Positions 1-50,000 of a DNA stretch of 50,000 nt are shown one piece after another. Source of the DNA: Octopus vulgaris (taxonomy: Eukaryota); contig CATOCA020000028.1 in assembly GCA_951406725.2 (NCBI GenBank), positions 1 through 50,000 on the forward strand, written 5' to 3'. Under the pieces are notes generated by a model. It did not search any database. It was not told where the DNA came from and saw only the letters and a program-made list of their open reading frames with translations. Every line of letters begins with the position of its first letter. Within the stretch, counting starts at the first letter, position 1. The position numbers and the translations under genes are program-made.

Positions 1-14
1 AAATTAAATTTAAA

Positions 15-418
15 GGAGTGGCTGTGTGGTAAGTAGCTTGCTAACCAACCACATGGTTCCGGGTTCAGTCCCACTGCGTGGCATCTTGGGCAAGTGTCTT
101 CTGCTATAGCCCCGGGCCGACCAATGCCTTGTGAGTGGATTTGGTAGACGGAAACTGAAAGAAGCCTGTCGTATATATGTATATATATATAAGTGTGTGT
201 GTATATGTTTGTGTGTCTGTGTTTGTCCCCCTAGCATTGCTTGACAACCGATGCTGGTGTGTTTACGTCCCCGTCACTTAGCGGTTCGGCAAAAGAGACC
301 GATAGAATAAGCACTGGGCTTACAAAGAATAAGTCCCGGGGTCGATTTGCTCGACTAAAGGCGGTGCTCCAGCATGGCCGCAGTCAAATGACTGAAACAA
401 GTAAAAGAGTAAAAGAGA
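15..418 (+). mobile_element. tRNA-derived SINE family 1 (CORE-like, Octopus OR-type) with internal (TA)n(TG)n
   Basis: A/B-box-like head (TGGCTGTGTGGT...GGTTCAGTCCC), CORE-like CTTGGGCAAGTGTCTT, internal microsatellite and GTAAAAGA repeat tail. Near-identical copies occur at 10.1, 11.3, 12.1 and 12.5 kb. Confidence 0.8.
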
Positions 419-445
419 AAAAAGTGTAAGTGAATCTAACTGTTT

Positions 446-673
446 CCTTATTACCCACAAGGGGCTAAACATAGATGGGACAAACAAGGACAGACAAATG
501 GATTAAGTCGATTACATCGATCCCAGTGCGTAACTGGTACTTAATTTATCGACCCCGAAAGGATGAAAGGCAAAGTCGACCTCGGCGGAATTTGAACTCA
601 GAACGTAACGACAGACGCAATACTGCTAAGCATTTCACCCGGTGTGCCAACGTTTCTGCCAGCTCGCCGCCTT
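446..673 (-). mobile_element. tRNA-derived SINE family 2 with target-site duplication
   Basis: Head GGCGGCGAGCTGGCAGAA...GAGTTCAAATTC and central GCCTTTCATCCTTTCGGGGTCGATAAA block. Flanked by TGAATCTAAC(T/G)GTTT at 431-445 and 681-695. Confidence 0.85.
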
Positions 674-1028
674 ATTGAATTGAATCTAACGGTTTTTGTG
701 TGTTTCTTCAATGGCTTATAAACACCTTCCACGCTGCAATTGTTTTCGTTCCAGCACACTCGTATGCAAAATAAAATAAAAAAACGACTTGTAATGCAGT
801 TGGTTACTAATCGTCTCAGCCTCTGTTGTGCTACTGTTTTTTTAATTGATTGCAATCAAAAATTCGGTCCAGTGCTTTGCAACACTGTCCACTCAAAATG
901 AATTTATGCACAGGAAATTCTTGGGTTCTCAGAATATGTGCACATACTTACTGCTTTTAGAAAGTGGTCTTACTTAATCACGCGTTGGTTTCCGCCACTA
1001 TTATTATTATTACTATTATTATCGTTCA

Positions 1029-1640
1029 GGTGGCGAGCTCGCGAAATCGTTAGCACGCCGGGCGAAATGCTTAGCAGTATTTTGTCTGCCGATACGTTCT
1101 GAGTTCAAATTCCGCCGAGGTCGACTTTGTCTTTCATCCTTTCGGGGTAGATTAAATAAGTACCAGTTACGCGCTGGGGTCGATGTAATCGACTTAATCC
1201 GTTTATCTGTCCTTGTTTGTCCCCTTCTGTGTTTAGCCCCTTGTGGGTAGTAAAGAATTAGGTATTTCGTCTGCCGTTACGTTCTGAGTTCAAATTCCGC
1301 CGAGGTCGACTTTGTCTTTCATCCTTTCGGGGTAGATTAAATAAGTACCAGTTACGCGCTGGGGTCGATGTAATCGACTTAATCCGTTTATCTGTCCTTG
1401 TTTGTCCTCCCTGTGTTTAGCCCCTTGTGGGTAGTAAAGAAATAGGAATCGTTAGCACACCGGGCTAAATACTTAGCAACATTTCGCCCGTCTTTACGCT
1501 CTTAGTTGAAACACCGCCGAGGTCGACTTTGCCTCTCACTCTTTCGAGGCTGATAAATTAAATACCAGTGAAATACTGGGGTCGATGTCATCCACTAGTC
1601 CCCTCCTCGAAAATATCAGGCCTTGCATCTATAGTAGTAA
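1029..1640 (+). mobile_element. Cluster of SINE family 2 copies (full copy, tandem duplicated 3' part, diverged copy)
   Basis: 1029-1260 is a full copy. 1262-1445 repeats its body and tail. 1446-1640 is a diverged copy with a different 3' end. Confidence 0.8.
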
Positions 1641-1642
1641 TG

Positions 1643-1669
1643 ATTCTTCTTCTTCTTCATCTTCTTCTT

Positions 1670-1700
<31 letters not shown>

Positions 1701-1795
1701 TTCTTCTTCATCTTCTTCTTCTTCTTATTCATCTTCTTCTCCTCCTTCTTCTTCTCCACCTTCTCCACCTTCTTCTTCTTCTTCTTCTTCTTCTT
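1643..1795 (+). repeat. (TTC)n microsatellite
   Basis: Direct reading of the sequence. Confidence 0.95.
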
Positions 1796-1797
1796 AA

Positions 1798-1975
1798 GGC
1801 GGCGAGCTTTTGCGTCCGTCCTTATGTTCCGAGTTCAAATTCGGCCGAGGTCGACTTTGCCTTTCATCCTTTCGGGGTCGATAAAATAAGTACCAGTTGA
1901 GTCCTGGGGTAGATGTAATCGACTCATCCCCCCCCCTCGGTAACTTGCTGGCCTTGCGCCAAAATTCGAAGCTAT
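1798..1975 (+). mobile_element. SINE family 2 variant (alternative 3' tail)
   Basis: GGCGGCGAGCT head plus GCCTTTCATCCTTTCGGGGTCGATAAAATAAGTACCAG block. Confidence 0.75.
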
Positions 1976-2916
1976 TGTTTTTATTATTGCTGTAGTTATT
2001 CCGCATTAGGCAAGCTATAGTCAACGGCATTCCAGCTATGACCATCCCATATTCCTATGGTCCACATTATCTAACTAGGGCCACTGCTTGAGGGAAATTG
2101 GGCTACTTCTATCCAATAGAGTGTCAGTGTTCTTGTTGGTATATTTATTCTTGTTAGCTATAGTACAGTTGTTGTTATTGTTGTTGTTATTAGTCCCCAT
2201 ATTCTTAATTGTTGTTAGTGATGTTATTGTTTGTTGACGCCGATAATATATCAATTGTTGTAAATGTTAGAGTCTCTGAGGTCAAGCCTGACTGACCAGA
2301 ACCATGAACGATAATCTGACGCGTCCCAACTTTTAAGCATCTCCTTTACGACGGTAAAAAAATACATATCTAAAAGTAAGACTTCCTCTACTTTCAATAT
2401 CACTTAACATATCCTTCCATTTAGTTCCATACCAGACATTAAGACATTTCCCCGTGAGATTAAACAAACACTGACTATCATATCTAGCAGAGTGCGCGGA
2501 CACCCAAGAACCTCCTTCATCTCTGTTAATATTGGTCTTCGTGTTGATGTAGTATTTAAATGCTGGCGGCCTTCTTGGCTGGCTTTTACAATATTTTTGT
2601 TTGCAATCTCCGAGTCCTGAGATTTAAGAGTAGCTACTTTCACAGTCAGCGTCTACTCTTCCTACCACTTTTGCAATAGGTCAGCCATTTGCAAAAAAAA
2701 TATCTCGAGAGAAGATATGTTTAAACTTGTCGAGCGACGACAACGAATAAATAAATAAATAAAAACAAGTCAGTAACCAACCCAAAGAGAGGAGGAGGAG
2801 GTGGTGGACGTGAAACAGATAAACTTCCTCGTGCAATTTATCTTTTATTTACTTTATGTTCAAACACAGTCAGAGAACATTTCAACAACACACCACGTAC
2901 GTAGACGAACGAATGT

Positions 2917-2926
2917 GATGTGTATA

Positions 2927-2980
<54 letters not shown>

Positions 2981-3050
2981 TTTATATATGTATATATATA
3001 TATATATAAATACATATATATATGTGTGTGTGTGTGTAAGTATATGTATG

Positions 3051-3107
<57 letters not shown>

Positions 3108-3258
3108 ATAAGTATATGTACTTATTTGTATGTAAATATATATATATGTTTGTATGTGTATGTATATATATATAGATATACATACCTATATACATGCATA
3201 TATATATATGCTTGTGTATAGGTGTGTATATATGTATGTATATGTACGTATGTATATT

Positions 3259-3294
<36 letters not shown>

Positions 3295-3420
3295 CACATA
3301 CAAACGTATGTATATATATATATATATAAATAAATACATATACTTATACGTATGTGTGTGTGTATGTGTGTATACGCTTGTATCTATTAGACGAGAGAGA
3401 GAAGGGAGAGGGAGAGAGTG
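2917..3420. repeat. Compound (TA)n/(TG)n microsatellite
   Basis: Direct reading of the sequence. Confidence 0.95.
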
Positions 3421-3563
3421 ACATTTTAAATACACAAAACAAGGAGGCATGTTTAAACGCTGAATACTATCATTTAATGATATAAGATGGAGATGTTTGT
3501 GATGTTGATGATGATGGTGATGACGATGATGATGACCACGATATGTACGTTGATGATGATGAT

Positions 3564-4105
3564 AAGAAGAAAAGGAAGAAGGAGAAGAAGAAGAAGAAGA
3601 AGAAGAAGAAGAAGAAGAAGAAGAAGAAGAAGGAGAAGAAGAAGAAGAAGAAGAAGAGAAAGGAGAAAGAAGAAAAAGAAGAAATAGAGAAAGAAGAAGA
3701 AGAAGAAGAAAAAGAGAAAGGAGAGAGAAGAAAAAGAAGTAAAGGAAGAAGAAAAAGAGAAAGGAGAAAGAAGAAAGAAGAAGTAGAGAAAGAAGAAGAA
3801 GAAGAAGAAAAAGAGAAAGGAGAAAGAAGAAAAAGAAGAAGTAGAGAGAGAAGAAGAAGAAGAAAAAGAGAAAGGAGAGAGAAGAAAAAGAAGAAGTAAA
3901 GGAAGAAGAAAAAGAGAAAGGAGAAAGAAGAAAAAGAAGAAGTAGAGAAAGAAGAAGAGGAAGAAGAAAAAGAGAAAGGAGAGAGAAGAAGAAGAAGAAG
4001 TAAAGGAAGAAGAAGAAGAAGAAGAAGAAAAAGAGAAAGGAGAAAGAAGAAAAAGAAGAAGTAGAGAAAGAAGAAGAAGAAGGAGAAGGAGAAGGAGGAA
4101 GGAGA
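3564..4105 (+). repeat. Polypurine (GAA)n-derived tract with higher-order repeats
   Basis: Almost pure A/G on the plus strand, with recurring AAAAGAGAAAGGAGA blocks. Confidence 0.95.
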
Positions 4106-4449
4106 TGATGGTAACTACGATGATGAAGACGTTGACGATGATGGCGGCGGAGATGGGAACGACAACGACAAAGAAAACGAAAATGACGTCATGATGACGA
4201 CAACGACGAAGACGGTGAAGATGATGACGATAATGATGACGATAATGATGACAATGGTAGCATTGGAATTTGTTGGTGGTTTTACAAAAAGTATCTCTAC
4301 AAGATTAGCCGTAATGATTAAAAGAACGATACGGGTAGATTACGTAACCACGGTCGGAAGAGTGATATATTTGCTCAACATTCGGGCAGTGGCTCTTCTT
4401 CGGCGTTGCACACAACTTATGTAGAATATCAGTAAAAGAGTAGAAAGCA

Positions 4450-5244
4450 TTGTTGTATTTCGGAATGGTCATTTTGCCAGTTTAGCCAATAAAAACCCAC
4501 GCACTATATATTTGGTGTTACTTTGCTTCAGTGTTATTTATTTTTTACATTAATCTTAATCTTATTTCGGCCAGAGTTCTTTCGTCACACTCCTGTGACC
4601 GCATCAGTGGTCCTTTGCTTTCTTCTTTCTTATTTATGTGTCGCTCCTTACTAACCGTCAGCTAACGATATTGTTGTATTTCGGAATGGTCATTTTGCCA
4701 GTTTAGCCAATAAAAACCCACGCACTATATATTTGGTGTTACTTTGCTTCAGTGTTATTTATTTTTTACATTAATCTTAATCTTATTTCGGCCAGAGTTC
4801 TTTCGTCACACTCCTGTGACCGCATCAGTGGTCCTTTGTTTTCTTCTTTCTTATCTGTCTCTCTCCTTACTAACCGTCAACCATTTTGTATTTCTATTGT
4901 ATGTCTTCATTTGCGCATGCTTATATCTCTATGTGCGTTTATGTTTATTTAGTGTGTGTATGTGGGGGGATGCCTGTAATATTTGTATCTTCTGTTTATA
5001 TATGTTCATGTAATTTGTATTTAGAAATGGTCATTTTGCCAGTTTAGCCAATAAAAACTCACGCACTATATATTTGGTGTTACTTTGCTTCAGTGTTATT
5101 TATTTTTTACATTAATCTTAATCTTATTTCGGCCAGAGTTCTTTCGTCACACTCCTGTGACCGCATCAGTAGCCCTTTGCTTTCTTCTTTCTTATTTGTG
5201 TCTCTCCTTACTAACCGTCAGCCATTTTGTATTTTGTATCATAT
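4450..5244 (-). mobile_element. Three-unit tandem repeat insertion with hammerhead-like motif (retrozyme / Penelope-type pLTR candidate)
   Basis: Units start at ~4449, 4670 and ~5015. Flanked by a 10-bp direct repeat GTAGAAAGCA (4440-4449 and 5245-5254). Each unit carries CTGATG..stem..GAAA on the minus strand. Confidence 0.65.
4569..4613 (-). ncRNA. Type I hammerhead-like ribozyme motif (copies also at 4790-4834 and 5131-5174)
   Basis: GGACCA-CUGAUGCG-GUCACA(GGAG)UGUGAC-GAAA-GAACUC-UGGCC. Stems I, II and a minimal stem III are present. The core deviates at A9. Confidence 0.5.
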
Positions 5245-6157
5245 GTAGAAAGCAACAATACTGAAACAAGGCACACAGATCTGTGTTCTACGACCAGACT
5301 TAGCCCCTTCTAACTTTCATCTATTGCCAAAAATGAAAAAAGCCCTGGCTGGTTGCCATTTTGCCACTGACAATGACGTCATAGGCACTGTAGGAAGTTT
5401 CTTAGAGTCTCAAACAAAAGGGTTCCTCTATGCCGGGATAATGGCACTTCAGCACCGCTGGAGAAAGTGTTTAGCCATCAAAGGGGACTATGTTGAAAAA
5501 TAAAACATCAGAAGTCTTGTACTATGTTTTTTTTTTTTTCGAGGCTCAAGACTTTTCAGATACCCCTCGTACAGGGAATGCATGTATCCCAGATTACACA
5601 GTTCTAAGCTCAGCTGTACTCTGTGGAAACATATGCCCAATGTAAGTAGCGCTGTGCCAAGTTGTGGAGTGAATATCGGTGACTTGGCACAGCCTAAATT
5701 AATGTTTCGAGCCCTAGATCTCAGAGGACCCGTTTCTAGGTTTCTATGGTATAATAAGCGACCCATATCAGAATATTTACCCTGAACCAGATGCCAGGCC
5801 ATTACAGGGCCACTCATCTACAGGGAAGAGGATGGGAGCAACACGAAATGTAGTGTTTCACTGAAGAGCACAATGCAGCAACCGGTCCGGTAATCGAACC
5901 CACAACCCTGCGAACAACACTACACATGATCACGTAAAGCTATATAGATATATAGTTGTCCTGAACTTTTCCAAGTATAGTAACTTGTTCTGTAATTTTC
6001 CAGGTTTATAATATTAACAATTTTATTTCTCTTGCTCACATTTTCTCATGTAATCCAAGTTTTATCCAGGCTGTACCATTATGCTAATTAATTATATGTG
6101 GCATTTAGCGGTCCTTACCTCAACGAAGCCGGTGACATATCAAAAGTCCACATGGAT

Positions 6158-6541
6158 GGAAGCACTCCGTCGGTTACGACGACGAGGGTTCCGGTTGATC
6201 CGAATCAACGGAACAGCCTACTCGTGAAATTAACGTGTAAGTGGCTGAGCACTCCACAGACACGTGTACCCTTAACGTAGTTCTCAGGGATATTCAGCGT
6301 GACACAGAGAGTGACAAGGCCAGCCCTTTGAAAATACAGGTACAACAGAAACAGGAAGTAAGAGTGAGAGAAATTTGTGGTGAAAGAGTACAGCAGGGAT
6401 CACCACCATCCCCTGCCGGAGCCTCGTGGAACTTTTAGGTGTTTTCGCTCAATAAACACTCACAACACCCGGTCTGGGAATCGAAGCCGCGATCCTATGA
6501 CCGCGAGTCCGCTGCCCTAACCACTGGGCCATTGCGCCTCC
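6158..6541 (-). mobile_element. tRNA-derived SINE family 3
   Basis: Reverse complement of the 6902-7285 copy, with head GGAGGCGCAATGGCCCAGTGGTTAGG...TTCGATTCCC. Confidence 0.85.
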
Positions 6542-6717
6542 ACACATACCTACATCTATATGTATATATACATGTATATATGGGTACAGGAAAAACATGG
6601 AAACGAACTTTTTTTTGGCACAACGAAAAAAAAAACAAACAGAGAAACTAGATATACAACATAAAGAATATTCCCCTTCTTCAGTTGTCCCTGTTTCGTC
6701 TACTCCGCGTTGAACTT

Positions 6718-7480
6718 ATAGAACAACACATATAGGATAAAATCCTTACAGAGAAGAAAAATCTGTCAGCAACCAGCCACGAGAATCGAACCCACATCAT
6801 TTTGATTTCCTTTCAAGTGTAATCTTTCTACTTGTACAACTATACATTTCAGCGCTTCAAACACAAAATTATGCTTATTTACATAGGACGTAATTTATAT
6901 TGGAGGCGCAATGGCCCAGTGGTTAGGGCAGCGGACTCGCAGTCGTAGGATCGCAGTTTCGATTCCCAGACCGGGCGTTGTGAGTGTTTATTGAGCAAAA
7001 ACACCTAAAAGCTCCACGAGGCTCCGGCAGGGGATGGTGGTGATCCCTGCTGTACTCTTTCACCACAACTTTCTCTCACTCTTACTTCCTGTTTCTGTTG
7101 TACCTGTATTTCAAGGGGCCGGCCTTGTCACTCTCTGTGTCACGCTGAATATCCCCGAGAACTACGTTAAGGGTGCACGTGTCTGTGGAGTGCTCAGCCA
7201 CTTACACGTTAATTTCACGAGCAGGATGTTCTGTTGATTCGGATCAAGCGGAATCCTCATCGTCGTAACCGACGGAGTGCTTCCCAATTTATATTACATC
7301 TAACGTTTCTGGTTGACTCTATATGTTCTAAAATTGCAGAAGAATTTGTCGGTTAATCTTGTTTAGGTTAATAGTAAAGCAATTGATTGAAAATCAAGGG
7401 GATGTGAGTTCGATTCCCGTGGCTAGTTGCTGAGAGATTTTCCTGCTCTGTAGGGATATTATCCTATATATGCTGCTCTA
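6718..7480. repeat. Diverged ~100-bp inverted repeat pair (6718-6815 / 7383-7480) containing a tRNA B-box-like motif
   Basis: ATAGAACAACACATATAGGATAAAATCC...GAATCGAACCCACATC matches the reverse complement of GATGTGAGTTCGATTCCC...TATCCTATATATGCTGCTCTAT. Confidence 0.7.
6902..7285 (+). mobile_element. tRNA-derived SINE family 3 with 10-bp TSD
   Basis: A box TGGCCCAGTGG and B box GTTTCGATTCC. TSD AATTTATATT at 6892-6901 and 7286-7295. Confidence 0.9.
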
Positions 7481-7899
7481 TCAGTAGCTACGCATTGAAA
7501 AATATTTCTTTCTACAATAAATTTCGGCGCTCACGTATGACGTAATATAGTGCTGAGTTGTCAAACATTTAAACCAAATTTTCTCAAAACAACTTGTCCG
7601 ACCGTCCCATAGGCCTCCCCTTTGAGAAACGCTGATTTAACCTAAATTTGAGACACCAGCAAAAGAAGAAATAAAGATAGACTTTTTTCTATTCCAAAGA
7701 AAAACGATTTTATTCACACAAATATGCAACCGAAGAGTTTAAAGTACCAGTAATGATAAGGCTGTTGACATGGTTTAAACAGTAAGCTTGGCAGGAAAGA
7801 AACGTGCCTTTAAGCAGTACAAAAACAACAAAAAATGGAAGATGCAGTTATGTACAGTTTGACAGAAGAAAAGCAGGACAAAACGGCTTATTGATCGCA

Positions 7900-8055
7900 T
7901 TCTCACCTGGAATCGATTTTTGTAATTTTTTCAAGACTTATACACGCCCTGATACCGTCGGTATCTTCAGATCAAATTTGAGCGCAATCGGATGGAGGAT
8001 GCCCGAGATCGTAGAAGACACACACACACAGACAGACACGACGGATTTTATATAA
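7900..8055 (-). mobile_element. Possible non-autonomous Helitron-like 5' fragment
   Basis: Minus strand reads TATATAAAATCCGTCGTGTCTGTCTG(TG)n...CCGATTGCGCTCAAATTTG, a layout typical of invertebrate Helitron-derived repeats. The boundary is uncertain. Confidence 0.35.
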
Positions 8056-8060
8056 GATAT

Positions 8061-8102
<42 letters not shown>

Positions 8103-8250
8103 GTACATATATGTATAAGATATATATATATATATACACACACATACATCTGCCTCTGTGTGTGTGTGTAATTATACGTTGCTGTATATGGAAACGCAAG
8201 TGAATGTATGTATTTAACTGAGAAGATGTATACACACACACACAAACACG

Positions 8251-8308
<58 letters not shown>

Positions 8309-8499
8309 ATGTATGAGTCGTTGTGTGTCTGGTCGTCTGTTTACGTGTGTATTCATATTTTTGAATTTCTATACTACTCCAGTCAAATAAAATCATTTGT
8401 TATCGCTTATATCTTGATATCTTTACTCATAGACGCAGTTTGCATGCATGTATATAAACATAAATACACACACACACACATATATATATATATGTATAA

Positions 8500-8554
<55 letters not shown>

Positions 8555-8687
8555 GTAAAAAGTGAAAAAACTACAGAAGGCTTGTTTTAAAAGGTTAAAA
8601 AATATATATTTGAGTCAATATTCTGAAGAATATATATACATTAAAGTATGTATATATACACCCATACACCATGACGCATACATATGT

Positions 8688-8727
<40 letters not shown>

Positions 8728-9235
8728 TTTATATACATACGTATATACATATATATGTATGCATTTATGTATATATATATGTTTATATATAAATATATAT
8801 ATAGAGAGAGAGATTTATATATATATATATACATACATATATATATGTAATTCTGTATGTATATATATGCATATACATATATAAAAATATGTGTGTGTGT
8901 GTTATGTGTATGTATGTATGTATGTATGTATGTACTACTTGTGTATTCTCAAGGTCTTAAAGGTTCTTAGATTATATATTATCTCCCTGTTCTTATCTTA
9001 ATGTTATTTTAATTATGTATTTAGAGTAGTATGCATTTATTCCACTATATAATTGCACTTAAAAGCACCCTTCACGGAGTTACTCTCACATACACACACA
9101 AGCACAATGGCTGACACACGGCATTTATAAACATTAATTCGCAATTAGATATACATAAATACATACATGCAAACTTATATACGTACACTCACACGTATAT
9201 ATATATATATATGTGTGTATATATATATATATATA

Positions 9236-9454
9236 GTTAATCCAAACAAGAAAACACAGAACAAAAGAGAAAAAAAAACACAGCAACGCGAGGAGGCGGA
9301 ACAATTAAAGTATTATTTGACGCTCAGGAAAGAAGGGAAGGACGGTTTAACGTTTCGAGCGGAGCTCTTCGTCGGAAACAAAGGAGAAGGAAAGATCCCG
9401 AGAAGGGAAGACAGAGGAAAAAATATTTTTGCTGGTGGTGCTCAAGAGATCACA

Positions 9455-9495
<41 letters not shown>

Positions 9496-9672
9496 GTTAA
9501 TCCAAACAAGAAAACACAGAAAAAAACACAGCAACGCGAGGACGTGGAACAATTAAAGTATTATTTGACGCTCAGGAAAGAAGGGAAGGAGGGTTTAATG
9601 TTTCGAGCGGATCTCTTAGTCGGAAACAAAGGAGAAGGAAAGATCCCGAGAAGGGAAGACAGAGGAAAAAAA
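9236..9672 (-). mobile_element. Two tandem ~190-bp repeats with minimal hammerhead motif (Penelope-type pLTR remnants)
   Basis: GTTAATCCAAACAAG...GACAGAGGAAAAAA is repeated at ~9236 and ~9496. The minus strand reads GTTT-CCGACGAA-GAGC(TCC)GCTC-GAAA-CGTT-AAAC at 9345-9379. A mutated copy lies at 9593-9627. Confidence 0.6.
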
Positions 9673-9884
9673 TATATAGAGAATGGTTGTATACTGTCAA
9701 TCTAACACGAACGTGACAGTAGGGGGGTACACCACCGCTGTATAGCCCTAGGAAGCATCGACGCCTCCTGATGGCTTTGACACATTTTTCCCTGTGTCCT
9801 TATATACATTTACGAAGGAGAGACAAACACCCCGGCCGCCGGAGCTGCATCTAGGGAAAATAAATATATATACGTGTTTGTGTG

Positions 9885-9922
<38 letters not shown>

Positions 9923-10146
9923 CTTTCGTATTTCTTTTTTTTCATTCTTAAAAAAATACCGTTTTTTTTTTAAATTTTAAATATTTATATATAATAATGT
10001 TTTTGTTATGGCCCCTGTTTAGTTGGTCTAAAACATTTAATTTAACTTAACATCATTTTATCAGAATTCTTCATGTTTAAACCTGTATTTACATGCGTTT
10101 GAACACATGATTTCGCCGCGTTTTTTCTGTTATTCTTATAATCTTA

Positions 10147-10374
10147 TACTCTTTTACTGGTTTCAGTCATTTGACTGCGGCCATGCTGGAGCACCGCCTT
10201 TAGTCGAGCAACTCGACCCCGGGACTTATTATTTGTAAGCCCAGTACTTATTCTATCGGTCTCTTTTGCCGAACCGCTAAGTGACGGGGACGTAAACACA
10301 CCAGCATCGTTTGTCAAGCAAAGCTAGAGGGACAATCACAGACACACAAACATATACACACACATACATGCATA

Positions 10375-10408
<34 letters not shown>

Positions 10409-10589
10409 TACATATATACATATATACGACAGGCTTCTTTCAGTTTCCGTCTACCAAATCCACTCACAAGGCATTGGTCGGCCCGAGGCTATAGTAGAAG
10501 ACCTTGCCCAAGATGCCACGCAGTGGCACTAGACTCGGAACCATGTGGCTGGTTAGCAAGCCACTTACCACACAGCCACTCCTGCGCCT
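10147..10589 (-). mobile_element. SINE family 1
   Basis: Reverse complement of the 15-418 element. Confidence 0.85.
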
Positions 10590-11243
10590 ATATTTATATA
10601 TACACATACATACATAGATACATATACATATATATACATACATACATATATATATATATATACATACATACATACATATGTATATATATATATATATACA
10701 TACATACATACATACATATGTATATATATATGTGTGTATATACATACATACATACATACATATGTATATATATATATATATACATACATACATACATACA
10801 TATGTATATATATATATATATACATACATACATACATATGTATATATATATATATACATACATACATATGTATATATATATATATACATACATACATACA
10901 TATGTATATATATATATATACATACATACATACATATGTATATATATATATATACATACATACATATGTATATATATATATATACATACATACATATGTA
11001 TATATATATATATACACATACATACCTACATATGTATATATATATATATATACACATACATACCTACATATGTATATATATATATATACATACATACCTA
11101 CATATGTATATATATACACATACATACATACATATGTATATATATATATATATACACATACATACATACATATGTATATATATATATATATACACATACA
11201 TACATACATATGTATATATATATATATACACATACATACATAC

Positions 11244-11285
<42 letters not shown>

Positions 11286-11305
11286 TAGATATATATACAT
11301 ATATA
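10590..11305. repeat. Compound (TACA)n-TATG-(TA)n minisatellite
   Basis: About 700 bp of recurring TACATACATATGTATATATA units. Confidence 0.9.
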
Positions 11306-11458
11306 CGACGGGCTTCTTTCAGTTTCCGTCTACCAAATCCACTCACAAAGCATTGGTTGGCCCGGGGCTATAGTAGAAGACACCTGCCCAAGATGCCACG
11401 CAGTGGGACTGAACCCGGAACCATGTGGTTGGTAAGCAAGCTACTTACTCCTACGCCT
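11306..11458 (-). mobile_element. SINE family 1, 5' half
   Basis: Matches the head and CORE-like region of 15-170. Confidence 0.8.
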
Positions 11459-11732
11459 ATTAAAATTTATTTGCTTTCTTTTACTTGATTCAATCATTGG
11501 ACAGCGACCATGCTGGGGAATTACTTTAAAAGGCTTAATTGAATAAAGTGGCCCCAGTTCTTAACCTTTCTAAGTTTGCTGAAGCGCTAGGTGATTGGGA
11601 TGTAAACAAACCAACATCAGTTGTCACAACTCTGTCTATTCCGTGAGGCATTATGAGAATTTCTGAACGAACACAATGGTACACACACACATGTACACAC
11701 ACACACATATGTATATATCTATATATATACGT

Positions 11733-12120
11733 GGAGGCGCAATGGCCCAGTGGTTAGGGCAGTGGACTCGCGGTCATAGGATCGCGGTTTCGATTCCCAG
11801 ACCGGGCGTTGTGAGTGTTTATTGAGCGAAAACACCTAAAGCTCCACGAGTCTCCGGCAGGGGATGGTGGTGATCCCTGATGTACTCTTTCACCACAACT
11901 TTCTCTCACTCTTACTTCCTGTTTCTGTTGTACCTGTATTTCGAAGGGCCGGCCTTGTCACTCTCTGTGTCATGCTGAATATCCCCGAGAACTACGTTAA
12001 GGGTACACGTGTCTGTGGAGTGCTCAGCACTTACACGTTAATTTCACGAGCAGGCTGTTCCGTTGATTCGGATCAGCCGGAACCCTCGTCGTCGTAACCG
12101 ACGGAGTGCTTCCATTCCAT
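11733..12120 (+). mobile_element. SINE family 3
   Basis: Near-identical to 6902-7285, with a TTCCA tail. Confidence 0.9.
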
Positions 12121-12134
12121 ATCTATATAAGATA

Positions 12135-12293
12135 GGATTTTTTCAGTCTCTGACTATCAAATCCACTCACAAGGCTTTGGTCGGCCCGAGGCTATAGTAG
12201 AAGACACTTGCCCAAGGTGCCACGCAGTGGGACTGAACCCAGAACCATGTGTTTGGGAAGTAAGCTTCTTACCACTCAGCAACATCTGCACCT
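12135..12293 (-). mobile_element. SINE family 1, 5' half (diverged)
   Basis: Contains AGACACTTGCCCAAGGTGCCACGCAGTGGGACTGAACCC. Confidence 0.75.
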
Positions 12294-12488
12294 AAATGAA
12301 TTTATACAGGACATGGTAAACTAATCTGGCACCTTAAACACTCTAACAAACTTTTTTCTTTAGATAGGAAAACTTTATCTAGATCATTCCCCTATGATAA
12401 AGGGATGCTGACATACATATTAATGCACTTTCACACAATGCATAGGGAACGAATTTGAGTAACTGCTAACGTAATTCACCTTAAGGTA

Positions 12489-12709
12489 TACTCTTTACTC
12501 TTTTACTTGTTTCAGTCAGTTGACTGCGGCCATGCTGGAACACCGCCTTTAGTCGAGCAAATCGACACCGGGACTTATTCTTTGTAAGCCCAGTACTTAT
12601 TCTATCGTTTTCTTCTGCCGAACCGCTAAGTGACGGGGACATAAACACACCAGCATCGGTTGTCAAGCAATGCTAGGGGGACAAACACAGACACACAAAC
12701 ATACACGCA

Positions 12710-12747
<38 letters not shown>

Positions 12748-12908
12748 TACGACGGGCTTCTTTCCGTTTCCGTCTACCAAATCCACTCACAAGGTTTTGG
12801 TCGGCCCGATGCTATAGTAGAAGACACTTGCCCAAGGTGCCATGCAGTGGGACTGAACCCGGAACCATGTGGCTGGTAAACAAGCTACTTACCACACAGC
12901 CACTCCTG
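12489..12908 (-). mobile_element. SINE family 1
   Basis: Full-length reverse-complement match to 15-418. Confidence 0.85.
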
Positions 12909-13279
12909 TTATTTTATTAATGATCTATATAAATGAGAGTTATATGCTTCAATTTGCTGCTTTTCTTTACAGTAAAAGAGAAGATACATGCGGGATTGTT
13001 ATTTTAACGAGTTATATATATTTATCACCCGTGGAGCCACATCTGCACCACTGGATGCTCCGGAACTAGTCGTTAAGTATCCCACCTATGAGGGATCGAT
13101 GCTAATCGCATCGAAACAATTGTAGTCTTTCTTAAAAATTCTCGTATCTTACACCCCGCGACTCTGACTAACCAAATATATACGCATGTATGTATGTATG
13201 TGTGTGTGTGTTTGCGTGCATGGGCGTGTGGGTGCGTGGGTGCTTGTGTGTGTGTGTTTGTGTGTTTCTCTGTGTATAG

Positions 13280-13550
13280 ACACTGAATACTTGACAGACA
13301 CTGACTTTGCTGACGACATCGCTCTTATCAGTGATTCCCTCTCCAATGCCCAGTCTCTTTTACAATCTGTCGAACAAGCCTCAATTTGTGTAGGTCTTTA
13401 CCTCAATGAGGCCAAGACTGAATATATAAACAAGTGTCTGTCCAACAATGATTGCATCATCCATACTCTCAACAATGCGCCCTTAAATATGGTTTCTGAT
13501 TACAAATATCTTGGGTCATACATATCATCATCTGGAAAAGATTTTCGGAT
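13280..13550 (+). pseudogene. Non-LTR retrotransposon RT fragment (RTE-like)
   Basis: Translation LTDTDFADDIALIS...VGLYLNEAKTEY...DYKYLGSYI corresponds to RT domains 5-7. Confidence 0.8.
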
Positions 13551-14458
13551 CTTTTCTTTTTGAAAGCCAGATTTTCCTAGTTAACTAAACAATTTGAAAC
13601 TTCGTATACTGGTAGAATGTGTCAAAAGAAAACATAATTGTAAACCAAAATGAAAACGGAATTGTAATTTCTAAGTTTAACGTTGTTTAAAAATTCGAAT
13701 TTTAACCAATGGTATTCTTTCTTTCGGCCTCATATTATTTACTGCCTCTCAAAATATTGTTACTGTGACGTAAACAGCTATTTTGTGACGTAGTTAACGT
13801 AAACATGTAAATAGCTAACTAAAATGTAGACATCTCCGCTTATCATAAACTTCGTGGAGTATATATAAAATTTGTGTAGATCCTAAATAGCTACACACAC
13901 ATGTATACAAACATATGCATATATATATATATACACCTATACACACATATTCTAATGCATATGCATATATGTGTATATATTTATAATGTGTGTGTATTAT
14001 AGATGCATACATTATATATATATATAAAAGATGTTTACATACAATATATATATGTTATATACATCTACATGTATATGTATGTATGAATATATAAGTACCA
14101 CAGAATTTGGATCAAACTGTTCTGATCCATACATACACACACACACACACACACACACACCAACACTACCATCCATGAGACATCCTAACATAATCAATGC
14201 TACTACTACTATCATCATCATTATCATCATCATCCACTGCCGCCACCACCACCACCACCACCTCTACAAAAACACCAACACTATAATTGCTGCCATCATA
14301 CACATCCACTGTCACCACCACCACCACTGCCATGATAACCACATCTACCACAGCTGTTTGCTTACTGCTTACCCACTCACAAAATAGCTATCTACGTCAC
14401 ATTAACACTATGCAGCTAATAATTTCAAATGAAAACAGAAAATATGATTGGTTAAGGA

Positions 14459-14560
14459 TAGAATAAGTACTGGGCTTACAAAAAGAATAAGTCCCGGGGT
14501 CGAGTTGCCCGATTAAAGGCGATGCTCCAGCATGGCCGCGGTCAAGAGTAACATTAAAAG
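14459..14560 (+). mobile_element. SINE family 1, 3' fragment
   Basis: AGAATAAGTACTGGGCTTACAAA...GCTCCAGCATGGCCGC matches 303-381. Confidence 0.7.
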
Positions 14561-14922
14561 TAAAATATGTTTTATACGACACATTAGGGTTAGGGTCCGA
14601 AGGTTGAAAGTGTTTAGTTACAAAAAATATATTTCTCGATCTGCCGTTGAAAGGGTAAAGATCCCTTATATTATTTATTTAAACCCTTTACAAACTAGAA
14701 GGGTTATGGGTCAAGAGGAAAATACATCAATCAAATGTTGGGAAGGCCATCGGTTGAATAAAACAGCATTGTTCCTCAACAGAACAATAAGGCTCTATAG
14801 TTAGGGGGAAATTTACCCATTCAGTTTCAAAACTCAGGTGGAGCCAAAAGAGATCTCTACACATACATACGTATACACACACACACACACATACATACAT
14901 ACATATATCCAGACAACTTCAG

Positions 14923-14961
<39 letters not shown>

Positions 14962-15914
14962 GCTTGGATCGCTTTCAATGCCACTACGTCCCGTCCGATT
15001 CGCTCCAAAATTTACAGGGACATGTAGAAATAGGTGACGAAGCTCGTGGGCTACCTTAGAAATCCCTATCTTAAAAGGTGTGGTTCCTAGGGGCCATCTT
15101 CCTCACTCACGCTATTTCCTCCAGTACCCTCTCACTCCCCTTCATGTATAACTTTGATAATTCTACTACTATTTAAAATATCTCTCACTCTCGCTATTTC
15201 CTCTCTTTTTCACTCACTCTGTTTCTCACCTTCCCATTACATCGGCGTTCTTTTACGTATCTGTCTGTCACCAACAACACACGAGCATGAGAACAAATAT
15301 TATGAATCAGATATTCTTGCGTTCATTTATATGTATGTGTGTGCGTGTGTGTTCTATATATAAATATGTATATATAATGTATGTGTGTGTGTGTGTGTGT
15401 TCTATATATAAATATGTATATATAATGTATATATACAAAGTGTGTATATCTGTATTTATGTATATTAAACTTTTTCATAGTTATATATATTTTTAAACAA
15501 AGATAAATATAATTTAATAATTTTTATTTTCAATTTAATTTAGATTTATCAATTTTATATTTTCTATATTGTATTTTTTTAAATGTTTTTGTTTTTTCAC
15601 TGTTTGATTTGCCTAAAATTTCCATTTTTCACTTTTATGATTATACCCAGAGTGCTCTAATCGAATATGAACTGTCTTCCCATTGGCGGACGTTTGTCTT
15701 TTTTATTTTTGAAACAAACACATTGCCGCTTTCGTTTTAAAACAATACTACCTTAATACATTGGTCCAACAAACAAAACATCACCCACTCTCATTCTTTT
15801 ATGTATCTGAGAATGTGTGTGTGTCTGTTTCCCTATAACTTGAGAACTACTCAACCAATTTCATTCAAATTTTACACATGCCTTCCTTAGGGTATAAGGA
15901 GTGTGATGAGCAGG

Positions 15915-16746
15915 GCTCTGGGCGCCATTGGGCTCACTGTCCACGGCTACGAGACCACAGTGAGCGCTACGGCGACCAGAGCTCGCTCTGGGCGCCGTTG
16001 GGCTCACTGTCCACGGCTACGAGACCACAGTGAGCGCTACGGCGACCAGAGCTCGCTCTGGGCGCCGTTGGGCTCACTGTCCACGGCTACGAGACCACAG
16101 TGAGCGCTACGGCGACCAGAGCTCGCTCTGGGCGCCGTTGGGCTCACTGTCCACGGCTACGAGACCACAGTGAGCGCTACGGCGACCAGAGCTCGCTCTG
16201 GGCGCCGTTGGGCTCACTGTCCACGGCTACGAGACCACAGTGAGCGCTACGGCGACCAGAGCTCGCTCTGGGCGCCGTTGGGCTCACTGTCCACGGCTAC
16301 GAGACCACAGTGAGCGCTACGGCGACCAGAGCTCGCTCTGGGCGCCGTTGGGCTCACTGTCCACGGCTACGAGACCACAGTGAGCGCTACGGCGACCAGA
16401 GCTCGCTCTGGGCGCCGTTGGGCTCACTGTCCACGGCTACGAGACCACAGTGAGCGCTACGGCGACCAGAGCTCGCTCTGGGCGCCGTTGGGCTCACTGT
16501 CCACGGCTACGAGACCACAGTGAGCGCTACGGCGACCAGAGCTCGCTCTGGGCGCCGCTGGGCTCACTGTCCACGGCTACGAGACCACAGTGAGCGCTAC
16601 GGCGACCAGAGCTCGCTCTGGGCGCCGTTGGGCTCACTGTCCACGGCTACGAGACCACAGTGAGCGCTACGGCGACCAGAGCTGCTCTGGGCGCCGTTGG
16701 GCTCACTGTCCACGGCTACGAGACCACAGTGAGCGCTACGGCTCTG
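15915..16746. repeat. GC-rich 70-bp tandem repeat, ~12 near-identical units, each a long imperfect hairpin
   Basis: Unit GCTCGCTCTGGGCGCCGTTGGGCTCACTGTCCACGGCTACGAGACCACAGTGAGCGCTACGGCGACCAGA. Confidence 0.95.
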
Positions 16747-16767
16747 GTCTTACCACTATAAGCAGGT

Positions 16768-18872
16768 GGCTCGGCTCGGCTCGGCTCGGCTCGGCTCGGC
16801 TCGGCTCGGCTCGGCTCGGCTCGGCTCGGCTCGGCTCGGCTCGGCTCGGCTCGGCTCGGCTCGGCTCGGCTCGGCTCGGCTCGGCTCGGCTCGGCTCGGC
16901 TCGGCTCGGCTCGGCTCGGCCCGGCCTCGGCTCGGCTCGGCTCGGCTCGGCTCGGCCGGCTCGGCTCGGCTCGGCTCGGCTCGGCTCGGCTCGGCCCGGC
17001 TCGGCTCGGCTCCGCTCGGCTCGCTCGGCTCGGCTCGGCTCGCCCGGCCCGGCTCGGCTCGGCTCGGCCGGCCGGCTCGGCTCGTCTCGCTCGGCCTCGT
17101 CTCGGCTCGGCTCGGCTCGGCTCGGCTCGGCTCGCCCGCCCGCGTCTCGGCCCGGCTCCGGCCCGCCCGGCTCGGCTCGCTCGGCTCGGCCGCTGCGCCT
17201 GCTCGGCTCGGTCTCGGCTCGGCCCGGCTCGGCCTCGGCCCGCCTCGGCCCGGCCGGCCCGCCCGGCCTCGGCTCGCTCGGCTCGCCCGCCTCGGCCTGC
17301 CTCGGCTCGGCTCGGCCCGCCTGCCCGCCCGCCCGGCTCGGCTCGGCTCGCCTCGCCTCGGCTCGCCTGCCTGCCTGCCTGCCTGCCTGCGCCCGGCCCG
17401 GCTCGGCTCGGCTCGGCTCGGCTCGTCTCGGCCCGGCCCGCCCGGCTCCGCCTCGGCTCGTCTCGGCTCGGCTCGTGCCTGCCTGCCTGGCCGCCCGCCC
17501 GGCTCGGCTCGGTCTCCGCTCTCGGCTCGGCCCGCTCGGCCCGTCTCGGCTCGGCCCGCCTCGCCTCGGCTCGCTCTGCCTGCCTGCCCGCCCGCTCGGC
17601 TCGGCTCGGCCCGGCCCGCCCCCGCCCGGCCCGGCTCGGCCCGGCCCGCCCGCCCGCCCGGCCCGTCTCGGCTCGGCTCGGCCCGGCCCGCCCGCCCGGC
17701 TCGCCTCGGCTCCGCCCGCCTCGGCTCGGCTCGGCCCGCCTGCCTGCCTGCCCGCCTCGCCCGGCCCGGGCCTGCCCGCCTGCCCGCCTCGCCTCGCCCG
17801 CCCGCCCGCCCGCCTGCCCGCCCGCCCGGGCTCGGCTCGGCTCTCGCCTGCCTGCCTGCCTGCCTGGCTCCGCCCGCCCGCCTGCCTCGCCTCGCCTCGC
17901 CTGCCTGCCTGCCTGCCCGGCTCGGCCTCCTGCCCGCCTGCCGCCCGCCTGCCTCGGGCTCGGCCCGCCCGCCCGGGCTGCCTGCCCGCCTGCCTGCCTG
18001 CGCCTGCCTGGCCCGCCTCGCCCGGCTCGCCCGCCCCGCTCTCGGCTCGGGCTCTCGCCCGCCTCGCCTGCCTCGGCTCGGCCTCGCCCCGGCTCGCTCC
18101 GGCTCCTGCCTGCCCGGCCCGGCCCGCCTCGGCTCGCCTCGGCCTGCCTGCCTCCCGGCTCGCGCCTCGGCTCGGCTCGGCCTCCTGGGCTCGGCCGCTC
18201 GGCCTCGGCCTCGGCCTCGGCCCGGCCCGGCTCGCCTCGGCTCGGCCCGCCTCGGCTCGGCCCGGCCCGGCCTCGGCCTCGGCCCGCCCGCCCGGCCCTC
18301 GGCCTCGGCTCGGCTCGGCCCGGCCCGGCCCGGCCCGGCCTCGGCTCGGCTCGGCTCGGCTCGGCTCGCTCGGCTCGGCTCGGCCCGTCTCGGCCCGGCT
18401 CGCTCGGCTCGGCTCGGCTCGGCTCGCCGCCCGGCCCGGCCCGGCCCGGCCCGGCTCGGCCCGGCCTCGGCTCGCGGCCCGGCCCGGCCCGGCTCGGCTC
18501 GGCTCGGCTCGGCCCGGCCCGGCCCGGCCTCGGCTCGCCGGCCCGGCCCGGCCGCCCTCGGCTCGGCCCGGCCCGGCCCGGCTCGGCTCGGCTCGGCCCG
18601 GCCCGGCTCGGCCTCGGCTCGGCTCGGCTCGGCTCGGCCCGGCCCGCCCCGGCTCGGCTCGGCTCGGCTCGGCTCGGCTCGGCTCGGCTCGGCTCGGCTC
18701 GGCTCGGCTGCCGGCCTCGGCTCGGCTCGGCTCGGCTCGGCTCGGCTCGGCTCGGCTCGGCTCGGCTCGGCTCGGCTCGGCTCGGCTCGGCTCGGCTCGG
18801 CTCGGCTCGGCTCGGCTCGGCTCGGCTTGGCTTGGCTCGGCTTGGCTTGGCTTGGCTTGGCTTGGCTTGGCT
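16768..18872 (+). repeat. (GGCTC)n pentanucleotide tract, degenerate in the middle, ending in (GGCTT)n
   Basis: Direct reading of the sequence. No A seen on the plus strand across ~2.1 kb. Confidence 0.95.
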
Positions 18873-19742
18873 TCTGAAGGAGAGGAAGAATTTTAATTAC
18901 ATAGAGAACTATAGCGTGAAGGCAGCATATAAAAAAAAAAACAACCCTTCATCAGTTGTTGGCAGTTGTACTTACTCCGCATTGCAACAAGATGGGTCTT
19001 CGTTAAAGCAATTGCTCCCCCAAAACAAATTAGATAAAATTTGACATACGTGGAACGTCATAGCTGCTAACAAAATCAGGACAGTCAAAATTTTCGCTAA
19101 GGGCTGTTTAACCCTAACGAGGTGACATGGTGAACGCTGCAGAAAGAAAGCTTTGTCAAGAGACAGACGGGAATGCATGAACGAAAAGAAAAAGAATTAC
19201 ATTTAGAAATAGATCTATAGTTATTGAGGACAGATTTTCTGTTAGAAATAGAGAACTATAAATATTGAATTATGCATAAAGCGCTGACTTACATTCGGGG
19301 CTTCCAATTTCTCTGTAAAATATAAGATTGTCGCAAAATCATCGCACATGTCACCATCGATTACAAATGCCGGTGGAAGATAAACGTTCCAGAGGACATT
19401 CTTGTTCTTTCGTTCGTACAAGGATCGTATTATGTTTCGGCTTAAAATAAATTATAGATACAAATATAATGTATAGAAATATATAAAAACCAGAATAGAA
19501 AATAGACGTCTTAGGCATACAAAATGAGATAACATGAGATATCAAGGTGTTACAAACTTGAAACTTACTAGAATATCATAGATTATATATATCAAGTCAT
19601 CCAGTCAGTTCTGTCCAATTTTACCTGTTTTTTAGATTTGAATGAAATTTAATAGTATTTGCAAATGTCTAATTCAATTAAAAATTATTTTTATGCATTT
19701 GTGTACGTTTAAACTAATTCAATATTGTTTTACATAATAATA

Positions 19743-21069
19743 GACGGTGTCCACAAAGACTGCGTACATGGGAATTAACACATACTTTTAAAACAAAACA
19801 ATTTTATTTAATTATAATGTTAATAAATAATATTTTCAAAGTGATTTCCATCATTTTCAATGCATAACTTGATGCGCCTTGCAAAATTCAGGTGAACTTG
19901 ATTAAATAAGTCTACATTGCCATCAATTTAAGCACACTGACTGGTAATGCGTTCTCTCGTGTGTTTTAAATCTGTAATCTTTATTGAGTAAACTTTCTCT
20001 TTCAACATACCCCAGAAAAAGAAATCAAGGGGAGAAAGGTCTGGTGAACGAGGGGACCATTCCATATGACCCCTTCTTCCAATCTAGTGAGGAGGAAAAG
20101 TGTCATTAAATCAATCTCTAACAGTTGTGGCAAAATGGGTAGGGGCCCCATCCTGCTGAAACCAATTCGGAAGGCCCTCACCTAGGCGCTCAATTTAAGA
20201 TATTAATTTGTCTCTCAATATATTTGCATAAGTCTCATCCGTTACATGTTCAATGAAGAAGGGTCCTAGAACATGAGCTTTCCAAAAACCACACCACACC
20301 ATCACCTTTTTGCTGTCTTGCTGTTTGGATAGATCCATCCAATGTGGATTACCTCGAGACCAGTATAGAAGATTCTGTCTGTTGACCTCACCATTTACAT
20401 AAAACGTAGCTTTGTCACTGAACAACACAAAGTTTTTCGTAAAATTGATATTTTCATCCAATTTATCTGAAAACCATTCGCACGTCTACATTCATCTATC
20501 ATGATCGTCTTCATTTAAGTGATGCAATATCTGTAGTTGTATCGATGAAACTTTTCCTCAACCAGCATTTTGTGGATGGTTGGTTTGGGAACACCTAACA
20601 CCGTAGATGTCCGACGAAGTGATTTTTTGGGGCTAGCTAGCAGAAACTTTAGCCTCGACAGCCTCTTTAGTTTCATCTGAAGTCTTTGGTCGCCCGGAAC
20701 GGGTTTATCCGAAACACTGCCTGTGTCTTTAAATGTCTTGATCAATTTTCTGACGGCAGTAAAATAAATAGGTTGCCTACAAGGGTGTGGAAGATTAAAT
20801 TCTTCCGCAATTTTGCGATAAGACCATCCCTCTCGTCCACTTAATAATACTAACTCGATTCTTTCTTCTTTAGACAGATTCATCATTCGATCTGGGATTC
20901 TTTCTTCTTTAGACAGAGCCATCATTCAATCATCTGTAGAAAAAATAACAAATAAATTTAGAAAAGTAAAGTATTTTTTTTATTTAATTTAAACAAAAGT
21001 AAAAAAGGAAAATTATTATTTCTTATGTTATGATTTTATTCCATAAACCCAGACTTCGTGGACACCCTA
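19743..21069 (-). mobile_element. Nested Tc1/mariner-superfamily element (maT/DD37D-like), frameshifted transposase
   Basis: TIRs GGTGTCCACAAAGACTGCGTACATGG / CCATAAACCCAGACTTCGTGGACACC. Motifs LFSDxATFYVNGEVNRQN, KVMVWCG, FQQDGAP and WSPRSPDLSPLDFFFWG. N-terminal HTH in ORF 20515-20925. Confidence 0.8.
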
Positions 21070-21098
21070 AAATTGCTTTGATTAAAACCCCTTTCAAC

Positions 21099-22073
21099 AT
21101 GGAAGTATCCAAGGAGCATTTAAGGCACATATAATTCTTTATGAGTACAATAAAGGTAACTCTGCTGCCGAAGTGACTCGAAACATACACTCAGTTTATG
21201 GCAAAGTGCTCGAATGAAAGAACTTGCAGGAGATCGTCTGCAAAATTGAAGATGAATATCGAACAGGATGTCCAGTTGAGTTTGACAAGCTCCTTGAGGC
21301 ATTACTTGAAGAAAATCCGTCATTATCAGTTGAAGAATTGGCAATAAAGCTTACTTCAAACCATACAACAGTTCATCGTCATCTACAACAACGTGGAAAG
21401 ATTCCTAAACTTGGAAAATAGGTGCCTTATGTATTGTCCGAAAGCAACCGCAAATCCCGAGTTGGCATCTGCTCTTCTCACCATTTTTCGATAGACTTGT
21501 GATGAAAAATGGATTTTCTATCGAAATGTTAGACGTCGTAAACAGTGGCTTGGTAAAAGGGAAAATTCTCAACCACAACCGAGAAGGGAACTTCATAGTA
21601 AAAAGGTTCTACTCTCTATCTGGTGCGATTGCAAAGGCGTAATTCACTTTATATTGTTACCACCTAATGCAACAATCAATGCTCAAGTCTACTGTCAGCA
21701 ATTAGAGCGTTTGAACCAAGCTTTGAAGGAAAAAAGAGCCGCTTTAGTGAGTCGAAAACGAGTGATGTTTCATCAGGACAATGCGCAACCCTACACTGCA
21801 AAGATCACATCACAGAAGATCGAAGGGGTCGGTTTGGAAAAATTTCTTCATCCAACTTATTCTCCCGACCTTACTCCTTCAGGATACCATTTGTTTCATA
21901 GTTTACAGAATTAGTAGGGGGATACAACTTTCGCAAGCCAGGGGGAGGTCGAACCTGACATTTCAGAGTTCTTCGCTTTGAAACCAAAAGAGTTTTACGT
22001 TGATGGGATTAAAAAGCTTGTAAATAGATGGAGGTAAGTCATAGATAATTAGGGAAAGTACATTGATGATTAA
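21099..22073 (+). pseudogene. Mariner transposase pseudogene
   Basis: MEVSKEHLRH start. TCDEKW, FHQDNAQP and HPTYSPDLTPSGYHLF motifs are spread over several frames. Confidence 0.85.
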
Positions 22074-22547
22074 CTTTCAATTAAATATAACATTTGATCA
22101 CTTGTATTATTTATCCAAAATTCAGGCAGAACTTATGGGATGACCTGAGATATATACACTGGCGAAAATATATTTAAGACAGACGATAAAAGTTCTATTT
22201 CTTACAAAATATTTTGTTACTAACACCATACAATTTATTTTTATCTTCTACACCTTATGCAAAATTTATTTCGCTTTCGAATGATGCAGACAATAACCAT
22301 TTTTATACAACTTGAAGAATTCTAATGCTAAATATAATTTTAATGGAGATAACCTGCAGTATATAGTACAACATTTTTGTCTCCGTATATGAGCTAAGTA
22401 TTAATAAAATGTGGTATACGATAAAAATTTCGGATATTTGTCTTAAAACATTCAGACAAGAAAATTCAGATGTAGCACATGAGGTATTATTCCATACGAA
22501 TATCCACATATTTATATTAAGAATTTCATGATAAAAATATAGAAATA

Positions 22548-23113
22548 TTGGGTTGTCCGGAAAGTTCTTGCAGATTTATAGTAGCTTATCTTTCGACTTA
22601 TTTTAGAACATGTTTGAGTCCATAAAATAGGATTTGACTACACCTCCATTTGGAGCACAGTTTAATCTATCTTTTCGTGGAAGAAGGTTTATGTTCCAAT
22701 AACCTGTGTTAATTCTGTAACCCTTTAAATTAAAAGATGAGAAAAATTCATTATCGGCATTTGATGCTTTGGGAACCAGACAAAAATTGCTGCAGCTTGG
22801 CTGGGGTGACTTACCCCACCCTCCATATTCACCAGATATTACTCCTTCGGATTTCCACTTATTCAGGTCTCTGCAGAATAGTCTTAATGGTGAAAATTTC
22901 AATTCCTTAGATGACGTTAAAAGATACCTTGATGAATTATTTGCCTTGAAACCACCCCAATTCTGGGAAGAGGGTATTTTTAAGGTAAATGTAAGATGGA
23001 GACGTATTGTGCAACGAAATGGTTCAGATTTGGTTCATTAAAAATGTAATGGCAAGTATTTAGTGACATGTACTTTCCTTTAAAAATCGGAACGAACTTT
23101 CCGGACAACCCAA
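22548..23113 (+). mobile_element. Internally deleted mariner (566 bp) with TA flanks
   Basis: TIRs TTGGGTTGTCCGGAAAGTTC / GAACTTTCCGGACAACCCAA. C-terminal transposase ORF 22769-23041 with HPPYSPDITPSDFHLFRSLQN. Confidence 0.9.
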
Positions 23114-23326
23114 TATAAACATGAAAAATAAAAACCTAAATTGAAAGAGGCGATTAAAATTTTTTCCTAACCTGCAGCCGTTTGTTGTTCGAAGTATTCG
23201 AAATTCAGCCCTCCTTCCTCAGGGTTCCTTTCTCGAGGTAAAATCCAGCAGAAAGCAGTAAGGCACTACATAGTGAGTATTCAAGTGGTGAAAGTTCAGT
23301 TTTTGGGTATCGATAAATAAGTTGCC

Positions 23327-24615
23327 TTATTTCTTTATTACCCACTAGGGGCGAACATAGAGGGGACAATACAATCTGATGTGGGGTCAGACTAGTCTAT
23401 TATTGGTAGCCTTAATGGTCATAAATGAATTGGTTACTTCCTTTCTCTTCTTCTGGTTCTCTTCTTGAGGGGTGGTTTCTGTTTTCCGTTTTTTTTTTTT
23501 GGTAACTTTTGACCACCCCTCCTCTTTTTCTTTTTCTGCACCACTTGATGATTCTACTACCTCTTTGGTTTCATGTGTTTTTTCCTCTGTTTTCTTTTCT
23601 GTTTCTGTTTCTTCCTTTTCCGACGGTGCTTCTACCTGCGGTTTAGGTTGACACTCTGCTCTTACGTGTCCCTTTTTTCCGCAGCCGAAGCACCTCGGCT
23701 TTCTTCCTTCTACGAAAACTAACACTCTCTCCTCCTCACTGAGCCTCAGTACCTCCGGTATTTCTTCCAGTGTTTGGACTTCGGCTTGGATTGCCATTGT
23801 GATGCTCTGGCCTTGCCAAAACCCCTCCTCCTCCACTGTAGCTTGGAGGATTGTGATTTTGTCCTTCAGGCCTAGCATCACTGTTCCGAACCTTCTGCCT
23901 CTGTTTATGTATTTTATGTCTTTTCTTATTGCCTTCAGACACTCCTCTATTTTCTTTTCTTCCACTTTTTGGATGCTTTTTGTTGTTATATTGTAGGTCT
24001 TATAAATGATCCTTTTCTTTTCTATTTCTTCTTTCTTTCCGACATCTGCTTCCACTGCTATTTCGTTTCCTTCTTTTTTCAGAAAGACTTCATATTTTTC
24101 CAGGTTGCTGCTATCTGTGTTGATCCTTTTTTGTTTTCGCCCTGCGACTTCCGCGAACTTCTTCGCTGGGGCCTTTTCTTTTTCCGGCGTCATCGCCGAT
24201 CCTTTTTCCGGCGTCACCGCCGGTGAACTTTCTTCACCTGAGGTTGGTGAACTTTCATCACCTGAGATCGGTGAATATGAGATAGGGAGTTCCATCTCAA
24301 GCTTTTTCAATTGGCTTTCACAGCCTTCAGAAGACATTTTGGCTTTGCAAGCCATTTGTAGATTTTTAAATGTGTACCACACAAGATGTCCCACAATAAT
24401 TCCCCCGCAAGGGGGGAACTAAATACGCAGCCTTCGCGCGAAGGCCACTGACAGTCTTATTAAAAGACACAAAATAACAATATTAACACAGCAACAATAA
24501 ACTACTAACTTTCAACAACACTATTTCAGACAAAAAAACTCACGTTTCGTTTTGAGAATCAATGAATAAGTCAAAGTAACGTCCTATCGGCTTCACGACT
24601 GCATAATGTTGGGTG
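23327..24615 (-). mobile_element. ORF1-only (ORF2-less) derivative of the Tx1-like LINE, unit 0 of the array
   Basis: Has the family 5' UTR, a diverged ORF1 and the last ~65 nt of the 3' UTR. The ORF1 C-terminus and all of ORF2 are missing. Confidence 0.9.
23387..24337 (-). CDS. Shortened LINE ORF1 protein with CCHC zinc knuckle
   Basis: Open frame MSSEGCES...CFGCGKKGHVRAEC...ATNNRLV*. It has a 55-aa in-frame deletion relative to the full units. Confidence 0.75.
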   Translation of the reverse strand: MSSEGCESQLKKLEMELPISYSPISGDESSPTSGEESSPAVTPEKGSAMTPEKEKAPAKKFAEVAGRKQKRINTDSSNLEKYEVFLKKEGNEIAVEADVGKKEEIEKKRIIYKTYNITTKSIQKVEEKKIEECLKAIRKDIKYINRGRRFGTVMLGLKDKITILQATVEEEGFWQGQSITMAIQAEVQTLEEIPEVLRLSEEERVLVFVEGRKPRCFGCGKKGHVRAECQPKPQVEAPSEKEETETEKKTEEKTHETKEVVESSSGAEKEKEEGWSKVTKKKKRKTETTPQEENQKKRKEVTNSFMTIKATNNRLV

Positions 24616-24865
24616 TTTTATTATTACCCACAAGGGGCCAACAAAGAGGGGACAATACAACCTGATGTGGGGTCAGATTCACGTATGAGGTTACAAAAGT
24701 ATGAGTTTAAAAATTTCAAAAATTTACAAAAATTGCAAAAATTATAAAAATCGAATGAGAAAAAACAGACCGGAAGACACTACAGGTGGAGTGGGGGCGG
24801 GTTCAGCTCGGACCCCACGAGCCCCGCCTCACCACTGATACTTTTGGTTTCGTTTTGATCTACAT

Positions 24866-27800
24866 TTATGTGGTGTCATCCATTCTCAACTTCCGTGCTA
24901 CATCCTTCCATCGTTCTTCATACACTCTTTTAGTCAGGCATTTTCTCTCCAGCCCTATCTTCCTTTTCAGGTGGTAGATGAAGTAATTCATCAACCCAGG
25001 GCCGGATATGAACTTGCCTGACCGTATACCTTTCATTCTCGTCTTCCATATCACCTCCTTCGCAATTGCTACCACAACGAGAAAACAAGTCTTACCTTCT
25101 TTCGCGAGGAAATCTGGTGGGTCAATTTTTTTAATACACTCAGTCGACAGCTGTACTCTTCGTGTGCTTGACAACAGCTGTTCGGCATAAACCCACACCT
25201 CAGACACGTCCGAACAATGAACAATAGCGTGCGGGACGGTTTCCCTATCCCGCCCGCATCTTGGACACATCGGACTGTCTTGGCCACCGTGCCTTGCGAG
25301 TTTATCCCGAACAGGTAGAGCTCCTCTGTAGCATTGCCATGCCAGAGACTTCTGGAAGTTGTCCAGAGTCTTCGGCTCGAACGTACGTCGGAACAGACTA
25401 GCCAGCTGATTATCGTCGAGACCCAGGGTTTCCCCAAGGTGTCTTCACATTCCGCCTCTACCAACCCTCTATAGAAGAATGTGGTGGAACCCCCACCGCA
25501 GGCGTTGCCCGAGCGACGGAATAGCAGGAGGGCCTTTCGACACTCCGTATACCATGTACCGAGTTTCGATCTACGATTCAACCAGGTTTCCCATCCACCG
25601 AAACTAGTGAACTTGGGAAACATCAGTTTTGCTAACGGAGACCACACCCGTTCACCATCCAGGTAGAGCCACAGATGTCTTAACCTCAGCGCATGTCTGC
25701 GCATCATCAGCCAAGGCATCCCTAGCCCACCCTTTAACGGTTGTTGACAGCAAGTAGAGCGTTTCACAAGTGGTTTCCTGCCCTTCCACAGGAAGTAGAA
25801 GAGCTGTCTTTCCAACTTGGTCAACCACGAATCAGGGCATGGAACGACGGAAAGGCGGTAGATGATAACCGATGCGATAAACACATTGGCCACCTCCGCC
25901 CTCCCTTTCAAGGATAGCCACCGCCTAGACCAGGTCTTGGCTACTGCAGCCACCTTGCTCGTTACCTCGCCCCAATTCTTCTCTATTTGGAGGTCTGGAC
26001 CGAACCAGACCCCTAGCAGTTTAATCGGACCCTCCGTCCAACGTCCCACGACGCTGTCAGGAGGCATCGACTTGCCTCTCCAGGTGCCGAGTTGCAAGCC
26101 GACTGACTTTTCGCGATTAACTTTTGCTCCTGTCACCGTCTCGTAATCCTCTATGGCCTTGCCTACTTTACATAGGTGGTCCATTTCGGTCACGATGATG
26201 GTGATGTCGTCCGCGTACGCTGACACTGATTTTCCATTACCTGGCTGTCTCGGGATGCCGCTCAGTTTTCGCAGTAATGGCTCAAGAGCCATCACGTACA
26301 AAAGCGGGGAGAGCGGACACCCTTGACGAACCGAGCGTTTGATTTTGAACGGCTTCGACAAGAAGCCGTTCACCCGAACTACCGAGTCGATGTTGTCGTA
26401 AATTTGGATAATCCACCTGAGGAAGCCAAGGCCCAGCCCGAACTGTGCCAGAGCAGACACCAGGTAACGATGGTCGACCCTATCAAAAGCTTTGGATTGG
26501 TCTAAATGGACCAGTGCCCCACCCTTGCCAGAATCACTATTAAACCCCTCTATAGTGTACCGCATTAGATGGAGATTATCCTGAATGGTTCTGCCCGGAA
26601 CGGCACATGTCTGTGCCTCCCCGATCAGACCATCCGCGACACGCGCCAATCTTTTCGATAACACTTTGGCCAAAATCTTCAACTCTGTGTTTAGCAGAGT
26701 GATGGGCCTGAAATTATCAATGCACTCCCCCTTGCTCGGGTCCTTTCTGACGAGAGTCACCACTCCCCGGCGCACAGATCTGGGTATCAACCCGTTCTGC
26801 TGCCAGTTCGCATAGACTTCCGCCAGTAGGTGCCCGAACAAGTCTGGCATATTCTTATATAACTCGTAGGGTAGACCATCCAAACCCGGCGCCTTGCCCG
26901 CGCCGCAGTCCGCCATTGCCTCCACCACCTCCTCAGGCGTGATTGGCCCTTCACAGCCCTCCGCATCTCGCCCCGATAAGCGCGGCAGCCCGTCGAGTAG
27001 GTCCGTAAAGGCCCTCCTCCTATCCAGTCCGCCGCACTCACCGAAAAGCTGAGCGAAGTGCTCCTGAAAGGCCTCACACATCTCCTCGGGTTCGTCTATC
27101 AACTCACCTTGTTGGTTCTTCAAAGATCGAATCGTGGCATCGTTGCCATTCCGGGCTTCCACCACTCGGGCCCATCTCACGGCGTTGATTCCTTCACATC
27201 CCATATGACGGATTCTAGCCCTGACAATGCAGCCCATGTGTTTGGCCTCGAGGTGCTGGTTTAACACCAGTCTCTTGGACGCCACCTGAGCCGCAGAGCC
27301 AGTTTTCATGGCTTCCTCTAATTCCTTAACTAGAGTAGTTTCCCTTCTAGCCTCTCTAGACACTACTCCTATGCTATATCTAATAGACTCAAACTTGATG
27401 GCTCGTTTGAGGGCGTACCACCATTTGTTATTAATGATGGCACCAGACAGCGCCCTCTGAATTATGGTCCTAATCCGGTCTCTGTACTCCTTAATCGCCA
27501 AAAGGGACGTATTAAGTTTCCAGTAACCGGATCCTCTCTTTCTAACCTTATCTATGTCAAGCTTACAGGTGACCATTTTATGATCACTGTAGCTGATCGG
27601 GTAAAACTGTGGACGCTTAGCTATTTTACTGTCTACCTTTCTAATTAGAATTCTATCTATGTATGACCTGGAAGATCCGTCGCTGTTTGACCATGTCCAC
27701 AATGGAGCGTTCGGAAATTCCAACCTATAAGGATCTGCTAGCTCAAAGCGGCTTAGCAGTTCCAGGAAGCATGTGTTACCTTTTCTATCATTCGAGCCAA

Positions 27801-28260
27801 CACAATCTACATCCGCTTTGCAAATTGTGTTAAAGTCTCCTAGCACAACTATTGAATGCGAAGTACCGAGAAAGTTCTCTAGATCACGATAATAATCACT
27901 TTGCCCATTATTACTGCAGGGTGCGTAAATTGCAACCAGTCTGATAACTTTACCGTTACTGAACGTCAAATCCATGACGACCAGCCTACCTTCTGGGTCT
28001 GAAAAAATTAACTTTTTCTCAAAAACCCGGTTTCTTTTTAGTAGGACCAACACCCCACTCCCGCCTGCAGGACTGCCAGGAGAGAAAAAACTCTCGTAGC
28101 CGTCAAACAGTGGGAGTAGATCTCTTGGCCCCTTTAACCGGGTTTCTGTAGCAACAATAACATCCAAATTGCGCGACCTGATATCATTAAGGAAGCGACC
28201 TTGCTTCCCGCTTGATCCCAGGCCGCGCACATTTAAACAACCAACAGAAATGTAGTTCAT
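24866..28260 (-). CDS. ORF2: APE endonuclease + reverse transcriptase + C-terminal zinc finger (one frameshift near 25.43 kb)
   Basis: APE motifs LNVRGL, ETRL, YAP, GDFN, IDRI, SDH. RT motifs KAPGLDG, NFRPITLLN, DQSKAFDRVDH, QGCPLSP, YADD. Zinc finger CPRCGRDRETVPHAIVHC. Confidence 0.92.
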
Positions 28261-28268
28261 CACTTACC

Positions 28269-29599
28269 TTATATCGGTAGTTTGGCTTTTTCGGCGGTTT
28301 CGCCTTCTTCTTCATTTTTTTTTTCTTTGGCTCGTGGGGAGTCCGACGTAGGCCCTCGTATAGATATGGAGACATGTCCAGTCTCAGAGGGCCCACGTCG
28401 TGGAAGAACTCGGATTTTATCCTCCTGTAGTCCTTCCGGCCTATTTTATATATGATGAAGTCTTTCATCTTCCTTATACGTTCCACCTTGGCCATGGCTG
28501 CCAACACATTGACAAGTCTGTTGTTAGTAGCCTTAATGGCCATAAATGAAGAAGTAACCTCTTTCCTTTTCTTTAGGTTTTCTTCTTCTTGAGGGGTGGT
28601 TTCAGTTTTCCGTTTTTTTTTGGTAACTTTAGACCACCCCTCCTCTTTTTCGTTTTCTTTTTCCTTTTCTGCAGCTTTTTCCACCTCTTTGGTTTCCTTT
28701 TTTTCCTCCGTTTCTTCTTTCTCCGACGGTTCTTCTGTCTGCGGTTTCGGTTGACACTCCGCTCTCACGTGCCCCTTCTTTCCGCAGCCGAAGCACCTCG
28801 GTTTTCTTCCTTCTACAAATACTAGAACTCGCTCCTCCTCATCTAGCCTCAGCACCTCTGGTATTTCTTCCAGAGTCTGGGCCTCTGCTTGTATAGCCAT
28901 TGTTATGATCTGGCCCTGCCAAAATCCCTCCTCCTCCACTGTAGCTTGGAGGATGTTGATTTTTTCTTTCAGGCCCAGCATCACTGCCGCCACCAGGCAT
29001 GAGGCGTCTGCCTCTGGGGGAATATTTCTCATTACTATCTTTGAAGTCCTTCTTCCTTTGTACAAGGGTAGAAGGACTAGATTTCCCGCTTTCTGAGGTT
29101 CTGTGGATAGCTTCTTAGCTATTTCTTCGGTTCTGAACCTCACTTCTACTGTTCCGAACCGTCTTCCTCTATTTATGTAAGTGATATCTTTTCTGATTGT
29201 CTTCAGGCACTCCTCTATTTTGCATTCTTCCACTTTTTGTATGCTTTTTGTAGTCGTGCTGTATGTCTTGTATATAATTCTTTTTTTTTCTATCTCTTCC
29301 TTTTTTTCCATATCTTTTTTCACTGCAATTTCATTTCCTTCTTTCTTTAGAAGGTCTTCATATTTCTCTAGGTTTTCTATATCTATATCTTTCTGTTTGC
29401 GTCCAACAACTTCCGCAAACTTCTTTGTTGGGGCCTTTTGTTCTGGCGTTACCGCCGATTCTTTTTCCGGTGTCACCGCCGGCGTGCTTCTCTCACCCGA
29501 GGTTTGAGATTCTTCATCACCTGAGATGGGTGAATAGGTAATGGGGAAATCCATTTCGAATTTTCCTTCCAGTTTGTATTCACTGCCTTCCAAAGACAT
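28269..29599 (-). CDS. ORF1: gag-like nucleic-acid-binding protein with CCHC knuckle (C-terminal frame ambiguous from homopolymer indels)
   Basis: MSLEGSEY... with Cx2Cx4Hx4C knuckle and K/E-rich tail. The stop is placed by analogy with unit 5 (49399). Confidence 0.85.
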
Positions 29600-29625
29600 T
29601 CTGGCTTTGCAGCCGTTAGTAGAAA

Positions 29626-29659
<34 letters not shown>

Positions 29660-29872
29660 GATGTGTTTCGTACACGAAGGCACACAATAATTCCCCCACG
29701 GGGGGAACTACGTACACAACCTTCGCGCGAAGGCCACTAACCGTCTTATTGAAAAGACACAAAATAACAATATTAACACAGCAACAATAAACTACTAACT
29801 TTCAACAACACTATTTCAGACAAAAAAACTCACGTTTCGTTTTTGAGAATCAATGAATAAGTCAAAGTAACG

Positions 29873-29906
29873 TCCTGTCGGCTTCACGACTGCATAATGT
29901 TGGGTG
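29873..29906 (-). promoter_or_regulatory. Putative internal Pol II promoter (MTE/DPE-like) at the unit 5' end, present at every junction
   Basis: CACCCAACATTATGCAGTCGTGAAGCCGACAGGACGT places a DPE-like GGACG about 30 nt from the junction. Confidence 0.35.
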
Positions 29907-30154
29907 TTTTATTATTACCCACAAGGGGCCAACAAAGAGGGGACAATACAACCTGATGTGGGGTCAGATTCACGTATGAGGTTACAAAAGTATGAGTTTA
30001 AAAATTTCAAAAATTCACAAAATTGCAAAAATTATAAAAATCGAATGAGAAAAAACAGACCGGAAGACACTACAGGTGGAGTGGGGCGGGTTCAGCTCGG
30101 ACCCCACGAGCCCCGCCTCACCACTGATACTTTTGGTTTCGTTTTGATCTACAT

Positions 30155-33100
30155 TTATGTGGTGTCATTCATTCTCAACTTCCGTGCTACATCCTTCCAT
30201 CGTTCTTCATACACTCTTTTAGTCAGGCATTTTCTCTCCAGCCCTATCTTCCTTTTCAGGTGGTAGATGAAGTAATTCATCAACCCAGGGCCGGATATGA
30301 ACTTGCCTGACCGTATACCTTTCATTCTCGTCTTCCATATCACCTCCTTCGCAATTGCTACCACAACGAGAAAACAAGTCTTACCTTCTTTCGCGAGGAA
30401 ATCTGGTGGGTCAATTTTTTAATACACTCAGTCGACAGCTGTACTCTTCGTGTGCTTGACAACAGCTGTTCGGCATAAACCCACACCTCAGACACGTCCG
30501 AACAATGAACAATAGCGTGCGGGACGGTTTCCCTATCCCGCCCGCATCTTGGACACATCGGACTGTCTTGGCCACCGTGCCTTGCGAGTTTATCCCGAAC
30601 AGGTAGAGCTCCTCTGTAGCATTGCCATGTCAGAGACTTCTGGAAGTTGTCCAGAGTCTTCGGCTCGAACGTACGTCGGAACAGACTAGCCAGCTGATTA
30701 TCGTCGAGACCCAGGGTTTCCCCCAAGGTGTCTTCACATTCCGCCTCTACCAACCCTCTATAGAAGAATGTGGTGGAACCCCCACCGCAGGCGTTGCCCG
30801 AGCGACGGAATAGCAGGAGGGCCTTTCGACACTCCGTATACCATGTACCGAGTTTCGATCTACGATTCAACCAGGTTTCCCATCCACCGAAACTAGTGAA
30901 CTTGGGAAACATCAGTTTTGCTAACGGAGACCACACCCGTTCACCATCCAGGTAGAGCCACAGATGTCTTAACCTCAGCGCATGTCTGCGCATCATCAGC
31001 CAAGGCATCCCTAGCCCACCCTTTAACGGTTGTTGACAGCAAGTAGAGCGTTTCACAAGTGGTTTCCTGCCCTTCCACAGGAAGTAGAAGAGCTGTCTTT
31101 CCAACTTGGTCAACCACGAATCAGGGCATGGAACGACGGAAAGGCGGTAGATGATAACCGATGCGATAAACACATTGGCCACCTCCGCCCTCCCTTTCAA
31201 GGATAGCCACCGCCTAGACCAGGTCTTGGCTACTGCAGCCACCTTGCTCGTTACCTCGCCCCAATTCTTCTCTATTTGGAGGTCTGGACCGAACCAGACC
31301 CCTAGCAGTTTAATCGGACCCTCCGTCCAACGTCCCACGACGCTGTCAGGAGGCATCGACTTGCCTCTCCAGGTGCCGAGTTGCAAGCCGACTGACTTTT
31401 CGCGATTAACTTTTGCTCCTGTCACCGTCTCGTAATCCTCTATGGCCTTGCCTACTTTACATAGGTGGTCCATTTCGGTCACGATGATGGTGATGTCGTC
31501 CGCGTACGCTGACACTGATTTTCCATTACCTGGCTGTCTCGGGATGCCGCTCAGTTTTCGCAGTAATGGCTCAAGAGCCATCACGTACAAAAGCGGGGAG
31601 AGCGGACACCCTTGACGAACCGAGCGTTTGATTTTGAACGGCTTCGACAAGAAGCCGTTCACCCGAACTACCGAGTCGATGTTGTCGTAAATTTGGATAA
31701 TCCACCTGAGGAAGCCAAGGCCCAGCCCGAACTGTGCCAGAGCAGACACCAGGTAACGATGGTCGACCCTATCAAAAGCTTTGGATTGGTCTAAATGGAC
31801 CAGTGCCCCACCCTTGCCAGAATCACTATTAAACCCCTCTATAGTGTACCGCATTAGATGGAGATTATCCTGAATGGTTCTGCCCGGAACGGCACATGTC
31901 TGTGCCTCCCCGATCAGACCATCCGCGACACGCGCCAATCTTTTCGATAACACTTTGGCCAAAATCTTCAACTCTGTGTTTAGCAGAGTGATGGGCCTGA
32001 AATTATCAATGCACTCCCCCTTGCTCGGGTCCTTTCTGACGAGAGTCACCACTCCCCGGCGCACAGATCTGGGTATCAACCCGTTCTGCTGCCAGTTCGC
32101 ATAGACTTCCGCCAGTAGGTGCCCGAACAAGTCTGGCATATTCTTATATAACTCGTAGGGTAGACCATCCAAACCCGGCGCCTTGCCCGCGCCGCAGTCC
32201 GCCATTGCCTCCACCACCTCCTCAGGCGTGATTGGCCCTTCACAGCCCTCCGCATCTCGCCCCGATAAGGCGCGGCAGCCCGTCGAGTAGGTCCGTAAAG
32301 GCCCTCCTCCTATCCAGTCCGCCGCACTCACCGAAAAGCTGAGCGAAGTGCTCCTGAAAGGCCTCACACATCTCCTCGGGTTCGTCTATCAACTCACCTT
32401 GTTGGTTCTTCAAAGATCGAATCGTGGCATCGTTGCCATTCCGGGCTTCCACCACTCGGGCCCATCTCACGGCGTTGATTCCTTCACATCCCATATGACG
32501 GATTCTAGCCCTGACAATGCAGCCCATGTGTTTGGCCTCGAGGTGCTGGTTTAACACCAGTCTCTTGGACGCCACCTGAGCCGCAGAGCCAGTTTTCATG
32601 GCTTCCTCTAATTCCTTAACTAGAGTAGTTTCCCTTCTAGCCTCTCTAGACACTACTCCTATGCTATATCTAATAGACTCAAACTTGATGGCTCGTTTGA
32701 GGGCGTACCACCATTTGTTATTAATGATGGCACCAGACAGCGCCCTCTGAATTATATTCCTAATCCGGTCTCTGTACTCCTTAATCGCCAAAAGGGACGT
32801 ATTAAGTTTCCAGTAACCGGATCCTCTCTTTCTAACCTTATCTATGTCAAGCTTACAAGTGACCATTTTATGATCACTGTAGCTGATCGGGTAAAACTGT
32901 GGACACTTAGCTATTTTACTGTCTACCTTTCTAATTAGAATTCTATCTATGTATGACCTGGAAGATCCGTCGCTGTTTGACCATGTCCACAATGGAGCGT
33001 TCGGAAATTCCAACCTATAAGGATCTGCTAGCTCAAAGCGGCTTAGCAGTTCCAGGAAGCCACTGTTACCTTTTCTATCATTCGAGCCAACACAATCTAC

Positions 33101-33548
33101 ATCCGCTTTGCAAATTGTGTTAAAGTCTCCTAGCACCACTATTGAATGCGAAGTACCGAGAAAGTTCTCTAGATCACGATAATAATCACTTTGCCCATTA
33201 TTACTGCAGGGTGCGTAAATTGCAACCAGTCTGATAACTTTACCGTTACTGAACGTCAAATCCATGACGACCAGCCTACCTTCTGGGTCTGAAAAATTAA
33301 CTTTTTCTCAAAACCCGGTTTCTTTTTAGTAGGACCAACACCCCACTCCCGCCTGCAGGACTGCCAGGAGAGAAAAAACTCTCGTAGCCGTCAAACAGTG
33401 GGAGTAGATCTCTTGGCCCCTTTAACCGGGTTTCTGTAGCAACAATAACATCCAAATTGCGCGACCTGATATCATTAAGGAAGCGACCTTGCTTCCAGCT
33501 TGATCCCAGGCCGCGCACATTTAAACAACCAACAGAAATGTAGTTCAT
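30155..33548 (-). CDS. ORF2 APE-RT (several 1-nt frameshifts)
   Basis: ORF pieces 33297-33551, 32240-33265, 30358-32367 and 30155-30364. Confidence 0.85.
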
Positions 33549-33556
33549 CACTTACC

Positions 33557-34885
33557 TTATATCGGTAGTTTGGCTTTTTCGGCGGTTTCGCCTTCTTCTT
33601 CATTTTTTTTTCTTTGGCTCGTGGGGGAGTCCGACGTAGGCCCTCGTATAGATATGGAGACATGTCCAGTCTCAGAGGGCCCACGTCGTGGAAGAACTCG
33701 ATTTTATCCTCCTGTAGTCCTTCCGGCCTATTTTATATATGATGAAGTCTTTCATCTTCCTTACTCGTTCCACCTTGGCCATGGCTGCCAACACATTGAC
33801 AAGTCTGTTGTTAGTAGCCTTAATGGCCATAAATGAAGAAGTAACCTCTTTCCTTTTCTTTAGGTTTTCTTCTTCTTGAGGGGTGGTTTCAGTTTTCCGT
33901 TTTTTTTTGGTAACTTTAGACCACCCCTCCTCTTTTTCGTTTTCTTTTTCCTTTTCTGCAGCTTTTTCCACCTCTTTGGTTTCCTTTTTTTCCTCCGTTT
34001 CTTCTTTCTCCGACGGTTCTTCTGTCTGCGGTTTCGGTTGACACTCCGCTCTCACGTGCCCCTTCTTTCCGCAGCCGAAGCACCTCGGTTTTCTTCCTTC
34101 TACAAATACTAGAACTCGCTCCTCCTCATCTAGCCTCAGCACCTCTGGTATTTCTTCCAGAGTCTGGGCCTCTGCTTGTATAGCCATTGTTATGATCTGG
34201 CCCTGCCAAAATCCCTCCTCCTCCACTGTAGCTTGGAGGATGTTGATTTTTTCTTTCAGGCCCAGCATCACTGCCGCCACCAGGCATGAGGCGTCTGCCT
34301 CTGGGGGAATATTTCTCATTACTATCTTTGAAGTCCTTCTTCCTTTGTACAAGGGTAGAAGGACTAGATTTCCCGCTTTCTGAGGTTCTGTGGATAGCTT
34401 CTTAGCTATTTCTTCTGTTCTGAACCTCACTTCTACTGTTCCGAACCGTCTTCCTCTGTTTATATAAGTGATATCTTTTCTGATTGTCTTCAGGCACTCC
34501 TCTATTTTGCATTCTTCCACTTTTTGTATGCTTTTTGTAGTCGTGCTGTATGTCTTGTATATAATTCTTTTATTTTCTATCTCTTCCTTTTTTTCCATAT
34601 CTTTTTTCACTGCAATTTCATTTCCTTCTTTCTTTAGAAGGTCTTCATATTTCTCTAGGTTTTCTATATCTATATTTTTCTGTTTGCGTCCAACAACTTC
34701 CGCAAACTTCTTTGTTGGGGCCTTTTGTCTGGCGTTACCGCCGATTCTTTTTCCGGTGTCACCGCCGGCGTGCTTCTCTCACCCGAGGTTTGAGATTCTT
34801 CATCACCTGAGATGGGTGAATAGGTAATGGGGAAATCCATTTCGAATTTTCCTTCCAGTTTGCATTCACTGCCTTCCAAAGACAT
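33557..34885 (-). CDS. ORF1 (frameshifted)
   Basis: ORF pieces 34670-34969, 33672-34610 and 33475-33684. Confidence 0.8.
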
Positions 34886-34911
34886 TCTGGCTTTGCAGCC
34901 GTTAGTAGAAA

Positions 34912-34945
<34 letters not shown>

Positions 34946-35441
34946 AATGTGTTTCGTACACGAAGGCACACAATAATTCCCCCACGGGGGGGAACTACGT
35001 ACACAACCTTCGCGCGAAGGCCACTAACCGTCTTATTGAAAAGACACAAAATAACAATATTAACACAGCAACAATAAACTACTAACTTTCAACAACACTA
35101 TTTCAGACAAAAAAACTCACGTTTCGTTTTTGAGAATCAATGAATAAGTCAAAGTAACGTCCTGTCGGCTTCACGACTGCATAATGTTGGGTGTTTTATT
35201 ATTACCCACAAGGGGCCAACAAAGAGGGGACAATACAACCTGATGTGGGGTCAGATTCACGTATGAGGTTACAAAAGTATGAGTTTAAAAATTTCAAAAA
35301 TTCACAAAATTGCAAAAATTATAAAAATCGAATGAGAAAAACAGACCGGAAGACACTACAGGTGGAGTGGGGGCGGGTTCAGCTCGGACCCCACGAGCCC
35401 CGCCTCACCACTGATACTTTTGGTTTCGTTTTGATCTACAT

Positions 35442-38400
35442 TTATGTGGTGTCATTCATTCTCAACTTCCGTGCTACATCCTTCCATCGTTCTTCATACA
35501 CTCTTTTAGTCAGGCATTTTCTCTCCAGCCCTATCTTCCTTTTCAGGTGGTAGATGAAGTAATTCATCAACCCAGGGCCGGATATGAACTTGCCTGACCG
35601 TATACCTTTCATTCTCGTCTTCCATATCCCTCCTTCGCAATTGCTACCACAACGAGAAAACAAGTCTTACCTTCTTTCGCGAGGAAATCTGGTGGGTCAA
35701 TTTTTTAATACACTCAGTCGACAGCTGTACTCTTCGTGTGCTTGACAACAGCTGTTCGGCATAAACCCACACCTCAGACACGTCCGAACAATGAACAATA
35801 GCGTGCGGGACGGTTTCCCTATCCCGCCCGCATCTTGGACACATCGGACTGTCTTGGCCACCGTGCCTTGCGAGTTTATCCCGAACAGGTAGAGCTCCTC
35901 TGTAGCATTGCCATGCCAGAGACTTCTGGAAGTTGTCCAGAGTCTTCGGCTCGAACGTACGTCGGAACAGACTAGCCAGCTGATTATCGTCGAGACCCAG
36001 GGTTTCCCCCAAGGTGTCTTCACATTCCGCCTCTACCAACCCTCTATAGAAGAATGTGGTGGAACCCCCACCGCAGGCGTTGCCCGAGCGACGGAATAGC
36101 AGGAGGGCCTTTCGACACTCCGTATACCATGTACCGAGTTTCGATCTACGATTCAACCAGGTTTCCCATCCACCGAAACTAGTGAACTTGGGAAACATCA
36201 GTTTTGCTAACGGAGACCACACCCGTTCACCATCCAGGTAGAGCCACAGATGTCTTAACCTCAGCGCATGTCTGCGCATCATCAGCCAAGGCATCCCTAG
36301 CCCACCCTTTAACGGTTGTTGACAGCAAGTAGAGCGTTTCACAAGTGGTTTCCTGCCCTTCCACAGGAAGTAGAAGAGCTGTCTTTCCAACTTGGTCAAC
36401 CACGAATCAGGGCATGGAACGACGGAAAGGCGGTAGATGATAACCGATGCGATAAACACATTGGCCACCTCCGCCCTCCCTTTCAAGGATAGCCACCGCC
36501 TAGACCAGGTCTTGGCTACTGCAGCCACCTTGCTCGTTACCTCGCCCCAATTCTTCTCTATTTGGAGGTCTGGACCGAACCAGACCCCTAGCAGTTTAAT
36601 CGGACCCTCCGTCCAACGTCCCACGACGCTGTCAGGAGGCATCGACTTGCCTCTCCAGGTGCCGAGTTGCAAGCCGACTGACTTTTCGCGATTAACTTTT
36701 GCTCCTGTCACCGTCTCGTAATCCTCTATGGCCTTGCCTACTTTACATAGGTGGTCCATTTCGGTCACGATGATGGTGATGTCGTCCGCGTACGCTGACA
36801 CTGATTTTCCATTACCTGGCTGTCTCGGGATGCCGCTCAGTTTTCGCAGTAATGGCTCAAGAGCCATCACGTACAAAAGCGGGGAGAGCGGACACCCTTG
36901 ACGAACCGAGCGTTTGATTTTGAACGGCTTCGACAAGAAGCCGTTCACCCGAACTACCGAGTCGATGTTGTCGTAAATTTGGATAATCCACCTGAGGAAG
37001 CCAAGGCCCAGCCCGAACTGTGCCAGAGCAGACACCAGGTAACGATGGTCGACCCTATCAAAAGCTTTGGATTGGTCTAAATGGACCAGTGCCCCACCCT
37101 TGCCAGAATCACTATTAAACCCCTCTATAGTGTACCGCATTAGATGGAGATTATCCTGAATGGTTCTGCCCGGAACGGCACATGTCTGTGCCTCCCCGAT
37201 CAGACCATCCGCGACACGCGCCAATCTTTTCGATAACACTTTGGCCAAAATCTTCAACTCTGTGTTTAGCAGAGTGATGGGCCTGAAATTATCAATGCAC
37301 TCCCCCTTGCTCGGGTCCTTTCTGACGAGAGTCACCACTCCCCGGCGCACAGATCTGGGTATCAACCCGTTCTGCTGCCAGTTCGCATAGACTTCCGCCA
37401 GTAGGTGCCCGAACAAGTCTGGCATATTCTTATATAACTCGTAGGGTAGACCATCCAAACCCGGCGCCTTGCCCGCGCCGCAGTCCGCCATTGCCTCCAC
37501 CACCTCCTCAGGCGTGATTGGCCCTTCACAGCCCTCCGCATCTCGCCCCGATAAGCGCGGCAGCCCGTCGAGTAGGTCCGTAAAGGCCCTCCTCCTATCC
37601 AGTCCGCCGCACTCACCGAAAAGCTGAGCGAAGTGCTCCTGAAAGGCCTCACACATCTCCTCGGGTTCGTCTATCAACTCACCTTGTTGGTTCTTCAAAG
37701 ATCGAATCGTGGCATCGTTGCCATTCCGGGCTTCCACCACTCGGGCCCATCTCACGGCGTTGATTCCTTCACATCCCATATGACGGATTCTAGCCCTGAC
37801 AATGCAGCCCATGTGTTTGGCCTCGAGGTGCTGGTTTAACACCAGTCTCTTGGACGCCACCTGAGCCGCAGAGCCAGTTTTCATGGCTTCCTCTAATTCC
37901 TTAACTAGAGTAGTTTCCCTTCTAGCCTCTCTAGACACTACTCCTATGCTATATCTAATAGACTCAAACTTGATGGCTCGTTTGAGGGCGTACCACCATT
38001 TGTTATTAATGATGGTACCAGACAGCGCCCTCTGAATTATGGTCCTAATCCGGTCTCTGTACTCCTTAATCGCCAAAAGGGACGTATTAAGTTTCCAGTA
38101 ACCGGATCCTCTCTTTCTAACCTTATCTATGTCAAGCTTACAAGTGACCATTTTATGATCACTGTAGCTGATCGGGTAAAACTGTGGACGCTTAGCTATT
38201 TTACTGTCTACCTTTCTAATTAGAATTCTATCTATGTATGACCTGGAAGATCCGTCGCTGTTTGACCATGTCCACAATGGAGCGTTCGGAAATTCCAACC
38301 TATAAGGATCTGCTAGCTCAAAGCGGCTTAGCAGTTCCAGGAAGCATGTGTTACCTTTTCTATCATTCGAGCCAACACAATCTACATCCGCTTTGCAAAT

Positions 38401-38832
38401 TGTGTTAAAGTCTCCTAGCACCACTATTGAATGCGAAGTACCGAGAAAGTTCTCTAGATCACGATAATAATCACTTTGCCCATTATTACTGCAGGGTGCG
38501 TAAATTGCAACCAGTCTGATAACTTTACCGTTACTGAACGTCAAATCCATGACGACCAGCCTACCTTCTGGGTCTGAAAAAATTAACTTTTTCTCAAAAC
38601 CCGGTTTCTTTTTAGTAGGACCAACACCCCACTCCCGCCTGCAGGACTGCCAGGAGAGAAAAACTCTCGTAGCCGTCAAACAGTGGGAGTAGATCTCTTG
38701 GCCCCTTTAACCGGGTTTCTGTAGCAACAATAACATCCAAATTGCGCGACCTGATATCATTAAGGAAGCGACCTTGCTTCCACCTGATCCCAGGCCGCGC
38801 ACATTTAAACAACCAACAGAAATGTAGTTCAT
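35442..38832 (-). CDS. ORF2 APE-RT (frameshifts near both ends)
   Basis: Main ORF 35644-38679 with the same motifs as unit 1. Confidence 0.85.
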
Positions 38833-38840
38833 CACTTACC

Positions 38841-40169
38841 TTATATCGGTAGTTTGGCTTTTTCGGCGGTTTCGCCTTCTTCTTCATTTTTTTTCTTTGG
38901 CTCGTGGGGGAGTCCGACGTAGGCCCTCGTATAGATATGGAGACATGTCCAGTCTCAGAGGGCCCACGTCGTGGAAGAACTCGGATTTTATCCTCCTGTA
39001 GTCCTTCCGGCCTATTTTATATATGATGAAGTCTTTCATCTTCCTTACACGTTCCACCTTGGCCATGGCTGCCAACACATTGACAAGTCTGTTGTTAGTA
39101 GCCTTAATGGCCATAAATGAAGAAGTAACCTCTTTCCTTTTCTTTAGGTTTTCTTCTTCTTGAGGGGTGGTTTCAGTTTTCCGTTTTTTTGGTAACTTTA
39201 GACCACCCCTCCTCTTTTTCGTTTTCTTTTTCCTTTTCTGCAGCTTTTTCCACCTCTTTGGTTTCCTTTTTTTCCTCCGTTTCTTCTTTCTCCGACGGTT
39301 CTTCTGTCTGCGGTTTCGGTTGACACTCCGCTCTCACGTGCCCCTTCTTTCCGCAGCCGAAGCACCTCGGTTTTCTTCCTTCTACGAATACTAGAACTCG
39401 CTCCTCCTCATCTAGCCTCAGCACCTCTGGTATTTCTTCCAGAGTCTGGGCCTCTGCTTGTATAGCCATTGTTATGATCTGGCCCTGCCAAAATCCCTCC
39501 TCCTCCACTGTAGCTTGGAGGATGTTGATTTTTTCTTTCAGGCCCAGCATCACTGCCGCCACCAGGCATGAGGCGTCTGCCTCTGGGGGAATATTTCTCA
39601 TTACTATCTTTGAAGTCCTTCTTCCTTTGTACAAGGGTAGAAGGACTAGATTTCCCGCTTTCTGAGGTTCTGTGGATAGCTTCTTAGCTATTTCTTCGGT
39701 TCTGAACCTCACTTCTACTGTTCCGAACCGTCTTCCTCTATTGATGTAAGTGATATCTTTTCTGATTGTCTTCAGGCACTCCTCTATTTTGCATTCTTCC
39801 ACTTTTTGTATGCTTTTTGTAGTCGTGCTGTATGTCTTGTATATAATTCTTTTCTTTTCTATCTCTTCCTTTTTTTCCATATCTTTTTTCACTGCAATTT
39901 CATTTCCTTCTTTCTTTAGAAGGTCTTCATATTTCTCTAGGTTTTCTATATCTATATTTTTTTTGTTTGCGTCCAACAACTTCCGCAAACTTCTTTGTTG
40001 GGGCCTTTTGTCCTGGCGTTACCGCCGATTCTTTTTCCGGTGTCACCGCCGGCGTGCTTCTCTCACCCGAGGTTTGAGATTCTTCATCACCTGAAATGGG
40101 TGAATAGGTAATGGGGAAATCCATTTCGAATTTTCCTTCCAGTTTGTATTCACTGCCTTCCAAAGACAT
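38841..40169 (-). CDS. ORF1 (frameshifted)
   Basis: ORF pieces 39927-40331, 39173-39988 and 38884-39114. Confidence 0.8.
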
Positions 40170-40714
40170 TCTGGCTTTGCAGCCGTTAGTAGAAAATATT
40201 TTTTTTTTTTTTTTTTTTTTTGTTTTTGAATGTGTTTCGTACACGAAGGCACACAATAATTCCCCCACGGGGGGAACTACGTACACAACCTTCGCGCGAA
40301 GGCCACTAACCGTCTTATTGAAAAGACACAAAATAACAATATTAACACAGCAACAATAAACTACTAACTTTCAACAACACTATTTCAGACAAAAAACTCA
40401 CGTTTCGTTTTTGAGAATCAATGAATAAGTCAAAGTAACGTCCTGTCGGGTTCACGACTGCATAATGTTGGGTGTTTTATTATTACCCACAAGGGGCCAA
40501 CAAAGAGGGGACAATACAACCTGATGTGGGGTCAGATTCACGTATGAGGTTACAAAAGTATGAGTTTAAAAATTTTCAAAAATAAAAATAAATGGACAAA
40601 AATCGAGTGATAGGACAGACCGGAAGACATTACAGGTGGAGTGGGGCGGGTTTAGCTCGGACCCCACGAGCCCCGCCTCCCCACTGATACTTTTGGTTGC
40701 GTTTGGTATTACAT

Positions 40715-43700
40715 TTATGTTGTAACTTTCATTCTCAACTTCCGTGCTACATCCTTCCATCGTTCTTCATACGCTCTCCTAGTCAGGCATATTCTCTCCA
40801 GCCCTATCTTCCTTTTCAGGTGAAAGATGAAATAATTCATCAAACCAGGGCCGGAGATGAACTTGCCTGACTGTAAACCTTTCATTCTCGTCTTCCATAT
40901 CACCTCTTTCGCGATTGCTACTACAACGAGAAAACAAACTTACCTTCATTCACGAGGAAATCCGGTGGGTCAATTTTTGTAATCGACTCAGTCGACAGCT
41001 GTACTCTTCGTGTACTTGACAACAGGTGTTCGGCATAAACCCACACCTCAGACACGTCCGGACAATGAACAATCGCGTGCGGGACGGTTTCCCTATCCCG
41101 CCCGCATCTTGGACATATCGGACTGTCTTGGCCACCGTGCCTTGCGAGTTTATCCCGAACAGGTAGAGCTCCTCTGTAGCATTGCCATGCCAGAGACTTC
41201 TGGAAGTTGTCCAGTGTCCTTGGCTCGAACGTACGTCGGAACAGACTGGCCAGCTGATTATCGTCGAGACCCAGGGTTTCCCCCAAGGTATCTTCACATT
41301 CCGCCTCTACCAACCCTCTATAGAAGAAAGTGGTGGAACCCCCACCGCAGGCGTTGCCCGAGCGACGGAATAGCAGGAGAGCCTTGCGACACTCCGTGTA
41401 CCAAGTACCAAGTTTCGATCTACGATTCAGCCAGGTTTCCCATCCACCGAAACTAGTGAACTTGGGAAACATCAGTTTTGCTAGCGAAGACCACACCCGT
41501 TCACCATCCAGGTAGAGCCACAGATGTCTTAACCTCAGCGCATGTCTGCGCATCATCAGCCAAGGCATCCCTAGCCCACCCTTTAACGGTTGTTGACAGC
41601 AAGTAGAGCGTTTCACAAGTGGTTTCCCGCCCTTCCACAAGAAGTAGAAGAGCTGTCTTTCCAACTTGATCAACCACGAATCAGGGCAAGGAACGACGGA
41701 AAGGCGGTAGATGATAACCGATGCGATAAACACATTGGCCACCTCCGCCCTCCCTTTCAGGATAGCCACCGCCAAGACCAGGTCTTGGCTACTGCAGCCA
41801 CCTTGCTCGTTACCTCGCCCCAATTCTTCTCTATTTGGAGGTCTGGACCGAACCAGACCCCTAGCAGTTTAATCGGACCCTCCGTCCAACGTCCCACGAC
41901 GCTGTCAGGAGGCATCGACTTGCCTCTCCAGGTGCCGAGTTGCAAGCCGACTGACTTTTCGCGATTAACTTTTGCTCCTGTCACCGTCTCGTACATCCTC
42001 TATGGCCTTGCCTACTTTACATAGGTGGTCCATTTCGGTTACGATGATGGTGATGTCATCCGCGTACGCTGACACTGATTTTCCATTACCTGGCTGTCTC
42101 GGGATGCCGCTCAGTTTTCGCAGTAATGGCTCAAGAGCCATCACGTACAAAAGCGGGGAGAGCGGACACCCTTGACGAACCGAGCGTTTGATTTTGAACG
42201 GCTTCGACAAGAAGCCGTTCACCCGAACTACCGAGTCGATGTTATCATAAATTTCGATAATCCACCTGAGGAATCCAAGGCTCAGCCCGAACTGTGCCAG
42301 GGCAGATACCAGGTAACGATGGTCGACCCTATCAAAAGCTTTAGATTGGTCTAAATGGACCAGTGCCCCACCCTTGCCAGAATCACTATTAAACCCCTCT
42401 ATAGTGTACCGCATTAGATGGAGATTATCCTGAATGGATCTGCCCGGAACGGCACATGTCTGTGCCTCCTCCGATCAGACCATCCGCGACACGCGCCAAT
42501 CTTTTCGATAACACTTTGGCCAAAATCTTCAACTCTGTGTTTAGCAGAGTGATGGGCCTGAAATTATCAATGCACTCCCCCTTGCTCGGGTCCTTTCTGA
42601 CGAGAGTCACTACTCCCCGGCGCACAGATCTGGGTATAAGCCCGTTCTGCTGCCAGTTCGCGTAGACTTCCGCCAGTAGGTGCCCGAACAAGTCTGGCAT
42701 ACTCTTATATAACTCATAGGGTAGACCATCCAAACCCGGCGCCTTGCCCGCGCCGCAGTCCGCCATTGCCTCAACCACCTCCTCAGGCGTGATTGGCCCT
42801 TCACAGCCCTCCGCATCTCGCCCCGATAAGCGCGGCAGACCGTCGAGTAGGTCCGTAAAGGCCCTCCTCCTATCCAGTCCGCCGCACTCACCGAAAAGCT
42901 GAGCGAAGTGCTCCTGAAAGGCCTCACACATCTCCTCGGGTTCGTCTATCAACTCACCTTGTTGGTTCGTCAAAGATCGAATCGTGGCATCGTTACCATG
43001 CTGAGCTTCCACCACTCGGGCCCATCTCACGGCGTTGATTCCTTCACATCCCATATGACGGATTCTAGCCCTGACAATGCAGCCCATGTGTTTGGCCTCG
43101 AGGTGCTGGTTTAACACCAGTCTCTTGGCCGCCACCTGAGCCGCAGAGCCAGTTTTCATGGCTTCCTCTAATTCCTTAACTAGAGTAGTTTCCCTTCTAG
43201 CCTCTCTAGCCACTACTCCTATGCTATATCTAATAGACTCAAACTTGATGGCTCGTTTGAGGGCGTACCACCATTTGTTATTAATGATGGTACCAGATAG
43301 TGCCCTCTGAATTATATTCCTAATCCGGTCTTTGTACTCCTTAATCGCCAAAAGGGACGTATTAAGTTTCCAGTAACCGGATCCTCTATTTTTAACCTTA
43401 TCTATGTCAAGCTTACAAGTGACCATTTTATGATCACTGTAGCTGATCGGGTAAAACTGTGGACACTTAGCTATTTTACTGTCTACTTTCTAATTAGTAT
43501 TCTATCTAGATACGACCTGGAAGATCCGTCGCTGTTTGACCATGTCCACAATGGAGCGTTCGGAAATTCCAGCCTATAAGGATCTGCTAGCTCAAAGCGG
43601 CTTAGCAGTTCCATGAAGCCACTGTTGCCTTTTCTATCTGGACACGAGCCAACATAATCTACATCCGCTTTGCAAATTGTGTTAAAGTCTCCTAGCACCA

Positions 43701-44109
43701 CTAATGAATGCGAAGTACCAAGAAAGTTTTCTAGTTCACGAAAATAATCACTTTGCCCTGTATGGTTGGGTGCGTAAATTGCAACCAGTCTGATAACTTT
43801 ACCATTACTGAACGTCAAATCCATGACGACCAGCCTACCTTCTGGGTCTGCAAAAATTAACTTTTTCTCAGAAACCCGGTTTCTTTTTAATAGGACCAAC
43901 ACCCCACTCCCGCCTGCAGGACTGCCAGGAGAGAAAAAACTCTCGTAGCCGTCAAACAGCGGGAGTAGATCTCTTGGCCCCTCTAGCCGGGTTTCTGTAG
44001 CAACAATAACATCTAAATTACGCGACCTGATATCATGCAGGAAGCGACCTTGCTTCCAGCCTGCTCCCAGGCCGCGCACATTTAAACAACCAACATAAAT
44101 GTAATCCAT
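40715..44109 (-). CDS. ORF2 APE-RT subtype B (frameshifted)
   Basis: ORF pieces 43483-44109, 42425-43426, 41965-42414, 41757-41996, 40921-41823 and 40715-40903. Confidence 0.85.
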
Positions 44110-44117
44110 TACTTACC

Positions 44118-45438
44118 TTATATCAGTGGTTCGGTTTTTTCGGCGGTTTCTTCTTCCTTCTTTTTTCTGGCTCGTGGGGAGTCTGACGTAGGCCCTCGAA
44201 TATATGTGGAGATGTCATCCAACCTAAGGGGCCACGTCGTGGAAGAACTCGGATTTTATCCTCCTGTAGTCCTTCCGGCCTATTTTATATATGATGAAGT
44301 CTTTCATCTTCCTTACACGTTCCACCTTGGCCATGGCTGCCAACACATTGACAAGTCTGTTGTTAGTAGCCTTAATGGCCATAAATGAAGAAGTAACCTC
44401 TTTCCTTTTCTTTAGGTTTTCTTCTTCTTGAGGGGTGGTTTCAGTTTTCCGTTTTTTTTTGGTAACTTTAGACCACCCCTCCTCTTTTTCGTTTTCTTTT
44501 TCCTTTTCTGCAGCTTTTTCCACCTCTTTGGTTTCCTTTTTTTCCTCCGTTTCTTCTTTCTCCGACGGTTCTTCTGTCTGCGGTTTCGGTTGACACTCCG
44601 CTCTCACGTGCCCCTTCTTTCCGCAGCCGAAGCACCTCGGTTTTCTTCCTTCTACGAATACTAGAACTCGCTCCTCCTCATCTAGCCTCAGCACCTCTGG
44701 TATTTCTTCCAGAGTCTGGGCCTCTGCTTGTATAGCCATTGTTATGATCTGGCCCTGCCAAAATCCCTCCTCCTCCACTGTAGCTTGGAGGATGTTGATT
44801 TTTCTTTCAGGCCCAGCATCACTGCCGCCACCAGGCATGAGGCGTCTGCCTCTGGGGGAATATTTCTCATTACTATCTTTGAAGTCCTTCTTCCTTTGTA
44901 CAAGGGTAGAAGGACTAGATTTCCCGCTTTCTGAGGTTCTGTGGATAGCTTCTTAGCTATTTCTTCGGTTCTGAACCTCACTTCTACTGTTCCGAACCGT
45001 CTTCCTCTATTGATGTAAGTGATATCTTTTCTGATTGTCTTCAGGCACTCCTCTATTTTGCATTCTTCCACTTTTTGTATGCTTTTTGTAGTCGTGCTGT
45101 ATGTCTTGTATATAATTCTTTTCTTTTCTATCTCTTCCTTTTTTTCCATATCTTTTTTCACTGCAATTTCATTTCCTTCTTTCTTTAGAAGGTCTTCATA
45201 TTTCTCTAGGTTTTCTATATCTATATCTTTCTGTTTGCGTCCAACAACTTCCGCAAACTTCTTTGTTGGGGCCTTTTGTTCCTGGCGTTACCGCCGATTC
45301 TTTTTCCGGTGTCACCGCCGGCGTGCTTCTCTCACCCGAGGTTTGAGATTCTTCATCACCTGAGATGGGTGAATAGGTAATGGGGAAATCCATTTCGAAT
45401 TTTCCTTCCAGTTTGCATTCACTGCCTTCCAAAGACAT
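44118..45438 (-). CDS. ORF1 (frameshifted)
   Basis: ORF pieces 45196-45537, 44742-45161 and 44224-44838. Confidence 0.8.
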
Positions 45439-45464
45439 TCTGGCTTTGCAGCCGTTAGTAGAAA

Positions 45465-45496
<32 letters not shown>

Positions 45497-45994
45497 GAAT
45501 GTGTTTCGTACACGAAGGCACACAATAATTCCCCCACGGGGGGGAACTACGTACACAACCTTCGCGCGAAGGCCACTAACCGTCTTATTAAAAAGACACA
45601 AAATAACAATATTAACACAGCAACAATAAACTACTAACTTTCAACAACACTATTTCAGACAAAAAACTCACGTTTCGTTTTTGAGAATCAATGAATAAGT
45701 CAAAGTAACGTCCTATCGGGTTCACGACTGCATAATGTTGGGTGTTTTATTATTACCCACAAGGGGCCAACAAAGAGGGGACAATACAACCTGATGTGGG
45801 GTCAGATTCACGTATGAGGTTACAAAAGTATGAGTTTAAAAATTTCAAAAATTCACAAAAATTGCAAAAATTATAAAAATCGAATGAGAAAAAACAGACC
45901 GGAAGACACTACAGGTGGAGTGGGGGCGGGTTCAGCTCGGACCCCACGAGCCCCGCCTCCCCACTGATACTTTTGGTTGCACTTGGTATTACAT

Positions 45995-48900
45995 TTATGT
46001 TGTAACTTTCATTCGCAACTTCCGTGCTACATCCTTCCATCGTTCTTCATACGCTCTCCTAGTCAGGCATATTCTCTCCAGCCCTATCTTCCTTTTCAGG
46101 TGAAAGATGAAATAATTCATCAAACCAGGGCCGGAGATGAACTTGCCTGACTGTAAACCTTTCATTCTCGTCTTCCATATCACCTCTTTCGCGATTGCTA
46201 CTACAACGAGAAAACGAAACTTACCTTCATTCACGAGGAAATCCGGTGGGTCAATTTTTGTAATCGACTCAGTCGACAGCTGTACTCTTCGTGTACCTGA
46301 CAACAGGTGTTCGGCATAAACCCACACCTCAGACACGTCCGGACAATGAACAATCGCGTGCGGGACGGTTTCCCTATCCCGCCCGCATCTTGGACATATC
46401 GGACTGTCTTGGCCACCGTGCCTTGCGAGTTTATCCCGAACAGGTAGAGCTCCTCTGTAGCATTGCCATGCCAGAGACTTCTGGAAGTTGTCCAGTGTCC
46501 TTGGCTCGAACGTACGTCGGAACAGACTGGCCAGCTGATTATCGTCGAGACCTAGGGTTTCCCCCAAGGTATCTTCACATTCCGCCTCTACCAACCCTCT
46601 ATAGAAGAAAGTGGTGGAACCCCCACCGCAGGCGTTGCCCGAGCGACGGAATAGCAGGAGAGCCTTGCGACACTCCGTGTACCAAGTACCAAGTTTCGAT
46701 CTACGATTCAGCCAGGTTTCCCATCCACCGAAACTAGTGAACTTGGGAAACATCAGTTTTGCTAGCGAAGACCACACCCGTTCACCATCCAGGTAGAGCC
46801 ACAGATGTCTTAACCTCAGCGCATGTCTGCGCATCATCAGCCAAGGCATCCCTAGCCCACCCTTTAACGGTTGTTGACAGCAAGTAGAGCGTTTCACAAG
46901 TGGTTTCCCGCCCTTCCACAAGAAGTAGAAGAGCTGTCTTTCCAACTTGATCAACCACGAATCAGGGCAAGGAACGACGGAAAGGCGGTAGGTGATAACC
47001 GATGCGATAAACACATTGGCCACCTCCGCCCTCCCTTTCAGGGATAGCCACCGCCAAGACCAGGTCTTGGCTACTGCAGCCACCTTGCTCGTTACCTCGC
47101 CCCAATTCTTCTCTATTTGGAGGTCTGGACCGAACCAGACCCCTAGCAGTTTAATCGGACCCTCCGTCCAACGTCCCACGACGCTGTCAGGAGGCATCGA
47201 CTTGCCTCTCCAGGTGCCGAGTTGCAAGCCGACTGACTTTTCGCGATTAACTTTTGCTCCTGTCACCGTCTCGTACACCTCTATGGCCTTGCCTACTTTA
47301 CATAGGTGGTCCATTTCGGTTACGATGATGGTGATGTCATCCGCGTACGCTGACACTGATTTTCCATTACCTGGCTGTCTCGGGATGCCGCTCAGTTTTC
47401 GCAGTAATGGCTCAAGAGCCATCACGTACAAAAGCGGGGAGAGCGGACACCCTTGACGAACCGAGCGTTTGATTTTGAACGGCTTCGACAAGAAGCCGTT
47501 CACCCGAACTACCGAGTCGATGTTATCATAAATTTCGATAATCCACCTGAGGAATCCAAGGCTCAGCCCGAACTGTGCCAGGGCAGATACCAGGTAACGA
47601 TGGTCGACCCTATCAAAAGCTTTAGATTGGTCTAAATGGACCAGTGCCCCACCCTTGCCAGAATCACTATTAAACCCCTCTATAGTGTACCGCATTAGAT
47701 GGAGATTATCCTGAATGGATCTGCCCGGAACGGCACATGTCTGTGCCCCTCCGATCAGACCATCCGCGACACGCGCCAATCTTTTCGATAACACTTTGGC
47801 CAAAATCTTCAACTCTGTGTTTAGCAGAGTGATGGGCCTGAAATTATCAATGCACTCCCCCTTGCTCGGGTCCTTTCTGACGAGAGTCACTACTCCCCGG
47901 CGCACAGATCTGGGTATAAGCCCGTTCTGCTGCCAGTTCGCGTAGACCTCCGCCAGTAGGTGCCCGAACAAGTCTGGCATACTCTTATATAACTCATAGG
48001 GTAGACCATCCAAACCCGGCGCCTTGCCCGCGCCGCAGTCCGCCATTGCCTCAACCACCTCCTCAGGCGTGATTGGCCCTTCACAGCCCTCCGCATCTCG
48101 CCCCGATAAGCGCGGCAGACCGTCGAGTAGGTCCGTAAAGGCCCTCCTCCTATCCAGTCCGCCGCACTCACCGAAAAGCTGAGCGAAGTGCTCCTGAAAG
48201 GCCTCACACATCTCCTCGGGTTCGTTTATCAACTCACCTTGTTGGTTCGTCAAAGATCGAATCGTGGCATCGTTACCATGCTGAGCTTCCACCACTCGGG
48301 CCCATCTCACGGCGTTGATTCCTTCACATCCCATATGACGGATTCTAGCCCTGACAATGCAGCCCATGTGTTTGGCCTCGAGGTGCTGGTTTAACACCAG
48401 TCTCTTGGCCGCCACCTGAGCCGCAGAGCCAGTTTTCATGGCTTCCTCTAATTCCTTAACTAGAGTAGTTTCCCTTCTAGCCTCTCTAGCCACTACTCCT
48501 ATGCTATATCTAATAGACTCAAACTTGATGGCTCGTTTGAGGGCGTACCACCATTTGTTATTAATGATGGTACCAGATAGTGCCCTCTGAATTATATTCC
48601 TAATCCGGTCTTTGTACTCCTTAATCGCCAAAAGGGACGTATTAAGTTTCCAGTAACCGGATCCTCTATTTTTAACCTTATCTATGTCAAGCTTACAAGT
48701 GACCATTTTATGATCACTGTAGCTGATCGGGTAAAACTGTGGACACTTAGCTATTTTACTGTCTACTTTTCTAATTAGTATTCTATCTAGATACGACCTG
48801 GAAGATCCGTCGCTGTTTGACCATGTCCACAATGGAGCGTTCGGAAATTCCAGCCTATAAGGATCTGCTAGCTCAAAGCGGCTTAGCAGTTCCATGAAGC

Positions 48901-49390
48901 CACTGTTGCCTTTTCTATCTGGACACGAGCCAACATAATCTACATCCGCTTTGCAAATTGTGTTAAAGTCTCCTAGCACCACTAATGAATGCGAAGTACC
49001 AAGAAAGTTTTCTAGTTCACGAAAATAATCACTTTGCCCTGTATGGTTGGGTGCGTAAATTGCAACCAGTCTGATAACTTTACCATTACTGAACGTCAAA
49101 TCCATGACGACCAGCCTACCTTCTGGATCTGCAAAAATTAACTTTTTCTCAGAAACCCGGTTTCTTTTTAATAGGACCAACACCCCACTCCCGCCTGTAG
49201 GACTGCCAGGAGAGAAAAAACTCTCGTAGCCGTCAAACAGCGGGAGTAGATCTCTTGGCCCCTCTAGCCGGGTTTCTGTAGCAACAATAACATCTAAATT
49301 ACGCGACCTGATATCATGCAGGAAGCGACCTTGCTTCCAGCCTGCTCCCAGGCCGCGCACATTTAAACAACCAACATAAATGTAATCCAT
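45995..49390 (-). CDS. Intact ORF2, 1131 aa: APE endonuclease, RT, zinc finger
   Basis: Uninterrupted ORF with all APE and RT catalytic motifs (ETRL, GDFN, SDH, YADD). Confidence 0.95.
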   Translation of the reverse strand: MDYIYVGCLNVRGLGAGWKQGRFLHDIRSRNLDVIVATETRLEGPRDLLPLFDGYESFFSPGSPTGGSGVLVLLKRNRVSEKKLIFADPEGRLVVMDLTFSNGKVIRLVAIYAPNHTGQSDYFRELENFLGTSHSLVVLGDFNTICKADVDYVGSCPDRKGNSGFMELLSRFELADPYRLEFPNAPLWTWSNSDGSSRSYLDRILIRKVDSKIAKCPQFYPISYSDHKMVTCKLDIDKVKNRGSGYWKLNTSLLAIKEYKDRIRNIIQRALSGTIINNKWWYALKRAIKFESIRYSIGVVAREARRETTLVKELEEAMKTGSAAQVAAKRLVLNQHLEAKHMGCIVRARIRHMGCEGINAVRWARVVEAQHGNDATIRSLTNQQGELINEPEEMCEAFQEHFAQLFGECGGLDRRRAFTDLLDGLPRLSGRDAEGCEGPITPEEVVEAMADCGAGKAPGLDGLPYELYKSMPDLFGHLLAEVYANWQQNGLIPRSVRRGVVTLVRKDPSKGECIDNFRPITLLNTELKILAKVLSKRLARVADGLIGGAQTCAVPGRSIQDNLHLMRYTIEGFNSDSGKGGALVHLDQSKAFDRVDHRYLVSALAQFGLSLGFLRWIIEIYDNIDSVVRVNGFLSKPFKIKRSVRQGCPLSPLLYVMALEPLLRKLSGIPRQPGNGKSVSAYADDITIIVTEMDHLCKVGKAIEVYETVTGAKVNREKSVGLQLGTWRGKSMPPDSVVGRWTEGPIKLLGVWFGPDLQIEKNWGEVTSKVAAVAKTWSWRWLSLKGRAEVANVFIASVITYRLSVVPCPDSWLIKLERQLFYFLWKGGKPLVKRSTCCQQPLKGGLGMPWLMMRRHALRLRHLWLYLDGERVWSSLAKLMFPKFTSFGGWETWLNRRSKLGTWYTECRKALLLFRRSGNACGGGSTTFFYRGLVEAECEDTLGETLGLDDNQLASLFRRTFEPRTLDNFQKSLAWQCYRGALPVRDKLARHGGQDSPICPRCGRDRETVPHAIVHCPDVSEVWVYAEHLLSGTRRVQLSTESITKIDPPDFLVNEGKFRFLVVVAIAKEVIWKTRMKGLQSGKFISGPGLMNYFIFHLKRKIGLERICLTRRAYEERWKDVARKLRMKVTT

Positions 49391-49398
49391 TACTTACC

Positions 49399-50000
49399 TT
49401 ATATCGGTAGTTTGGCTTTTTCGGCGGTTTCGCCTTCTTCTTCATTTTTTTCTTTGGCTCGTGGGGGAGTCCGACGTAGGCCCTCGTATAGATATGGAGA
49501 CATGTCCAGTCTCAGAGGGCCCACGTCGTGGAAGAACTCGGATTTTATCCTCCTGTAGTCCTTCCGGCCTATTTTATATATGATGAAGTCTTTCATCTTC
49601 CTTACACGTTCCACCTTGGCCATGGCTGCCAACACATTGACAAGTCTGTTGTTAGTAGCCTTAATGGCCATAAATGAAGAAGTAACCTCTTTCCTTTTCT
49701 TTAGGTTTTCTTCTTCTTGAGGGGTGGTTTCAGTTTTCCGTTTTTTTTTGGTAACTTTAGACCACCCCTCCTCTTTTCGTTTTCTTTTTCCTTTTCTGCA
49801 GCTTTTTCCACCTCTTTGGTTTCCTTTTTTTCCTCCGTTTCTTCTTTCTCCGACGGTTCTTCTGTCTGCGGTTTCGGTTGACACTCCGCTCTCACGTGCC
49901 CCTTCTTTCCGCAGCCGAAGCACCTCGGTTTTCTTCCTTCTACGAATACTAGAACTCGCTCCTCCTCATCTAGCCTCAGCACCTCTGGTATTTCTTCCAG
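49399..50000 (-). CDS. ORF1 3' half (partial, one frameshift)
   Basis: CFGCGKKGHVRAEC, ending ETAEKAKLPI*. Confidence 0.8.

What the first reader, a model, noticed from the sequence alone, without database searches (positions are those of the whole stretch)
23327..50000. Spacer-less head-to-tail array of full-length Tx1-like LINEs with identical junctions
Seen: six units in one orientation, joined at 24615/16, 29906/7, 35193/4, 40474/5 and 45744/5. Every join reads ...CGACTGCATAATGTTGGGTG|TTTTATTATTACCCACAAGGGG on the plus strand. There is no host DNA, no 5' truncation and no recognisable RNA-gene target between units. Known: LINEs are normally dispersed and 5'-truncated. Tx1-clade APEs are often sequence-specific (U2, 5S, tRNA, microsatellites, other transposons). 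Inference: this family may target its own 5' end and so build a growing array at a harmless site, in which case any TSD would be hidden in the junction. Alternatives are multimeric read-through or template-jump insertion, or unequal crossing-over.
Basis: partly seen in the sequence, partly recalled or inferred. Interest (0 to 1): 0.9.

Follow-up and report, generated by a model that had tools for sequence, protein, structure and literature searches.

The report
LINEs stacking behind a transposon's promoter
A jumping gene piles up head to tail at a dozen places in this animal genome, mostly just behind a promoter-like spot inside a giant DNA transposon; it likely borrows that promoter, and the short pieces stacked at its front end likely record earlier landing sites that can be hit again.

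Summary
The array is real: five near-identical joins, units of 5.27-5.29 kb. It is not spacer-less and its flank is not host DNA. The left flank is the right arm of a ~22-kb non-autonomous DNA transposon, 'T' (268-bp inverted ends, 8-bp duplication). The family forms head-to-tail arrays at 12 loci. Of 41 exact 3' tails in the genome, 36 abut the same zone of T or a T-derived leader on another element. Complete inserts carry a 16-18-bp target duplication at the 5' flank, between units and at the 3' flank, as in Drosophila R1 arrays. The window's ~70-bp junction is a stack of three such site-derived layers. 19 of 62 T sites hold a Tx1-type insert, from many families, all sense-oriented just behind a TATA-like motif. 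Captured leaders map to TATA+30-33, so T likely drives transcription (inferred; RNA data inconclusive). Mixed arrays away from T support self-targeting through the leader. Recombination has also shaped the window's array. The principle is known (R1, Tx1L, Tx1-Mar); the promoter-carrying target and the layered leader are a new variant.

The parts
13547..13814 (-). Right terminal inverted repeat of carrier transposon T (268 bp, begins GGATCTTTTC)
   Evidence: 98% identical to the left end in the C26 copy; 8-bp duplications at 14 of 17 end pairs tested
13547..23326 (-). Right arm of T, a non-coding TIR element of ~21.7 kb in the C26 copy; holds Mariner/Tc1-like fragments and satellites
   Evidence: colinear at 96-99% with copies on C26, C18, C30, C3, C10, C22
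15915..16742 (.). 70-bp minisatellite, cargo of T
   Evidence: also in T copies on C26, C30, C3, C18
16768..18872 (.). (GGCTC)n microsatellite lying inside T
   Evidence: between the T-colinear blocks
23166..23326 (-). T target zone and exon-like stretch behind it: site core 23299-23314, splice-donor-like CAG|GTTAGG at 23166-23174 (donor label is recalled, not tested)
23327..24613 (-). U0: ORF1-only, internally shortened Tx1-type element (ORF 23387-24343) with its own tail (23327-23351); first ~155 nt replaced by main-family leader and 5' UTR
24614..29904 (-). U1, full-length LINE: tail 24614-24637, ORF2 28263 to ~24866 with one frameshift near the end, ORF1 29599-28190 (CCHC knuckle), core 5' end 29838
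29839..29904 (-). Layered leader, present at all five joins: layer 3 CCCAACATTATGCAGTC 29888-29904; GTGAA-type spacer 29882-29887; layer 2 CCGA(C/T)AGGACGTTACT 29866-29881; layer 1 29839-29865, a near copy of the T site
   Evidence: the layers occur as T-site sequence or target duplications at other loci
29660..29800 (-). Structured part of the 5' UTR (two long hairpins); function not tested
   Evidence: -44.9 kcal/mol, z = -4.2, 0 of 200 shuffles as good; no Rfam family at gathering score in 19000-30500
29905..35191 (-). U2, full length, frameshifted
35192..40472 (-). U3, full length, frameshifted
40473..45742 (-). U4, full length; main-family 5' part joined to a 3-8% diverged ORF2 region
45743..50000 (-). 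U5, cut by the contig end; unbroken ORF2 49390-45995 (1131 aa: APE, RT, zf-RVT)

Best explanation
A Tx1-like LINE sits in sense orientation in a narrow zone just behind a TATA-like motif of a giant non-autonomous DNA transposon (T), flanked by a 16-18-bp target duplication; it likely re-inserts into that regenerated duplication, is likely transcribed from T's promoter and so would carry a copy of the landing site forward as a leader. Steps: (1, shown) Element core GAAACGTGAG ... TAATAATAAAA(CA), with APE, RT and CCHC domains. (2, shown) The site lies in T, with the duplication at the 5' flank, between units and at the 3' flank. (3, inferred) T's CCAAT/octamer/TATA-like promoter starts an RNA 30-33 nt behind the TATA, so the RNA holds a few T bases plus the upstream duplication. 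(4, inferred) Target-primed reverse transcription nicks the regenerated site 5' of the resident unit, so arrays grow at the promoter-proximal end. (5, inferred) If the leader matches the upstream DNA it anneals and gives a precise, repeated junction. If the RNA lands in another T variant or off T, the leader stays as a new layer, and that layer is itself a target. (6, partly shown) Recombination between neighbours then lengthens and mosaics the array.
For: 41 exact tails: 24 followed by a main-family leader, 1 by U0, 3 by a related family's T-derived leader, 8 by the T zone, 5 by unrelated DNA. Duplication ATCGATACTCAAAAAC at 5' flank, junction and 3' flank on C24 and C27:19.66 Mb (one mismatch at the C24 junction), and around single inserts on C8 (degenerate 3' copy) and C30:7.96 Mb. 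Other duplications on C30:13.36 Mb and C22:14.23 Mb. 19 of 62 exact T promoter ends are occupied; 15 distinct ones tested by tblastn all show ORF1/ORF2 homologues in sense frames (30-95% best identity), and the other 4 are main-family inserts in sense. The same leader sits behind three different T variants (C22, C30, C26), so it likely travels with the RNA. Leaders map to TATA+30 (6 sites), +32 and +33 in the shortest donor-type sites. On C27:31.88 Mb the promoter-proximal unit has the longest leader; on C22:14.18 Mb divergence from the majority rises toward the 3' end (33, 79, 157 substitutions). A six-element array of at least four families on C10:76.66 Mb and a two-element array on C15 have T-derived leaders but no T promoter or arm in their flanks. 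Among 28 young copies, 75 variable sites are shared across arrays and 12 within one array only. 4 of 5 off-target singletons are 5'-truncated, against 3 of 35 units in stacks or T sites (Fisher p = 0.002, copies not independent). Precedent: R1 (PMC2718515).
Against: Transcription from T is not shown: the RNA-like contigs laid on an empty site cannot give a start. The promoter labels are recalled motifs, and the younger T subfamily has lost the CCAAT- and octamer-like matches. In donors with longer A-runs or longer zones the leaders map further out (+36 to +51). The endonuclease was not assayed, and the duplicated sequences share little beyond a GATA-like core. Counts are inflated by duplication of occupied T copies (C27:32.99 and 31.88 Mb share one 5' junction). 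In the window no outer duplication can be checked: the 5' end is off the contig, and the T variant on the left lacks layer 3. U0's join is best explained by recombination. Age polarity fails or is flat in the C22:14.23, C27:32.95 and C30:10.43 Mb arrays.
Confidence: 0.7

Rival explanations
1. Position-specific targeting: the ribonucleoprotein is tethered by T's pre-initiation complex or open chromatin and cuts near the start site with only a weak sequence taste.
For: At least three unlike duplications start at about TATA+35 to +44 in 7 of 9 main-family inserts (read by hand). Other families enter at about +45 to +105. All 19 inserts are sense. Empty sites vary most in this zone: length 71-125 nt against 32-40 and 53-63 for the next segments; 32 distinct 30-mers in 40 sites against 15 and 22 nearby. 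Analogy: TRE5-A at tRNA genes (PMC5391098, abstract).
Against: Off-T arrays re-use leaders with no promoter in sight. Off-target sites begin GATA, GTTA or GACA like the T sites. Particular families seem to favour particular points in the zone (by eye).
Confidence: 0.25
2. Insertion makes only singles and dimers; long arrays with uniform joins, such as this one, were expanded mainly by unequal crossing-over and gene conversion.
For: Joins are uniform within and differ between arrays. U0, U4 and U5 are chimeras that keep the same join. Some neighbours differ by 0.06-0.1% and share variants in blocks. This is the accepted model for the D. melanogaster R1 array (10.1101/158386, passages).
Against: It does not explain mixed-family stacks, joins that differ within arrays (C22:14.18, C27:31.87, C30:13.36 Mb), or across-array sharing of variants (75 against 12). 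It complements the best explanation more than it excludes it.
Confidence: 0.35
3. Read-through transcripts of two or more units, or template jumping, insert multimers in one event.
For: The tail has no long poly(A) and units abut. The C15 pair has the same family order and junction type as a pair in the C10:76.66 Mb array, and its first unit is within about 1% of it.
Against: The second units of those pairs differ by about 3.5% and have different tails. Junctions in C24 and C27:19.66 Mb equal the local outer duplication. The C10 mixed array is ~31 kb.
Confidence: 0.1
4. The window's array is an assembly expansion.
For: Unplaced 50-kb contig ending in the array; arrays on C27 end at 100-N gaps; 79 of 115 indels lie in homopolymers. 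No read-level check was obtained.
Against: Units differ by 0.3-3.7% with unit-specific mosaic tracts; 11 further array loci on chromosome-scale contigs, several closed on both sides with matching duplications.
Confidence: 0.04

Closest known systems
R1 tandem arrays of Drosophila (R1 clade, 28S rDNA)
   Same: APE-type LINE; tandem copies separated by the target duplication; transcripts carrying 6-27 nt of upstream target that anneal to give precise 5' joins (PMC2718515, passages and section 18); later expansion by unequal exchange (10.1101/158386, passages).
   Different: The target here is a promoter-like zone in a mobile DNA transposon, not an RNA gene. It is a ~60-bp zone whose sequence varies, not one conserved site. 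Leaders are retained and stacked.
Tx1L in Tx1D (Xenopus) and Tx1-Mar / SINEU in Mariner-N4_AMi (crocodilians)
   Same: Tx1-type LINE aiming at a non-autonomous DNA transposon; tandem inserts sandwiching a duplication; 5' extensions taken from the carrier and transcription from flanking DNA proposed (PMC4494074, passages and section 20).
   Different: The carrier is ~22 kb with Merlin-like ends; long arrays of autonomous elements; many families share the zone; inserts are sense to a TATA-like motif.
Utopia / Keno (U2 snRNA)
   Same: Several families co-maintained at one multicopy target, sometimes in tandem (PMC4640811, passages).
   Different: No RNA-gene target found here (Rfam); Utopia uses a restriction-like endonuclease.
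CNL1 of Cryptococcus
   Same: Reported to insert into copies of itself in arrays (PMC12810828, passages).
   Different: R2-like and subtelomeric; here an external target precedes self-insertion.
TRE5-A of Dictyostelium
   Same: LINE placed relative to a promoter complex (PMC5391098, abstract); model for the position-specific rival.
   Different: Pol III genes, upstream insertion; tethering is untested here.
Merlin DNA transposons (for carrier T)
   Same: 5'-GG ends, inverted repeat within 24-462 bp, 8-bp duplication (criteria from PMC8101967, passages).
   Different: No transposase linked to these ends; copies of 6-37 kb filled with other repeats.

Membership tests
L1-group APE LINE | ORF2 with N-terminal APE, RT and C-terminal cysteine-rich domain | tested here: met
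   PF03372, PF00078, PF13966; best PDB match human L1 ORF2p, E 2e-65, against 5e-26 for R2; GDFN, SDH, QGCP, YADD present
Tx1 clade | RT phylogeny groups it with Tx1L, Keno, Kibi | not testable with these tools
   No named reference of the clade was available: relatives were unnamed; one distant hit bears the TX1 name at 26% identity. No tree was built.
Tx1 clade | ORF1 with RRM-type domains and a CCHC knuckle (feature recalled) | tested here: met
   CCHC at residue 269; Atlas look-alikes zf-CCHC and ZCCHC3-type RNA-binding domains, scores 0.89-0.92, a lead only; Pfam scan of ORF1 blank
Target-specific Tx1 families | More than 20% of flanks in one multicopy sequence (criterion of PMC4494074) | tested here: met
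   36 of 41 tails at the T zone or T-derived leaders; 12 of 20 loci inside T
R1-type arrays by re-insertion | Junction holds the same duplication as the outer flanks | tested here: met
   C24, C27:19.66, C22:14.23, C30:13.36 Mb; not checkable in the window itself, whose 5' end is missing
R1 clade / rDNA-targeting | Inserted in an rRNA or other RNA gene | tested here: not met
   No Rfam match at gathering score in 19000-30500
Promoter-borrowing (co-transcribed) LINE | RNA starts in flanking target DNA | tested here: inconclusive
   Leader mapping to TATA+30-33 is indirect; contigs cannot show a start
Merlin (carrier T) | 5'-GG inverted ends and 8-9-bp duplication | tested here: met
   268-bp repeat; exact 8-bp duplication in 14 of 17 end pairs, near in 2, none in 1
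Merlin (carrier T) | Partner encoding a DDE_Tnp_IS1595 transposase with the same ends | tested here: inconclusive
   150 PF12762 matches in the genome; 20 of them examined, none bounded by T ends; no transposase of its own seen in the ORF lists of 14 T-ended elements and 9 older copies (read by eye)
Telomeric arrays (HeT-A/TART, CNL1) | At chromosome ends | tested here: not met
   Arrays are internal, e.g. C27:32.95 of 40.2 Mb and C10:43.6 of 118 Mb

The most novel reading that the evidence does not exclude
A guild of Tx1-type LINEs homes on the transcription start of a Pol II promoter that is itself spread by a giant DNA transposon. Targeting is set by the promoter complex more than by sequence. 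Each element is promoterless, takes over T's start site, and stacks past landing sites on its 5' end as a readable, heritable insertion log that also seeds arrays away from T. The hypervariable start zone of empty T copies would be the scar of repeated nicking or of escape.
Probability: 0.25. Interest if true: 0.8.

Novelty: new variant of a known kind. Interest (0 to 1): 0.57.

Why it matters
It gives a natural, high-copy test bed for three open points on APE-type LINEs: how the 5' end is joined (leader annealing against leader retention), whether specificity comes from the nuclease or from tethering, and how dispersed elements become tandem arrays. The stacked leaders order past insertion events without an outgroup. 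About half the full-length copies examined have an unbroken ORF2 (17 of 36 at 1130 aa or more), so the element may be assayable. Target choice of octopus L1-Tx1 families was not mentioned in the passages and supplement rows of the 2026 repeat annotation that I searched. Searches listed no paper on it, but Repbase, Dfam and most subscription papers could not be searched. The principle itself is established, and unchecked AI notes from this scan report similar Tx1 arrays in other genomes, which lowers the surprise.

Tried and rejected
(1) Contig C58 as the missing half of the C27:32.95 Mb array, which shares the leader and ends at a 100-N gap: not supported. The 8 bp outside the window's right T end do not match the C27 left flank. 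A genome search for the expected partner end gave 2 hits with other end variants. The left end of the C27:31.88 Mb copy was not found. (2) RNA-gene target: Rfam blank. (3) Expression: no listed holder on record as RNA. Four RNA-guessed runs laid on an empty T site show depth 0, 13.6, 0, 0 just upstream of the zone and 19, 125, 4, 0 in it, but these are contigs with no DNA control, and one contig bridges the site: no verdict. Junction support in independent reads remains open. (4) Naming T's transposase: PF12762 search and ORF lists negative or inconclusive. (5) Clade placement by named relatives: none named. (6) 3' tail structure: main-family tail no better than shuffles (z 0.29), U0 tail z -2.05. 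(7) A bacterial promoter scan was uninformative for a eukaryote. (8) Earlier findings by place and by sequence: nothing. (9) Strict 5'-to-3' age order in arrays: seen in 2 arrays, absent or flat in 3. Rows dropped: the variant-sharing count used 28 of 36 copies (those with under 45 differences from the majority). The tail census uses exact matches only and misses diverged tails. The 62 T ends are exact matches and omit at least five occupied sites seen elsewhere.
Full report
Observation. The quoted join occurs five times in the window, on one strand. Cut at the joins, the units measure 1289, 5291, 5287, 5281, 5270 and 4256 bp. U1-U3 differ by 0.34-0.40%, U4 and U5 by 3.3-3.7% from them, and the left-most piece U0 by 16%. 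ORF2 has APE, RT and zf-RVT domains and is closest to human L1 ORF2p among solved structures. ORF1 has a CCHC knuckle and resembles ZCCHC3-type RNA-binding domains (a lead). The Tx1 label rests on this architecture (recalled) and on target behaviour; no tree with named references could be made. The window is the whole contig C58 of a 2.8-Gb, 227-contig genome. It is probably an octopus, from genome size and repeat look (inference; the O. vulgaris assembly is given as 2.8 Gb in PMC13282606).

It is a family habit. The junction query hit copies spaced ~5.28 kb apart on several chromosomes. An exact 49-nt tail pattern has 41 matches, reversed control 0. All 41 were classified: 24 run into a main-family 5' end, 1 into U0, 3 into a related family, 8 into one conserved flank, 5 into unrelated DNA. 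They fall into 20 loci, of which 12 are arrays; one more, an inverted pair on C10, looks like a duplicate of the C15 pair.

The flank is a transposon. The DNA left of 23326 has 167 first-look candidates in the genome and is colinear over about -12 to +10 kb between chromosomes. It ends in 268-bp inverted repeats starting GG, one at window 13547. 90 left-type and 64 right-type exact ends exist, and 14 of 17 end pairs have an exact 8-bp duplication. These ends fit the Merlin criteria (PMC8101967, passages), but no transposase was tied to them. I call it T. It holds only fragments of other repeats and satellites.

One zone of T is hit. An exact motif ending T's left arm has 62 matches. By eye, 19 are followed by an insert, 2 by a bare tail remnant and 41 are empty. 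The 15 distinct inserts tested are ORF1 or ORF2 homologues in sense frames, at 30-95% best identity, so many families are involved, several of them ORF1-only. The other 4 are main-family inserts in sense. The motif contains TATTTAAA, preceded in older copies by ATTGG and ATTTGCAT. Reading these as TATA, CCAAT and octamer is recalled knowledge, untested. Main-family duplications start at about TATA+35 to +44 in 7 of 9 inserts; other families enter up to about +105. With some 62-170 zones of ~100 bp in 2.8 Gb, 12 of 20 loci in T is far beyond chance, though some were inherited when occupied T copies duplicated.

The junction. In complete inserts the element runs from GAAACGTGAG to TAATAATAAAA, usually plus CA. 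ATCGATACTCAAAAAC stands at the 5' flank, between units and at the 3' flank on C24 and C27:19.66 Mb; other arrays show CCGATAGGACGTTACT or TCACCATATAGTGCCTT in the same roles. Off-target singletons have 17-18-bp duplications, one with a 5' inversion, as expected of target-primed reverse transcription. The window's join resolves into tail, layer 3 (a T-site variant; compare L198 and the 5' flanks on C27), a GTGAA spacer with layer 2, and layer 1, a near copy of the common site. One leader appears behind three different T variants, so leaders likely travel with the RNA. In the shortest donor-type sites they begin at TATA+30, +32 and +33; in sites with longer zones they map further out. That spacing is what a TATA-directed start would give (established knowledge, recalled). 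RNA data did not decide it.

Self-targeting. On C10:76.66 Mb six full-length elements of at least four families (ORF2 about 68-97% identical to U5's) stand head to tail. They have T-derived leaders, and no T promoter or arm was found in the flanks held. On C15 a pair has an outer duplication in unrelated DNA and an inner one inside the leader. Both fit insertion into leaders; a read-through dimer remains possible for C15.

Recombination also acts. U0 switches from main-family to another family's sequence about 155 nt in. U4 and U5 switch at 1.2-1.6 kb. Some neighbours on C27 and C22 differ by 0.06-0.1%. Yet among 28 young copies 75 variable sites are shared across arrays, 12 within one array and 62 are private, which argues against purely local expansion; homoplasy and consensus errors may add to the first number. 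79 of 115 indels lie in homopolymers, so some frameshifts may be assembly errors. 17 of 36 copies have an ORF2 frame of 1130 aa or more. The idea that C58 continues the gap-ended C27 array failed the duplication test.

Comparison. R1 arrays separated by the target duplication, and R1 transcripts carrying upstream target bases, are described in PMC2718515 (passages and section 18) and 10.1101/158386 (passages). Tx1 families aimed at DNA transposons, tandem inserts around a duplication, and 5' extensions from the carrier are in PMC4494074 (passages and section 20). Utopia (PMC4640811, passages), CNL1 (PMC12810828, passages) and TRE5-A (PMC5391098, abstract) are further parallels. PMC13282606 (passages; supplement search) counts 13 recently active L1-Tx1 families in O. 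vulgaris and showed nothing on targets or arrays in what I searched. Searches listed no description of this system. Repbase, Dfam, most subscription papers and bioRxiv supplements were out of reach. Five unchecked AI notes from other genomes report similar Tx1 arrays; they are leads, not support.

Verdict. A real feature with a known principle in a new setting: a target-specific Tx1-like LINE that re-inserts into its regenerated duplication, inside a giant mobile carrier, with stacked leaders that make the target portable. Best explanation 0.7; promoter tethering, the boldest reading, 0.25. Interest 0.57; new variant of a known kind.

Noticed in passing
window 443-672 and 1028-1450; many places in loci: An abundant dispersed SINE-like repeat, itself often in ~185-bp tandems, ends in the same CCCCTTGTGGG..TAAAGAAA tail as these LINEs; it may be mobilised by a Tx1-type partner without sharing the target.
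   Followed up: no
G000 T copies: A family of 6-37-kb non-autonomous transposons with 98-99% identical 268-bp ends and fresh 8-bp duplications, carrying nested RTE, Mariner, Helitron and other LINE fragments and satellites; its transposase is unknown.
   Followed up: partly
window 15915-18872: A 70-bp minisatellite next to ~2 kb of (GGCTC)n whose middle is degenerate and whose ends are pure; it lies inside T, and the middle may reflect read error.
   Followed up: partly
empty T sites: The 30-60 bp behind the TATA-like motif are hypervariable in empty copies, and two sites (L197, L215) hold only a short tail remnant, as if inserts were lost or the site repeatedly nicked and repaired.
   Followed up: partly
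L052, L054, L059, L063, L067, L074, L198, L213; C10:43.640-43.644 Mb; C22:14.245-14.249 Mb: Several ORF1-only families of ~1.6-1.8 kb with Tx1-type tails stack at the same zone, like U0: non-autonomous passengers that keep ORF1.
   Followed up: partly
window 29629-29658, 34915-34944, 40199-40227, 45468-45496: A 29-30-nt A run (sense) sits in the 5' UTR just before ORF1, behind two strong hairpins; it is only 5 nt in U0.
   Followed up: partly
C4:19.58-19.63 Mb (L174-L178): Five T promoter ends clustered at ~10-15-kb spacing, suggesting tandem duplication of part of T.
   Followed up: no
C10:43.62-43.63 Mb: An inverted copy of the C15 two-element array abuts another array head to head, with both first units truncated at the inversion.
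   Followed up: partly
C1, C2, C9, C18 older T-core copies: Copies about 10% diverged share only ~-4.6 to +5 kb of T and lacked these inverted ends in the ranges fetched, so the promoter module may predate the present carrier.
   Followed up: partly

Follow-up and report, generated by a model that had tools for sequence, protein, structure and literature searches.

An internally deleted, ORF2-less LINE derivative with a retained 3' tail at the end of a head-to-tail LINE array in Octopus vulgaris

Introduction

At one end of a head-to-tail array of LINEs in Octopus vulgaris lies a short element, here called unit 0, which has an ORF1-derived reading frame and a 3' tail and lacks ORF2. The question raised by this locus is whether unit 0 belongs to a mobile non-autonomous family, represents the founding landing pad of the array, as an earlier note made from the sequence alone had proposed, or is a single dead copy shortened by deletion. 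ORF1-bearing, bipartite non-autonomous LINEs are described for three clades, HAL1 in L1, HeT-A in Jockey and Ag-Sponge in CR1 (PMC5786205; PMC5753468). For the analysis of unit 0, we used the first 50,000 nt of contig CATOCA020000028.1, hereafter referred to as the window, to which all coordinates refer.

Results

The array and its parent element

On the minus strand, from 24616 to the window end, five units of about 5.3 kb are arranged in head-to-tail order. Unit 1 (24616-29906) is a full-length LINE with ORF1 at 29599-28187 and ORF2 at 28260-25069, and units 2 (29907-35193) and 3 (35194-40474) are full-length copies with single-base frameshifts. Unit 4 (40475-45744), also full-length, carries ORF2 and the 3' UTR of a second subtype, while unit 5 (45745-50000), cut at the window end, retains an open ORF2 of 1131 amino acids (49390-45995) including endonuclease, reverse transcriptase (RT) and zf-RVT. 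The array as a whole is a mosaic of two subtypes: unit 4 is of the second subtype between alignment columns 1521 and 5201, and unit 5, itself a mosaic, switches at columns 1650 and 5114. Many single-base indels were observed within homopolymers of units 1-5, and indels of this type are a typical long-read error. Unit 0, for which the earlier note gave the limits 23327-24615 on the minus strand, is the terminal and most diverged member of the array; the part of its own lineage extends from 23327 to about 24461. The window also contains putative mariner-like remnants. The whole-window Rfam scan gave one marginal tRNA match, far from unit 0, and ARAGORN predicted no genes in the window.

For the parent ORF2 in units 1-5, the Pfam domains Exo_endo_phos, RVT_1 and zf-RVT were all detected above cut-off, and among solved structures the parent RT is far nearer to L1 ORF2p (E 2e-65) than to R2 (E 5e-26). 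As a name-based lead, P0092, labelled Transposon TX1 149 kDa protein, shows 38% identity across the RT region. Among named RT relatives, the nearest comes from Argonauta, and the two ORF1 relatives with a name carry the labels Octopus sinensis and Octopus vulgaris. Models and structure matches indicate two predicted RRMs and a CCHC knuckle in the parent ORF1, and two RRMs with a CCHC knuckle are characteristic of Tx1-clade ORF1. Judged by its sequence, the parent of the array is an L1/Tx1-type LINE, an assignment to type and not to a clade fixed by a tree with reference elements. It shares the endonuclease, RT and C-terminal zinc motif with Tx1-clade LINEs, its nearest solved protein being L1 ORF2p. 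The members of this clade include Tx1, Keno, Kibi, Koshi and Tx1-Mar, and target preference is common among them (PMC4494074); no target (RNA gene, microsatellite or DNA transposon) was identified in the window. Near-identical full-type ORF1s are recorded on contigs of three different lengths, indicating that the array lineage occurs at more than one locus.

Two deletions in unit 0

Unit 0 carries two internal deletions. At junction 1 (23880-23883, minus strand), 165 nt (55 amino acids) have been lost in frame from ORF1 at a CAGT microhomology, as the earlier note had read it. At junction 2 (23390-23391, minus strand), 3,835 nt of unit 1 (28510-24676) are missing at a TC microhomology, from late ORF1 to near the element end, and the final 60 nt of the unit-1 tail are kept; the loss of about 3.8 kb noticed before was thus confirmed, with the 2-nt overlap itself at chance level. 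Compared with breakpoints placed at random in unit 1, the 4-nt microhomology exceeds chance (P 0.02) and the 2-nt one does not (P 0.17). Each junction string occurs once in the window. By simple arithmetic, a random breakpoint would fall within the last ~65 of ~3,900 nt, as the 3' breakpoint does, in about 2% of cases, a value that ascertainment bias may affect.

Junction 2 lies at the foot of a 6-bp stem-loop (23374-23392, minus strand), and the TGA stop codon (23389-23387) was located in its 5' arm, in agreement with the claim that the stop is taken from a 3' hairpin. The immediate stop past junction 2 is unremarkable: one of three frames stops at once, and two of three do so within the tail. 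The prior for an in-frame outcome of a deletion is likewise 1 in 3. Splicing was rejected as the origin of the deletions, GT...AG ends being in register at neither junction.

The ORF1 remnant and its predicted domains

The open frame (24355-23387, minus strand) encodes 322 amino acids from the first ATG and 316 from the second (ATG at 24337), the latter corresponding to the frame of about 316 amino acids reported earlier. It consists of the first half of RRM1 fused to the second half of RRM2, the CCHC knuckle, a K/E-rich linker and the start of a C-terminal motif. The zinc knuckle (23651-23692, minus strand) is complete as C-x2-C-x4-H-x4-C, again as previously claimed, with a Pfam zf-CCHC score (E 0.05) below its cut-off.

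Conservation was determined on an alignment of 63 ORF1 relatives, comprising three of the six protein-search matches and 60 of the 150 listed profile matches (see below). Of the 17 core columns with at least 70% conservation, 8 fall within the deleted 55 amino acids, the best-conserved block of ORF1. None of the 42 relatives spanning both sides lacks this block, P0135 keeping 37 of the 55 residues. The deleted residues correspond to the second half of predicted RRM1 and the first half of predicted RRM2. Junction 2 in turn interrupts a C-terminal motif, the remainder of which is present in P0006, P0214, P0128 and P0138. Core replacements in unit 0 are mostly residues also present in relatives.

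A model of the full ORF1 core, built from a 65-row alignment, was obtained with pLDDT 94 and pTM 0.80. It includes two beta-alpha-beta-beta-alpha-beta domains and the knuckle, and matches tandem-RRM proteins (68 Foldseek matches at E <= 0.001; for the La RRM, Z 9.3 and rmsd 2.5 with 82 aligned). The unit-0 core model (pLDDT 76, pTM 0.52) gave no Foldseek match at E <= 0.001, by itself weak evidence, and only partial structural matches, at residues ~73-136 with a best Z of 3.6; all other members of its alignment carry the deleted block, which may handicap the model. A complete hybrid single RRM, conceivable on paper, was not formed in the model. According to these models, the 55-aa loss breaks both predicted RRM domains, and we infer that the unit-0 protein is a relic without an intact RRM.

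Selection on ORF1 and age of the deletions

Unit 0 was described earlier as clearly diverged, and this holds across ORF1, where its identity to units 1-5 is ~80%, but not for 24462-24615, where unit 0 differs no more than units 1-4 vary among themselves. Between the ORF1s of unit 0 and unit 1, we obtained dS 0.90, dN 0.11 and dN/dS 0.12 (bootstrap 0.075-0.18) over 304 codons, with 102 synonymous and 73 non-synonymous differences on 195 and 717 sites, respectively. As these sequence comparisons show, unit-0 ORF1 split from the array ORF1 long ago (dS ~0.9) and has mostly been under purifying selection since. The dN/dS ratio was 0.05 in each orphaned RRM half, and the last 17 codons ahead of junction 2 contain seven synonymous versus three non-synonymous base differences. 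Because half-domains and half-motifs should not stay constrained, the constraint would have acted on an intact parent, and both deletions would be recent relative to the split. We therefore infer that the low dN/dS was inherited from an intact, probably autonomous parent of a sister subfamily. The comparison with full ORF1 had been suggested as a check; the ratio of 0.12 is not assignable to the period after the deletions and cannot decide the matter.

The unit-0 branch in the tree of RRM2 and CCHC is ~0.02; with 9 of 11 inner branches open, the ORF1 tree is usable for this short terminal branch only. At 0.5-2% neutral decay, the probability of frame survival is 0.81-0.43 without indels and 0.58-0.12 with indels. 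At the decay of the unit-0 branch (~0.02) it is 0.12-0.43, and higher at lower decay. Since an open frame is expected of a young dead copy and the low dN/dS would be inherited, neither is evidence of present function.

Copy number and relatives

In the window, unit 0 is present in one copy. The protein search with unit 0 gave six matches among 2456 candidates, neither junction being found in any of them, and the search among shorter proteins gave none among 366 candidates. By profile search, 532 matches were obtained, of which 150 were listed; the fetched set of 273 proteins consisted of 120 ORF2 matches and 153 ORF1 relatives. Neither junction was detected in any of these 153 relatives, a weak negative for a collection without the ORF1s of the window itself (none of three found). 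None of P0001-P0004 is encoded exactly by the window. The ORF1 closest to unit 0 is 86% identical, and an intact parent of the unit-0 lineage was not found among the ORF1 relatives.

A 3' tail in common with SINE-like repeats

The 3' tail of unit 0 (23327-23389, minus strand), with AATAAA at 23339-23334, shares 93% identity with the array tails along 57 nt. As a whole, it folds no better than shuffled sequences (z -1.28). Over its last ~46 nt, it matches SINE-like repeats at three places, 443-487, 1213-1260 and 1398-1444 (83-87%); the score is 50 bits, the best of 199 shuffles reaching 29.2. The extreme end of the unit-0 tail is closer to these repeats than are the array tails. The first match is the tail of a minus-strand repeat (440-623), and the other two are the tails of two 185-bp units located head-to-tail on the plus strand (1077-1445). 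One of the SINE-like repeats is accompanied by a 10-nt flanking duplication. The repeats of the window are putative SINEs of known octopus families.

Octopus SINEs OR1 and OR2 are named without a partner LINE in the accessible text of PMC4824008 and PMC4758252. Following the common-tail rule for SINE/LINE pairs (PMC3747384), the tail common to unit 0 and the SINE-like repeats makes the unit-0 lineage a candidate SINE partner. As in the pairs described there, the 3' end is held in common, here over ~46 nt and best with the version of unit 0; the L1-clade pairs taken from PMC3747384 are from plants and a green alga, and octopus has no mention in its main text. In titles and abstract starts, outside Repbase and the subscription journals in which Ohshima and Okada 1994 falls, we found no pairing of an octopus SINE with the tail of this LINE, and the pairing may be on record. 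An autonomous parent of the unit-0 lineage probably existed, and the unit-0 tail may be sufficient for copying in trans.

The 5' end of unit 0 and attachment of the array

Both termini of the element had been regarded as retained. The 3' tail is indeed kept; the 5' end of unit 0 is uncertain because its first ~155 nt are array-type. Within this block (24462-24615, minus strand), delimited by alignment, every unit-0 substitution is also found in units 1-4, apart from which there is one 1-nt homopolymer gap; at most one substitution in the block has P < 1e-9 under uniform 15-20% divergence. From ~24452 on, about one base in five of unit 0 differs from the array. The block is unstructured (folding z +1.79), and represents either a 5' UTR from the array lineage or a 3' extension of unit 1. 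It is followed by the structured leader of the unit-0 lineage (24365-24461, minus strand), of which the hairpins at 24427-24448 and 24397-24421 both also form in the diverged array version. Leader folding gave z -4.28 for unit 0 and z -4.18 for unit 1, equalled by none of 200 shuffles each. At the step between block and leader, the T run is followed by C, T or no base, varying between units.

In the flank of unit 0, a 22-nt motif (23301-23322, minus strand), a possible target-related sequence, is identical at 18 of 22 positions to 24571-24550 in the block. This match is suggestive only: it was reached in 3 of 1000 shuffles and in 84 of 3000 random window segments, or in none of 3000 with a post hoc limit to junction-near parts. 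The distance from tail to motif is 12 nt in unit 0 and 49 nt in the array. At the alternative boundary, a 6-nt repeat considered as a target duplication of unit 0 is at chance level (P 0.22). Within the window, no target duplication matching the unit-0 flank was observed between units at the boundary of the earlier note. For an RNA-gene target or snRNA head, no Rfam match near the gathering score was found at junction or flank. For a ribozyme in the leader or 3' UTR, there was no Rfam match and no hammerhead core, and no HDV-like match was detected by a simple descriptor that a diverged form might escape.

How the array is attached to unit 0 is a question apart from the nature of unit 0, and we rate two answers as equal, each at a nearly even chance. 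By the first, the resident unit 0 starts at ~24461, and unit 1 arrived at that 5' end through insertion or an end-to-end template jump; the block would be an array-type 3' extension, perhaps a target flank acquired by transduction. The change from array-type to unit-0-type sequence coincides with the step from unstructured block to structured leader, and also with the C, T or absent base that varies between units. The resemblance of the block motif to the 3' flank of unit 0 points the same way, and R1 arrays, which lengthen as new copies insert at the 5' target duplication of one already present (PMC2718515), provide a precedent. Against this addition at the 5' end are the unequal distances of the motif from the two kinds of tail, the chance level of the candidate 6-nt duplication, and the fact that the tail is the end of both unit 0 and the SINE-like repeats, with the block absent.

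By the second answer, the block is the genuine 5' UTR, and a crossover, gene conversion or template switch with the array lineage at ~24452-24470 made unit 0 a chimera, which is then no more than the terminal unit. Units 4 and 5 are demonstrably mosaic, so exchange occurs in this array; unequal exchange is the standard expansion route of tandem elements (PMC5932611), and the lack, between units, of a target duplication matching the unit-0 flank is consistent with it. Such an exchange leaves unexplained why the switch falls at a structural boundary and why the block resembles the flank. The proposal of a founding landing pad is retained in part: as the terminal and most diverged unit, unit 0 could occupy the founding position, and the boundary would move to ~24461.

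Discussion

Unit 0 is an internally deleted, ORF2-less LINE derivative with a 3' tail, and is a known kind of element under either of the two main readings. We judge it somewhat more probable than improbable that it is a young, doubly deleted copy from a sister subfamily of the L1/Tx1-type LINE of the array. The constraint persisting in the orphaned RRM halves and, as synonymous excess, up to junction 2 argues for recent deletions; the terminal branch is short enough for plausible survival of an open frame; both RRMs are cut, with loss of almost half of the conserved core columns; and neither junction recurs among the 153 ORF1 relatives. A precedent is provided by Hebe, copies of which were inactivated by microhomology deletions, four of them in one copy (PMC2861651). 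On the other side, propagation as RNA would also select for a little-decayed copy with two deletions and for a 3' breakpoint where the stem-loop begins, and the nearest ORF1, at 86% identity, leaves the young copy without an intact parent found.

An alternative, possible though doubtful in our view, is that unit 0 is a member of a young non-autonomous family for which the LINE ORF2 provides copying in trans via the tail, with the ORF as a passenger; the large deletion may then be family-wide and the small one private to unit 0. The tail is kept down to the stem-loop and remains 93% conserved despite the dS of 0.9 in ORF1, the breakpoint keeps little beyond the part in common with SINE-like repeats, this common part itself suggests that the tail supports copying in trans, and the structured leader is kept as well. 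In tandem arrays, R2/R1 SIDEs interspersed with R1 are a precedent (PMC3414825). Such a family is opposed by the single copy in 50 kb and the lack of a junction-bearing protein among the 153 ORF1 relatives, and the constraint up to both junctions leaves a short time for its history.

An extended form of the family, which we consider unlikely, is that unit 0 is a copy of a recently mobile, ORF1-bearing, Tx1-type non-autonomous family that uses a stringently recognised 3' tail, one also serving the abundant octopus SINEs, and that seeds head-to-tail arrays whose full-length members bear a 155-nt, target-like 3' extension. Directly upstream of the structured leader of the next unit, this extension could possibly act as promoter for that unit. 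In HeT-A, the 3' part of an element has a promoter role for the next unit.

A function of the 316-aa product under current selection, of the sort proposed for HAL1 and HeT-A, as helper, dominant-negative subunit or fused single-RRM ORF1, appears improbable. The open frame, the in-frame deletion and the intact CCHC would fit, as would core replacements mostly found in relatives, and the kept beta1-alpha1-beta2 of RRM1 with beta2-beta3-alpha2-beta4 of RRM2 could in principle make a hybrid RRM. Yet the model yields no complete hybrid RRM beyond its partial matches, the conserved block and the C-terminal motif are lost, an in-frame outcome has a prior of 1 in 3, and an open frame is expected in a young copy. 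Least probable, and very improbable indeed, is an assembly artefact, with unit 0 or the point where it meets unit 1 produced as a chimera of the long-read consensus. Homopolymer single-base indels do occur across units 1-5, but the differences of unit 0 are mostly synonymous, a pattern that error could not produce, and its junctions show microhomology or a structural boundary.

Under the preferred reading, a young copy with two deletions, selection would have acted on the intact, probably autonomous parent, and both deletions would be recent. For the large deletion, the most likely origin is a template jump by the RT, which after copying ~60 nt would have left the foot of the stem-loop and resumed in late ORF1; this is somewhat favoured over the alternative, DNA end-joining. 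The small deletion could be due to a microhomology jump or to DNA repair. The RNA of unit 0 could still be copied in trans via its tail. The array lineage would then have become joined at ~24461, either by addition of unit 1, with the block as its 3' extension, at the 5' end of unit 0 or by an exchange within the 5' UTR, and array growth and mixing through unequal exchange would have followed.

HAL1, HeT-A and Ag-Sponge resemble unit 0 in that the 5' part, ORF1 and 3' tail are present and ORF2 was removed by an internal deletion. They are, as described, multicopy elements with an ORF1p thought to be functional, whereas unit 0 is present once in the window, and its best-conserved block and C-terminal part are gone. 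If the wording 'one protein corresponding to ORF1p' (PMC5786205) is read as implying a folded nucleic-acid-binding core, unit 0, HAL1-like in its layout, departs from the type in this respect. Of the HAL1/HeT-A-like partner suggested before, the ORF2-less derivative with its 3' tail remains; the open frame and the low dN/dS do not carry the comparison further, and both predicted RRMs are broken. A Tx1-derived example is absent from the list of these elements in the accessible text of PMC5786205, and in titles and abstract starts, with Repbase outside this scope, we found neither a Tx1-derived ORF1-only family nor a comparable octopus array.

Internal microhomology deletions, as in unit 0, are also found in the dead copies of Hebe, which are 5'-complete and carry one to four of them (PMC2861651). 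The Hebe deletions described there are of 12-200 bp with 5-14 bp of microhomology, in contrast to the 3.8-kb loss of unit 0, which has 2 nt and ends where the stem-loop of the tail begins. With R2 and R2/R1 SIDEs, and with R1 arrays in tandem, unit 0 shares the arrangement of a deleted element in a head-to-tail array with full-length partners (PMC3414825; PMC2718515). The SIDEs, as described in these sources, begin with a ribozyme, lack an ORF and are separated by a 14-bp target duplication; none of these features was found for unit 0. Tandem LINEs in general are known from Drosophila (PMC5932611).

If single-copy, unit 0 is an ordinary deleted LINE, useful as a trace of a sister subfamily and of the way in which arrays of this kind begin. 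Should it be multicopy, the short list of ORF1-bearing non-autonomous LINEs would gain a Tx1-type member. The tail common to LINE and SINE may outweigh unit 0 itself, as it offers a candidate partner for octopus SINEs; all SINEs together are given as ~11.6% of the O. vulgaris genome (PMC13282606). The shared tail would also point to stringent 3'-end recognition in an animal L1/Tx1-type element.

Common tail of the LINE array and SINE-like repeats

Three SINE-like repeats, located at 440-623 (minus strand) and 1077-1445 (plus strand), share their last ~46 nt (443-487, 1213-1260, and 1398-1444) with the tail of the array LINE. The best match was observed for the tail of unit 0, the doubly deleted copy lacking ORF2 that ends the array (23327-24615, minus strand). 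Two of the three repeats form a 185-bp head-to-tail pair, an arrangement that recalls the LINE array itself. As judged from this common tail sequence, the SINE-like repeats and the LINE make up a candidate SINE/LINE partnership. A marginal tRNA match was detected in Rfam at 7357-7428 (30.5 bits for a cut-off of 29), where ARAGORN called no tRNA; this match is perhaps a SINE head. Every LINE tail is followed by a 22-nt motif, at a spacing of 12 nt for unit 0 and of 49 nt for the other units, and its copies at 23301-23322 and 24550-24571 are identical at 18 of 22 positions.

Organization of the array units

In most of the array units (24616-50000, minus strand), ORF1 or ORF2 is broken by single-base homopolymer indels, and a complete ORF2 (1131 aa) was found within the window only in unit 5. 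These indels may be long-read errors, and the array may therefore be intact and active. A second ORF2 subtype, different by 1-10% per 250 nt from units 1-3, is present in units 4 and 5 (40475-50000). Unit 5 switches twice between subtypes, and unit 4 is distinct in both the inter-ORF region and 3' UTR. Despite these subtypes, ORF1 and the last ~100 nt are common to all array units. The nearest non-cephalopod RT relatives were ENA/JGI contig proteins (P0011-P0078; 47-54% identity), the named turtle and coral matches being more distant (38-42%).

Directly upstream of ORF1, units 1-4 carry an A tract of 29-30 nt (29629-29658, 34915-34944, 40199-40227, and 45468-45496), and unit 0 has 5 A at this site. 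On the minus strand of unit 1, we take GTGAGT at 29833, inside the 155-nt block of array-type sequence, to be donor-like, and TACTAAC at 29621, just upstream of the ORF1 start, to be branch-point-like, both by consensus. Together they could bound a candidate 5' UTR intron; TACTAAC is absent from unit 0.

Flanking DNA

Just past the 3' end of unit 0, the plus-strand segment at 23178-23274 opens with a branch point and acceptor-like sequence, closes with a donor-like one, and includes a single open frame of 31 codons. By these signals it is a possible host exon, and if so, the array would lie antisense within an intron. The 572-nt stretch at 22545-23116, delimited by 36-bp inverted repeats 89% alike, is a putative mariner-like element, and more transposase-like remnants seem to be present at ~19750-22150. 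A GC-rich tandem repeat with a 70-bp unit (15915-16742; 11.8 copies, 99% matches) is directly followed by a GGCTC 5-mer satellite of ~425 copies (16768-18872), this block being 4.5 kb from the array.
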